Origin: Phoronis australis | Taxonomy: Eukaryota; Animalia; Phoronida | Direction of reading: 5' to 3' | Assembly: GCA_002633005.1 (NCBI GenBank) | Contig: NMRA01000853.1 | Coordinates: 1-64,000 of the forward strand | Length of the DNA stretch: 64,000 bases | Part shown: piece by piece, positions 1-64,000 of the stretch | Numbering within the stretch: the stretch's first letter is position 1 | How the letters are laid out: every line of letters starts with the position of its first letter | Program-made: the position numbers and the translations under genes | Notes under the pieces: generated by a model | The model's input: only the letters and a program-made list of their open reading frames with translations | Told to the model about the DNA's origin: nothing | The model's database searches: none

Positions 1-1706
1 TGGGATATTGATCTAGTTTGTGTTCCCCAACACCATGTCACGGTGTCAAAGGTCAACTTTTCGCGGATTTTTTTTAGTTTTCGCTTTTTAACGTAACTAC
101 AGACACAATAACATGATAACTGGAAGAAGATATATCCAACTAACAATATCTTGAAAATATTATTACAATTTAACATACTTAGACCTTGCAATTTACACTT
201 TAACCACTGAGCTATTCAGCAGCTGACTTCATTTTGAAAAACATGAAAATGAGGACGCATAATAGTCGCTTGTTCAATAAACCGCATTTCAACGACATTG
301 ATTACGCTGTGAACAATAAGACGTAAAATTTCAATAAAAACGATATCTTTAATTCAGTAAAATTTATCTGTCATTTTCTCTCACTTGAATCTTTGACTTG
401 GACATTATACTCAGTAACCAGTGATAACTTACTTTAACATACATTTTTAGGCTGGAAGCTTAGCATGATAAGATGTGTAGCAGGCTAGCCTATTTGCTTC
501 AACCTTATAGATTCACTTTACTTCTATTTTGCTTAAATTTTCAACAGATTTTAAGTAAAAACAATATTCTAACTAGAATGGCTCGGCGTTTCTTAAAGGT
601 CACGACCTCCCACCCCGGGCATCTGACATAGAAAAAGTAGTTCCAAAGCTGAGGGGACTTGAGAAAGGCAGACCTATTCATTGCCATGTTTATCGTTCAG
701 TATTTGATAAAATAGAATATTTCATGTTCTCAGTCCTTAATCCCCCTTATCTAATGCCCTCGTGGATTTCGAGGGGCACCCCCTCGGGTAATAATTCTCC
801 AAAATCCATTCGGGCTCTAGATTACCGAAGATAACGACTTCACTATGTAATAATTTATATTTAACCGATTTTAATACTGACGTTCGTCTTTTTATTTTAT
901 GCAACTTTACCTTACCGTTTAACAATTGGTAACGGAACAACATTTTACACCTATTTTATTTTATGTATTATTAATTGGGTCACGTGACCATGTCTTTTTA
1001 GTAAAATTGAGCAAAAAGGTACATGGATAACTAACCAATGATATTAACAACATAATAACATTTTCTTTCACTGAGATTTTGAAAATGTTGCGGTAAATTT
1101 CTAAAATACCATTTCGGGTTTATTTTATGAAATTTTAAGTGTTTTTTAATGAAAATCACAAAGGTCTTATTTTTGATAGCCCCTATTGCAAAAGGGAAAC
1201 ATTTTAAAAACAATTGCTAACAATGTTTTGGACAATAGTACATAAAACATGGTATCTGAAACTTTCGTTCGAATCAGTCCAATTGACCGTTTCTGAGATA
1301 TGACGTTCCGAATTTAGCCGAAGGTCCTACATTGTACATCACATTAAATACGCTTAAATTACTCTGCCATTTATCGAGTGGAATTTTAGCTCAACAACAG
1401 TGTGCGCAGAGTGGCTGCGTCCGCAAAGATTCCCAGTTTGGATCCGCGCTCAGAAAACAGCTTTTCTCGCTTACGTCACTCACTATTGATGTCGCTTGTG
1501 CGTTGGTCTCTCATGGGGATCCAACGCAATGAATCCAGTGAGGTTGCTCAGGTATTCACATTTAACGACTTTCCAACATTGAAAGAATTTGACAAAAAGT
1601 GGGTTACATAAAGATAAGCGAGGACAAAGGCAGCCATATTAGTTACCGATCAAACACATGCGCACTTACATGTATGTGAAAGCGGCTATAAACCCATCTT
1701 CCATAG

Positions 1707-4700
1707 TAGACCGGCAGCCCAGAGCACTTAGCATAGATGAACGAGGTACCAACATCTGACCACGGGAGCATTTAAAGTCCACCTCAGTATGTACAGAAAT
1801 GGACGTCTGTCGTTGTCTGCACTCTGGGTGTGACCCCCTGGGGGCCTTACAAAGACCCCAAAAAATGAGCTAGACCAAAACTGATTTAAAACGAACAATA
1901 GTACGGCACTGAACACCGAATGACCCATGACAGACAAATTGCACTCTGGAATGGGTCCGGCAGAAACCAAAAAAGGACCCCCTGAAAAATGAGCTAGCAC
2001 ATACATTCGAGGTACCACTCAAAATCAATTCCATGTGATTCAATACATGTCACAGATCACTAAAACACCTAAAGTGTATGACAGACAAAATACACTCTGG
2101 GTTGTGCCCGGCAGAAACACCCAAAAATCTCAACCATGGTATGCCATCAAAAATTTGAGCTAGACTAGATTTTCGAGGTACCGGCCAAAACTGATTTTAA
2201 ACGAACAATAGTACCGCACTGAACACCAAATGACCCATGACAGACAAATTGCACTCTGGAATGGGTCCGGCAACCAAAAAAGGACCCCCAAAAATGAGCT
2301 AGCACATACATTCGAGGTACCACACAAAACCAATTCCATATGATTCAATACATTTCACAGATCACTAAATGCCCTATGACAGACAAGTTACACTCTGGAT
2401 TGTGCCCGGCAGAAAACCCCAAAAATCTCAACCATTGTATGCCATCAAAAAATTGAGCTATACTAGATTTTCGAAGTACGGGCCAAAACTGATTTTAAAC
2501 AAACAATAGTACCACACTGAGCTCCAAATGACCCATGACAGACAAATTGTACTCTGGAATGGGTCCGGCAGAAACCAAAAAAGGACCCTCAAAAATGAGC
2601 TAGCACATACATTCGAGGTACCACACAAAACAGACGTGTTTTTAAAAACCTTCTTTAATCAAAATAAACTACATGAAATAGAGCAACACTTTCAAAACAG
2701 CATAGTAACAGATAGTCAAAATCACTGTATCGACAAGAACATCAAGCTACATACTATATGTTTAATGTTTAGTTTCCTGTTAGTTTTTAATACGTTTCAA
2801 TATCAGATTCGTCACGGCTACTCCAGCTTGATTCGGGCTCGCTTGTTTCGTCATAGCCCATTTCCTTTTACCTCTTGATCGGCTTGGTTTTCTTGTAAAA
2901 GACCAGCACCTTCAAAAAGGACATCAGGAACGGCAGATCCACAAAACCATTTGGGAGTGTAGTATCCATCTTGTACCTTCCAACCGTAGGTAAGAGGATC
3001 CAAACCGTTTCCCGGATCGGCCGAATCCACTTGACCTCAGAGCAAGGCAACATGATGGGCTCGTTTGAGCTTGTTCAATAATGTTTTTCTGCAAGGAGGA
3101 AGCAATGCGCAGTCAATCTTCTTGATGTTGGACATCGGAGAAAATTTTATTGACGAGGGACCAATTGTCTAAAAGCTGACGAACAAAAACATAAAACCCA
3201 TGCGCGCACCCAGCCTCTAGTTTTGGGGGGGCTCGAATTTCTGACCAAGTGGACCTATTTCTAACAGAAAAGCTGGAGGACTAAAAAAAACGGGGTACCA
3301 CCTTCAGTACTGTGAACTGTGCGTCTNCCACCATTTACTGTTTTTTGACGTGAAACTGGGCATTTTGGTTTAACACTATGAAAACATTTGAAATTATTTT
3401 CGTTGCTTTTATGAACTATATTTTATCAATTACAGTTATTACCTTGTTCATTTTTCCGGTCATCTCAATTAATTTCAGATATCGACGCTTCATTGACATC
3501 TTTGACTCCTCCCTTCATTAAATAGGAGACATATGTATTCTTCTAAATTTCTTTCGTCTTATTAACTCTGAGAAGAAGGTGATAAGTGTCCCAGAGGAGT
3601 CTTTCATCAGGATTTCCAGAGGCCTCACTTTTCCTGCTGCTGTGACGTCACACCCTGTCATTGCATGCAATTTTCAGGCAATGCTGCACCGAGAACCCTT
3701 GTTACCGAAACACATCGTTGTTTATATATTTATTTAAATAGCATTGGGACTCCACCGCGTGGCTGCGCACCAAATTAGGGGTGATTTGTATTTTATCACG
3801 GAAGACATTATGTCGGCCATCGACAAATGACTCCGCGAAACAAAAACATTGCAAACACTATACACTACACTGAATTTCGACATCATGTAAAAATTTCTTC
3901 AAAAAGTTACCACTAGGCGAGTTAACTGTCTTACATCTCGACACCCGTCTGCTTTTCGCTTGTAGTGATCATGAGAGTAAACACAGGCTTTAGTGAACGA
4001 AAGTTTTTTATAATTAGTTTTTGTTTCCTGCGGTCCCGCTTTTTGCAATTAACTCATTAAATGCACAACTTTTGTCACCAATTGTGTACTTCGATTTTCG
4101 TGTAGCAATTTTTAATATCTTGTTGTCCAGTTGTTTGGATTTCCCACCCGAGTACTTGAATTAGCAGGGGAAAACTGAACGATTGTACCTCCATTTTTAA
4201 GGTCCTTTCTGGGTTTTTGGTAGACTATTTCCGAGTATAATTTGTCTTTCACGGGTCATTGAGTTTTCAGTGCAGCACGATTGTTGGTTTTAAATCAGTT
4301 TGAGCCGATACCTTGAAAATCTAACTGTCTTAAAAATGGCAAACCGTGTTTGAGATTTTTGAGGGTTTCTGCCAGGCACAATCCAGAGTGTATTTTGTCT
4401 GCCGGTCATAGGGCATTTAGTGACCTGTGACACGTAATGTATTGAATCTCATGTAATTGTTTTTTTGTGGTATGTCGAATGTATGTGCTAGCTCATTTTT
4501 GGGGGGGTCTTTTTTGGTTTCTGCCGGACCCATTCCAGAGTGCATTTTGTCTGTCATGGGTCATTCAATGTTCAGTGCGGTACTATTGTTCGTTTTAAAT
4601 CAGTTTTGGCCGGTACCTCGAAAATCTAGTTTAGATCAAATTTTGATGGCATACCGTGGTTGAGATTTTTGGGGGTTTCTGCCGGGCACAACCCAGAGTG

Positions 4701-5078
4701 TATTTTGTCTGTCATAGGGGTTTTAGTTATCTGTGACGTGTATTGAATCATATGGAATTGGTTTTGTTTGGTACCTCGATTGTATATGCTAGCTCATTTT
4801 GGGGGTCCTTTTTGTTTTCTGCCGGGCAAATTCCAGAGTACAATTTGTCTGTCATGGGTCATTTGGTGTTCAGTGCGGTACTATTATTCGTTTTAAATCA
4901 GTTTTGGTTGGTACCTCGAATATCTAGTCTAGCTCATTTTTTGGGCTGTTTGTAAGGCCCCCAGGGGTCACACCCAGAGTGCACACAACGGCAGACGTCC
5001 ATTTCTGTACATACTGTGGTGGACTTTAAATGCTCCCGTGGTCAGATGTTGGTACCTCGTTCATCTATGCTAAGTGCT
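1707..5078 (-). mobile_element. Academ-type DNA transposon, non-autonomous, long TIRs built from tandem subunits, with decayed transposase/XPG-domain remnant
   Basis: Starts TAGACCGGCAGCCCAGAGC; 1707-2630 is inverted relative to about 4200-5078. Internal minus-strand remnants LHAMTGCDVT (about 3650) and DCALLPPCRKTLLNKLKRAHHVA...YGW...PKW (2900-3130). Right terminus truncated. Confidence 0.65.
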
Positions 5079-6398
5079 AAGAGTTCAATAATTAATCCCG
5101 GTGATTAACATTATACGGCCGAAACAAGATTTTGACAATATGTGGAGTTTTAGTTTGTGTGCGCGTGTACGGGGGGGGGGTCTCAGACCAGATTTCAAGT
5201 GTCTGATTCAGACAAACAGCAACTATGGCTAAGTAACGCCGCTCCCAGTCGTTACGTGCGTGGTATCCCAGGCGACCGGTACTGGCGCTGCCCACTACCA
5301 GTCCGATTTCGTCGTCTGGTCCACTGTGGAGTGTAGGGAATTTCTTCAGTTTTTCAAAGAAAACAGAAACTGAGTGACGATGAATAAACAGAAGGTGCTG
5401 GTCAGATGTAAACTTCAATCGAAGCTTCAGTGAATCAGTCAGAAACTCATAAATTCTTGGCTTTGTTAAACATTAAAATTAGGACGATTTGCAAAGCAAG
5501 CGAGTGCCAGTTAACGCCAACACGAAAAATAGACTTGGTCTTTTCGGCAACCTAAGACTGTTTTAAACACAACTTTTGCAACAAACTAGTTGCACAAAAC
5601 ATAAAACGTGCAATAGACATTACAGGAACGAGTGGGTTCGCATGTGAACTGTGTGGACCATAAACAAGTATGTCTCTTAACACTGTGGTTTAGTTATGAA
5701 GCGTGGTGGTGTAATGGAGGTCAAGTGTGCGCTCTTTGACCAAAAGTTCGAGTCCATCAAGTTCATGATTTACCATTGTTGAGTCACTCTCGGCGATACC
5801 GCGGTTTTTAAATGCTTTAAAACAAGAATTGTAGTTTATTTAAAAAATCTTCTTCGTCATTTGAGTGTGCGTCATGACCACATAAATTATGTCCCTGCTT
5901 GTGTATCTTTTCACCATCGGGACAAAAAAGATACGAAAAGCAGGTGAAAGTCAAGAATCACGGAAGTTTTTTATTCCGGGCAACTTATCGAATTGAAAAC
6001 TTGCCACGCAGCGATGTCCAATTCCAGAATGCGATCTGGGTCGTAAGATTTAGCCGCGCTAGTCACAAAGATCGACCTGGCAACAGAAACGGTTGATTAC
6101 ACTCCAGAAATCAAGGAAATGCTCGTTTTCAGAGGCGAAAACTAAATTTTCCCCAGGCGGAAGGGAAACCCCCCCTCCCGACCTCCCCGTATGCGTCGTT
6201 ACGAGCCTCTACTATCAGTTGCATTCTATGCACGATTGTCAACGAGACAAAATGTTGGGTCCCTGTCTGGATCCGCAACTAGAAGACCAAACTGAGACCA
6301 ATTTTATGTTATAATTCTGAAATTTGGTTCTTGGACGGAAGGCGGATATATAGCCAATTTAAGTAACAAGCAGGAATGCATTAAGTTTTGTTACTTAC

Positions 6399-7574
6399 CA
6401 AGTGTCGAGATCGATTTTGACAGTTGTCCTACAGTGAGGTCTAACGCTTTGTTGGATGCGTTTACTATAGCATCCACCTCATGAGATGTTATGTCTCCTT
6501 GAAACAGCTTGAACGATACCTTGTTATGATCTACTTTGCTAATGAAGCGGGGAATGTTTTGAGAATCTGCGACCGCCGCCTGGCCATACAGTTCCACAAT
6601 ACTCTTTGTCTTTTTCTCTATGTTAGACCTTTGCTGGAAAAAAAAACTTATGTCGGCTTGCTGAACCACGTGACTTATGGATATTATTTTTGACCGAGCT
6701 TCTTGAATCACCTGGCACGCATGTTGCAACCCTTCTCTTGTTCCCCAGATTGAAAAGCTTGTTTTTGAAGGAACATGCAAAATCTCCACAAAGCAATTCT
6801 TGAGAGACGCTTGTATCTGCTCCATATAATTTTCAATCATATAACGGAACTGTCCTTTGCTATCCATTGCAATGTGTTGTTCTAGAACCGTGTGATTTTC
6901 GACAAAGGACCGACTCTCTTTAACAACATCTTGAATGACTGGGGTCGTCGCTGTAATCTCTATAGATGTATGATCTTCATTTTCCTTCATATTCAAATAA
7001 CCAGAATACTGTTCACACTGTGAGTTCTTGAAGTCCAACCACTCATTACTTCTAAAAATCTTTCTCGACGAAGTCGGTATAGAGACCCTTTCAGCTTGAA
7101 GCTCGTTCACCAATAAGGATGCAGCCTGCTTTGCCTGGTTCATGTCGGCTGAAAATAACATCACGTTATTATTTCCTTCATCAACCTCCCAAACAGCAAC
7201 GATAGCGTTGTCTTTGTATCGAGACGCCATGTACTCTGCACACTCTTTGGTGGTTAGAAGTTTAATCTTTTCTGAAGATAAATGTACCATTTTTGACGCA
7301 AGACTTTGAAGCATCCTGATCATGTCTTGTTTGGCAGAGATCACTGACTGTTGCTCTCCAGTAAAGAACACAGTGGAATTTTCAACTTCACTTCGGAAAT
7401 GACACGTCGTGATTGATTTATCGAAACTCGTCTGATGAAGGTATCGCATCTGATGGTCCTTCAGCTTGTAACTCATAGTGACCTGGCCATTAGCCAAATG
7501 CTCTGCTGCAGTATCGGGTCCAGAATGCACGACTGACATTTTCTCGTCACTGTTTTCTTCGGATTCCATGTGAT
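6399..7574 (-). CDS. Exon 9 (1176 nt): PARP14/PARP9-like KH-repeat-like region plus N-terminal part of a macrodomain
   Basis: Long open exon (ORF track 6391..7569) ending VSFKLFQGDITSHEVDAIVNASNKALDLTVGQLSKSISTLG; acceptor tttcag, donor G|GTAAGT. No further exon found in 1-6398. Confidence 0.85.
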
Positions 7575-10500
7575 CTGAAATTACAAAATATATTTCTGTT
7601 CCGCATGAACGCGACTAAACTTCATGTTGAATACAAAAGGTCACGCCACATCATTTGTTCTCTTTCGATTAGCGCTGTGTTGCATAAAAATACAAAATTT
7701 ATCCGCTGGTGTTCAGAAATGTCATTATTGATGACCAATTAATTAGTTAATCGTTAAATTTTGCTGAAACTGAAACGTGTTGGATGATGTAGGAGCTGTG
7801 ATAGCTGTGACACGTGGTCGCTGGGCAATGACAGAGAGTACAAGTAGCTAAAACCATAGCTGACTCGCTAGTGGCCTTTGATTCTTTTCCACCTTCCAAC
7901 CTATGCCTATGCAAAAGTGTAAACATTTTGACCTTTGGGTTACCTTTTAAAAAGCTCGCGCTGTGACTCATGAAATGTAAACCTTAATAAACAATTAATA
8001 AAATATTTATGACTTTGAACTATACAATTGCACATGATAATTCGAGGCATTTTATGCCGATGTCCTCATGGGGTTAAGGCAAAAAGAAACGAAGTTAGAA
8101 AGAAATGAGTTAAGACGGCAATAGAGTGATGAAATGAGTATGAATAGCTGAATGAAATGGACATTCACGGCGAAAACGAGGTGAAATGACTGACTAAGCT
8201 ACGTTAAAAACTATTGGGACTATCAATTTCCTTCAGCACATCAGAAAGGACATGGCATTATCCCACACTAGTGATTTTGAAAATGAACTGTTTTCTTCCT
8301 TAGCAAGAAAATCTAGTCACTTTCAGTGCCTCTCTCGGATAAGCAAAATCCTGGAAACAAAGAAATCAACCGAGGAAATATCAAAATGTGACTAAGTCCC
8401 AGAAAAGAGCTCCCAGAGGGTCTTTTGGAAAAGTGACGAAGCTCAATCGGAAATTTGTAATGCCTTCATTCAGACACCTGCTTTTAAGGTATGTTGTAAG
8501 AGTACGTTTTAGTCTATTAGCAGTTTGCATGCAATTGGCTGCTACAAGAAAATTCTGACGAGATTTCTGTTAACAAGTGATCAGCTTCACATGGGTCTCT
8601 AATGCGGTGTGTGCATTGCGTTGGTGTCGCCTTATAGCTACAGATGTCTGTGAAAGAAATTCAAAAAGCAGCGAAACTACGTACTGTAGAGTTTCATGCT
8701 CAACGTTTCGATTTAATCGCTGTTGAGTGTACATTGTAGTAAATCTCGTAGGTTGTCTATGCATCTGCAAAATGATTCCATTAAGGACCACTTTCACGCA
8801 CTCCACAAAAAAATGACCCATTCCGACATCGTCGACAATACCATCGTTAGGTATTTCGAACAGGATAACTTTCGTCTGAAAATTCTCGAAGCATTAATAA
8901 TGAAAAGTGAAACTCCTGGCAAATCACATCCTATAGGCCTATGTATATACTTGCGCGTTAGGTTACAAGTTAGCTCTAGTAAAAGAACAGTTTTAAATGT
9001 AATAATTTCTAACTTAAAAAAGGTAACAAAGATGAAAACAGCTGTAATTGTGCATAGAACTTGTAACATTTCCTGAAAATAGTTGAATAACAACAATATT
9101 TGATATTGCATTTAGCGAGGAATTAGAGCCTGAGTTGAAGACGATATAATTTTCAGCAATTGAAAACTGAGACACTAAGTGTTATATAATTAACAGTTTT
9201 GTATCAGATGTTAACTTTGGGACCTGCTAATGCATGTCGAGTGTTATTTATACTGCTGCAGTTGTATTACTTTAAACTATATTCGGAAAGTTTGATGATC
9301 GAACCGGCTAAAGACTTCGAGTCTTTGAACTTTCTATGTCAGAGGGCACTATTGAAGTAATGCGGGAGGTGAATACTGACGGAAAACAATATCACATGAC
9401 CGTATTGCACTCGACTGATTCAAAGCGTATGGGATAATTTTTAAACTTTTACATTTTCTTCAAGAAATTATAAGTGGCTTGGGAAGTAAGTTTTTCATTT
9501 GAGCGGAAATATGCAGAGTGGAAAGATGTTTTCTAAAAACTTGGCTAATTCCCTTTAAGCATGAACTGGTCATGGTTATGAAAGGTATTCTATTATTAGT
9601 ATTTAGGACTTTCGTTTAAGTTCTTAAAGATTCATCTCTTGTGATTGGGCGAACTTTGTAGAACTGTTTGCGTACAAGATGCAAGGGGAATTGGCGCTGA
9701 AGTAAGTAATGCTTGAGTTCTTTTAACCGATTATTAAAGGCAGTTTCTTCTGAACACTAATGCGACGAATTCTAAGTGCAAGGCTCTATGGAAGGCTTTC
9801 CTTACAGTGAAAGTGGTGACATGAGTGATATGACAGATATTGGTATTTGTCTGTTCCTTTACGGAATAAGTCTGTACTCTGAACACCCAAGACCTTCCAG
9901 AAAAAAATCTGAAATAGATATTGACTTCAACAAATCACGGTGGATATTGGCTCAGTTTGGACAGGCCAAATTGGTATCACCCGGTACCTTCGACTGAAGA
10001 GCCAGAAGATTGAAGTGTCACAAATGGAGTTAAATGACCCAACTTTGCTTTAATAGTGCTCGCCATATACAAATATTATATATGTTATCGTAATTAATCA
10101 TAGTTTGTAGTTAAGGTGAATCCAGTGGCGTAGCGATAGACCGGTAGCCCAGAGCACTTAGCATAGATGAACGAGATACCAACATCTGACCATAGGAGCA
10201 CTTAAAGTCTACCTCAGTATATACGGAAATGGACGTCTGACGTTATCTGCACTCTGGGTGTCTCCCCTGGGCAGGGACGGATCCAGGATTTTGAGTTAGG
10301 GGGGCAGGGCATAGGAATAACCAGAATTTCGGCAGATGCATGCGCCCAGCTTAAAATTTGGGGATGCAAGAGTCTCAAATTTTTGGGTTCGTGGACTTGT
10401 TGACTAAAAAAAAAGTAACGGGGTTGTTCACTAGGGCCTATGCATCGTTTATTCACCCCGAGTTCCCCTGGTTGCGCGCATCTGCTAATCAGCAATTAGC

Positions 10501-13500
10501 ACCCGAACTTCTAAATGGTATCTGGTAGAATTTTAGGGGGGGGGCATGTCCCCTTTGCCCCCCCCTAAATCCGCCACTGCTGGGGACCTTTAAAAGGGGC
10601 CAAAAGATGAGCTAGACTAGATATTCGAGGTACCGGCCAAATTGATTTGAAACGGACAATTGTACTGCACTGAACACCGAATGACCCAGGAGAGACAAAT
10701 TGTCCTCTGACCCCCAAAATGAACTAGCTATTACATTCGAGGTATCACAAGAAACAATTCCATGTGATTCAATTCATGTTACTGATCACTAAATGCCCTA
10801 TGACAGAAAAATACACTATGGGTTGTGCCCGCCAGAAATCCCCAAAAATGTCGATCACCCTATGCCATTGGAAATTTGAGCTAGATTAGATATTCGAGAT
10901 AATAGCTAAAAAACTGATTTAAAACGAACAATAGTAACGCAATGAACACTGAATGCCCAATTTCAGACAAATTGCAGTCTAGAAAGGGTCCGCTAGAAAC
11001 CCAAAAATGACCCCCTCCCCAAAAAAAATGATCTAGCTCATACATTCGAGGTGCCAAAAAAACAATTCCATGTAAATGAGTACGTGTCACTGGTCATTAA
11101 ATGACAGAAAAAATACACTTTGGGTTGTGCCCGCCAGAAATCCCCCAAAAATGTCAACCACTGTAATTGCTATTGAAAGTTTGAGCTACATCAGATATTC
11201 GAGGTACCGGCTAAAACTGACTTAAAATCAACAGTGTGTGCCGCAATGAACACCGAATGACACAGGACCGACAAATTCTCCTCTGGAAAGAGTCCACCAG
11301 AAAATCAAAAACGACTCCCAAAAAGGAGCTAACTCTTACATTTGAGGTACCACAATAAACAACTCGATGTTATTAAAATAGAAGTTACTAGTTACTGAGT
11401 GGCCTGTGATAGACAAAACCCACTCTGGGTTGTGCGGGCCAGCCTCAGAAGTCTCAACCACGTAATTCTGTTGAAACTGTGATATATTTGACAGAAGATC
11501 CCGGTTAAGTTTTCGTAGAATCAAGAATTGCGACATGGAAGGTGTTGTAATCATGTGCTTTGTTTACATTTCATGGCGATTACTTGTATTTCCGTAACTC
11601 TTTCGCGTCTACTGAACTCTCTCCTTGCTTAAAATTGATAATGACGACACACTGAGTGCCAACTGGATGGTGGTGAAAAATAAGCATCTTGGAAAATACC
11701 TAATAACATTGAAACTTTGGGATACCAGGAACTGTTAAAATCCAACCCATTAAATGATGATTAAGACTGCAGTTACTGCAGCATAATGAGCTATCAAAAC
11801 TGTCCCGTTTTATCCCTAATAGCCGAGCGGCAAAATATGGCTCTATATCACGTGGGAAATTACAATAGTATATGGAAGTATATCGATTTAGCCGTGCGAC
11901 AAAAAGCGAGACATTTAAATGGTGTGGCGCAATGGCTGAAAATTTTTAAAAAGTGGGACAGTCCGCAAAAAGCGGGGCAAATGGCAAATACACAGTATGC
12001 TGTGAGCCACACGAAGTACTGGTTTGGGTTCTTATCAAGGTCAACTTTTTATTTTTTCAAAATCTTATTTCACGGATGTAGTCAAGTCCTACAGGTAACA
12101 GAAGTTATAGGTAAATACTACAGAATAACAAAGTTACTTAAACACACCATTTTTAGGGCCTAAACTTTTCATTTAGGGCGAATGTAACTTCTTTCCGTAA
12201 AACAACTTAGCACGAATTTAACAGTCAAAATTGTCTTGTTGAAAAACTCTAGGTATGCAGAACGGGACATTTTGGCAACCTTCCACCTACAAGAATGGCA
12301 GAAAGACCTATATGGACCATTTCTTGGGGAGAAAAGACTTGTTGTCTGACATGGCGGCAACTGTATTCGCCTTTTTTAAAGTGGTACAATGGCAGCTGAT
12401 CATCCACCGGATTCTCATGGTTCCCATGAAGAGGTCGACAGGTTCCCATGAAGAGATCGACACGCTTCTTACCTTCCACTTAGCCGACTCAAATGGCAAT
12501 GCATTAATCAGGGCCTCTGACACGGATATCATTTTAATTATTGGGTGTCTGTTGAAAGCTTTGTGATGACTACTCCTAGTTTATTTTGATTAAAGATTTT
12601 TTAACACATCTGATGATTTTCCTTAAAATCATTGTTTAGTAGTCAATGTCATGTGTTGTTGCTGAAGTATATTTCCTGCTGACAGTCTCGATAGCTCATT
12701 ATACTACACTAGCTGCAGTCTCAATCATCACTTAATGTTTTTGACCGTTCCTGATATCCCAGAAGTTTTAGTGTTATCAGGGATTTTCCAAATGTTTACT
12801 TTCTGCCATCATCCATTGGGCACTCAGTGTTACCCTATAATTAATTTTAAGCAATGAGAGAGTTCAGTAGACGCCAAAGTATTACGGAAATACAAGAATT
12901 CGCCAAACTAAGCACGTGATCACAACACCTTTCTTATCGAAATTCTTGATTCTACAAAACTCAACCAAGTTTTAAGCGGGATCTTCATTATCTAATTATG
13001 ATATCACAAATTTTCAACAGAATTAAGCGGTTGAACTTTATGGGGCTCGCAGGCAAACCCAGAATGGGCTTTTGGCTGTCACAGGCCATTTAGAAAGCAG
13101 ATGAATTACTTCTATTTGAATCACATGGAATTGTTTATTGTGGTACCTCGAATATATGAGCTAGCTCATTTTGGACGTCGTTTTTGAGTGTCTGTCGGAA
13201 CATTTCCAGAGTGCAATTTGTCTGTCATGGATCATTTGGTGTTCATTGCGGTACTATTTTTTTGTTTTAAATTAGTTTTAGGTATCTCGAATATCTAGTC
13301 TAGCTCAAATTTTCTATGACATACCGTCATGGACATGTCATGGATCATTCGGTGTTCAGTGCAGTACTATTGTCAGTTTTAAATCAGTTTTGGCCAGTTC
13401 CTTGAATATCTAATCTAGGTCATTTTTGGTCCCCTTATAAGGTCACCAGGGGTCACACCCAGAGTGCAGACAACGGCAGACTTCCATTTCTGTATATACT

Positions 13501-16500
13501 GAGGTGGACTCTTAAGAGCCCCTATGGTCAGATGTTGGTACCTCGATCATCTATGCTATGTGCTCTGGGCTGACAGTCTACGAGCACCTCCTCGCCCTCC
13601 CCCCGTCGACACCTCACTCAAGTGGCGCCAGTTTCCACCCCCAACTGGTAGCTGTGTGATCCTCCAGTTAACAGATACCTGGTGCCTGCGTNGCTCCCCC
13701 CCCCCCCTTTCGGCAGGCGCCCAGCGGCACCTGACTCCCTTGCTATGATGCACAGTCAGTCACTAGGTACGTTTGCTATGAAGCCCAGACCGTTGTGTTG
13801 AACTGTGTTTAACTAAAATCTGTCATGAACTGAGTCATTTGTAAAATTGACTGGCATGAATTGTTTTGTCTTGACCTTGAATGTATGCCTTTTCACACCG
13901 TTAATGATCGCACTGTCAGAAATTAAAATTCATAGCAACTTGCAAGGATATTACAATATCAGCACAAAATTACTATGGGTTTTGACCGAGTTGAAGATTT
14001 TTTGGAATGAACAGAGGAACAAAACCCCCTAAGTGCCCCTGTTTCTATGCCAGTGGCTCTCACAACGAAGATAAAAAACACGGGTAAGGCAGATTCGGCT
14101 GGAAGTCGCGTCCACAGTCTCCATGTAAACAAACAGGGACGTCATCTAAAATTAAACGAAGCACGCATGCCAGCCACAATTTATGTAGATACTTTTTTAA
14201 TAAGCAACAATCATCAGTGTGGCTTTGACAGAATAGCAATTACTAGTCCTGTCTGCTATTTGTCTAAAGTACAAACTTTCTACGTCGTTTTTGCAAGCTA
14301 ATCACACGTTTCAAGAGGCCCCCTATTGGTGGTAGAGGCAACTGAGAACAGGCAAATAGGACGAAGTGCAGTTCGTGTAATGCTTCGTAAGCAAAAACTA
14401 CGGGAGAGGCAAGATTTTTTATTTTAGGTTATGAAGAGATTAGGAATGACTAAACAAATTATTATAAGGTCAATTTTAGAAAAGGTGCAATATGGCTGCT
14501 ACAGAGTGCCAAAATTGGCCGAAAATGGCTTCAGTGAAAACCTGCAAAATAGCCGTTTTTTCCGCAAAAAATTAAAGCATACAAATTTGAAACCGATTTT
14601 GAAAGGTATGCCATTAAATTATTCAGTCATAATCCTTTTTAAAAAACCGTATCACTCATTTATTTTCAGCTAGCTATACATGCTAGTAAAATATATTCAA
14701 ACATGTCTACTTTGGCGCCCAAATGGAGATACATGCCACAAAAACAAAGATAATGGATGAAAATTGTTAAAAAAAAGAATTTTCCTACATCTCACCAAAC
14801 CAAACTCATGTGTTAAGTCTCAAAAAATATGTGATTTTGGGTATAGACTCTACCTGTTGGTTTTTATATGGAGTCACTCTTACTGTGTTGATCGATGCGT
14901 TTTTGTCACGGTTGCCGAGACAAATCTTCAGCCACGGAGTCGTAGATGAAGACGCAATGCTTCGCGTAGTGCAAACACGACTGGAAAGTTTGTCTGTTAA
15001 GTCAAAGGACACTGTTGGTGCAGCTAAGCAAGACAACGTAATGACGCAAGTAGCTAGGCACAAGCAACAGGACTGGCTGGATAGAGTCGAGGATCTGAGA
15101 TAGAAGTCATACTTCGACAAACGACAGCTGAACAGGACTTCGTAATCTACGGCCATGGAGTAGTCATTCTCGAGAAATTCTGAGAGTATACATTAGAAGA
15201 GCTTCACGTGCCGCACTCGATCCGGAATAGTTGGGATGAAGGAAGTAGCGCGAAGTTACATGTGGTGGCCGAAGACGGACTCACACATTGAACACGTGGT
15301 AAGCCTATGTGACCTTTCCCAGCACTGTACAAAGCATCTGTATCTCTATAGGTGTGGCCTTGTAGTCGATGGTGCAGACTACGCGGAGAAAAACAAGAAG
15401 AGTGATATCGTTTTCTTGGACGTCTATACCAAGTAGCCAGAGATGAATTCAACGGCATCAACTGCTACTATCGGTGTCTTGGGAAGTTTATTCTCTCGAT
15501 ATGGGTTACCCAAACAACTAGTCAGCGACAACGAACCTCAGTTCAGTAGTGAAGAATTTGCGGAATTTCCGGAATCAAGTACATCAAACTTAGTTTGAGT
15601 TTGTGTGATTTAAGAAGCCCATAAATAACGTAGAAAATAAATCAGAAACTAAATAAGGCAATCCAGATCCTCCCAAGGATACTATTGTTTCACGAAATGT
15701 AGAATATACATGTAAATAGGTAAATGAAATAACAAGAATGGATCATTCTTGTTGTTTTATTTACCTATTTAAGAAGCCCACTAACGGCTCTTGTTGAATT
15801 ATCGTTCAACCAACTCACCTTCCATGTCTTTAAGGTGATCGACGCCCTCAACACATGGGTCACTGGGCGTGCGAGTTTTCTGAGATAAGAAATAAACGCA
15901 TTTAAAAAGCTGCGTATATCCGTTTAAAGCAGTAGAGTAGCCAGTCATCCTTCTGCATGAACCGCACGACCGTTCTCCGAAACAGCATTCTTTTTTACAT
16001 GATATATTCCTAATCTCAACCACCGCACCTGTCATATGCATCGTAAGGTAGCAATTTAAGAAAATTACACGACTTCCCTTTTCCTTTTGTTGATACTCGC
16101 ATGTCGTACACCAATGTTACGACGACTGTACAGTCTACACAAAACTTTAGATTTTTACGGCTTTCTAAGCTTTTTGGTTTGCCATTGTGGAAACATAGTT
16201 TTGATAGAATGTACCAAGCGAGTGCTCATAAGTCATGAATCTCGCCAAAAAGGATTGTTCATGACAAAAAATTGTTTTCTTGAGAAACTCGTGAGGAAAA
16301 ATGTGTCCATGACCGAGAAAAGAACGCCAGTGCAATTCACGCGGAAAAAATGGCTACCCTGAATAATAACAATCAACCGCGAAAGTAAAGGGTGCAGGCA
16401 TTCAAAAACAAGTTCAATTGACTGGCGGATACATAATACACAGTCGATGAGTACCTACCAGTCGAGGGTGACGCCAAACGTCTAACCCATTCACAACATC

Positions 16501-19500
16501 ATTTTTTGACAAAGGCTGTAGAACCCAGAGTCGAAAACGTATTAACTGGTAGGTAACTCATTTATCATGGTGCAGGAACTCACCTAATCAAACAAAACTA
16601 TAGTTATAATAATCTATATATCAAGTTAACAAATTGATGTGGATGCTGATGTAATGTGACAAAATTGGCCAGGAAGGTATTTGCATTTGAAGGCACAATC
16701 TCATCGGTTACAGCAGGGCACCTTACAAGCGAGGCTAATCTCAAGAAATATAAACGTATTTAACTAATAAAGTCTCTGACAAAAACCAACGGCCAAATTG
16801 GCGATTTTTATAGCTCTAGCCAAAGCTGCTTCAAAAATAATCCCAAAATGCATTTTTCGATTGTAAAAACGGTCATGGTTCTTTAAGAGCAGATGCCACT
16901 ATAATAAATTTCCATGTGATTTGTTAACAGCATTGTGGGAAATCAAAATGTTTCGTCGTTGCAACTGAGAATCTGAAAGAGTGAAAGGCAGCCTTAGATC
17001 CCATCAAACCGCTTACCTGAAAAACATCTTTTACACTGTTGTGATCTCTTAGGTAAAATCGTTTGTATGTCCCAACATATTCGTCGTGAAGCAATTTCGC
17101 CATCTCTGAAAATGAATATGAAAGTCATTCGTATTATATGTTTCGTGGAAAAGGTTGATGATTTAATTGTTGCCGATTATTATCCACGACACCCAACTTT
17201 GTACTCTTTCAAAAATTTCCGAATGATAAGGGCCCTAGAAAGAGCAAGACAATTTATTAAATCCCATCAAATAACTAAGGATTTTTAGAGGTTCTTATTT
17301 TGAAATTAACTGCACCAATAAGGATGTTTAAATTACTCAACTGTCGGAAAATACAAATCGTATGCAATTGTTAACCACTACACAGCACCAATTTATGTAG
17401 TAAGGTTTATAAAGTATAGGATTGGTTCTGCTTGTGGGGGAGTGGCGATGACAGATGGTAGCATCATTGGGTTCACCTTAGTACACAGTGTTTCTGATAT
17501 GTCGTGGAATCAACTCACACTAGTTTACTTGCTCTCGTATCACAAATGACACGTAGGGACTACCCAAGGAGCTCACAAGTCAAACGATTTGTCACACCAA
17601 ACTCGGACGTGTTATACACTGTATATTGGTGGAGTAGGCCTAATCGTATGTGACTTTTGATAGCGAAATATCATGCCGTAATGCACCCTACGATTTGTCA
17701 TATACGACAGTTGTAAAAGAATTGGACCGTGTAGACATGTGGTTAACTCGTACTTTTAAAGTTGCTTCTGTCGCACGGCCAGTACTTAAGGCAGTCTGAC
17801 ACCAGGCTTATGAAGATGCGGGGACCACGTTGTTGTTTAAGTTCCTTCACGCAGGCATCTCTAATTCCGTTGAGAATTTGATGTTTAATAGGTTCAATTG
17901 TTAAACCTGAAAAAGTTTGAAAGCTATTAGCCACAATCACATGACAGTGTTGCTTTAAGCGCTTGAAACCACCAATCTCATACCAAAAAGACCAAAAACA
18001 GCCACCACCCCACTAATCGATCAGCTATCAAATTAGAACACTCGCAGACACTAGCTGATGATGTATTAATTAGCCGATCTCGAATTACGAGAATTTATTG
18101 TATTGTCGATACGTAATACTTAGAAGCGGGGCAACCAATCACAGCAAAAGTCATTGTGTTTATTGTGAACAGTCGTCAGATATTGCTTCACGTTTTCCTG
18201 TGGTATATGGTACAATCAAGAATGGTGAGGCGATGCATTTGCTGGCTCGGTATCGTCACTAAGTAACGACACACTTATGTGTACGCATTGCTTTTAACTC
18301 ATAACCTGAAACGCCCAAAATTTCTAAATGAGTTTTATTCTTCAGTAAAAAAATCGTCAGTTCATTCCGAACACTAAAACCACTTAAAAACTTAGAAAAG
18401 TACGAACTTCTAGTTGTAAGTGGTGTAATTTCAAAAGCGTGTGTGCTTGATAAAGACAGTTCCTAAAGAGGGTATTATTGTCCCGACCTGCTGTTTCATA
18501 TGTTACCTTTGAACAGTGGTTCTTTCTTGACGAGTTCGAACAAGAGGACACCAAAACTGAAAGTAAATTTTTGTGTTTAATTTTTAGCTCCTCCCATTAT
18601 GATTATGGTAAACACATTTTTAACAACTAAAAATATAGGCTGATAGAAACCACATCTTTTTACTTAGCTATTATAGACCTAAAAACAAAAAGAATTCGCA
18701 AAGTATTAGAAAATGTAGTTATTGGGAAATTACCTCCACACGTCCGTTTCCGACGTGTTCTTCGGCATTTCTCGTTTAGCAATACTCGGTTTGAACATCT
18801 CGGGAGCCATGTGAGTTGGAGTTCCTTTAGCGACAGGAGAACCGGTCAAGTCGCTGGTGTACCCTTGAAGTGTGGACACGCCAAAGTCTCCAATCTAAGT
18901 GTGGTGAGTCATAAAATAATGCGCTGTCAGACAAATTGCTAGCAACACAAATCTGATTGCTACATAAATAATAGCTGACATAAACTTAATGATTTCATTG
19001 CTGTTGAACAAACTCTCGGTTACTTCACCTTAGCTTTAAATCTGTCACTAATTAAGATATTAGCCAGCTTCAGATCAGAATGGACCAGACTGGGAGTGTT
19101 ATTGTGCAGATACTGCATGGCGTCCGCCACGTCCGTCATCATCTCAACCTGAAACAAAGTAATTAGTCACATGCACCTGTCCATAAAAACTTCAACAGTT
19201 CGAAGCATTTTCAGTGAAATGCGTTGATTTTTTACGAGAATGTGTTTTCTTTGCTTTATTTTTGCAAAAATCTACGAGGGCAGTGTATTTCTACTTCCCC
19301 TACTATTGAACCACGTGAACTTCAGGTACCATCTTACTCGAAAGCTTACTAAAATAAAAGCCAGTGACTTAGCCTTATCTTAAGTACGCTTAAAATACTT
19401 TGGTTTCAGGCTTCAATCCGAGAGGAAAGTGGTCTCAGGAAATCGCTTGTCTCAATATTACTGACCTTGTGACTCGAACCTTCTCACAGAAAAAATGAAC

Positions 19501-22500
19501 CGTAAAGAGTTTGTGTGTATCACAACCCCTTGGCATTACATACCTGCATACCAACTGGAAAATTTGATCCGCGCCACTCCAATTCATTCATGAAATCCTT
19601 CAAGGAGCCATGCTCCAGATATTCCAGTACCAGACCGTATATACCCTTTCCACCGTCCAAAACGATGCCGTAAATCTTGACTATACTCTTGTGTTCTATT
19701 TCACACATTGCTCGCGCCTCCTTACACGCCAAGATCATCTGCTTGTCACTGAAATTGTTTTAGAAAACATTAGAACAGAAAAAATGAAAAATAGATGAAC
19801 ACCGCTAGTATTGTCTCATGGACACGGCGTCGTTGACGTGGTATATAATGAACGACCAATAGGCACGTCCTGCACTGCACGACTCTCACAATGTTACAAA
19901 TGTGTCAAGCTCTATCCCGGTTTCTCACACACAAATGTCACTGTCTCGGGATATCCTAGGTATTATGAAATCCATCATTACAATGTAGGCAAACTTTGAA
20001 TTACTCCAGTTTAGTTGCACAGCTGACCTCAAGGCAAACACACAAGTATTAGTGCTGGATGTGAAAATGCAGATAAAATCCTGATTGAAAGAGCACACAG
20101 GCTACAACGAGGACGAGGAGTAGAAAGGCCAGTGATAGTTAAGTTTAACAGCTACAAAGATAGAGACATGGTCCTGAGAACTGCTCGTCACCAACTCCGT
20201 GGTACCCAATCCAAAATATCTGAAGATTTCTCGCCAAAAATAAGGGAAAGCAGTAAGAAACTCGGTCCGTTCTGATGGAAGCAAAGACAAAGGGAAATCT
20301 AGTGCGAATGGACTACGACAAACTCACAATAAACGGAAAGGCTTATAAATATGACGACTCCACCAAAAACGTCATTGAGCTCGGATCGGGTCCGCGAAAT
20401 GAATAGGATTTAGGCTGAAGCCTACAGCTAAGAGTGAGTAGTTGGAACATAAATGGGTTAAAAAATAAGTTTAAAAGCAATGACATCACTGACTACATGA
20501 AGTCCTTCGATGTATTAGCACTTCAACAGACAGGGGCAGAAACAGAACAAGATTTCTCGTTAGACAGGTTTGTGTGTTTCAGCAAAGTAAGAACGAAAAG
20601 AAAACGTAGTATAAGGAACTCAGGTGGTGTGCTTATTTTTGTAAAAAACGAATTGTCTGGTTATGTAAATGAGGTGGCATCAGATTCGGAAAATATGATT
20701 TGGATAAAATTTGCTGCTGGTATGAATAAGCCACAACTATATTTAGGGAATGTTTATATTTCCCCTCAGGGTTCCAGGCAGATACCATCAAGTGAGTCTC
20801 AAGATAACGAGTGTAATAGTTATGGTCGGGAGTTACTGTACCTTTGTAAAAGCTGTAGAATTAGAATTTTAAACGGTCGCAGTGGTGGTGATAAAAATAC
20901 CGGTAAATTTACTTTTGTGAATACAAATGGAAGTAGTGTAGTGGACTATTTCATGGTCAGTGATGAAATTATTACATGTACCTCATTCATCGATTTTCAA
21001 GTCGGCGATCAAGTCGACTCCAATCATTTTCCGTTGGAAATGATTATAGATGGCGAAGTTTTGTTTAACTTGCAGGTAAACCGCAACAAAACACGGGAAT
21101 CCTACAGTGTCAATGGAACAATGAACAAATCAGCTATAATTTGGAAAGATGAAAACATAAATAATTATTTTGAAAACTTGCAGTTGAGTGAAGGCGGTGG
21201 CTGTCTGGAAAATATGATATTTACCCGGTTGTTATGTAACCGACTCCATTCATGGGCGGATACGAACAATATTGTGTGTGAGGCTCAAGCTGGTTTCAGG
21301 AAGGGGTATTCCACAGTGGATAACATGTTTATTCTAGATACACTACTTAACAAATATTTATTGAAACGTAGAGGCCGGTTCTATTGTCTTTTTGTTGACT
21401 TTAAAAAAGCATTCGACTGGGTTTGGCGAGAGGGTCTTAAGTATAAAATGTTTTGGAATATATGGAAAAATGCATAAAATTCTAAACAGTATGTATGAAA
21501 ATGTGAAGTCTTGAGTCTTGCTGAATGGGGATGGTTACGTAACCGATTTCTTCCAATGTACGATGGCTGTAAGACAAGGGTGTCAATTATCTCCCTTTCT
21601 CTTCTCGCTATTTATAAATGATTTGAAAAGTGATTTACAAAATGTGAAGGGCTCGTGTGTTAATATCGGAATATTGGATTTATATTTGTTGTTGTTTGCC
21701 GATGATTTGGTTCTCGTCGCTGAAACCGCCATTGCCATGCAAAGAATAATTACCAAACTCGAAGAATATTGTAATAAATGGAAGCTTCATGTGAATATGT
21801 CGAAGACAAAAATTATAGTCTTTAGAAAAGGGGGATACTTGAGAACTTATGAAAAGTGGAAATTATTTGTCGAAATTGTACAAACGACTTCAGAGTATAA
21901 TTATTTGGGTATCAAGTTTACTCCTAAAGGTGTATTTACGAAGGCGCAGAAAACGTTAGCTGACAAAGCGGCAAAGGCTATTTTTGTACTAAAAAGCACA
22001 TGTTAAAGTATAATGAAATTTCTGTGCAAATGTGGTTTAAAATGTTTGATACAAAAATATTACAGATCTTGTTATATGGTTCTGAGATTTGGGGATTTCA
22101 CCCCGCACAAGACATTGAAACCGTACAAAATAAATTTTGCAAATTTTGTTGGGACTTGGTCAGCATGTCTCGAGCGCTGCAGTGAAATAAATGTCTGAGC
22201 AAGACAGGTCTTGCTGGGCTCTAAATGTTAAACGATTGTTATTTCCTTATGGTTTTGGAGTTGTTTGGATACAACAAGGTGTGGGCGATGCTGCCTCGTT
22301 GATAAGTGAATTTAAACAACGATGCTTTGATATTGGCATCCAGGATTGGAGAAACAATATTTTTTCTCAATCTTTAGATGTTTACAAAACAAGTAAATGT
22401 AACTTTGTAGTAGAAAAATACGTAACATGTTTAGAAAATAGACTTCATAGAATAGCCCTTACAAGGTTTAGATGCTCCGCACATTCACTAATGATTATCC

Positions 22501-25500
22501 AGGGAAGGTTCAGTGGATTTGACAGCTAAGACAGATTATGTCCCTGCTGTGACAGTGGGAAAGTGAAAACGGAATTCAACTTTCTTCTCGAATGCAATTT
22601 ATATTTGGATTTACGAGTGCGGTTTTTACCACGGTACGATAAGGTGGAAGATATAGTGTTCAGAAATTTTCTACAGACTCATGACTTAAATGTTCTGAGA
22701 AAAGTTGCTAGATATTTAATTAATCCGGAGAAACGCCGAAACAAGTTCCTTGGTATGAATTAATTTAGACTTGAAAAATTATTGTACTCTCTTTGTGTTA
22801 TATATTGTAATTTGGGCCGGAGGCCTGTTACATGAAATAAACCTTAGGAGTGCCTTAGTCACCAGATGGCGAAACCTTTTCGTTCACGAGTTGGCTGACA
22901 TAGAACTGCCCACCAACATGGAAATCGACTACATATTTCGTGAGTTCGCTCGAAAATAGCTCGACAAAGAGACAATTGACGAGAATGAAACAGAAGCAGA
23001 GGAGGAAGTGGAGACAAAAGACTGTTTAATTAAGTGATAGACATTTTGTATAGCTGTTTAATTATGCTACGCATTTTCTACCTCTCCGACAATGGAGAGT
23101 TCAAACCAAAAGTGGTCTATGGTTTACTTTTGGATCTCTTTGGGTTATTACGTGGGGGTAATTATTTGGCATCCCAGAGAATGATATACCTATATCACAC
23201 AGGTGGCATTCATTCGTCAAATTTAAATTGAGTATTCTTCCCCGTCCCATGGCTCTAAGCGCCAAGGTCGGGTGTCAGCGTTTTCATTTGCTCATCCATT
23301 GGCATGAATAATCCTATCCGATGGTGTTTAACCATGCAACTCTATTTGACAAAGTGGTGCACCTGGTTATATCATCTGCATTCTGATTTTATTTATACAA
23401 TCATCAACTAATGAGCGTCCACTGGGGGATTGGAGTATCTACTGATTTCCCTATTTCTAATGACGTAGGCCTAAGTGAAAGTCATATTGTATTCCTTTAC
23501 TGTTGACAATGACGTCGATGACCTATGTGCCGTGTTAAACAATCTCTGTAAGCCTCGTTTTGGTTTCATTATTCCCCTTAAGAAAGTTAGACCACCTCTA
23601 ACAGCATACGGCCTTATTTCTTATTTATTTATTATTTATTTATTATTGTGATATTTAAAGTGAGGGTGGCCTCTTCAGTGATAGCACTGCTTTACAAGAG
23701 GGCCCTCAAGAAGAAAAACAGTAATATAATACAATGAAGTAATAAAACAACAATAAAATATACGTAACAAAGATACAATTAAAACAGGTTGAGAATTAAG
23801 ACATAAACAAAATGACAAATAATGGTAAAAATTTAACTAAGACAGATGAAATAAATTAAGAGATGACTCTAGACAGTGAGAGTATTTACGACAATGAAAA
23901 AATGACATCTTGATTAAGACAGGTAGGGCATAAATGGTTAGGTAAATTACAGCCACTTTTTAATATTTACTTCAAAGGTAGTGATAGAATTGGACCGTTT
24001 AATTTCTGGGATAAGAGAATTCCATATTATAGCAACTGCATAGATAAAAGATCTCTTGCCCGTCTCGGTTTTAATTTTGTTAAAAGAAAAAATTGCCAGC
24101 AACAGAAGAACGTGTAGAACATACAACTTGGCTGCTATTGAATTTACTGCTGAGATATGCTGGAGCCAAGTCATTGATACATCTGTACATACACCAGGCA
24201 GAGAGATATTTATTTCTTTGTCTTACTTTCATAAATCCCAGTTTGGAATACAAGTCGTCAACCCCAGTGTCCCCAATTCTAGTACCCAGGATAGCCCTGG
24301 CGGCTCTATTTTGGATTACTTGGACTTTGCTGACAAATGTGTCACTAGTGTGCCCCCAAACCGGTAAACAATAATCAATATGAGGCTGAATAATAGAATG
24401 GTAAAGGGTTTTAAGAGTACTGACATTAAGAAATTTGCCTAGACGTTTAAGTACACCGATTTTCTTTGATAATTTCTTTGTGATATGATCTATGTGCATA
24501 TTGAATTTAAGATTGGGATCTAAAATAAGGCCCCAGTACTTAAACTTGTCAACATTCTCGATGGGAGAACCGTTGATAGAAAGGGATAGTTTTTGTTGTT
24601 TTAACTTCTGGTGGGTTCCAAACAGCATCGACTTGGTTTTACTAACGTTAAGAGTGAGTTTACTTTGAATCAGCCAGTAATGGATAAGGGCTAGCTCATC
24701 GTTGAGAGAAGTTTCGAGTTCTTTTACTGATCCAGCTGTTGATATACATGTAATTGCAGTGTCATCAGCGTATAAAACTGGGGCACTGTTGTGGAGGACA
24801 GTAGGGAGGTCGTTAACAAAAATAGTGAATAATTGAGGGCCCAAAATGGAACCCTGAGGTACCCCCGTGATTACGGTTGAGTAGTCAGAAAGTATACCAC
24901 CGTATTTTGTGGCCTGTTTACGGTCGTATAAGTAGTTTCTAAACCAAAGGAGTTCGTTATCATTAACTCCATAAGACTCTAGTTTCTGCAGTAGGATACC
25001 ATAGTCCACAGAGTCAAAGACTTTCTTAAGGTCAATAAAGACAGCACCAGTAAGCCTCCCTGATCCATTTTATTAAAGATTAGCTCAGTAGTATGAATGT
25101 TTGTAGTAAGAGTGGAATGCAAGGGGCGGAAACCAGACTGTGCTGCCGAGAGAAGGGAATTTTGCTCCAGGAACTGGTGAAGCTGCTTTTGAACACACCT
25201 TTCAAGAATTTTTGACACTGCAGGGAGGACCGATATTGGTCTATAATTTTCGCAACTTGACTTTTCATCATCTTTAAAAACAGAAGTAACAACTGCCATC
25301 TTTCATTCTCTAGGAATTGTGGCCGTTTTTAAACTTAAATTCATGATATTGGTAAGGTGCTCAGCTATTTGTTGAGACGCCAGTTTTAATAGTTTGACAT
25401 CAATGCTATCGATGCCACTGGCACTACTAGAGTTCAGAGTTTTTGTTTGTTCTCGAACGTAGTCAACTTGAAACTTAAATGATATTCCCTCTTGTATCTT

Positions 25501-28500
25501 GGGCGGGAGCTCAATAGTTGACATACTGAAATTCTCAGCAAGTTTTTGGCCAATGCCAGTAAAAAAGTCATTAAATGCATTTGCTATTTTACTTTTGTCC
25601 GAAAAAACATCGTTTCCAATTAGAAATTCATTTCATAAATTACATGTTAATATTTTGATGACATTTCCACTAATTGACCTCTTACGGTGCATTATGAGAC
25701 CCATGAGGGAAAAATTGTAAACTCGATTAAAAGTGTGGTTAATGCTAAGAATCACAGATGTTTTACTTTAAGCACTTCAGAATACAAGATGAATGAATTT
25801 GTCAAACTTCCAGAAGAAAAATGCACCTAATGACTCCATGGGTGCACCAAATGACCTGAAAATTTAGAATTCAAACTCAATGCATTTACTAAACGGATGT
25901 GTAATTTTGAAGTCTCTAGCTCAAAATTTTAGTTTGCAATCAATGACCTTTGGCCTATTTTCTTCTGAATGGTTAGGCCTATTGCGTAGTAAAGTAGGGT
26001 GCATGTTGACCTACACCAGTGTGCTGAAATTGAAAAGTATTCCTTGAAAAATGTAGGAGATATAACATTTTTAACGTTAGATGACCTTTGCACTAATTGA
26101 CCCTATCCGGTGCATTATAAGCGTCTTTAGGAAAATTATTGGAAAGCCCGTGAAAAGTGTCAGTGTTTAATGCTGAGAATCACAGTTGTCTAAAGGTTGA
26201 CACATCGGAATACTTGCTGAATGAAAAGGACAAATTTTCTGAAGAAAAATGCACCTAATGACCCCATGGTTGCACTAAATGACCTGAAACTTTGTATTTC
26301 GAATTGAATTAGACGTAACAATCAGACGTGTGAATTTGAAGTGTCTAGCTCAAAATTTTAGTTTGTACCTAATGACCTTTGACCTGTTCTATCTGATTGG
26401 ATGATTCGATTACTTTGAAAAGTAATTTTTTAAAATTATCTTGTTGACTTATACCTGTGCACGGAATTTGAAAAAGATAGCTTTAAAACTGAAGAAGGAG
26501 TGGCATTTTGGAAATTATATGACCTTTACACCAAACGACCTCTTCCGATGCAATATAGAATATGAGTATATAACGAATCAAAATTCATGTTCTGTCAAAA
26601 TTCATATGCTGATTTTAAAGAACCTACATGTACCTGCTCCCAATTTGGAGTTATTAAGTGTCAAATTTGGTCGAAAGAAGAATAAGAAGAATGAAGAAAA
26701 CCCAGGAACAACAGTAGGCCTACTCTGCGCTTACACGCACAGAGTAATGATAATAATAATAATAAGAAGAAGGAAATTGAAGAAAACCCAGGAAGAACAG
26801 TACTCTGCGCTTGCACGCGCAGAGTAATTACCGTTGTTTTCATCTTTGTTATCTCTTTTCCAGTAAGAAACCGTTACATTTAAAACTGTTTCTTTTACCA
26901 GAGAAAACTTGTAACCTAACGCGCAAGTATATACATGTATGATGTGATCCGCCACTTGAACTGTCTGGTTGAAGTATTTAAAAAATGTGCCGAAAAAATG
27001 AACGAAACTTAGGAATTCGAAGCGTATGGGATAAATGCAAACGTACCTGGATTTGTCGTGGGATATTACTTCATCTACGCCACTCTCGGTACGGTTTGAG
27101 TATTTATGTCCCTTATATACGGTTCACTTACATGGTGAAAATTAAAGTCTACAACCTTGAACACGAGCACGTCGTAACCACAATGTTTTTCTCCAAGTGA
27201 ATGTGCTTCGCCACCTTAGGTAAGGTTTTCTTCAGCTTCATGTGTCCTTGTCTTGTTATTAAAGCAAAGCAATGAATGAATTAAATTATGAGCCGTTTTT
27301 TTTCGCTTTTCCGTTCGACTGTGCTGTTTCAGTAACAGCAGTCCGGAGACTTTATTCATTCGAATGCATTTAAAATGATCTGCCATTTATCGAGTAGGGT
27401 GTAGCTCCGCCAGCAGAGCGTTAGACTGTGACCGCGGGGTTTCCTTGCCGATAATGTCTCTTAAAGTCTTATCTAATCACTTTCGCGCCTCTGTTGCTTC
27501 TCCAAAATACACTTATAAAAATAACTTGCCATACGTCGAGCTCCTGTTTAGCGTACAAATAAATAGAAGTTAACTTGATAGTTCATATACATATATTATT
27601 TTCCTAGCACCAGTTTCTATTTATAGTAACACACTACTTTCATATTGCTACACCTAACCTATCCCTTATTGGTCAGTTTTCTTTAACTTTATTATGGTAG
27701 CATCCCTACACCATCTCATATACTTGTTCACAAAACGTGTTTAACAGTTCTTCAAATAGGCTAATAACATAACACGTCAAAAAATCCAAAAGAAAGATTT
27801 TTAATATTCCAGAAGTGCCCATTGCATGCCCAGCGGCTAGGTGTACTCAATTGAGTAGACATGGTTCTAGTTCCCATCTTAACTGCAGGGTCTCTTCTGA
27901 GGTTTCCATGAACGACCAGGAAAGAAAAGTAGACTGAGCAACCATTCGCTTGATGGTCACTTAGGAACTTTTATAATGCATGCTTTCAAGACTGACATTA
28001 TTGTAATATTCTTGTCATTTTAGGAATATATTTGCAACGAGGCAAGCACCCATGAAAACCTAACAATGTGTTACGACTAATTCACGCAAACAGGAAGTGC
28101 AATCCAAAACGAGGCTACGATAGCTCCGTTAATCGCACTGCTGTCTTCCCCGTTGCTTGAACTGCGACAGAAAAAACATGGACAATTAACTGTCTTTTTT
28201 GTAATCCCTAAAGACGTTGAGAATCAGAACCGTTGTGTCGTTGCCATACGCCGAGACGAAGGGAAATATTTTCGGATAATATTGATAAGTGTTTTCGAAA
28301 GTTTGATCACATTTTGTCGTATCTCGGTTGCCCAGAATTATAGCAACGACCGGTGAATCTTTGGCCAGCCAAGCTGTGTTTTCATAACGACAGGTTGAAA
28401 CACAATGGATTACGTTTCAAAAAAGACAGAGCCCACAATCCTTCTTGATTTTTGGGGCCGAATATCGGCCATATCCCCTCTGAAAAATATTGAAGAATGA

Positions 28501-31500
28501 CGAGAAATTCCCCTCAAGTGATTAAAAATTCCCCTCAAGTGATTAACATTTTCCCTCGAGGTTCAAATCACTTGTAACTCACTCAAGTGACTATTTGAAA
28601 GAGCACAAAATGTTAGTTTTGACTACTTGAGGCAGAGCCCATGAGAGCTTGCAGCAGGGCGGGGGTGCTATTGGTAGGGCCGGTAGAATTTCCCCTCTCA
28701 GAAGGCACAGGCACCTTTCTCCTCGGATGAACGAGGGCCCTGAAGGAACATGATAACTATTCAGTATGCTTACTCTGCTTAGTTAACTTTAATTAACTAA
28801 GCAAAAAAAGCTCTAAAACGAGATGGCTTATTTTTTTTTAAGTTATGCTTTGGACAAACAAACTGGGTGTTTTAATTTTAAAATTCATCTTGGCCCACAA
28901 CACCAATGAAATAGACAGTAAGAATTAGTAAAACCAAGAAAGTATAATTCATGGTCAAAAAATTCAATACCATCAATCATTCTTGGGATCAATGACAAAT
29001 GACCTGGTCTTAGGATTGATCACAATATTAAACCAAATGTGACTTGCACATGACAGCAAAATCCAATGAGTCACCACTGTCAAATTCATCATAAATTCGT
29101 CAAAAATACGAACAGATGAACTGGCTCGGGTAGAAAGCATTTTTATCAACAATTTACATGTACAAGAAGAAACGTAACCCCACATTCAACATCACGGGCG
29201 TCGCACCATACGGGGCTGGAAGGAGCTATAGCTATAGGGGGGGGGGCTATAGCCCCACTTTTTTCAGCGCTGCGCCGCCCATGAACATATGGTCCGTAAC
29301 ACGATCGCCGCAATATAGTCATATTTATCTTTTATGTTTCGAACGTAGTTTTCCGAAAAAAATATACCCTTTCGTCGGAAAACTCTTTGGTGCGTTGACG
29401 TGTTCTCTAATGTACGTCTCTGTGGTTAATTATTGACACATTTTTAAGATTTAATATCCAGGTTGGGCTCGAAAGACCAGTCATCTAACTCACGCAATGT
29501 CAACTTCCGGACAAAAAAAATCTTTTAGATTTTTGGGGGTGGATTTTGACACTCAATTGGATAGTATGACGCATAAGAACTTCACAATTCCAGAAGTCAC
29601 TTCCCATCTGGATAAGGAACAAACTGAGCAAATTTTATAGAAGTAAATGGTCTAAATCAAAACTTATTACCTCCTGGACAGAATATGGGTTTACAACCCA
29701 GGTAAAAAGATAAGTTAACAAAACCAGCCTAACTGCAACAGGGTCTCAAATTTCAGTAATATATACCCATTTACAAACAAAAATCTATAATGGTAAATAA
29801 AATGCGGAAACATAAATTCAGATCAATTATGCATCTTCAAGGAAAAGGAACAGTACAGTGGTCAGAAATCATCTAAATGTGATGACCACACTGAGAAATC
29901 CTGTCAGACCAAAAAATCCAGTGGCTAAACAAAATGAACAATGTACCATTACCATGTGGCCCAGGATCATGATCCGTGCCCGGAGAAAAATTCAGTCTTA
30001 GACTAGGTAAATTTTAGATTTGTGCTGTTCACACAAGCAGTTCTGGTGCAAACAAAGCTTGCGACAACACACAAGCCTACTTCCCTACACAGCTGTGCTG
30101 ATACAATAATGCCCCCACTGGATTTAGCAGATCAGCCAGAGTATTTACAGGTCCAGCCACTGTACTGTTTCCTCCCTTTGAATTTTTACAATGCTACATC
30201 CTTGACAATCGCAGATTGCCTCTTTCAATGCATACTCCACTTCCTCTGTCCCAGTTTCCCCACATTTGCTGAGAGTGGCCTATCTCAACAAATTACTTTG
30301 GACCTGTTGTGGTATAAGCCAGTAATCTTTGGCAAATACTTTTTCCCCCGACTCGTTCCTCAAGCTACAAATTCTCTTTGACATATCTTCTGGGAGTAGA
30401 CTTTACGGCCTCTCTCTAGCCCCCTCACTTAGTTGTCCAGAAGGGTACCTTCTTGCTGGTTGTGAACTTTTCCATACCCAACCTTTACTAATAATCGGCA
30501 AGTCTCCAACTTCAGCAGAAGCCACTTCTTCAGCATAAGCCTTTCCTGATTCCTAAAATTGTATTAATGAAAAAATTAAACATATTAAATTTAATGTGGC
30601 CATTTCGGCTCAGAAAATATGAATACCAAGCTAAAGTGAAGGCACCAATATTTTTGACGGCTTTAGCATGTTTAATTAACTTCATAATTGCAGAAATTCA
30701 TTGACAGACATAACATACTCCCTAGTCTCTAAAAGTAGTTCATGGGCAGAAGTCATGTTACACATTTGGTGGTTGTTATGAAAAGTTATGATGACTACCT
30801 ATTTTCTATGCCAATGTATACGTGTAGTTGCATAAACATCAACACATTTGAATAAGATATGATTAAGCAATAAGGCCCAAGTTATAAGCAATCACGGTGT
30901 GTCAATAAAAGTATTTTTGCATGAATGACGTGCTTCTAAAAATATTCCTCAGGGTCAGACCCTGGAGTTTAGTGATTCCTACCTGAGCTCACACGAAGCA
31001 GGACGTTGAACCTTGACTTAACGTCTTTGGTCATTTTTCAGACCTCTATCAGGCTCTATCAGATTTCTCCTCTAGTGTGCAGTGGATGTTCTCAGTGTCT
31101 TTGGCGACAGCAATATATCTCGAGTGTTGTAACGATGATTCGGGCAAGTGAATCTAATACGGTAGATTATGTAGCTCCTGCTGCACACCTGCCTCCGAGG
31201 CAGACACTGAGACAGACTACTTCTCAGGAGGACACGTTCCACCTCCACGTCAGCTCCACGTACTCTTATAAGGTGCTCAAATGTCTCGCTCTATACCTTG
31301 TGCATTTCCCAAGAGTTTCCAAAGTTGTTTCTCTCCGCAATTTGTAGAAATACCACATTCGATGCGACTGGCAGTGCCAGATAAGTAGATAAATTCGCAA
31401 ACCCGCACTTTAGGTCAGCCATCATTCAACTAACGCATTGTAAGCTTTAGTTTGGTATTCAGACGAGTTGGATGAACAAATTTAGTATAATTTCATATTT

Positions 31501-32594
31501 TAGTGGGAAATGCTAGTGTCTTTAAAATTAATTAAAAACATTTAAGCAAACCAATTCTTTTAATTGTTGTATTATACCACGGCATATTAATGCGTAGAAA
31601 CGGCGCACAACTAGTGACTGGTTTAACATGACAAATACACATACGCGGTCTGAAAATAGTGAAATTCAGACACCTATTACCAAGCCTGCCTGAAGGGCTG
31701 ACAAAGTTTTTATTGTATTAATTTCAAGGGCATGGAGTCTTCTACATGTCCATGTTATTATTTTTAGTTTTCTCGCGGGGGCAGCTTCGCTATAAGGGTA
31801 CAACTTACTGCTGGTTTTTCACAAGAAGGAAATGTACCTCCACGGAAACAGTTCCAGTGTTACCATGGTAACAGATATTGCAGTGTCGGTGCCGTTTTTA
31901 CTGACATTGGTCATGAACCTATCATGTGATATCAAAATTGTTCAGAAACGATTCTGTTTGAAGCAGAAACTGGAGTAGAAAATTTGGTCAAAAATGACTC
32001 ATTCCACACCAAGAAATTGCCTCATTTTGCCCCCAAGAACACTTCCCTTGTATCTCCTAAACCACCAAACTTTGTGGTGTCATACTTCACCCAATTTCTC
32101 TCATCCCTAATGTGATTTATCAGACTAAACATGAATCTGAATGGCTGACCCCCCACCTTGTCACTTGTTGGCTGTACAGTGGTCGGTGGATCCGCGGACT
32201 GATACTTAACATTACTATGACCATAGAATTCTAGGACTTCCCATAGTTCCATGCTATGACGACTATACGTTAGTGAACAGCACAGTACTCTACTTTTCAC
32301 CACGTATAAAAATAATAAAGGGTATAATAATCTTATAAAACTAAACACAATCTGATTCGGTGCATTAAACTGCGTTAGCTATGTGGATACCCACCGTTCT
32401 GTAAATCTACGTTGTTCAATAACTTTTAAAGCCACGTCCAGTTTTCCTTTGAATTTGCTTTTGTGCACTGTAGCGAAACCACCAGCTCCGATAATTTCTT
32501 CCGCCACGGATATGTCTTCCAACTTTATTTCAGGGCACTTCAAGCTCTTCCGAATGGTCTCCGCACGCTTCGTCTTGTCATGGTTGTTAGCCAT
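6399..32594 (-). CDS. Spliced gene (9 coding exons seen, about 738 aa, 3'-incomplete): RIPK-like protein kinase fused to PARP14-like region and macrodomain
   Basis: Exons 32594-32395, 19748-19544, 19148-19029, 18894-18734, 18556-18507, 17906-17754, 17105-17017, 15879-15819, 7574-6399. All GT-AG, phases 2,0,0,2,1,1,0,1 give one open frame. Kinase motifs GAGGFATV, VALK, KEARAM, HSDLKLANIL, DFG, APE, DVWSFG; macro motif QGDITSHEVDAIVNASN. Confidence 0.8.
8720..8925 (+). mobile_element. Penelope-like element GIY-YIG endonuclease remnant
   Basis: RRLSMHLQNDSIKDHF...NTIVRYFEQDNFRLKILEALIMKSETP resembles the C-terminus of a Penelope endonuclease. Confidence 0.6.
10137..13580 (+). mobile_element. 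Academ-type non-autonomous DNA transposon with very long TIRs and 3-bp TSD (CGA)
   Basis: cga|TAGACCGG...CAGTCTA|cga; inverted homology from the ends to about 11800 and 12680; central remnant HEEIDTLLTFHL...RASDTDIILI (XPG/PIN-like motif); same family as 1707-5078. Confidence 0.75.
10272..10579. mobile_element. Small MITE nested in the Academ TIR, 5-bp TSD CTGGG
   Basis: ctggg|CAGGGACGGATCC...AAATCCGCCACTG|ctggg; absent from the homologous TIR copies. Confidence 0.75.
14950..15580 (+). mobile_element. Ty3/Gypsy integrase remnant (intronic)
   Basis: ILEELH...MKEVARSYMWWPKTDSHIEHVVSLC (HHCC region) and LFSRYGLPKQLVSDNEPQFSSEEFAEF (rve core), frameshifted. Confidence 0.8.
15819..15879 (-). CDS. 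Exon 8: linker
   Basis: Acceptor tttatttcttatctcag; KTRTPSDPCVEGVDHLKDME; donor G|GTGAGT; phase 0 to 1 bridges exon 7 and the large exon. Confidence 0.72.
17017..17105 (-). CDS. Exon 7: kinase C-terminal helix
   Basis: Acceptor cattttcag; KMAKLLHDEYVGTYKRFYLRDHNSVKDVFQ; donor CAG|GTAAGC; phase 1 to 0. Confidence 0.75.
17754..17906 (-). CDS. Kinase exon 6 (subdomains X-XI)
   Basis: GLTIEPIKHQILNGIR...LVSDCLKYWPCDRSNFK; acceptor ttttcag, donor A|GTACGA. Confidence 0.85.
18507..18556 (-). CDS. Kinase exon 5 (subdomain IX)
   Basis: SFGVLLFELVKKEPLFK; phases 2 and 1 fit both neighbours. Confidence 0.9.
18734..18894 (-). CDS. Kinase exon 4 (DFG to APE)
   Basis: IGDFGVSTLQGYTSDLTGSPVAKGTPTHMAPEMFKPSIAKREMPKNTSETDVW. 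Confidence 0.93.
19029..19148 (-). CDS. Kinase exon 3 (catalytic loop HSDLKLANIL)
   Basis: VEMMTDVADAMQYLHNNTPSLVHSDLKLANILISDRFKAK; canonical splice sites. Confidence 0.93.
19544..19748 (-). CDS. Kinase exon 2 (subdomains III-V)
   Basis: DKQMILACKEARAMCEIEHKSIVKIYGIV...GLVLEYLEHGSLKDFM; acceptor tttcag, donor CAG|GTATGT. Confidence 0.92.
20040..22842 (+). mobile_element. Degenerate non-LTR retrotransposon (RTE-X-like): ORF1 remnant, APE endonuclease, RT, C-terminal Cys/His motif
   Basis: SWNINGL...SSVVDYF...DSNHFP (APE); QAGFRKGYSTVDN, FVDFKKAFD, RQGCQLSPFLFSLFIND, LLFADD, KTKIIVFRKGG; stops and frameshifts; ends in AATAAA. Confidence 0.9.
23615..25660 (-). mobile_element. 5'-truncated CR1/L2-group LINE (RT) with AAAT-type tail
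   Basis: NYRPISVLP, QSGFRP, GVPQGSILGPQLFTIFVNDLP, YADDT; frameshifted; (TTTA/TTA)n at 23621-23648 on the plus strand. Confidence 0.9.
25670..26830 (+). repeat. Non-autonomous repeat with internal direct duplication, (AAG)n tract and duplicated 3' hairpin (Helentron/DINE-like)
   Basis: About 25675-25980 is similar to about 26095-26400; hairpin ACTCTGCGC-loop-GCGCAGAGT at about 26803-26826 with an imperfect copy at about 26722-26745. Confidence 0.45.
32395..32594 (-). CDS. Kinase exon 1 (start codon, Gly loop, VALK)
   Basis: accATGG context with in-frame upstream TAA; IGAGGFATVHKSKFKGKLDVALKVI; donor CG|GTGGGT. Confidence 0.88.
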
Positions 32595-34399
32595 GGTTAT
32601 TTGTTACTGGTCTTTCTAAAATCAGAGAGTTGTGTACATAATGTGTCAGAAAACGACTCAGTATGATAAATACTATTCCGACCAGTACAAAATCGGTTTC
32701 TTTTTGCTTTTGCTCACATTAGAAATGGTTTGTAGACTGGATGGGAATTGGCATATCGTTAAAGCTTCATTGGCGGGGACCGCGCTCATTCAAGTTGCTT
32801 GTCACGATAACGGGTTTGCTTCAGTCGCTAAGGCACTATGGTCGTCGTTGTCATTGCAGGCATTTCATTGTAAGAAAATTCAGCGAAAAGGAAAAGAACG
32901 CGACGATGTTGATTGGAAATGCAAATATGCCTTTTAAAGAAGTTGATTCTTAACACCTTAACTAAAACAGCACTTTCTTCTTGCCCACCTATACAGAACA
33001 CTCAAAAATAGGCCAACTTCCCTGAAGACTCGAAGATCTTTACGCTGCCACCGAAGTCCATCTAACGGATTTACGTGTAACGAAAACCATCAGAAAATCA
33101 CAAGACCGGCAAGCCCTTCAAAACACGATCGTTCAATTCAATTGAATGTAACGTGTTAATTTCAACTGAACTGTGAAGCAAAGATATAACGCCAAAGAAA
33201 CTCTTCATTTCTTGATTTAGCAATAAGTAGAGAAGGAACGTAACTAAACAAACCATGATCTAAAAATTGATAAGGCAGCAATCTGTTACATCTATAACGT
33301 TTTATCACGGGATGACTAAATTGTTCCGCCGCGCCTTGGGATGCATGCATGCGTTTTCAGGACTAATTTTATGCAGAAAAACCGAATTTTTGTGTCCTTA
33401 CAAACGGAGTTCTTTACAACAATTTATTTCCAAAATACCCAAAATCACCACCGAATTATAAATTCCCAAATTTTCATACGAGAAGAAAATTTCGCCTTAA
33501 AAATGACTTTTCATACACACGGGTGATACAGTGTATGATGTGATTCAGCTTCATCATTTAATTTTTCTATTTCCCCGCAATCATAGTCACACAAACAAAC
33601 ACACACAGACGTACACATTATTCTCTCTCAGTCTCCAGCCAGAGAAGAAGCCCAACCAGGCAACCACTTCCGTTGAAATTCAGCAACTTTCCTCGTTTCA
33701 GTGATAATTATATTTTTCCATTTAACACTACATTTCCAATTCATTTTTAAAAACAGAAAAACAAGGGAGTTCACATTTTTTATAATAAATATGCATTTTA
33801 GCCAATACAATTATAAGTTATAAAGTTGATATTTTCATGAAAAACTTCACTTCTGTCAAAAATTACTGTCCCAGAAGGCACAGATGTTCAAAAATATACT
33901 TAAAAATTATTTGAACTCAATAACACTTGAAGATAGATCACTAGGTCATAGAAAAAACGTTAAAAGAAAAATTGCACTCAACAACTTCATTTTTTACAAC
34001 TTGATGTTGCAATTTTGCAACAGTGGGAGCTGTTAGTAGCAAATGTCCCATGTTTATCTAAACATTTGTTTGTGAAAATCACTACAAAACAACACCAGAA
34101 GAAACATTTTTATATTGAAATTATTCTAATTATCAGCAAAAACTCTTCCAACTTTCCTCCTGCTCAATTTCAGATTCTAAGTTTGTTAGACTAGTACAGT
34201 ATACTAATAAAGTTTAGTAGTTCGCATACTTTTTAGAGGTAAACAGTTTATTTCTCAAAAGAAGAAAATAACAGCAAGTGCTAACTAATAAATACCGGTA
34301 TATAGTCACAGAGAATTCCTGTAATGAAGTCAACCCAATGTGTTCCAAGATCTCTTTGGTAGCCTCTATGGACCAGTGATTCACATTGTTGCACCTAAA

Positions 34400-35170
34400 C
34401 ATCACACAATTTAGTTTTAAAAAATAAATGTGATACAGATGAAAACAATTTTTGAGAAGTGAAGCATTTCTCGCCTGCACTTCCAGTAGTTACGTCAACA
34501 CAGTAATTGCAACGACCTCTTTTAGCAAACTTCATGGGTCAGCGACCAACACCATTGTAGTTAACGTCACGCGGAACAACAGTTTTTCTTGTCATCTTTG
34601 CTGCTGCAGGTTTTGGCGACTTAACCTCATCCACCAATGGCCGGCCTCGCTTGAGAGCTTTTCATATGATCAGTGGTGTTGCAATCCGGGCCTGGAAAGT
34701 TCTCAGCTTCACGAGCTCACCTTCGGGGTTTGAAGAGCACGATTTTTTGGTACAGTAGCCAAGCATTGACAACAACGGATATAATATGCCAAAAAGGTAC
34801 ATATACCACCTTCAGAATGTCATGCCGTACCACCCATAAACTTATTGCACTGGCTGCACACAAAAAGTGACATGACAGTTATTGGCTTGTTGTCATACCA
34901 TTGCACAACGCAGATGTTTTCGTCGTTCTCGACTTTTTTTAAATGAACCTCTCCCTTTTTTTATCATTTCCTTTTCACTTTTGAGACTGCACCAATGGAT
35001 ACGATTGGCTCGTATGAGTAGTGCTTCATCATCAGAGCTTTCATCATCGCCATCAAGTTGTTGGTGAACGAAGTTATCTTCATTATCATCCTCACTAAGA
35101 CCTCCAAGTCACTCTCATCTCAATCTAACAAATGTGAAACATCAACCAAATCGAGGGTTTTCCTCATCGT
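34400..35170 (-). mobile_element. piggyBac-like transposase remnant
   Basis: Acidic N-terminal stretch (DDESSDDE), VVVNAWLLY motif near 34750-34780 and C-terminal KNCFHLYH; heavily disrupted. Confidence 0.5.
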
Positions 35171-35919
35171 TTTGAATCGAAAAATTAATCAGGAAATTGA
35201 TTAGCTCATACAATTTTAGTCCTACATTACGTGTGTTTCGAAGTAAATCTTGACAAAGAGCAAGAAATAAACAATAACATAAGTTCATAAAGACGCTGGC
35301 TGAGATCCTATACAATCATGATGTTGAATGTGATGTCAAAAAGACAATTACGGACGAACGACCCGGTGGCACAAAAAACCCAAATTTTAAACACACATTA
35401 AAATCTAACAAGTCAAACTCACACACTATAGAAGAATAACTTACCAAAAGGAAAAAAACTACTACGCTTTTGAATTAAGCACTTAGAATTAACTGGGCAT
35501 TAAACCTACCTTAAGGGTCAGACGGAAGACTAAGTGCAAGTGAGGCATGGTGTCTAATAACAGAGCCCTGTGTTGCAATTATGCAGCATGGCTTTTCAGG
35601 AGAAGCACACTTACAAAACAAAACATTATTCAACATAAAGTTTACACCATTAAATAACATGGTATTTAATAGATTGAATCCATAACATTGGAATAATAAA
35701 TTTACCTGGACTAAGTAGAGAATGAATTTGCCTTTTGCTCACATGATAGCTCACAACATGGTGGCATACATCTTGAATTGCTCATACAAATACATACAAA
35801 TAGCTCATTTGTCAAGAGAGGCCTCTCATAGTGTCGCAATGGTGCAACAATGGGCCTTGGAGGGAACAAAGTCAATAAATGACATGAGTAGAAAATGATT
35901 TGAGGGGTTAATTATAGAT

Positions 35920-36300
35920 TATCAAAAGTTGTAATATGGGGCCTTACAGGGTTTTAAGACATAGCTTATTTTGTACCAAAATACATTTATAATTGGACAA
36001 TGCCAAAAAGATGAAGGCTTTCTGGTTGCTGTTTGCAGAAAGTACACATATCTGCCAATAGGTCTTAAGAAAATATTATTTGTGGTTAAAATTCTATAGA
36101 CGATTTTGATTTTCAGCCATCTTAGACTATATTCCTTGTACATAATACAGTTTATTTGCCACTTAGTCAGCGGTGCAGTGATTTCTAAATTAACCTCCCA
36201 CTTAGCCAATACTTTGGGGGTTTTGAATGTTTTAACAAATACGTCATAAATATTTCGGATTCCTTTCGAATTAACATCCATTTTGTAAAATTTCTTTCCA
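35920..36300 (-). mobile_element. L1/Tx1-clade LINE 3' remnant
   Basis: KWEVNL...LRWLKIKIVYRILTTN...FWHCPIINVFW (zf-RVT-like region). Confidence 0.6.
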
Positions 36301-37814
36301 TTCTGAATGCTGATGACTTTCTAAAACGATCCTGAGGTGGTGGCGTGTTACTATTATTAAAAACTCTTGGTCTATTTACACCCACCTCCTGACTATTTTA
36401 CACTGTCACGACGAGAATAGACCGACGGAAACGTCGTGACCATAGACATCACATAGACCGGGCGCGCGCCACTCAGATACATGCAGCTCGCGTTGTCAAT
36501 ATAACGCCATATTAGAGAGTGCTACATAGGACAAAAATGGCGGAAAAGGGAGCCTCACGGAATCAGTCAGAAAATATGTCTACATAGACCAAGAGATTTT
36601 AGTTAAAGTAATTCTGTTTGATCCATGTCATTTTCAGGTATTGCAAAATTTTGAGAAGAAACTCACAGAGTAATGAATCAGATGAATAAGACTTATACCC
36701 CGGTACTCCTCACATCGTAGTTGAGAATTTGTTATCTGTACGGTAGACAGCCTAGGAACCAGTCCCTAGAGACAGCCAATGACGACCTTTCAAAGAAGTT
36801 TCAGCCCACGTTCTTGATAGTGTAATGGGACTGCCGAAAAACGGTACATTAATATGTCTTATGGCCGTGTCCTCTAATAGTGGCATGTTAGAATTCACTC
36901 GAAACCACAGCAAACTTTTATTTTCCTTTGTCACCGACGGTATCCATTTTCTTGGAAAAAAGTCAACGCTTGTCAATCCATAAACTGCCACCTGTCGGCG
37001 TAGTTGGCTGCCTAGCCAATGGCCCGGGGGTCACTCACATTAACCAGGTGCCCGCAGTGTACCAAAAACTGCGGGTGGGCAGTGCTTGCAGGGCCGGTGC
37101 TGAATCTAATAGGCCTCTAAATTTCCATTTCGTCCCCGTAAAAGGCCCACTGCATAGGGCCGGTGAGGCACAAAAATTTACCCCGCAAAACTAGGGGGTG
37201 GGAATTAGCAGATATGGCTCCCGCAATAGGGAGTTCTCTCCCCGGATGCAGGGTGAGTGCGTCGATTGTGAATTCGGAATGTTCCGCTCGAAGTGATAAG
37301 ATTTACCCCACGAAAGAGTTACTTAATGTCAACTCTGGCACAACGAGCTGCGCCAAGGAGTTCAATGTGCTTATTGACTAACTTGTCTTGAATTGCCGCT
37401 GAGTCCCATCCTGTTAATGTGACTCTAGGCTGTTACAAAANAAGGTCTGCCTCTGAGACAAAAAGTCCGAGAAAATGAGGCATAAGTCCATTAAACATGC
37501 GCAAACGCGTAATTCACAGTGGTGTCCCGTTTTTTTAGTCCGCCCACTTTTTTGTTACCAAAAGATCCACACAAAGTCAGGAATTCGAGCCCCTCATATT
37601 GAATCTACGTGCGCGCATGGTCAGTCATGGCCTTGTAGACTTCACTGTGGCTATGACGCGGTGACAGCGTCGTGGCCTAACATTCAATGTTTGTTTGGTC
37701 ATCTGCAGAGGGTTCGTGGGGAATTCGATAGTTCGAAGTTCACCGCAAACACAAACAGTGCAAAGATCAGGCTCTAGGGAAGTGTTGTGTATGGCATCCA
37801 TTGTGAAAGAAAGG

Positions 37815-38010
37815 GTTGCAAATATCGGAGAAACGGAGCAGCTGATGAAAAAGAGAATGTATCAACATAAAAATTGCAGGAGAGAGAACCGTCAACGGCT
37901 TATAATCACCACCATTCGTGTGATCACATCTTCAATGATGACTATGTTGAGATTCAGTATATAGAGAAGAACTATCACGAAAGATGGGTAAAAGAAGTCA
38001 TGTAGATTAA
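37815..38010 (+). mobile_element. Penelope-like GIY-YIG remnant
   Basis: IGETEQLMKKRMYQHK followed by decayed HIF.DD...YREEN...ERWVKE. Confidence 0.55.
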
Positions 38011-38339
38011 TATTAAAGATCTCGTCTGCTTGAGAACACAGTATCCACCTGGTATCGCGAACCGCAAGAGCTTGCGACCGTACCTGGACGCTTTCGCCAC
38101 CTTCCCCGATGATCTAGGACGTCTTAATCAAGAAAGTCCAGTTGGAATGGTTCATTTCACTCCACAACGGCTTTTAATAGTGAAACAAAAAAGGAAATGA
38201 ACCAATGAAGTTAAGCCTTCAATGGAAATTTCAATGAATCAAAAAATTTCTACCTTATAAAGACACGGGTTTCAGAATATGGATCTGTCACACTTGCTGT
38301 GGATAAGTTAGTCAGGCATTCATACAAAATTATAGATCT

Positions 38340-39250
38340 TAATGTACTAGAACTGATTGGACCTGTAGTGCCGTTTGATACAATAACATTCTTCAGAAAA
38401 AATTCAAGATGCAGTTATATTTACGAAAAATTCAATAAACTACTTTAAGTATCTGTCCGAAATTTGAAGATAAAATTTTCTGATCGATAAAAAACTGACA
38501 AACATCTATCACGTAGCTTTGAAATGTACTGGTTGCAGTGTAGAACTTTTGGTAGAAATATACTATTTTCTTCAGAAATTAAAAATTAGTGATCTTGACA
38601 TTTCTGAGAGCAAATCGTAACAGCCAGGCTACAAAAAAGTATCTTTTTAGACTTGCTTTTCCCTAGGTTTACCAAAGGTAGAAGTTTTGGCGCTTCAATA
38701 ATAGATTTTTAAAAGATGACGAATACAATAAAAAATGAAAGAGGTTATTCGTAACACGAAAGATATGTAGTACTACGCTCTTTTCCAATATAATAAGGAA
38801 AAAATATCAAATATTTCTCCAGACATGTTGCAATTTACTGAAAATGATCAATCATTTTTTGAAACGTTATTACACTGATAATATTAAAAGTATGACAATT
38901 CCGCATAGTATCTACAAAAAGAAAAGCAGGGTATAGAGATCAGCATATTTAAAAAATGAAATAAAAATGCTACATGCGACTTCATCAGATGGCTTTAACT
39001 GATGCAAATTTGCAAAAGCGTTTAAAGGACTGCCAACAAGAAGTGGAGGATTTTCGAAAAGAATATGTGGAAGGAGTTAAATTAAGACCTAGTGCAAAGT
39101 GGATCGAAGATGGTGCAAAGCCTACACAATACTTCTGTGGCTTTGAAAAAAAAAGTATACACAAGTGACAATTACTAAACAATTGGATAATAAAAATTAG
39201 ATACAATTCACTCATCGATTAAAAGGTTCATTTGAGAACAAGTTATATGT
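38340..39250 (+). mobile_element. L1/Tx1-clade LINE remnants; related fragment at about 41780-42090
   Basis: RPSAKWIEDGAKPTQYFCGFEKK matches the L1/Tx1 linker motif; 38380-38600 is similar to 41790-42030 (LVTNSFLQKLKISNTNICSVC...LEHIF). Confidence 0.6.
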
Positions 39251-39567
39251 AAACCTGTTTAACCTGATCTTCCAACTTATGTGTGCACGTGTTTTCAAGT
39301 CGATAAATTTAATCTCTTTAAGTTCATCGAATTTATGTATATCTATCACGCATGTTATTGGAAAAAAAACCTGTGAACTGATTTTTCTACTTTTTGCATT
39401 GACGTATTCAACAAACACAAAAATGCATTCTGCTTGTATCCTCATGGTATTTAAGATCGTGTGTCATTTCTGAAGCGAGGGCCATACTGCGATCCAAAAA
39501 GATCAACTCGACGACGTCGGATCAGCTACCGCCGTTCACTGAATGTAGTCAGTGCTCATTTTCTAAG

Positions 39568-39615
39568 ATGAAGAGTGAAGATGTTTTTGTCCTGGTTCTC
39601 CTCTTCGCACTGCAG
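39568..39615 (+). CDS. dae4: Dae4-like exon 1: start of signal peptide MKSEDVFVLVLLFALQ
   Basis: ATG followed by a hydrophobic core and donor CAG|GTTTGG; phase 0 joins LSILKVQA-NP of the next exon to complete a signal peptide. Confidence 0.7.
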
Positions 39616-42600
39616 GTTTGGGAATTACATTTCAAGTGTTTCATTTTAAGTGTTACGGGAAATTATTTGAAAAGCGATTTTTTTCGATTAGAAAAATATT
39701 TTACTGCTTACTTAAGACTCGAAAAAGTGAACAAATCTAAGGCAAGCCAATGCTAATCCCTTTTTGTTTCAGTTGTTGTAACTTCCATCACGTTTTTATT
39801 TGTTACTTTTTATACTCGTATTCACGTTATGTATTTATAATATGTTCTCTGTTTGCTTTGATTCTTTGGCAGTATGCTGTGTAAATATGTTCTCGGTTCC
39901 GTTTTTGCCCTTAATATTCTTAAAACCGCATTAGCAACGAAATGCCATTTTAGACCTTGATGGAGTTTTCGTTCGTAAATTACTCTTGCAAATTACAGTT
40001 GGTTGACGCTTATGTAAAGTACTGACGTGCTTCGCGTGTCAGGCATTGATGTCAAACCACATACATGTAGTTGGGTGCGCACGTTAATCCTGTGGCCATT
40101 TATCAAAGAGCCGGAAGAGGGAGCAGTTATCCGTTTTATTGTTTTACATGTACATGTCACCGCAATGTGAGTAGTTATTGACAGTAGGATGGCAGCCTAC
40201 TGATTAACTCACTGCCTCTAATTGGTTTACGATTAGACCACCATATAGAGCAGTTATTGAAAACAGCTAACTAGCCCGAAAAACGCGAACCCCGACCTTA
40301 AAAGGAGGATCCCCTGGATCAGACAAGACAACCGGGGACCGAAACACCACTCCTGTCAAACTTTCTGTCAAACATTGTTTGATGAAAAATAAATCGCCCT
40401 AATTTTTATAGTTGTTTTGATATGTTGTTTTACTACACGAGAATGTTAGACAACTCATGCTGGATTGGCGTTCTACGTTACTGGGCTGCTAAGTGTGGCG
40501 CGATCTTTTGTGTCGGCTGCTATGAAATATTGCGTCATCCATTGGCCAGTTTATCCTAATTCTTCAATCAACTGTTGTTCCACGAAGTTGCGTACATGTC
40601 ACAAGAAATGAAAAACGTGGTTGTTCCTTGTAGTACATGTTCATGAAAGGCCAATAGAGTTTCATAAACTTTCTCATTCTCCGTAGAAAACATTCATTGC
40701 GAACATGCTCGAAATGATAATTTTCAGGTACTCAAAATCTTGCTTACAGTTTGCGACCCCCAAATTGCAGTCCTCCTCACGTTAATGACATTTCAACTAA
40801 CTAGCGAAACTTATTACATTTGGAGCTATTTTCAGCTGTAATTAAAAATAAATTTGCTGGCGTAACTGCTAGGAGAATTATTTCTCTTGCGTTTTTTATT
40901 TCTAAGGAAACGTCTGGCGGAAAGTTTGAACAGTTTGCTGCATCAAACTATCTCCTGCTTTCGCCAATAATTACTAGGCAAAAAACAAGACCACCTTGCC
41001 TGGAATCACTCAGGCGACAATTTATAATAGAAGATATTTTTCCAGGTTGTGGTAATCACAAACCTGAGGACTGGGCGAATTATTCAGACTATAGAACTCT
41101 AGGAATGGAATGCCAACTTGAATGTATCTCGCGCGACTGAGGTTGCGCCGCGCATGAGTGGGTAGTTTCCTTCGCATTTTTCCGGTGTTGTTTGTTGCCA
41201 TAGAATATAACGCTTAGAGTGGAATTTTTGTTTAGTACAAACGAACTACGTTTAGAACTGTTAAAACAGAAGAATTTTCCGAACAAATTCCATGTATATT
41301 CTTGGATTGTCTGGGATCTAATGACTCCAAATGTTGTCAAACAAGAGATCATCTGCTTGTGATTCGGCGATTCGGGAAGCTGGCCGTGGTTACTACCGTC
41401 GCGTAGCTGATTAGCGTAACGTAAAGCCTTCTAGAAGTAAAACAACAATTTCGGAAAATATAAGTACCACCTAAACTTTAATACGATACTAAAATTATGT
41501 ACCTGAGACCAGTAATAACAGAAATATGCTTTGACACTAGACCAATGGGAAAATGTCACCTTCATACTCTAAATATACAGTAAAAGTTTTTCGCGTCTCC
41601 GTAGTTTTTTCAACCAAATTGCATAAGAGTCATGTCATAAGAAAGCCCTTCATGAGCTTTAGGGGTTGTACCTTATAAAAAGAAAAATAAATTAATTCAT
41701 AAATAATTATTATTTTTCATGTCTCATAAGTGAAGAATATTGTTTAATTCTAAAAGCTAAGAGTGAAACCAAAGGTTCCGTTTGGTGTAACTACATTCTT
41801 CAGTAAAAATTCAGGTTGCAACGATATTTACAAAAAAACGTGATAGTCACTAATTATTCTTACTGCCTATGCGAAATTTGTAGATAAAGGTTTCCAAGAG
41901 ATAAAAATGGTCAAACAACTGTTGCAATGCTTTGAAGTATACTGCAGATAGCTCATTATATTGGTTGAATCTTTTCATATAAATTTAGTAACGAACTCAT
42001 TTCTTCAAAAATTAAAAATTAGTAATACTAATATTTGTAGTGTGTGTTACCATAAACAAGAGGCATTGGAACACATTTTTACGGTTGTTATGATACTAAA
42101 GTGGAGCATGAACATAACAAAGAGGCAATGTCATTTCTTAACATTCGAGAATGAAAACACGTGACAACTGGCCTTGAAAAGCATGGCACCCTGATAAAAA
42201 GGCGGTATGTCTGGGTCTATGCCAAAAGGCATGGGTAAATTGTTCGCCGCAATACACAAAAACGCCCCGACATCGTGATTTGTCCAAGGGCAGATTACGG
42301 GTGGCGTAACAACCAAATGCACCCAATGGTGCATCATTATTTTTAGTCGAGCGGAAAATTGCGGGTGCCGCAAAAACCCATGAAGCTTTCATTTGTTGTT
42401 TTTAGTCGAACTGTTTATGATAATGTGCCAATTTTGCCGTATATAAAAAGCGGGCCATTGTGATGGTGTAGCGTGATGGTCTGAAATTTTTTAAAAAGCT
42501 GGACAAGCAGCCAAGAGTGGCAAGATGTCGGTAACAAAAATTATTGGATTGAAAACAAGTCTTTAAACTTGTCTTAGACTTGCATTCAATGTGAAAAGAT

Positions 42601-45600
42601 TTTCTTTTGGATGTGCGTAAGGACAACATTTTTCTTTAGCGGCCTAGAGGAAAACTGTGCCTGACACTTTTCCAGACATTGTTCTGCGAAAGAGCAGAAT
42701 GAAACACTCACATGCATATTGTAAGGTCACAAATTGTTGGCGTAAAGTTTTAGTTTCGTATCTATATGCGAAAAGGATTTCCTTAAAAATTTATGTGCGG
42801 TTTCTGTTTAATACTTGCAAGTAAAACACAAGAAGTTAGGCGATTGTATGCGGTTGTTGTTACATAAGCTGTCGGACTCGGCACGTACGACAATTAGGTA
42901 TGCTGAGTGCGGCAATATATGTTACAAAAACCAGTTGTTATTTCTGTTTCAGCTTTCGATCCTGAAAGTCCAAGCCAATCCCACCAATCCACCAGTGGAC
43001 AACACTCCTTCAACGAACACAATTCCTCCAGTCGACACCACGCCACCAACGGACACCAGTTTGCCAGTGGACACCACTCTGCCAGGGGATTCCGCTCCAA
43101 CAGTGGACACCACTCTGCCAGTGGACATCACTCTGCCAGGGGATTCCGCTCCAACAGTGGACACCACTCCGCCAGGGGACACCACTCCACCAGGGGACAC
43201 TACTCCGCCAGGGGACACTTCTCCACCAGGGGACACTTCTCCACCAGGGGACACCACTCCACCAGGGGACACCACTCCTACACGGGACACTACTCAGCCA
43301 GAGGACACTACTCCACCAAGGGACACCACTCATCCCGAGGACACCACTCCACCAGCAGACAACACTCCTTCTGCATACACCCCTCCGCCAGGAGACACCA
43401 CTACGCCAGCAGACACCACGCTGTCAGCGGGCACTACTCCGCCAGTAGACACTCGGCCAACAATGAGCCTGTCAGTCACTACACAATCGCCGCCTTGTAA
43501 TGAAACAAAAAAGATAGCAGGTATGAACAAGAACCAGTCCACAAACGGTCCCTTTTATGGTGCTGACTTTCTTTTTCGGGTCAGAATTTTATCTCGACGA
43601 CGGACTCGATGGGATAACTGTGACTTGGTTTATAGGCAACACCTAGCATTATTATTCTATTCAGTATTGTGGATGTATGTTGTTATGGTGTAGGAGCTAC
43701 TCTATTACAGCAGTGTTACAGCAGTGTTACAGCAGTGTTACTGCTGGTGCCCAGTCTTTGGTTAGTTTGTCCCTTGTACTGGGGCCACAAATTTCTTAAG
43801 TGGGGTGTCGTCACAGGCGACAGTCCAGCTGCAACGCAAAGGAATAATCTGTTTCAATTTTTACGAACATCATATTCCAAGTAGATATTCATGAGATTCT
43901 GTACAATTAGCTTGACTTAAAGTCGAGCAACACTCACAATCGAAATGAACTTACGTGAGGTAATTCCTACGATAAGTGTTGGCCTATGCCGGAAGTACCG
44001 AAAAAGCACGGGTGCGTATAGTTATCTCTGGCAAACGAGGCAGCAATTGCTTTATAGTTAACTCTGAGTCGCAGAGACAAAACACAAGAAGCCAATAACT
44101 CCAACAACGAAGAGACCGGAAAAAACCGGTCGAAACAGCACCGAAATCCACACGCTAATGATTTACCAGATCTGCGCGCGCATCTCATGTAATCTACTAG
44201 TGAAGTTAGCAGTGAGTTAGAATTAATGCGTGTGGCTCAACCGCACAGCTGAAGAAAACCTATTCGCTAATCTCTCTTATAAAGCACCGATTTCAAAAAA
44301 TCGAAGATAAAAACATTTTCTTTCCCATTTTAACAGTAGCCATGTTGGTCGTCTGCCTTACCTATTGTTCGTTTTTTACTTTAATGATCGTAAACTTAAC
44401 AGGCGCCGACAGCAACTATATCATCCAATACGCATTCGACCACGCCTATAAATAGCGACTAGCCCACATACATCTGTGCTGCTGTCATCTCTCTAGACTC
44501 CGATGGGAGAAGGGACTATAGAAGTAAAGGTTTACCTTCAAACTGTACATAACTTTTCGCAGATTTCAAGTTCAAAGTCGACTTGTGGGCCAAGTATCCA
44601 GACCCCAAGACGTTTCCGAAGGCTGATATGTGGAAAAAGGCGGGGTTTGATAAGAATTACGGAGACACATGTGGGATGAGATTTAGCTACACCCTTTACC
44701 AACTGGGTGAGTAGAAACGTAAGATCAAGCGGTGCATTGGGTCATGAATGATTAGGCCATATAATCACGTTGGTCAATAAACCAAGTCAACAATATAGAG
44801 CGGTGGATCGATCCTGAGGATGATATCAGGTACGCTGCCAGCTCTGCTTTCTTACTAGTTCAAGATTATGGCTGGTGCAGCGTGTAATAAGTCAAGGATA
44901 GCGAATTGAGACATCTGACGTCCGAGCGGCTTGAATGAAACGTGATATTCCATGACTAGGTGGACACCATCACCCAATAGCGGTGTCTTCGTGTGTGTTT
45001 CAGTCAATTAAAGGACACCTACCAGGAGTCGTAAAAAATGTCCCTTTGACTATTATTACAACAACATTGAATATTTATATAAGAAGTAGAGCATTCTGTG
45101 GCAAATGTCTGAATACTGATTGTTTGTTTCGTTTTTATAATTTCTAAAATATACATTTGAGCTATTAAAAAATCTTGGTTTGTTATATTAATAGTGGGCG
45201 ACAGCTCGCCGAATGAGTTACACATAAAAAGGCGCCAATTGTCAAGTGACCGAAAAGACTAAGGCCCGCGGAAAATTCTTATTCTCACCTCCACCAGCCC
45301 ATTGAGCGCTCATACTTCGCCGACAGATTTTGCGGTTAGCTCAGTCACCAGGTGTCGAGAACGTCTGGTGCACGAGTTGACTTGTCCAGATCTAGCAAAC
45401 GTCAAGGAAATCGATATTCGTGAATCTGCTAGAATAGTTCGATAAAGGAGAATTTGCTAGAAAGGGAAGCAGAAGATGTTATCAAAAGAAGAACTTGCCC
45501 CTGAGAATGCTTCTGATGTTCATTATTACAAGATAACACCATGCTTTTCGTCTGAAAATGCTGCATCTGGCTACATGTGGAAAAAATCGGACCGGGTCTA

Positions 45601-48600
45601 AGTGGGCATTAGCTTTGCAAAGTGTTCACAAGTGACAAGATGGCCAGACATGGCTAGAAGTTCTCGCTACACTGTTTTCAATCCCAATGTATGAGTTTCT
45701 GACATGCAATCATCGAATACATTAGTTAGCGCTAAAAGTAACGACAGTAAACGTTATTCAAGTTACTTTTAGTACATGTAGCGTGACTTGACGTTTGTTC
45801 TCTTCACTCAAGCCGCTGTTTTGGCGCGCAGTGAAACATCTGAGCAGGGTAGAAGATCCCCCCCGTCTTCTGCCTATCAAATACATTATGATCACTGACA
45901 ATAAGTAGATTTCTACTGTTCTAATTCAAGTGGAAATAGCAACTCGTTTTGTAGACAGACTGCTCCAAGATTATGTCATCCAAAATTTTCTCTTTTAACC
46001 CCCTCTCCGTCTGTCATCACCCGTCATGACGATATAATCCCACCCGTCCAGTCTCTAATTACGTCATCCCAGTCAACCTCCCCCCATTTCGGAAGAGCCG
46101 GCAGTTCTCTGGAGATTCCATCCCGATGAGTCTTATGACTTATTAATGTATCTTTATAATTTTGACTTACGTTTGCCTTAGTTGTATTTTGCAATCAAAT
46201 AAAGTTGGCCGTTTCAACTATATCAAATCGTCATTCTTCATTTTCATTTTAAAAACACAAGCCGCTGTCCAAGATAATCCAGGAGCAAGAGTTGGATGAC
46301 GCAGTTCGTTGTGAATGGTGACGCATCCCTATTAAAGATGTTAATTAGTCATCTTCGTAGCTTTCATCTGACCTTTCTGGACGAAGACTTTAACGAACAT
46401 GATCTGCTCCACTTGCCTGAGTATGACACATTTCGCAACTTCTGTTGAATTTCAACTATTTTTGACACATCGAGTCTTACAATACCAAACGGTCCTTTTT
46501 AAGGGCCACTTGCGGCTAGCCTCGGGGTCCCAACGTGCGGCAGTTGGCATTCCAAGGCTAGAGGTCTGTGATTTCACACAGTGTAACTTTTTGTAAACCG
46601 CTAACGTACTTCAGAAGTCTTTTGAAATATGCTCCCTAAGAAACTTCCAGAAAGGTAGAATATCCGTGTTGTCTTCTCAGTGTTCTCAAGCTTGCTGATT
46701 TTACCAAATCCAATCGACAACTTCTGTAAATTACAAAATAGACAAACTCGCAAAGTATTTTCATTAACACAACAAAAACCCTTTTAACTTCAGTTTTGAG
46801 AACAATTTTTTTCTATTTTATTCAGAAATGTTCTGTTACCCTGTTTGTGTCGACGACGTTTCCTTTCTCCTAACATAGTATGTTTTCTCATCCATAGTTT
46901 TCGCACCGACGATTCCCTGTCTCAATGTTGTCAGGTAGGCTAACATTGTTTTTTCATGCTCAATGTCCCCCTGCCTGTCTTTGTGGTTCTCCCGTCACGA
47001 CGTTTCCCAGGTTCAAGTTTTCTTGACACCGACGATCCATCTTAAGAATGTCTCCCGGCCTGATACTAAGATATCTTTTCTAAGTTCTACGAAGTTTTAC
47101 GTGATTTTTAATGCTTTTTAATAGCAATTAAACATGTCGGTGAGAGTAGCTTCTTAGATGAAAAGATATTTTACAGGCTACAAGATATGCATCACGAATG
47201 CTGATAACTGTAACTGGTCGGGCTTTAAGAACAAACAAGGTCAAAAATACATCATCAGGGCGGACACTTGGCATTGTTATCTGATCAAGATCTTCAAAAA
47301 ACCGTTGTGCGTAAAGAACAAAGCAAAATTAGCGGTAAGTTATAGGATATAAAACGGCTACGGGCAAAGAAGGCTAGATTTTCCGAAGTAGTTTTCTCAG
47401 GGAATAATAATATTTCATGACCTTCTTCGACCATCTCACCTAATTGTCGTAAACAATGTCAGCGTCTACAATATACAACGGTGAAAAACACGGAGCAAAC
47501 CCTTACCACCCTTCAAAAAACACTTGCTACGCACCTAAGTTAGTTGACATGAGTTTTGTACCGCATTGTTGTGCTGCTAGGGTCAGGTAGTATCCAAACG
47601 CCATTATGTCGGCATGCTCTGATTCGCGAATGGCAATGATTGATACAAACTGGCTCGCGCACGTCATTCACTCAAACTGTATGCGCTGAGAGTGTCTCTG
47701 CGGTTGACAAGAGTGTGGTCAGTGGTTGGAGCTCGTTTCTGCCACCTGACAACGACATGAATTAAAGGCGAAGGCAACCTTTTTCCATGTCATTTTGAGC
47801 TAAAATAAGGTTGGTTGGTTATCCTAGACATATTTTCCACTTAATTACAGCTTTTCGTAATTTTATTAATTACTCGTCCTCTACTCCGGAAGTGACGTTT
47901 TAGGAGGCAAGCGTTTCCCGCCACTTGGTTTTGCGTTGACTTTACCGTGCGAATCTGTTCTATTCTACTTTTGTTTTGTGCTGTTTTTCAACAATTGTCG
48001 CCACCACTTTCCATCGGCGAGTATTCTGCNNNNNNNNNNNNNNNNNNNNNNNNNNNNNNNNNNNNNNNNNNNNNNNNNNNNNNNNNNNNNNNNNNNNNNN
48101 NNNNNNNNNNNNNNNNNNNNNNNNNNNNNNNNNNNNNNNNNNNNNNNNNNNNNNNNNNNNNNNNNNNNNNNNNNNNNNNNNNNNNNNNNNNNNNNNNNNN
48201 NNNNNNNNNNNNNNNNNNNNNNNNNNNNNNNNNNNNNNNNNNNNNNNNNNNNNNNNNNNNNNNNNNNNNNNNNNNNNNNNNNNNNNNNNNNNNNNNNNNN
48301 NNNNNNNNNNNNNNNNNNNNNNNNNNNNNNNNNNNNNNNNNNNNNNNNNNNNNNNNNNNNNNNNNNNNNNNNNNNNNNNNNNNNNNNNNNNNNNNNNNNN
48401 NNNNNNNNNNNNNNNNNNNNNNNNNNNNNNNNNNNNNNNNNNNNNNNNNNNNNNNNNNNNNNNNNNNNNNNNNNNNNNNNNNNNNNNNNNNNNNNNNNNN
48501 NNNNNNNNNNNNNNNNNNNNNNNNNNNNNNNNNNNNNNNNNNNNNNNNNNNNNNNNNNNNNNNNNNNNNNNNNNNNNNNNNNNNNNNNNNNNNNNNNNNN

Positions 48601-51600
48601 NNNNNNNNNNNNNNNNNNNNNNNNNNNNNNNNNNNNNNNNNNNNNNNNNNNNNNNNNNNNNNNNNNNNNNNNNNNNNNNNNNNNNNNNNNNNNNNNNNNN
48701 NNNNNNNNNNNNNNNNNNNNNNNNNNNNNNNNNNNNNNNNNNNNNNNNNNNNNNNNNNNNNNNNNNNNNNNNNNNNNNNNNNNNNNNNNNNNNNNNNNNN
48801 NNNNNNNNNNNNNNNNNNNNNNNNNNNNNNNNNNNNNNNNNNNNNNNNNNNNNNNNNNNNNNNNNNNNNNNNNNNNNNNNNNNNNNNNNNNNNNNNNNNN
48901 NNNNNNNNNNNNNNNNNNNNNNNNNACGCAGCAACAGTGTGGCATGTTGACTGACTAGTAAATGAAAGCAAACGACGACGTAACTTAACACAACCGAGGT
49001 AGAACAATGACTGACTTGGCAGCTCTCACAGTCAGACTATATGAAAAGAAATTGGCGCGAAATGCTTGCCTCCTAAAACGTCACTTCCGGAGTAGCGGAC
49101 GAGTAATTAACAAAATTACGAAAAGCTGTAATTAAGTGGAAAATATATCTAGGATAACCAACCAACCTTATTTTAGCTCAAAATGACATGAAAAAAGGTT
49201 GCCTTCGCCTTTAAAAAGTTGGGCTTCTTGTTTGCCGAACGCTTGGTGACTACAAGTAATAACTTTCAAGTTATATGGCTTTAAAAACATATTTTGTCCT
49301 GTTTAGCAGGTCTCATAATATTCCTTACAGCTACGAGTTCTATTTCCATTACCGGCTCAAGTCACTCTGCGCCATTTTCGAATACGCAATTTTAAAGTAC
49401 ATCTAGGACAACCCCAATAAACTTTTGAAGCGTTTTCTTGAGTAGCTGGTGTTTTCGGGTTTCTTGTTGGTAACTGAACTAAAACCATATCACTGTAAGG
49501 AATATTTAGAGACCAATTTCATGACAGCAAAAATCCTAATTCGGTTTTCGTTTTAAACAGCGAAACAGGGCGAAATGCATCTTTAACACTATGATTTTAA
49601 TTATAAATTAAAAAATATTGCTGAAATTATATCTGTTGACTGCCACGATTGTCAATATATTTCAGGGAAAGAAAGGAATCATTACATTCCGCCACTGCAC
49701 CTGGAAGAACAACCCCAAGCATCCCACAGGACATATCGATTTGTGGGACGGCAAGAACTGTAGAAACAAGTGTTACTTCAAAGAGTGTAAAGAGTATTGC
49801 TTATTCGAGATCCCCAAACCAAAAGCCTTCGGTGAGTATCTTAAAAGTCAAGTTAACTGCATAATGGCAGAGTGAATATTTATTAGACTCTCATGAACCT
49901 GAACAATGCCTTGAACGTTTTGGTGTTACTTATTACACTTGTGTGTCTACTGTATTCACAGAACCCAAGTTTAATGACATCTGGAAGAAGTATCCGAATC
50001 CGAAGATTAAGAAACCCGCCATGTGGAAAAAAGCTGGGTTTGATCAGAAGTATCTATCACACTGGGACACCTGTGGACTGAGGTTTAGTTACGCCACCTA
50101 TAGTTTAGGTAAGTGCCCGTATTGCATTGACAACCAGTCAGAGTCTCATCAGGCACTACACACACCCGTTAGATGTTAAATTGGCTGTTAAAGATAGGAC
50201 ATCTGTTGGCTCATTTGTTGACTAACATACTTTACTGCCGAACGTATACAATGCAGTCGTACCGCCGAGGGCTGTCGTTCTGAATAGCAGTTTCCATGTA
50301 AGTGACTGTGTTTACCCTGAACCCGCGTTTGTGTGAATTGCGTTGAGCGTACCACGATCGTTTGAGACATCTACTAGTTTTTACGGTTTTGCTCCGAGTG
50401 AATTTGAATCATGTTATAAACTGTTTCTGATGATACGATTGTCAAGTGCGCATGTCTATACGTGCGTTGTTACGTGCTGCATGGAAGAATTGCAATAAAC
50501 CAGCAAACTTCGATATGTCTGTTTTGAGCGCGAGACGAGCTTTTTGAGAGACGTGGCAACCGTTTCACTGGCTTTGGTGAAGCTTTGATGAGGTGGGAAA
50601 AATTGCCACGCCTTGTTAAAGATGCGCAGGTTAAGGTAATTGTCAACCTTCGTGAAGCCTTTTTTAGATTCTATAAAACAACTTAACTGTATTTTTAAAT
50701 GCTTGTCTTAAAGCGTGACTGCTCTTTTTGCGAAAGTTATCAATTTTAATTTAAACATGTATTTCTAGAAAATCTGACATTTGAAATACAATCGCACTTG
50801 TTCTTATTGCCAAATACACAGGGAGGTGTGTCTCAGTTTTTCATGTATTCAAAAAAAAAACAGTGAAATCTTTGTTGTTGGACGGAAAACGAAATATCGG
50901 GGATTTTTTTCCTCGGTCATCGAATCAACCAAGGCATTCAAGAGAAATCGACGTCCAAACCTTTTAAAGCGGCGAAAATCAAAAGACCTAGAATTGCCTG
51001 ACGAAGGTTTTCCAGGTATTTGGAATTGATTGAAGTCGTTCAAAACAACTTGCATATTCATGTAATGCGTTTAAAGAAATATTATAGAAGAAATGAAAAC
51101 ATTCCACGAAAGTTGGAAATTTCCAAACATATTTTCAAATTTTAAAGAATGTGTCTATGGAAGAGTGTGACAAATAACAATGGCCAATAATAACCATTAG
51201 TGATATTAGTAGTAGTATTAGTAATAGTATTAGTAATAGTATTAGTAATAGTCCTGTTGGGATATACCGATGATTATTGCATTTTAAGTTTATTTCCATG
51301 CAGTTTAGACTGACATGAACTATTTTTAAGAGGTGTAGATAACCCATAGCATTCAGATATAAGCATGCTCAAGAGAGTTCCCTTTTTTAATACATTTCAT
51401 TTCAAGAAAAACAGATAATTTTATTATTGAAATTACATCTTTAGTTCTACTTTAAAATGAAATACAGGCTTTGGTGAACACTCGGCGATGGGTACCACAA
51501 TTTATGCTATGAACAGTTAACAGAGCTGATGTTGACCACTCCGTTCCTAATGACATCATGCCTGTCGTTTCTTGTTTTACTGCAGGCTACACGATTGGCA

Positions 51601-52253
51601 TAACGAAAGCCGATAATTGTAACTGGTCGGGTTTTAAGAACAAACGGGGTCAGAAATACATCATCAGGGCGGACACTTGGCATTGTTATCTGACGAAGAT
51701 ACTCAAGAAACCACTGTGTGTGAAAAACAGAGCAAAGTTGCAGGTAATTCTCAAATTTTTTTCGGATTTCATCAAGTGTTGTTTTCTCTGAAGTTATTGA
51801 TCCTTTTCCTATGTGCATGGTTCTCAGTGTGGAGTCGAAGACATTTTGTTTACCAAGCTGGATAAAAATATTCAATGCGTGTAGGACTTCGTCTGTGATA
51901 TATCTGGTTCAGTTTCCCTCTCGGTACCTGTACGTTAATTACGTGCTCATTTCGCATACTTACGTTATTGCGCACGTCCAAAATTATTCATAAAATTATG
52001 TCTTGTGTTTGTCTTATAGCGCGTTTTCAAATTTCTTAGCGAAGCCAATAATGAAATTTCTCGCACAAATGTTATCATAAAGCAACTGTTGTTTCAGGGA
52101 AAGAAAGGGATTATAACGTTCCGCCACTGTGCTTGGAAACAAGACCCCAAGCATCCCACAGGGCATGTCGACGTGTGGAATGGGAAGAAATGCAGAAACA
52201 AGTGTTATTTCGACCAGTGCAAGGAGTTCTGCTTGTTTGAAATTTCGAAATAA
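39568..52253 (+). CDS. dae4: Spliced gene (8 exons, 1545 nt CDS, 514 aa): secreted tandem Tae4-like peptidoglycan amidase (domesticated amidase effector, Dae4-like) with N-terminal mucin-like stalk
   Basis: Exons 39568-39615, 42953-43520, 44563-44706, 47177-47334, 49666-49831, 49962-50108, 51586-51743, 52098-52253. All introns are GT-AG and the phases join into one open frame ending at TAA 52251-52253. Tae4 motifs occur twice: DTCG(M/L)RFSY, KYIIRA, GKKGIITF, TGH(I/V)D(L/V)W(D/N)G..C...CYF. AATAAA at 52417-52422. Confidence 0.88.
42953..43520 (+). CDS. dae4: Dae4-like exon 2: end of signal peptide plus Pro/Thr/Asp mucin-like repeat stalk
   Basis: Acceptor tttctgtttcag; open frame LSILKVQANPTNPPVDNT...SPPCNETKKIA; donor G|GTATGA (phase 1). 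Confidence 0.82.
42989..43456 (+). repeat. Coding 18-bp minisatellite, about 26 units (consensus PPGDTT)
   Basis: Unit ccaccaggggacaccact and variants; includes a 54-bp higher-order duplication (LPVD(T/I)TLPGDSAPTVDTT x2). Confidence 0.92.
44563..44706 (+). CDS. dae4: Dae4-like exon 3: amidase domain 1 N-part with catalytic Cys (DTCGMRFSY)
   Basis: Acceptor ttttcgcag; DFKFKVDLWAKYPDPKTFPKADMWKKAGFDKNYGDTCGMRFSYTLYQLG; donor G|GTGAGT; paralogous to exon 6. Not in the ORF track. Confidence 0.9.
47177..47334 (+). CDS. dae4: Dae4-like exon 4: amidase domain 1 middle
   Basis: Acceptor ttttacag; YKICITNADNCNWSGFKNKQGQKYIIRADTWHCYLIKIFKKPLCVKNKAKLA; donor GCG|GTAAGT; 158 nt like exon 7. Confidence 0.9.
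47766..49210. mobile_element. Kolobok-like non-autonomous DNA transposon in amidase intron 4 (about 160-bp TIRs, TTAA TSD), spanning the assembly gap
   Basis: TTAA|AGGCGAAGGCAACC...GGTTGCCTTCGCCT|TTAA; 47766-47923 is inverted relative to 49053-49210. Confidence 0.8.
48030..48925. other. Assembly gap (896 N)
   Basis: Run of N. Confidence 0.99.
49666..49831 (+). CDS. dae4: Dae4-like exon 5: amidase domain 1 C-part with catalytic His
   Basis: Acceptor atttcag; GKKGIITFRHCTWKNNPKHPTGHIDLWDGKNCRNKCYFKECKEYCLFEIPKPKAF; donor G|GTGAGT. Confidence 0.92.
49962..50108 (+). CDS. dae4: Dae4-like exon 6: amidase domain 2 N-part with catalytic Cys (DTCGLRFSY)
   Basis: Acceptor ttcacag; EPKFNDIWKKYPNPKIKKPAMWKKAGFDQKYLSHWDTCGLRFSYATYSLG; donor G|GTAAGT. 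Confidence 0.92.
51586..51743 (+). CDS. dae4: Dae4-like exon 7: amidase domain 2 middle
   Basis: Acceptor ttttactgcag; YTIGITKADNCNWSGFKNKRGQKYIIRADTWHCYLTKILKKPLCVKNRAKLQ; donor CAG|GTAATT. Confidence 0.92.
52098..52253 (+). CDS. dae4: Dae4-like exon 8 (terminal): amidase domain 2 C-part with catalytic His
   Basis: Acceptor gtttcag; GKKGIITFRHCAWKQDPKHPTGHVDVWNGKKCRNKCYFDQCKEFCLFEISK then stop. Confidence 0.92.
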   Translation, partial: GKKGIITFRHCAWKQDPKHPTGHVDVWNGKKCRNKCYFDQCKEFCLFEISK

Positions 52254-52416
52254 CTGTTTCCGTGACTTCACGATCTCACTTGATTATCGTTCATGTAGAA
52301 TCTGAACATGCTACTTAACTGACCTATAGGCCACGTGACAAGTTTGAATATAGTGGCTTTCGCGCTTCCTTCTTACTTGGCAATTTGAGCTGCGTTTGCT
52401 TAAACCCTCCATCTGA

Positions 52417-52422
52417 AATAAA
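52417..52422 (+). promoter_or_regulatory. Putative polyadenylation signal of the Dae4-like gene
   Basis: AATAAA about 165 nt after the stop codon. Confidence 0.5.
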
Positions 52423-52443
52423 CAAAAAAACAAACAACAAGAN

Positions 52444-53206
52444 GCATTGTTATCTGATGAAGATACTCAAGAAACCACTGTGTGTGAAAAACAGAGCAAA
52501 GTTGCAGGTAATTCTCAAAATTTTTTCAGATTTCATCAAGTGTTGTTTTCTCTGAAGTGATTGATCCTTTTCCTATGTGCATGGTTCTCAGTGTGGAGAC
52601 AACGACATTTTGTTTACCAAGCTGGATAAAAATATTCAATGCGTATAGGACTTCGTCTGTGATATATCTAGTTCAGTTTCCCTCTCGGTACCTGTACGTT
52701 AATTACGTGCTCATTTCGCACACTTACGTTATTGCGCACGTCCAAAATTATTCATAAAATTATGTCTTGTGTTCGTCTTATAGCGCGTTTTCAAATTTCT
52801 TAGCGAAGCCAATTATGAAATTTCTCGCACAAATGTTATCATAAAGCAACTGTTGTTTCAGAGAAAGAAAGGGATTATAACGTTCCGCCACTGTGCTTGG
52901 AAACAAGACCCCAAGCATCCCACAGGGCATGTCGACGTGTGGAATGGGAAGAAATGCAGAAACAAGTGTTATTTCGACCAGTGCAAGGAGTTCTGCTTGT
53001 TTGAAATTTCGAAATAACTGTTTCCGTGACTTCACGATCTCACTTGATTATCGTTCATGTAGAATCTGAACATGCTACTTAACTGACCTATAGGCCACGT
53101 GACAAGTTTGAATATAGTGGCTTTCGCGCTTCCTTCTTACTTGGCAATTTGAGCTGCGTTTGCTTAAACCCTCCATCTGAAATAAACAAAAAAACAAACA
53201 ACAAGA
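52444..53206 (+). repeat. Near-identical second copy of 51680-52442 (part of exon 7, intron, exon 8, 3' UTR); probably uncollapsed haplotype or contig overlap
   Basis: Offset 764 nt, junction at a single N (52443), begins mid-exon, few SNPs (T>M in exon 7, G>R at start of exon 8). Confidence 0.85.
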
Positions 53207-54184
53207 GTGTAACTAATGTCGACCAGCGTCACCTCATGGGTATAACATAACTGTACAACTCTTTGGGTTGTGTGTAATTCTCATGTAATTCTAAGGACAC
53301 ATAGTCATTGTTTGCTGTTATACAGGGGAGAAGAGTCAACAAGTGCGGAAGGAGGACGACGATAATTCTTAGCAAAAATAATGAAACTTTTTTAGGTTTT
53401 ATTGTGCACGATAACTCTTATAGGGACGCTCCTTTCACGAGGGCCAACAGAATTAATGGCTAGCCTCTTTTCATGCTATCCAGGTTCTTTATATCAGTTG
53501 CGCTTATAAAACTGTTCAAAGTGAAGCGTTTTATTGCACTTGGCTTTTAGTGACTAAATGCATATAACGAAAACATGTAAGCTTAACATGCTGTTGCCGT
53601 TTATTTTAAAGTTCATAACTCAGTTCCCTGATTACCTGTTTTGTGAATACGCCAAACCATAAAACTATCATTAGAAAGCACGTTGTACGAATTTAGTCAA
53701 CTCGGGAAACACCTTATTGTCAATAACTGTTGGGCCCCTGTTTAAACCGTCTTGCCATCAATTTTCGTTTGGAAAACTTTAGAAATGTCTTATTCAATAT
53801 CTCGGGTTATAGGAAGCTAAAATAAGTGTCATTTCAAGCAAAAATGTATCTTCTTTTAGAGCAGGGTATGCATTGACCTATAGGCCCAAATAGAACTTGA
53901 AATTGTTTTTGCCATTCGTTCTACTATCGTACAAACTTATGCTTTGTGTATGTTATTGTGAGCTCGTGTGTATCATGATCTCGTTGGGACATTCCCAGAT
54001 GAAATGAATTCTCGATAGGATATGACAGCAGTATTCCTATGTATGTGGGACAACCTATATTTATACGTCATATGCTCGCCACTTATACCATATCCACGGG
54101 CTTATTAGAAAAGCCCACTGATGTACAGTGCACACCGAAATTTGGGTAAGATGTCTCCTCTAAGTCTGGTTCGATTTCTATAAT

Positions 54185-54340
54185 GTGGTAAGGGACAGCT
54201 CATTGGACTTGAGCGCCTGTACTTTTAGTAGATAGTCCAGAAGTTCGAGCCCCGGTCGGACAGAGCTCTTTTCAGACTTAACTAAAGCTCATGTACTGTG
54301 ACCAACATATGTCGTGGAAGAAGACTAATAAATCTTACTT
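54185..54340 (+). mobile_element. tRNA-derived SINE
   Basis: A-box-like AGCTCATTGG, B-box GTTCGAGCC, unrelated body, ends aataaatcttacttata. Confidence 0.55.
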
Positions 54341-55869
54341 ATACCATATCAACGCTCTGATTTATGACAGCAAAATCATATAATAGATACTTAACTTTAG
54401 TTCGTTCACCAGAAAAATATCAAAAATAATTTCGAGTTCGATTTTGAGTCTGGAAATTAGACATCGTTCCTGATTATGCAGTGATAAGTGTTCCAAAAGT
54501 TTGAATGAAAATTGTTAAGAGTAACACGTTTCACTTTCACCTGACCGTCATGTGAAGTGGTTACAGAACCGGATATGTAACCGCAAAGCACCAAATAACG
54601 TTTTTGTTTTGAACCATTTTTGGAAGAAACTTTAACTTTACCTTTTCACAAACTTGTAGAACATCGACACTTTCACTACTTCTCAGCTACGAGGGAAAAT
54701 TTATTCAACCTGAAATTAACTTCGTTGATACGACTGAAATTACTTCAGCTGAATGCATATGGAAGACGTAACAAAGTATTTTGTTGTAGTGTGCAGTTAG
54801 CTAAATAGGAGCAAACGTACGCTACCAATAGTTTTAGACATGAGCTTAAACTGGTGTGTCGCTAATGTATCATGCTCTACGAAAAGGTGCCAAGATATTT
54901 TTTCTTTTTCTAGTTTCGATTTATTTTAATTTGATGAATCAGTGCTCACAGACGTGAACAGTTACTAGCTACACGAGAATCCAAATCGGCAACAACAAAT
55001 TTCGAAATTCAATGAATTAAGCCATTGTCTGAAGGCTATGCTTTCTAAGTGTGACGAAAGGTAGCACTGTGCGCTGATCATGTAACACGACTTCTCATTG
55101 GTTGGTGATCCATATTCAAACATTCCGAGTGCTTGATGCTGAGAAACGCGTCATTTTTTGCTCCATCTATAGAGAAACGCTTTTAAAATGCTTTTGTGGC
55201 TCGCGGTTGAAGAAACCAGAACTAAATCGATGCATTACACACAAGTTTGTATTTTTGACACACTGTAGTTTTGCTGTTCATTGTCGTACCATATCAGGGG
55301 CATAGCCACCAAAAACGCAACTATACACGTGCGTCTTGAACAAGAATGGAATAAATTTTATTTTCTTGTGTTTTGCTATTTATTGAATAGGCAAACGTGT
55401 AATATAGAAACGGAAACCAGCATGTAATGATGCAACATCCAAATTCCTGTTATAATTGATCATGGATTGACAGACATTCGCATCACAGGCAAGCAAACTG
55501 TATTCATTACCTAGAATCACCACACCACAACGCCACAGAATTGTTATTAAAATTTGCCATTCGTCTTTAAAATATTCTTCATTTCCTTATATTTAAGCTT
55601 TTTTAAGTAATAAGTTAATTCAGACTTAAAAATTGCGACCCATGGCACTTGGTACTTCATTTGGAGGGAAAATATGTATTTTGATAAAAGCATTCAGTGA
55701 CTTAAAACTGCACCCACTTTAATCCAAATGTGACAGTGAAAGCATCCAAATTAGGTTTTGAACATTTCTCTACACAAAAAGGAAATTCGGAAATACTTTC
55801 CCAAAAAGCAATGTTCTCTGGCTTTGCAGGACAGAAGCTTCATCAATCAGACTCTTTAGCCCCTATTTG

Positions 55870-58800
55870 CAAGAATAACTTATTTGTTCCAATTGTTCTA
55901 TGGACATCTGTATAGTAGCCACTTTAGACATTCATTGTTCACTAGGCTAAAGTCAAAAGCATAAATAACTTGCAATTCGGGGTTTGATTTAATGTTAACT
56001 CCAAAACCAGTTTCCCATTTTCGTTTTTGTGTAATTTTATAAGAAAGCGCCGTGTAAAATGCCCGAATACCCTTATTATCACATAGCATTTTTGGCCCAT
56101 CAATGGAAAAAGTGGAAACTTTATTTGAAAAGGATTTATCTCTTTCGACGATAAATAATAGAATTTGCATTAAGGAATTGAGTACATCTCGACAGAAATA
56201 ATTCTTACATCCATCAGCTAGTCTTAAAGTAGGCATCCCCCATCTTGCTGAAATGCACTTTGTTCTTCAAATAGTGGAAATAAATAATTTCTTTCCACTA
56301 AGAACCAGTATTTTGTAAAACTTTACTATGCTATTTCCAATGATATGTTGAAAGAGTCAACATGTATCATATTTACTCAGTCTACTTTTGGACAAATTTT
56401 GACATAACAAACGTCGAGAGATTTTTTTCATTTTTGTATCCCCATGTAAATTTGTTGAACAAACGTTCAGTTTTGTGCACGGTTTCTCTTTTTTGGGAGA
56501 CGACAACCTTAAGAACAAAGGTGTCAATTTACAAGTTGACAAGGATTTAACCGCAAATTTTTCCTACTACCGTCGGGAGTTTCTTGGACGAAAATCCTGT
56601 ATCTTTTTCTATTTCATGCAGGTTTTCAGAGTAGCTGTCTTCAATTGTTTTGGAAAGGTCTACACACAGTATATTCCCATCTTTTTGAAGCCACTTGTTC
56701 AATTAATTAGCACCTATCCACGCACAGTATGTTTTTCAATCTTGGGCATTAGGCCGAAGAACTTGTCAGAAGATTTGTCAGAACCACCAAGAACACTAAG
56801 TTGGTCGTCTGCATTAACTTATTTTCGAGGTCACCAACCCTGAGCCCCCTTATGCCTTTTTTTCCTGAACAATACTCCTGAAATTACACAGTGCATAGGT
56901 AAGGAGATAAAGGGTCCCCATGCTTGCAGGTTTATGAATTTTAAAAAACTGTGAAGTTATTCCATCTTGCATGACGCACAAGCTTGATCCTTAGTTAAGA
57001 ATTTTAGCCACTTGCAAAATATATCACCAAACACCAAACGTTTCACAAATACAATCCCATGTTAATGAATGAAAAGATTTTTCAAAGTCGATCAATGTTG
57101 TCAAACTTGGGATATTTTTCAGTAAAAGACAGAATATCACATAGTGTTGTGGTATTCTATTTAATAAATCGTCCAAGGAGAAATACAGAGTGGCCCATCA
57201 GTATATTCTCATTCTAACGGCTAAACACGCAGAAAGAATTTCACAAATTTCATTTAGTTACGACACTGGACGACAGTTCGGCAAAAACTCACGAGGTTTA
57301 TTGCACTAAAAGAGTGTCATTAAAGCGTCCTTTAAAGACAACCTCCAGCGGCTAAAACACCTTTTTGACACCAGATATGCTAGTATTGTTCATAAAGAAT
57401 ATTGTTTTTGCTTCTTACATACCACGGAAAGTAATTAATTGCAGCGCAAATTACACCGCTCATAATCCGTAGCCCCTCAACCAATCAGCGTAAAGTTGTT
57501 CACATGACATCGTGGCCACGAAATTACTCGGAAGCCACACTGCGTAACAGCTGAGTGCCACTTTGTAGACGTTCTTTACTTGTCGATCTCTGGGCTAAAA
57601 TGCCGCGTTGCGGGGTGTGCGGGTGTAGCAATGTCAGCGGCAATGACATACATATGCACAACTTCCCCACCGATCACGTTGTGTGCCGTGCGTGGAATAG
57701 ATTTGTATCCACGACAAGGACTGGTGACAAAGTTACCGATCAGCAAGATCAGTTCTAGACTAGGTGCAAAGCTGTATACAAAATCAACAGCTTTGAGCCG
57801 ATGTGGATAAAAATGACGAAAAAAAATCTGACTAAGAAGTAGTGTCATTAAAAGCTGCACCACTCCTTGAGTAAACCAAATTATTTATCGGTATTGCAAA
57901 AATTATCGTTCTGCCGCTCATCTACTGCTAAAATTGAAGTGCGATCTTGTAAGTCGGCTTTCGGCGATTACGTCACCGGACCTGAACAGTTTCTTTTCCC
58001 CGGTTTATTCTTCTATCAACTGTTCTTTGCTGCCACGATGTTGCGTACAGTCACAACAAATCGTCGGAACTGGTTTCATTTCGTTATAAGTTTTTAGTAT
58101 TTTTAAGACCAGCAAACCGAATGTTAGAACAAACTTTACTGCTGCGAAGCTGTCATCATGTCCCAACGAGCGTACTGTTTTCAAAACGACAACAGACTTT
58201 CTTCGTTAAAATTGGCGGAGAGTAATGCTAGAAAATGACGTTTATTAGACTGTTTTTCACTTAAACGACTGGCAACGGGCAAGGTGAGTGTTCGAATTGT
58301 CTCCCAGATTTTGCATGCACCCCGTCGGTCGTTGGCTCTTCGATATAAGTTTCACGACGAGGTGATTAACACAACTCATACCCGGCCTGTATGAAATTTC
58401 GAGGTCTAACGAAGCTCAATTCACAGTGTTACCTAGCTGTATTTTGGCGATAGTCTTCAAACATCTAGTTGGCTGGCTACAAAAAAATCTGCAGTACGCA
58501 CTTCGACGTTTCGTGTTACTGTTCCGGCCAATCCGGCCCAAATCGAAATATTCTGCCTGATTTGGGTCGTTCCCGTAGGCCTAACGGAACTTGAATGCTG
58601 AATTTAAAACGTTCAATTGATTATAAATTCTTATAATTCGGTATGTTTTCATGCAATCCAGACTTTATTTCATGGTTTTAATTTATTACACACACTCACA
58701 ACAACTAAATTTTCGATCTTTTGAGGTTGCTCTAGTCAAAAAGGCGGCGATTATGGGTTGCAGCATTTCAAGGCGAATTATTTTGAAAATTGAGTTTGTA

Positions 58801-60900
58801 ATATAAAATTTTCAATGAATTTGAATGTAATTGCTTTGTACGAAAAGATCAAGCTGGTAAGTGTTGTAACGTTTCCACGTAATTTGCACCAAATTAAGCG
58901 GCTTATTGTCGTCTAGTCCAACACGGGACACACACTCGACAGCGGCCCGTATCGGAATCGCGCAACATTCACACCTTCGGCTTCAAAAAGCATGAATGCG
59001 AAGTTCCTAACATCAAAAGTTTTGTATCAAGCAAAATACACTTTATAATAAACATTGCGAAATTGCCTGATAACAATTCGGACCGTCGAAGCGTTTTGTT
59101 TTTCCGGCTGTTTCGGCGACCCCAGTCACACTCCCGGGGATTCCCATACGGGCCCGTATTAGAATGTGTGCTAAATAATTGAATAAAAAATTCTAAATGT
59201 GCTGATTTTGATCAATTTTAATATTAATTGACATGAAATGAACATTTAAGGTGTTTCCTTGATTTTCCACGTATTTTGCACTAAATTAAACGATAAGTCA
59301 TCGCTTAACGATGATGTCGTAGATTTCGGTTAGTGTACGCGCCATCTCAAGTTCTTTTTTGACGCTAAATGGGGTTCGTGATGGGACTACTGTATTATCA
59401 AAGGCCTACTTAATCAACGACTGGGGTATGCCATGACACAGCATTTTGATGTGTTTTCATCAATAAATGTATTTTAGATATAAAACCTGTCATTTTGGCA
59501 CCATATTAAGCCTTTAATTGTGAATTTGAAAGCACCCTAGTATCCAAACTCAGTGCTTAAAATAGAGAAGATGACCAACTCTTGAAAACATATGTGAACT
59601 CCTGCAGCAGTGAAATTGTCAATCTCAGGTCTTTTATCATATATTTATAACATTTTCCAGTTCATGGTATTTACATAGATGTTGAATAATATCTGTGTTT
59701 GCGGAAATTTGATCAGCCTCCTCGAACAAATGTTCATAATATCTTTTAATCTCGCCAAGTAATTCATCTTATGCAGTTATTGTACTGCCAGATTGGGTAA
59801 CATTCTTGTTCAATTCTTCTAATGTATTTTCTCCCTCCTCGATCCATTTACAGCCAGCTCTTAACATCCTTCACCCATACTTTCTAACTCTTTTACTTTT
59901 AGTCACTCGTCCTCGGTCGTTTCAATGTAACATAAAATTCACAGATTCAATACACTTTACCAAAGCCTTTGGTTTTATATGAATTGAAAAGCCATTTGTC
60001 ACACGCACTTTTTTCAGCACTACTTCAAAATGAAGTTTGTTATAAATTAAAAACTAGGATCTTTCGATCATATCCTCATTACCGTCAGTTAGGATATCTT
60101 ATACTCATTAACATTATTTGGAATAACATCTTTCAGTGTAGTGACGTATAACTCATGGGATAACAAGTTGTTAAGTCGCCGGAAGCTAGGTCCTTTTTTA
60201 AAATCGCAACATTTCAAGGTCACTGCTATAGCCGAGTCACCAGTTTTATAACCACATAGAATTTCCACCTTTTCAAGAAATCCTGTGGGTTCCTCACTGA
60301 CCAGAAAAAAGCCCGATCTTGCACATATGTGTGGGTTTCTTTTAAGCCACGTGTAGCATCTTATTGCAGGATATCTAAGTCTCCAAGATTTACCTAAATT
60401 TAACCTAATTTTAATTGTCTAATTTTCCCTTCAGATACAGGATTGTTGTCACGCTTATTGTATAGCCATAACAACCTAAATTGTAATCCTGGACAGCAGT
60501 CCAGTTCCCACACATAATTACAAACTCTGACGCAAATTCATTCAGCAGGCTTCTAAGGTGTCGGAAAAGAGGGATTGTCTTTATGTGGATCATACATAAA
60601 AAACAGTTTCCATAAATTTTGACTCAACTGTTCAATTAATTGCTAGCTAATTCCCAACTAAATCGTGCTCAATATCACAAAATGTTAAATTCAAAGATAT
60701 CACAAATTAGTATGGCAAATCCTCTTAAATTGCTCGATTCATGGGAACTCTAACACTCAATTGAATGTTTTTAAAACATTTTAATCACTTATGATGAGAA
60801 ATGAGTATTCGTAGATAATAAATACAGTATTCCTATTCCTTAGTAAGCAAAAATATCCTTTCGTTTTCTAGGACCCCAGTCCTGTACAATTCAGTGACAT
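55870..60900 (-). mobile_element. Decayed L1/Tx1 LINE ORF2 (endonuclease about 60900-60300, linker about 59900-59550, RT about 57100-56400) interrupted by an insertion
   Basis: IMCGNWTAVQDYNLGCYGY (APE-like), LGEIKRYYEHLF, ADDQL near 56800-56812 and downstream L1-type motifs, colinear on the minus strand. Confidence 0.55.
57336..57870 (+). mobile_element. THAP-domain DNA transposon remnant (Kolobok/P/Harbinger-type)
   Basis: MPRCGVCGCSN...HNFPTD...RAWNRFVSTTR (THAP zinc finger) from 57600, degraded; preceded by TTAA|AG at about 57332. Confidence 0.55.
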
Positions 60901-62289
60901 TATTTTTAGCATAAGAAAAAGAGTATTCTAAATAGCATCAAGGTTGGTGACCGCATCAGAGCAGGGCCCCTGACAGGGAGCTAGTCAATTCAGGTAGACA
61001 TGAGCGTAGACCGGAAGCAGAAGTTCCTTTCAAGTGTAGGTTAATTCTTCATAACTTTTCTTTTCACAGTAACAACTCTTACACTATGGCATTGGGAAGC
61101 TAGTAATTTTAACACGACAAATGAAGAAGTCACGCGTACATGTACTACGTAGCCTCCGATAACAACACAATAGCAAGATACCGAAGGCGGATGCGACCTC
61201 ATCGAGAATTCGAACGGGCAGCTATTTGAGGTCGTTTTTATTCGGGCGTCTCATTGCTTTCTTGAATCGGATGCAAAACAAGCACGCGCCAATGTACTAG
61301 AGATTATGAATACTATACTGCGTGATGTCACATGACTTCTTAAAGTGACATTCTCGGCAAGAAAATTTAGTTTACAGGAATTAGTAGAAGCGCGGAACAA
61401 CCGTAATTCTGCGCTGAACCAAGTCCACGTATTAAACAGGAGATCCATTTAATGGCATTTAAATGGTAAAGCCATGGGGATTGATTTCAGAGAGTATGGC
61501 AGAAATTAGCGGCTGATAATAAAAGAATGACCTCTTTAATGCAGAAATAAAATGGAACCTCTACTACATTTTGAATTAGACCACTTGTCTCAGCTTGCTA
61601 AAAAGTGATTTTGGCCTTGCATTGCAGTTTCCCTCACTAGATAAGTTTAAGGTCAAGGGACTATTTATTTCTCCCAAGAAAGTGAGCAATACTGTGCATC
61701 CCTGCACAGAGCAAAATATACCAAACACGGCCACTTTGGCTGGGAAGAGCACATATTCAAAAACTAGATCACTCAAATTACAAGTAGATTGTAAATGTTG
61801 TGCAGCTTTCTACTGCATTTTACAAGAGAATACCTTTTAATACTGGACACTAATGCAGCCACATTTCCATGAACAGGAAGTTCTACTGCTATAGCGCCAC
61901 AAGGTGTCACTTGCCTCTAAAATTACCCTCTGTACTAAGAGTCTGATGACAACTCAGATAAACCAATCAATCGATTCTAAGGCCCCCCATGTGGATGCCC
62001 GGGACCGTCGCCCAGTCGCCCCCTCGTTCTGCACACTACCGATTTTGGCCTTAAGAAATTTCATGAACTTAGCGGGACTGAAGGCATTTTGGTCAAAGGT
62101 TGCCCAATTTTGGTTAAGTTAAGCCAGAAAATTTGTTGAAACGGGCCCCTGGCTAACCCAGGCGCCCGGGTTGAATTTGTGTACCTAAAAGGTAACAGTT
62201 CAAGAAACTTGACGTTTTTATACATTTGTGGTCCGAAGACGGTATCAGATACTAAAGACCGTGATCAATTAGTTTATTTATTTCAACAG

Positions 62290-63660
62290 TTAAGCTGCTA
62301 AAAAGATATGTGGAATGTCGCGCAACAGATAGGACTCCATTTCAAAATCAATTTTAAATGAGGAATATGTATTAAGTTTTGAGCTATTCTCCACAGCAAA
62401 GTTCCAGTCTTGTAAAGAACAATCTTTAATTCGCTGTTCAAAAATGCCAAGAAAAGATTCTTCGCAGCCAACTCCTTGATTGTGACATATCAATCCAAAA
62501 CCATACTTTTGCAGCAAATTCCTAACAGATGAAGCCCAATTTTTCCTACCAGCCTCATCCAATGTGACAAGCTTGTCATATACTGATTTTGGATTTCGAT
62601 GTGATGGCATTTTAACAAACTAAACCAATACTTGATCACTTTAACAAACAGCTTTAATAAATTGGATACCATCCCAGTTCTCCCAGGACAGCATAATTTG
62701 GACAATTACTTCCAAAACCCAGCAGTTGCTTACAGAATTTTAACTGGACGCTCTCGATACTAGAATATTCTTTAGATCACCACATCTCACTGCCATAGCT
62801 AATGATTGGGTTATACCATTTTATCAAAAAACTCTAGTGCAATTTTCAGTGAAAGTCGTCCACATTTTTTACTTAAAGAGTTTAATTAAAAAATGCTTTC
62901 TGTGCCTGGTGAGACAAAGTTTCCATGGCTTGAGTCCAGACTAACTTAGGAGTAAGTCAAATACCCAGGTACTTATAAGATGAGACGACAGAAATTTTGT
63001 CTTTTCCATTTTTCGTATTTTCTCAATCGTCCGCCTTTTGTAAATACCATTATTTTTGTTTTTTTAAGCTTAACTTTCATACCCCAATCCTGTCAGTATT
63101 CATGCAGAACCTTAATGTGTTGCTGTAGTTTAAATGCACAACCAATCATGTCATCAGCGTATAGCTACATACAAATTTGAGGTACATTCTCATTTACGTA
63201 AATTCCGCTATTTAAAGATTCTTTTAAGTAATCAACGAACACGTCCAAATTCATACTGAACAGTAAAGTACCAAATGACTACTGAAAAAGTCAGTTAACC
63301 CACGCTAAGTTCATACACACGCTCTTAGCTTTGAATACATACTTTTCATCAAATCTAAAACATTACCATGAATTCCCATTTTTGTAGCCTATTCCACAAA
63401 AATCATGTGAATTGTTGTCGAAGGCCTTAGAAAAATCCACGTATACGTATATAGTATAAAATCTGTCCCTGCGCTTAGTCAAGTACTTATGAACAATTCC
63501 TTGTAACGTAAAATTTTGATCTATTGTACTATACCCTTTTCTAAAACCAGCCTGAGTTTAGTTAAATAAGTCGTTATGGTTGGCTCAACTTGTTAGACGA
63601 GCGTTCATAAGTTTCGTAAAATTTTTCCCGATAACAGGCCGAAGTGAAATACCGCGAAAA
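62290..63660 (-). mobile_element. Second RTE-X-like LINE remnant, same family type as 20040-22842
   Basis: QAGFRKGYSTIDQ, YVDFSKAFD, YADD, KTKIMVFTKGGRLRKYEKW, NWASSVRNLLQKYGFG...FEQRIKDCSLQDW. Confidence 0.85.
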
Positions 63661-64000
63661 AGTACGTGATGTTTCCTATAGCACGATTTTACTAGCTGCC
63701 AAAACGTTTCTATGATTGTTAACATTTTCAATTAATTTCTTTTCTCAGGAAATCTTTAAATAGCTTTCTCTTGACTTAAAATCGCTTTGAATTTTTGTCG
63801 CAATTCTTTGTACTAAACACAATTTACCTGATTATGATAGTTTCGGAAACCAGAAAACGCACAATTTCTCTCTCTTTTCAATGCCTCTAGCTCTTCATCC
63901 CACAACGATGAAAATTTCAATGTGTTTCCAGGGTATGTTTTTAATACATATGGAGGTATTTTGATCTTTAAATCAAATTATGATTGTAAATTGCTGTCTC

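What the first reader, a model, noticed from the sequence alone, without database searches (positions are those of the whole stretch)
6399..32594. RIP-kinase-like domain fused in frame to a PARP14-like KH/macrodomain protein
Seen: a complete kinase domain (exons 1-7) continues through a short linker exon (15879-15819) into a 1176-nt exon ending in a macrodomain start. Every phase matches and there is no stop. Known: RIPKs normally carry death, CARD, RHIM or ankyrin tails, while PARP14/9/15 carry RRM/KH-macro-(WWE)-PARP domains without a kinase. Inference: a chimeric innate-immune protein coupling ADP-ribose or RNA sensing to phosphorylation, possibly with a PARP catalytic domain beyond the left window edge. 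I do not recognise this architecture from model organisms.
Basis: partly seen in the sequence, partly recalled or inferred. Interest (0 to 1): 0.8.

Follow-up and report, generated by a model that had tools for sequence, protein, structure and literature searches.

The report
RIP-like kinase joined to PARP14 KH-macrodomain
Nine exons of an invertebrate animal genome join in frame into an intact RIP-type protein kinase followed by the KH-domain array and macrodomain start of a PARP14-like antiviral protein, which likely makes one unreported immune signalling protein, although no RNA read yet shows the join.

Summary
Nine minus-strand exons (32594-6399) have GT-AG ends, match in phase and give 738 residues without a stop. 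Exons 1-7 are an intact non-RD TKL kinase; exon 3's best PDB hits are RIPK2, with CTR1 tied. Exon 9 is the PARP14-like block of four KH folds plus about 40 residues of a macrodomain. It lacks the RRM/KH1-2 front part, which is found nowhere in the window, so each half looks incomplete without the other. None of the 150 best homologues (86 of them 700 aa or longer) carries a kinase. Seven paper searches found no such architecture. The fusion is not proven. RNA reads show essentially no sense transcript, only a spliced antisense RNA over exon 9. Exon 9 has its own ATG, exon 8 could be terminal, and a single N, possibly a contig join, lies in the critical intron. Odds: about 60% one fused gene. 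The KH folds lack GxxG and the macro loop is reader-type, so a clustering-activated, ADP-ribose-recruited kinase is likelier than an RNA sensor. Any PARP domain lies beyond the window.

The parts
32395..32594 (-). Exon 1: start ATG (in-frame stop 9 nt upstream), Gly-loop GAGGFA, VALK lysine
19544..19748 (-). Exon 2: alphaC glutamate, hinge EYL
   Evidence: Pfam PK_Tyr_Ser-Thr E 7.7e-9; PDB hits JAK1/TYK2/ZAK/RIPK1; Atlas kinase clusters 0.97-0.98
19029..19148 (-). Exon 3: catalytic loop HSDLKLAN (non-RD)
   Evidence: Pfam Pkinase E 4.7e-7; 11 best PDB rows RIPK2 E about 2e-6, CTR1 tied at 2.8e-6
18734..18894 (-). Exon 4: DFG, activation segment to APE, DVWS
18507..18556 (-). Exon 5 (50 nt): alphaF
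17754..17906 (-). Exon 6: kinase C-lobe, subdomain XI arginine
17017..17105 (-). Exon 7: end of kinase, donor CAG|GTAAGC, phase 0
15819..15879 (-). Exon 8: 61-nt linker exon, phase 0 to 1, donor AAG|GTGAGT; if read through, stop at 15801-15799 and AATAAA at 15761
   Evidence: no RNA support
6399..7574 (-). Exon 9 (1176 nt): linker with an ATG at 7569, four KH-type folds, macrodomain start; phase 1 at both ends
6679..7485 (-). Four tandem type-I KH-like folds (about PARP14 KH3-KH6), no GxxG loop
   Evidence: AF2 pLDDT 88; VIA Z 8-9.8 to KH domains
6399..6525 (-). First 40 or so residues of a macrodomain, reader-type (MD2/3-like) loop, cut at an intron position shared with homologues
   Evidence: all 12 PDB rows are macrodomain folds or designs on them, best E 0.0014
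5700..8488 (+). Exon of a spliced antisense RNA that covers exon 9; intron 8489-9661 (GT..AG), next exon from 9662; left end approximate
13692..13692 (.). Single N inside the intron between exons 8 and 9: ambiguous base or contig join

Best explanation
The nine exons likely form one gene whose predicted protein is an intact RIP-type kinase joined to the KH-like array and macrodomain of a PARP14-like protein, and it would be switched on when the macrodomain and KH folds cluster it on ADP-ribosylated immune complexes. Shown: the in-frame exon chain, intact catalytic motifs, PARP14 homology and KH fold of exon 9, missing GxxG loops, reader-type macro loop, and absence of RRM/KH1-2 in the window. 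Inferred origin: a RIPK-like kinase gene replaced the RRM-KH1-KH2 front of one of the many invertebrate PARP14 duplicates, entering at the KH2-KH3 linker. Inferred working: (1) infection induces mono-ADP-ribosylation foci; (2) the macrodomain(s) bind them; (3) the GxxG-less KH folds act as protein-contact surfaces in place of the death/CARD/RHIM tail; (4) crowding dimerises the kinase, which trans-autophosphorylates and signals to NF-kB/MAPK or cell death. Steps 1-4 are analogy, not tested. Given one gene, I put this mechanism at about 0.4.
For: 738 codons, 8 of 8 phases, no stop. Exon 8 has a consensus donor in phase 1; 8 of 1000 resampled stretches give such an exon. No Pfam match to a macro, PARP, RRM, KH, death or other plausible host exon in 53 minus-strand ORFs of 40 aa or more between 7575 and 17124. 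HMMs of homologue KH1-2 and RRM regions find nothing in six frames of the window (best E 0.37 and 2.2), while the core HMM finds exon 9 at E 3e-61 and 9 of 10 held-out KH1-2 regions score E<1e-21. 49 of 60 short single-ORF homologues run 90 aa or more further upstream than exon 9, so exon 9 is front-shortened and needs another 5' part. The exon-9 donor is at a shared position: 30 of 30 short homologues that reach it end within 30 aa. The only indel listed within exon 9 is an in-frame 3-nt insertion (3 of 5 reads). Invertebrate PARP14-likes do take foreign N-termini: 1 of 50 scanned has a GT4-conflict domain. KH-like domains without GxxG mediate protein contacts in PARP9/14/DTX3L (PMC11080071, passages). 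MD2/3 are readers and PARP14 forms foci (PMC13224862, section 6). Forced dimerisation activates RIPK1 and RIPK3 (PMC8169668, passages).
Against: No sense reads over exon 9 (first-mate-plus depth 0 across 6224-8700 in 3 of 3 raw-read runs), depth 0.06 or less in the non-repeat kinase bins 16531-19512, and no listed joint or loose end at 7574, 6399, 15819 or 17017 (rows not shown: 33 joints and 502 loose ends, 13 loose ends). 0 of 171 fetched proteins carry a kinase, so no conservation supports the fusion. Exon 9 has an ATG at its second full codon (7569); 9 of 60 short and 2 of 82 long homologues also begin near this point. Exon 8 read-through gives a stop followed by AATAAA. A single N lies in intron 8, and another single N in this window (52443) sits between 763-bp duplicates, the mark of a contig join. 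Exons under 40 codons would escape the Pfam scan.
Confidence: 0.6

Rival explanations
1. Two neighbouring genes on the same strand: a kinase-only RIPK-like gene (ending in exon 8 at about 353 aa, or in a short unseen last exon) and a front-shortened PARP14/PARP9-like gene starting at the ATG at 7569. The phase match is then a 1-in-3 coincidence.
For: Stop at 15801-15799 then AATAAA at 15761. ATG at 7569. Kinase-only RIPK homologues of 254 and 344 aa are listed for amphioxus (PMC9573974, Table 3 passage). Some homologues start near the same linker. No junction reads. No homologue has both parts.
Against: A consensus donor inside a last exon is unexpected. The AATAAA lies in a palindromic repeat that reads from other loci cover heavily. 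Exon 9 has a clean phase-1 acceptor 5 nt before its ATG. Both halves would need unseen parts (a last exon; a promoter and non-coding first exon) inside a repeat-rich 8 kb.
Confidence: 0.28
2. A silent or dying locus, or an assembly join: a transposon-rich rearrangement or a scaffold join at 13692 placed a kinase next to an orphan PARP14 exon that has lost its downstream exons, and no protein is made.
For: No sense expression seen; an antisense RNA covers exon 9 instead. No macro continuation in 6.4 kb. Single N in intron 8. LINE and LTR fragments in the introns.
Against: No stop or frameshift in 738 codons, all catalytic motifs and all 17 splice sites canonical. Introns of 12.6 and 8.2 kb in the same gene make a further intron over 6.4 kb plausible. 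No duplicated flanks at 13692, unlike 52443. Only about 18-19% of each run was read, and immune genes may need induction.
Confidence: 0.12

Closest known systems
PARP14 and invertebrate PARP14-like proteins (e.g. Lingula anatina XP_023932230.1 = P0002; Branchiostoma belcheri KAI8490692.1 = P0011)
   Same: KH3-KH6 block running straight into a macrodomain (P0002: E 2e-28, 31% identity; names); exon ends at the same point in the macrodomain.
   Different: RRMs and KH1-2 are absent and a kinase stands upstream; the first macro lacks the HxGG loop found in 41 of 56 first-position macros and has the loop type of 21 of 29 later macros; WWE and ART unseen.
RIPK1-5 (RIPK2, RIPK1, RIPK4/ANKK1) and the amphioxus RIPK homologues
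   Same: N-terminal TKL kinase with intact catalytic motifs and a non-RD loop; exon 3 best matches RIPK2, exon 2 matches RIPK1 among others.
   Different: No death, CARD or ankyrin domain found in the window. The amphioxus partners listed in PMC9573974 are LRR, DEATH, ZU5, SH3 and Zalpha; 'PARP' occurs 0 times and 'macro' only as macrophages in its main text.
Protist ankyrin-kinase-PARP proteins and a Bacteroidales kinase-macrodomain protein (unchecked earlier AI notes)
   Same: Kinase and ADP-ribose domains in one chain.
   Different: Other lineages and domain order, no KH array; no homology to this locus tested. At most a convergent pairing.
PARP9/DTX3L KH-like domains
   Same: KH folds without GxxG beside macrodomains, used for protein contacts (PMC11080071).
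   Different: No kinase; those contacts were shown for other KH units than the KH3-6 block here.

Membership tests
RIP kinases (RIPK1-5 group) | TKL-group kinase domain with intact catalytic residues | tested here: met
   Pfam PK_Tyr_Ser-Thr on exons 2 and 3; GxGxxA, VALK, alphaC Glu, HSDLKxxN, DFG, APE, DVWSFG all present
RIP kinases (RIPK1-5 group) | Kinase groups with RIPK1-5 rather than other TKL/TK families | tested here: inconclusive
   Exon 3: RIPK2 first, CTR1 tied. Exon 2: JAK1, TYK2, ZAK rank above RIPK1. Only single exons could be searched; no kinase tree was built.
RIP kinases (RIPK1-5 group) | C-terminal death, CARD, RHIM or ankyrin tail | tested here: inconclusive
   No such Pfam match in 96 minus-strand ORFs of 40 aa or more in 1-17124 or in exon 9; RHIM and short exons could be missed and the 3' end is outside the window
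RIP kinases (RIPK1-5 group) | Shared intron pattern with RIPK2 (50-nt exon, intron before IxDFG) | not tested
   Recalled resemblance only; no RIPK2 gene was fetched
PARP14 / macro-PARPs | KH array homologous to PARP14 directly before a macrodomain | tested here: met
   267 hits at E<=1e-3; 39 of 50 Pfam-scanned hits have Macro and 27 of 50 have PARP; Atlas first hit KH_PARP14 cluster 0.91; fold
PARP14 / macro-PARPs | N-terminal RRMs and KH1-KH2 | tested here: not met
   No match in six frames of the window; 9 of 10 held-out controls found; tblastn of 150 homologues outside exon 9 best E 0.044
PARP14 / macro-PARPs | Complete macrodomain(s) | tested here: inconclusive
   About 40 residues present; remainder not in 1-6398
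PARP14 / macro-PARPs | First macrodomain of hydrolase (MD1) type with HxGG loop | tested here: not met
   Motif absent; present in 41 of 56 first and 0 of 29 later macros. Short-HMM scores did not separate the types (20.0 vs 16.9 bits), so this is a motif-level result.
PARP14 / macro-PARPs | WWE and ART (PARP) catalytic domain | not testable with these tools
   Beyond the left edge; no genome held
Canonical RNA-binding KH domains | GxxG loop | tested here: not met
   0 of 4 folds

The most novel reading that the evidence does not exclude
An animal RIP kinase has taken over the front end of a PARP14 gene, giving one chain of kinase, KH array, macrodomain(s) and, beyond the window, WWE and an ADP-ribosyltransferase: a self-amplifying switch that writes mono-ADP-ribose, reads it, clusters on it and turns it directly into RIPK-type death or NF-kB signalling, held silent at rest by an antisense RNA over its sensor exon.
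Probability: 0.3. Interest if true: 0.78.

Novelty: new variant of a known kind. Interest (0 to 1): 0.52.

Why it matters
In vertebrates, PARP14-type ADP-ribosylation and RIP-kinase signalling are separate arms of innate immunity. A natural fusion would show that an ADP-ribose reader module can replace the death/CARD/RHIM tail as the trigger of a RIP kinase. It would give a single-protein test of whether mono-ADP-ribose foci act as activation platforms and of what the GxxG-less PARP14 KH3-6 block does. If it is two genes, it is an ordinary pair of expanded invertebrate immune families.

Tried and rejected
No genome held, so the 3' end could not be followed. No RNA holder was listed in the run index (not evidence either way); 3 raw-read runs and 1 contig set of the same species label were laid instead. 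Word-index protein searches found nothing for exon 9 or kinase exon 2, and only 2 kinase-free PARP14-likes for alignment A1: weak negatives. Metagenome contigs: no relative. Three window ORFs are not in the protein collection. Single-sequence fold failed (pLDDT 36). Pfam does not call exon 9 directly (best KH_PARP14_4 E 0.007, below cut-off). Foldseek top rows were secretin N-domains and KH proteins with low TM-scores; I relied on the VIA rows. My first exon-6 boundary was one base off and was corrected. A splice-site matrix trained on 6-7 sites ranked the exon-8 donor 2 of 634 but the acceptors only 16 and 22 of 624 and the exon-9 donor 52 of 634; too few training sites to weigh. A quick tree (74 rows; first 70 core rows plus 3 chosen rows and the window) left the window on a long branch with no close kin. 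No Rfam match. Earlier-findings look-ups were empty. Only the top 150 of 267 homologues were examined, 64 of them under 700 aa and mostly single-exon fragments that could not show a kinase; Pfam was run on 50 of the 150.

Full report
Observation. The window is animal-type DNA (38% GC, spliceosomal introns, LINEs). The model ends in phase 1 at a GT donor inside a macrodomain. An in-frame stop 9 nt before the ATG fixes the N-terminus. The 392-codon exon is far beyond chance (P about 3e-10). The 61-nt linker is the weakest piece. It is the only strict candidate in 17016-7575, and 8 of 1000 resampled stretches gave one (138 of 1000 with a loose donor, under which the real stretch has 2). The criteria were chosen after the fact.

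Kinase. Exons 2 and 3 match Pfam kinase models. All catalytic motifs are present, and the loop is HSD, not HRD. Exon 3's 11 best PDB rows are RIPK2 with CTR1 tied. Exon 2 ranks JAK1, TYK2 and ZAK just above RIPK1. 'RIPK-like TKL kinase' is fair; orthology is not shown. From memory the intron pattern resembles RIPK2; no call tested that.

Exon 9. HMMER over 1.84 billion representatives gave 267 hits at E<=1e-3. Of the 150 listed I Pfam-scanned 50: 39 carry Macro and 27 PARP, most with PARP14-type RRMs. Named ones are from a brachiopod, molluscs, a hemichordate and amphioxus, at about 20-31% identity. With a 57-row alignment AlphaFold gives pLDDT 88, and VIA-align matches four segments to KH domains (best Z 9.8, rmsd 2.6 over 72 residues). 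None has GxxG. The macro start matches macrodomain structures weakly but consistently. It lacks the HxGG loop of 41 of 56 first-position macros and shows the pattern of 21 of 29 later ones, which suggests a reader rather than a hydrolase, though short HMMs did not separate the types. The donor position is shared with 30 of 30 short homologues that reach it. The 5' end is not: 49 of 60 extend 90 aa or more further upstream, over KH1-2, while 9 of 60 begin near the same point.

Is it one gene? For: no RRM or KH1-2 remnant lies anywhere in the window, with working controls. No other host coding exon was found between the halves (53 minus-strand ORFs of 40 aa or more scanned; 3 ORFs holding an N and the exon-7 overlap were left out). 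Exon 8 ends in a consensus phase-1 donor and exon 9 opens with a phase-1 acceptor. Against: exon 8 read through gives a stop and AATAAA; exon 9 has an ATG at 7569; kinase-only RIPK homologues exist in amphioxus (PMC9573974, Table 3 passage); a single N at 13692 may be a contig join, as the N at 52443 appears to be; and 0 of 171 fetched proteins have a kinase (86 of the first 150 are 700 aa or longer).

RNA. About 18-19% of each of three raw-read runs was laid. Kinase exons are essentially uncovered. Exon 9 is covered at depth 1-6 in two runs, continuously across both splice sites and in one read orientation only. Seven reads leave the window at 8488 and resume at 9662, a plus-strand GT..AG intron. 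That fixes the orientation: the RNA is antisense, and no sense read was seen over exon 9. The runs therefore neither show nor contradict the junction. The sense gene is silent or very low in these samples, which fits an inducible gene and a dead one alike.

Mechanism. If fused, the kinase stands where PARP14 has its nucleic-acid-binding RRMs, and the KH-macro part stands where RIPKs have their clustering tail. GxxG-less KH-like domains serve as protein contacts in PARP9/14/DTX3L (PMC11080071, passages). MD2/3 read ADP-ribose and PARP14 forms foci (PMC13224862, passages and section 6). Forced dimerisation activates RIPK1/3 (PMC8169668, passages). The best reading is an ADP-ribose-recruited, proximity-activated immune kinase.

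Novelty. PARP14-likes are often duplicated in invertebrates with varied extra domains, none a kinase in the passages read (PMC4245714). Amphioxus RIPKs have varied partners, none macro or PARP in the main text (PMC9573974). Seven searches of the open-access library listed no paper on this architecture; I saw listings only for papers not named above, read no supplements, and subscription papers and InterPro were not searchable. Unchecked earlier notes report kinase-PARP fusions in protists and a kinase-macro protein in bacteria, so pairing a kinase with ADP-ribose domains is not unique; the RIPK-like plus PARP14 KH-macro join in an animal was not found elsewhere.

Verdict. Real exons and correct domain calls; fusion about 0.6, two genes about 0.28, dead locus or assembly join about 0.12. 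New variant of known kinds; interest 0.52, rising to about 0.78 if a full kinase-KH-macro-PARP transcript is shown.

Noticed in passing
window 44553-52250 (+): Two tandem three-exon genes of the Tae4/Dae4 amidase family (exons near 44553, 47176, 49660 and 49940, 51585, 52092), with DTCG cysteine and GH[IV]D histidine motifs; Pfam Tae4 E about 1e-7. They look like domesticated antibacterial amidases, as described for Nematostella (10.1101/2021.05.13.443009, passages). They put a second immune gene family beside the kinase locus.
   Followed up: partly
window 5700-8488 and from 9662 (+): Spliced antisense RNA across exon 9, seen in runs X1 and X2 but not X3; joint 8488>9662 from 7 loose-ended reads in X2; no ATG-started ORF over 70 codons.
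   Followed up: partly
window 42812-43690 (+): 293-codon open frame with Pro/Thr-rich hexapeptide-like repeats just upstream of the first Dae4 exon; possibly a mucin-like stalk exon of that gene. No Pfam match.
   Followed up: no
window 51680-53206: 763-bp 98% tandem duplicate split by a single N at 52443: likely an assembly artefact that duplicates the last Dae4 exon.
   Followed up: yes
window 20027-22760 (+) and 24083-25632 (-): Two decayed LINE retroelements (endonuclease, reverse transcriptase) inside intron 1.
   Followed up: no
window 15197-15433 (+), 8717-9073 (+): LTR integrase zinc-finger fragment (Pfam E 0.001) and a fragment that by eye resembles a Penelope GIY-YIG end (recalled resemblance; no Pfam match) inside intron 8.
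   Followed up: no
window 1875-2631 and 4229-4941: 298-bp tandem repeat family, with dispersed copies at about 10580-11435 and 13116-13580.
   Followed up: no
P0008 (XP_077990954.1, Glandiceps talaboti): A 3027-aa PARP14-like protein with an N-terminal GT4-conflict glycosyltransferase domain (Pfam E 8e-23): another foreign enzyme on a PARP14 front end.
   Followed up: no
P0001, P0003: Unnamed ORFs of 1527 and 1337 aa made largely of PARP14-type KH repeats: much-expanded KH arrays.
   Followed up: no

What the first reader, a model, noticed from the sequence alone, without database searches (positions are those of the whole stretch)
39568..52253. Intron-containing, secreted, tandem Tae4-like amidase: a domesticated bacterial T6SS toxin with a mucin-like stalk
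Seen: eight GT-AG exons splice into a 514-aa ORF with a signal peptide, a repeat stalk and two domains, each carrying DTCGxRFSY, KYIIRA, GKKGIITF and TGHxDxWxGxxCxxxCYF. Known: these motifs correspond to the Tae4 family of type VI secretion peptidoglycan DL-endopeptidases (NlpC/P60-like; NACxIRMSY...GKxGII.F...TGHVTLWNG..C...C.F). Horizontally acquired eukaryotic dae genes, including dae4 in marine invertebrates, were described by Chou et al. 2015. Inference: an animal antibacterial enzyme of bacterial origin. I do not know the stalk plus double-amidase architecture from bacterial Tae4 or described Dae proteins. The ORF track shows it only as scattered fragments.
Basis: partly seen in the sequence, partly recalled or inferred. 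Interest (0 to 1): 0.92.

Follow-up and report, generated by a model that had tools for sequence, protein, structure and literature searches.

The report
Double bacteria-derived amidase gene in animal
An intron-containing animal gene encodes two copies of a bacteria-derived cell-wall-cutting enzyme domain, predicted to be secreted behind an acidic repeat stalk; it likely works as an antibacterial defence protein like the already tested sea-anemone Dae4, and amphioxus database records show a similar stalk-plus-tandem layout.

Summary
Observation confirmed: eight GT-AG exons give an open 514-aa frame with a hydrophobic N-terminus, an acidic Thr/Pro/Asp stalk and two 75%-identical domains. Each matches Pfam Tae4 above the curated cut-off and keeps the catalytic Cys and His. 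dN/dS between the two is 0.09, so both are maintained. In a 72-row tree they fall with Nematostella, Exaiptasia, Ptychodera and Branchiostoma homologues (98/85), among them nvDae4, already shown to cut peptidoglycan and kill Bacillus. A separate origin is not rejected (AU p 0.11). So this is a Dae4-type gene: a known kind. An uncharacterised Branchiostoma RefSeq protein has a signal peptide, a repeat stalk and three Tae4 domains, duplicated separately. I found no paper describing either. RNA shows the family is spliced at 3 of 7 junction positions, mostly in reads from paralogues. The exon 1-2, 2-3, 5-6 and 7-8 joints were not shown, so the stalk and the tandem product remain predictions. The scan's earlier notes hold no Tae4/Dae4 finding.

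The parts
39568..39615 (+). Exon 1: start codon and most of the predicted signal peptide (aa 1-16)
   Evidence: GT donor, phase 0. Most hydrophobic stretch of the protein is aa 6-24. Sense-strand reads in this bin in 1 of 4 runs.
42953..43520 (+). Exon 2: end of the signal peptide and acidic Thr/Pro/Asp stalk built on an 18-bp repeat (aa 17-205); inclusion in mRNA not shown
   Evidence: AG/GT ends, phases 0 and 1 fit both neighbours. 23.6 copies of an 18-bp unit. Stalk has 25 D/E against 3 K/R. Read depth 0-0.4.
44563..44706 (+). Exon 3: domain 1 N-terminal part with catalytic Cys242
   Evidence: DTCG aligns with the bacterial N-x-C motif. Joint to exon 4 in 4 reads.
47177..47334 (+). Exon 4: domain 1 middle, with the segment shared by animal Dae4 proteins
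   Evidence: Sense reads, with differences.
49666..49831 (+). Exon 5: domain 1 C-terminal part with His329, Cys338, Asn340, Cys342; ends in a phase-1 donor where exon 8 has its stop
   Evidence: Pfam Tae4 30.1 bits, cut-off 27
49962..50108 (+). Exon 6: domain 2 N-terminal part with catalytic Cys399
   Evidence: Joint to exon 7 in 7 reads at the 82% setting.
51586..51743 (+). Exon 7: domain 2 middle
   Evidence: 85% DNA identity to exon 4
52098..52253 (+). Exon 8: domain 2 C-terminal part with His486 and the stop codon; AATAAA follows at 52417
   Evidence: Pfam Tae4 29.8 bits
52444..53206 (+). Second copy of 51680-52442 (part of exon 7, intron 7, exon 8) after a single N: likely an uncollapsed allelic overlap, not a third domain
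   Evidence: 13 differences in 763 bases; begins in mid-exon at the N

Best explanation
This is an animal Dae4-type gene whose three domain-coding exons were duplicated, and it is predicted to make a secreted protein with an acidic repeat stalk and two Tae4 amidase domains that likely cut bacterial peptidoglycan as an innate defence. Mechanism: the N-terminal hydrophobic stretch would send the protein into secretion (inferred). In each domain His329/His486 would activate Cys242/Cys399 to attack the gamma-D-Glu-mDAP bond of the peptide stem (residues shown; chemistry inferred from Tae4 and nvDae4). With no injection machine, it would act on exposed wall, that is Gram-positive cells or Gram-negative cells with a damaged outer membrane, as nvDae4 does. 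The strongly basic domains (net about +19 and +22) would draw it to anionic bacterial surfaces. The Thr/Pro-rich stalk, likely O-glycosylated, would hold it in mucus or matrix (both inferred). Shown: gene model, family, catalytic residues, purifying selection on both domains, grouping with animal Dae4. Not shown: the full-length mRNA, secretion, activity.
For: Pfam Tae4 above cut-off on exons 5 and 8 alone. Both halves of both domains score 19-26 bits on a bacterial Tae4 profile. PDB sequence search with exon 5 ranks Tae4-type entries first, though weakly (E 0.005). dN 0.13, dS 1.5, dN/dS 0.088 (bootstrap 0-0.17) over 145 codons. All 14 animal rows form one side of a branch, 98/85. A segment pattern chosen after seeing the alignment occurs in 14 of 14 animal rows and 0 of 58 others. 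nvDae4 (LOC5507694, C63) is among the hits, is 38-39% identical, has the same Asn at the third-residue column, and cleaves peptidoglycan and kills B. subtilis (bioRxiv 10.1101/2021.05.13.443009, passages). Its model matches Tae4 crystal structures in 11 of 11 hits at E<=0.001. Intron 5 is only 130 nt, too small for a second promoter and signal exon. Exon reads are stranded to the gene's sense, with joints at three junction positions.
Against: No listed joint for exons 1-2, 2-3, 5-6 or 7-8 (7 joint rows were hidden). The bin holding the start of exon 2 has zero depth in 4 of 4 runs, although the exon 1 bin has reads in X2. Most laid exon reads differ from the window: 10 of 10 minus-strand X1 reads at 47199, 51 of 51 at 49710. 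They probably come from paralogues, so expression of this copy is not shown. The Asp137 needed by Salmonella Tae4 (PMC3695027) is Asn here. The stalk repeat is open in all three plus frames and its synonymous excess is not significant (15 of 36, p 0.08). A tree with the window outside the animal group is not rejected (p-AU 0.11). The window domains sit on a long branch, and domain 1 has an odd composition.
Confidence: 0.72

Rival explanations
1. The locus makes mainly single-domain proteins by alternative splicing: exon 2 to exon 3 with exon 5 as last exon, or exon 2 straight to exon 6. The tandem product is rare or absent.
For: Exons 3 and 6 both start in phase 1, so exon 2 could join either. 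Reading through the exon 5 donor reaches a stop 14 codons on, with an AATAAA at 50494. The 5-6 joint is not among the listed joints.
Against: Exon 5 has lost the stop found at the matching place of exon 8 and ends in a strong phase-1 donor (G/GTGAGT) that fits exon 6. That AATAAA lies beyond exon 6, inside intron 6. Branchiostoma models are read as tandem.
Confidence: 0.13
2. The amidase exons are real, but exon 2 is a non-coding minisatellite or a rarely used exon, so the mature protein has no stalk.
For: Depth over exon 2 is 0-0.4 and exon 1 reads do not continue into it. An 18-bp repeat is open in several frames by itself. The codon-position test is inconclusive.
Against: Exon 1 ends in phase 0 and exon 3 starts in phase 1, so a phase-shifting exon is needed between them. 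Exon 2 supplies this and completes the hydrophobic signal stretch. A Branchiostoma homologue has a repeat stalk at the same place. The reads mostly come from paralogues.
Confidence: 0.08
3. The domains are kept as peptidoglycan binders or agglutinins, or for digesting bacterial food, rather than as immune killing enzymes.
For: The third catalytic residue is Asn, not Asp. The long branch shows remodelling. Two basic domains on a stalk would suit cross-linking. There are no data here on tissue or induction.
Against: Cys and His are kept in both domains under purifying selection. nvDae4 has the same Asn and is active and infection-induced. Asp is present in only 12 of 72 rows at that column.
Confidence: 0.06
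4. Bacterial contamination or a decaying pseudogene.
For: None beyond the weak read support for this copy.
Against: Seven spliceosomal introns, an intact frame, dN/dS 0.09, and animal-type neighbours (LINE reverse transcriptases, a tyrosine-kinase exon, a PARP14-like frame).
Confidence: 0.01

Closest known systems
nvDae4 of Nematostella vectensis (LOC5507694; P0051/P0006; bioRxiv 10.1101/2021.05.13.443009)
   Same: Same family and same branch of the tree, 38-40% identity, catalytic Cys-His, Asn at the third-residue column, basic pI, secretion signal (paper).
   Different: nvDae4 is one domain of about 180 aa with no stalk. The window protein is predicted to have a 170-aa acidic stalk and two domains, each about twice as basic and with 9-10 Cys against 4-5.
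Branchiostoma floridae XP_035684889.1 (P0044, 657 aa, 'uncharacterized') and hybrid-amphioxus records P0001, P0047
   Same: Signal peptide, Thr/Pro/acidic repeat stalk, then tandem Tae4 domains.
   Different: Three nearly identical acidic domains (pI 4.7-5.1) and a Cys-rich N-terminal module that looks C-type-lectin-like to me (recalled; Pfam gave no such hit). The window has two basic domains 75% alike. Each set of repeats groups with itself (100/100, 100/99), and pairing window D1 with the first amphioxus repeat is rejected (p-AU 1e-68), so the duplications look independent. Old gene conversion cannot be excluded.
Bacterial Tae4 T6SS effectors (Salmonella, Enterobacter, Agrobacterium Tae4; Serratia Ssp1; Pfam PF14113)
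   Same: Profile match over the whole domain, Cys-His dyad, and the Cys pair matching Cys135/Cys139.
   Different: No T6SS or Tai4 immunity gene, spliceosomal introns, a signal-like N-terminus, Asp137 replaced by Asn, and a different segment before the YIIR strand.
Tick Dae2 (bioRxiv 10.1101/2020.04.10.036376) and Giardia muris Tae4 (PMC7641422)
   Same: Eukaryotic capture of a T6SS amidase (passages).
   Different: Dae2 comes from another Tae family. The Giardia gene is described as a recent separate transfer and was not in my tree.

Membership tests
Tae4 domain family (PF14113) | Profile match above the curated cut-off | tested here: met
   Exons 5 and 8 alone score 30.1 and 29.8 bits, cut-off 27. 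The other 5 of 7 exons scanned gave no Tae4 hit on their own. Whole domains score 49.1 and 45.9 bits on a bacterial profile.
Tae4 domain family (PF14113) | Catalytic Cys-His dyad (Cys44/His126 of Salmonella Tae4) | tested here: met
   Cys242/His329 and Cys399/His486 align with it (PMC3695027)
Tae4 domain family (PF14113) | Third residue Asp137 (needed in Salmonella and Enterobacter Tae4; not invariant in the family) | tested here: not met
   Asn340 and Asn497. The column holds Asp in 12 of 72 rows, Asn in 14 (including nvDae4) and Gly in 23, so this does not define the family.
Tae4 domain family (PF14113) | Cys pair flanking the third residue (Cys135/Cys139) | tested here: met
   Cys338/Cys342 and Cys495/Cys499
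Tae4 domain family (PF14113) | NlpC/P60 papain-like Tae4 fold | tested here: inconclusive
   The window protein itself was not folded. The model of the Nematostella relative P0006 (pLDDT 82.9) matches Tae4/Ssp1 structures, E down to 8e-10.
Bacterial Tae4/Tai4 T6SS effector-immunity pair | Bicistronic Tai4 immunity gene and T6SS delivery | tested here: not met
   Intron-bearing gene among animal-type sequence; no such genes among the 78 open frames scanned with Pfam
Dae4 (domesticated amidase effector 4) | Tae4 homologue integrated in a eukaryotic genome, with introns | tested here: met
   Seven GT-AG introns; animal-type neighbours
Dae4 (domesticated amidase effector 4) | Groups with the animal Dae4 proteins | tested here: met
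   14 animal rows on one branch, 98/85; segment pattern in 14 of 14 against 0 of 58. Caveat: a separate origin is not rejected, p-AU 0.11.
Dae4 (domesticated amidase effector 4) | Eukaryotic secretion signal | tested here: inconclusive
   Hydropathy only: aa 6-24 is the top window, mean 2.19. No signal-peptide predictor was available, and the exon 1-2 joint was not seen.
Dae4 (domesticated amidase effector 4) | Expressed and spliced | tested here: inconclusive
   3 of 7 junction positions seen, mostly in reads that differ from the window
Dae4 (domesticated amidase effector 4) | Cys-dependent peptidoglycan hydrolysis and bacterial killing | not testable with these tools
   Shown for nvDae4 only

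The most novel reading that the evidence does not exclude
Animal Dae4, a single old capture shared by cnidarians and bilaterians, has been rebuilt at least twice independently into stalked, multi-headed enzymes. In this animal the acidic stalk (net about -22) would act as a pro-piece masking two very basic heads (+19, +22) until it is cut near Lys202-Lys203. The released cationic amidase could then cross a Gram-negative outer membrane without any injection machine, which described Dae enzymes cannot do.
Probability: 0.12. Interest if true: 0.8.

Novelty: new variant of a known kind. Interest (0 to 1): 0.45.

Why it matters
It extends a known story, bacterial warfare enzymes kept by animals as immune proteins, by showing what animals did with the domain afterwards: exon-level duplication, addition of a repeat stalk, and a large charge shift, apparently in parallel with amphioxus. 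It gives ready test proteins for asking whether multivalency or positive charge widens the target range of a secreted amidase. The basic discovery (animal Dae4 is antibacterial) is already published.

Tried and rejected
Word-indexed homologue searches with exon 5 and with the exon 5/8 alignment found nothing among longer proteins; this is weak evidence, and the HMMER search later found relatives. Metagenome contig scan: 0 of 105 candidate stretches confirmed. No RNA holder was listed for 49600-52300; the four runs came by species label. No whole genome is held, so paralogues, copy number and host group could not be examined. An alignment of six exon translations with one bacterial Tae4 misaligned and was not used. 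Pairwise BLAST of exon 3 alone against a bacterial Tae4 was not significant (E 0.33). Atlas look-up of exon 5 gave Tae4-bearing clusters (top score 0.95) but a low recognition value, so it is a lead only. Third domain at 52444-53206 rejected as a likely allelic overlap. Introns of the two exon triplets share no detectable DNA similarity, which fits an old duplication. No kappa-B-like site within 39,000-39,568; the nearest is at 40313 in intron 1, 1 of 11 matches in the window, and is not evidence. Window plus amphioxus tandem repeats as one clade: not rejected (p-AU 0.14). Window with the Lys-rich non-animal group: marginally rejected (p-AU 0.045). Chou et al. 2015 is not held, so its list of dae4 hosts and any multi-domain forms in it or its supplements are unseen. 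PMC13350694 (amphioxus horizontal transfers) has 0 hits for dae, amidase, T6SS or type VI. The earlier scan notes returned concern other families and were not used; two searches were empty.
Full report
Observation. Eight exons on the + strand between 39568 and 52253 have canonical GT-AG ends at all seven introns and give 1545 nt, 514 codons and one terminal stop. The product has a hydrophobic stretch at aa 6-24. Then comes a stalk (aa 25-197) of 28% Thr, 25% Pro and 13% Asp, built on about 24 copies of an 18-bp unit. Two domains follow, 112 of 149 identical. Each domain is coded by three exons with the same intron positions and phases, so it arose by duplication of an exon triplet. The introns no longer resemble each other, dS is about 1.5 and dN 0.13 over 145 codons (dN/dS 0.088, bootstrap 0-0.17): the duplication is old and both copies are under purifying selection. 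The near-copy at 52444-53206 differs at 13 of 763 bases and starts in mid-exon right after a single N. I read it as an allelic overlap of two contigs.

Family. Exons 5 and 8 each pass the Pfam Tae4 cut-off; the other 5 of 7 exons scanned give no Tae4 hit alone. A profile from 15 bacterial Tae4 proteins (L001 plus loci from the 13 of 401 genomes with a match) aligns over nearly its whole length to both domains. Scores are 49.1 and 45.9 bits against at most 5.8 for 1000 shuffles, and the N- and C-halves score separately. Cys242/His329 and Cys399/His486 match the Cys44/His126 dyad of Salmonella Tae4, and the Cys pair at 135/139 is kept. Asp137, needed for toxicity in Salmonella Tae4 (PMC3695027, passages), is Asn in both domains. 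That column is variable: Gly 23, Asn 14, Asp 12 of 72 rows.

Relatives. HMMER with the exon 5/8 profile gave 43 hits at E<=0.001 among 1.84 billion representatives; 2 of the 43 are repeats with no domain match. I looked up names for 20 of the 43, and 6 of these are named animals: Branchiostoma (2), Ptychodera flava (2), Exaiptasia diaphana and Nematostella vectensis. The Nematostella cluster holds LOC5507694, the gene called nvDae4; Cys63 in isoform X2 (counted by eye) matches the published C63A mutant. That paper (bioRxiv 10.1101/2021.05.13.443009, passages) reports secretion, cleavage of Gram-negative and Gram-positive peptidoglycan, killing of B. subtilis, and induction by cGAMP and infection. 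nvDae4 has the same Asn at the third-residue column. A model of the Nematostella protein P0006 matches Tae4 and Ssp1 structures in all 11 hits at E<=0.001. The window protein itself was not folded.

Tree. Of the sequences with a domain hit, 90 domains covered at least 70% of the profile. 82 were distinct, and 72 remained after dropping 10 near-identical or truncated rows. All 14 animal rows lie on one side of a branch (98/85), and the two window domains are sisters (100/100) on a long branch at its base. A pattern chosen after seeing the alignment marks 14 of 14 animal rows and 0 of 58 others. One unnamed ENA protein, P0007, is 42 of 45 identical to the Exaiptasia C-terminus. Its similarity starts exactly where window exon 5 starts, after an unrelated stretch ending in Gln; this hints at a shared intron but rests on protein sequence only. 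Against: the AU test does not reject a tree with the window outside the animal group (p 0.11), and domain 1 has an atypical composition. One old capture is favoured, not proven. The host group was not determined; the window holds LINE reverse transcriptases, a tyrosine-kinase exon and a PARP14-like frame.

Architecture. Among the 112 fetched sequences with a domain hit, 3 have more than one Tae4 domain, and all three are Branchiostoma. XP_035684889.1 has a signal-like N-terminus, a Cys-rich module, a Thr/Glu/Pro repeat stalk and three Tae4 domains. So the layout exists in RefSeq as an uncharacterised model. The amphioxus repeats are acidic and nearly identical, while the window domains are basic (pI 9.5-9.8) and 75% alike. 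Pairing repeats across species is rejected (p-AU 1e-68), though the two lineages as sisters is not (p 0.14). I read this as parallel duplication. Sampling is limited: the profile was short, and the database shows one protein per 50% cluster. Paper searches (listings only unless stated) found no description of tandem or stalked Dae4. Chou et al. 2015 is not held (known to me only from recall and citation), and I read no supplements, so a mention there cannot be excluded.

Expression. Three raw-read runs (18-19% of each read) and one contig set came by species label. Exon reads are stranded to the gene's sense. At 92% likeness the exon 3-4 joint appears in 4 reads (3 starts, X1). At 82% there are also 35 reads with other letters at exons 3-4, 16 at exons 4-5, and 7 clean GT-AG reads at exons 6-7; 7 joint rows were hidden. 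Exons 1-2, 2-3, 5-6 and 7-8 are not listed. The bin holding the start of exon 2 has zero depth in 4 of 4 runs, while the exon 1 bin has depth 1.26 in X2. The reads mostly differ from the window (6 of 115 bases over exon 5 in an X4 contig, 9 and 12 of 110 over exon 4), more than the 1.7% between the two apparent alleles, so they probably come from paralogues. The family is therefore expressed and spliced at matching places, but the stalk and the tandem joint of this copy are unproven. In their favour: exon 2 is the phase 0-to-1 bridge that the frame needs, intron 5 is only 130 nt, and exon 5 ends in a donor where exon 8 has its stop. The codon test on the stalk repeat is inconclusive (p 0.08).

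Mechanism and verdict. Most likely this is a secreted, two-headed peptidoglycan endopeptidase of innate defence acting on exposed cell wall, with basic heads for surface binding and a glycosylated stalk for retention (0.72; activity, secretion and stalk role are inferred). Rivals are single-domain isoforms (0.13), no stalk (0.08) and a binding or digestive role (0.06). It is a Dae4-family member with a layout that I did not find described in print but that is paralleled in amphioxus records: a new variant of a known kind, interest 0.45.

Noticed in passing
window 47762-49214: Element with 171-bp terminal inverted repeats (94.7% alike) beginning at TTAA, inside intron 4 and spanning the 896-N gap. 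Copies like it are heavily read in RNA on both strands. TTAA ends suggest a piggyBac- or Kolobok-type element (recalled).
   Followed up: partly
window 51680-53206: 763-bp direct duplication across a single N, 13 differences, one changing the first codon of exon 8; likely an uncollapsed allele.
   Followed up: yes
window 6394-7614 (-): 407-aa open frame with a weak PARP14 KH hit and the start of a macro-domain-like motif; probably an exon of a PARP14-like gene.
   Followed up: partly
window 19523-19759 (-): Tyrosine-kinase-family exon (PF07714, E 8e-9); other kinase motifs were not found in the window.
   Followed up: partly
window 20419-22003 (+) and 24083-25069 (-): Remnants of LINE-type endonuclease/reverse-transcriptase elements.
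   Followed up: no
window 1700-13600: Nested family of 75-92% identical direct and inverted repeats.
   Followed up: no
P0044 (Branchiostoma floridae XP_035684889.1), P0001, P0047: Uncharacterised amphioxus proteins with three Tae4 domains; P0044 also has a Cys-rich N-terminal module and a repeat stalk.
   Followed up: partly
P0004, P0017, P0019: Unnamed Logan/ENA proteins with signal-like N-termini, Cys-rich repeats, Pro/Ala linkers and one Tae4 domain. They form their own clade (100/100) among the non-animal rows; possibly a further eukaryotic capture.
   Followed up: no
P0012 (Ptychodera flava XP_070570416.1): Tae4 domain fused behind DUF6973.
   Followed up: no
P0005, P0011, P0014: Tae4 as the C-terminal domain of RHS-associated proteins, one named as Bacteroidales.
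   Followed up: no
runs X1-X4 on exons 3-5: At least two more expressed Dae4-like sequences in this species, judged by contigs with 9 and 12 differences over exon 4.
   Followed up: partly
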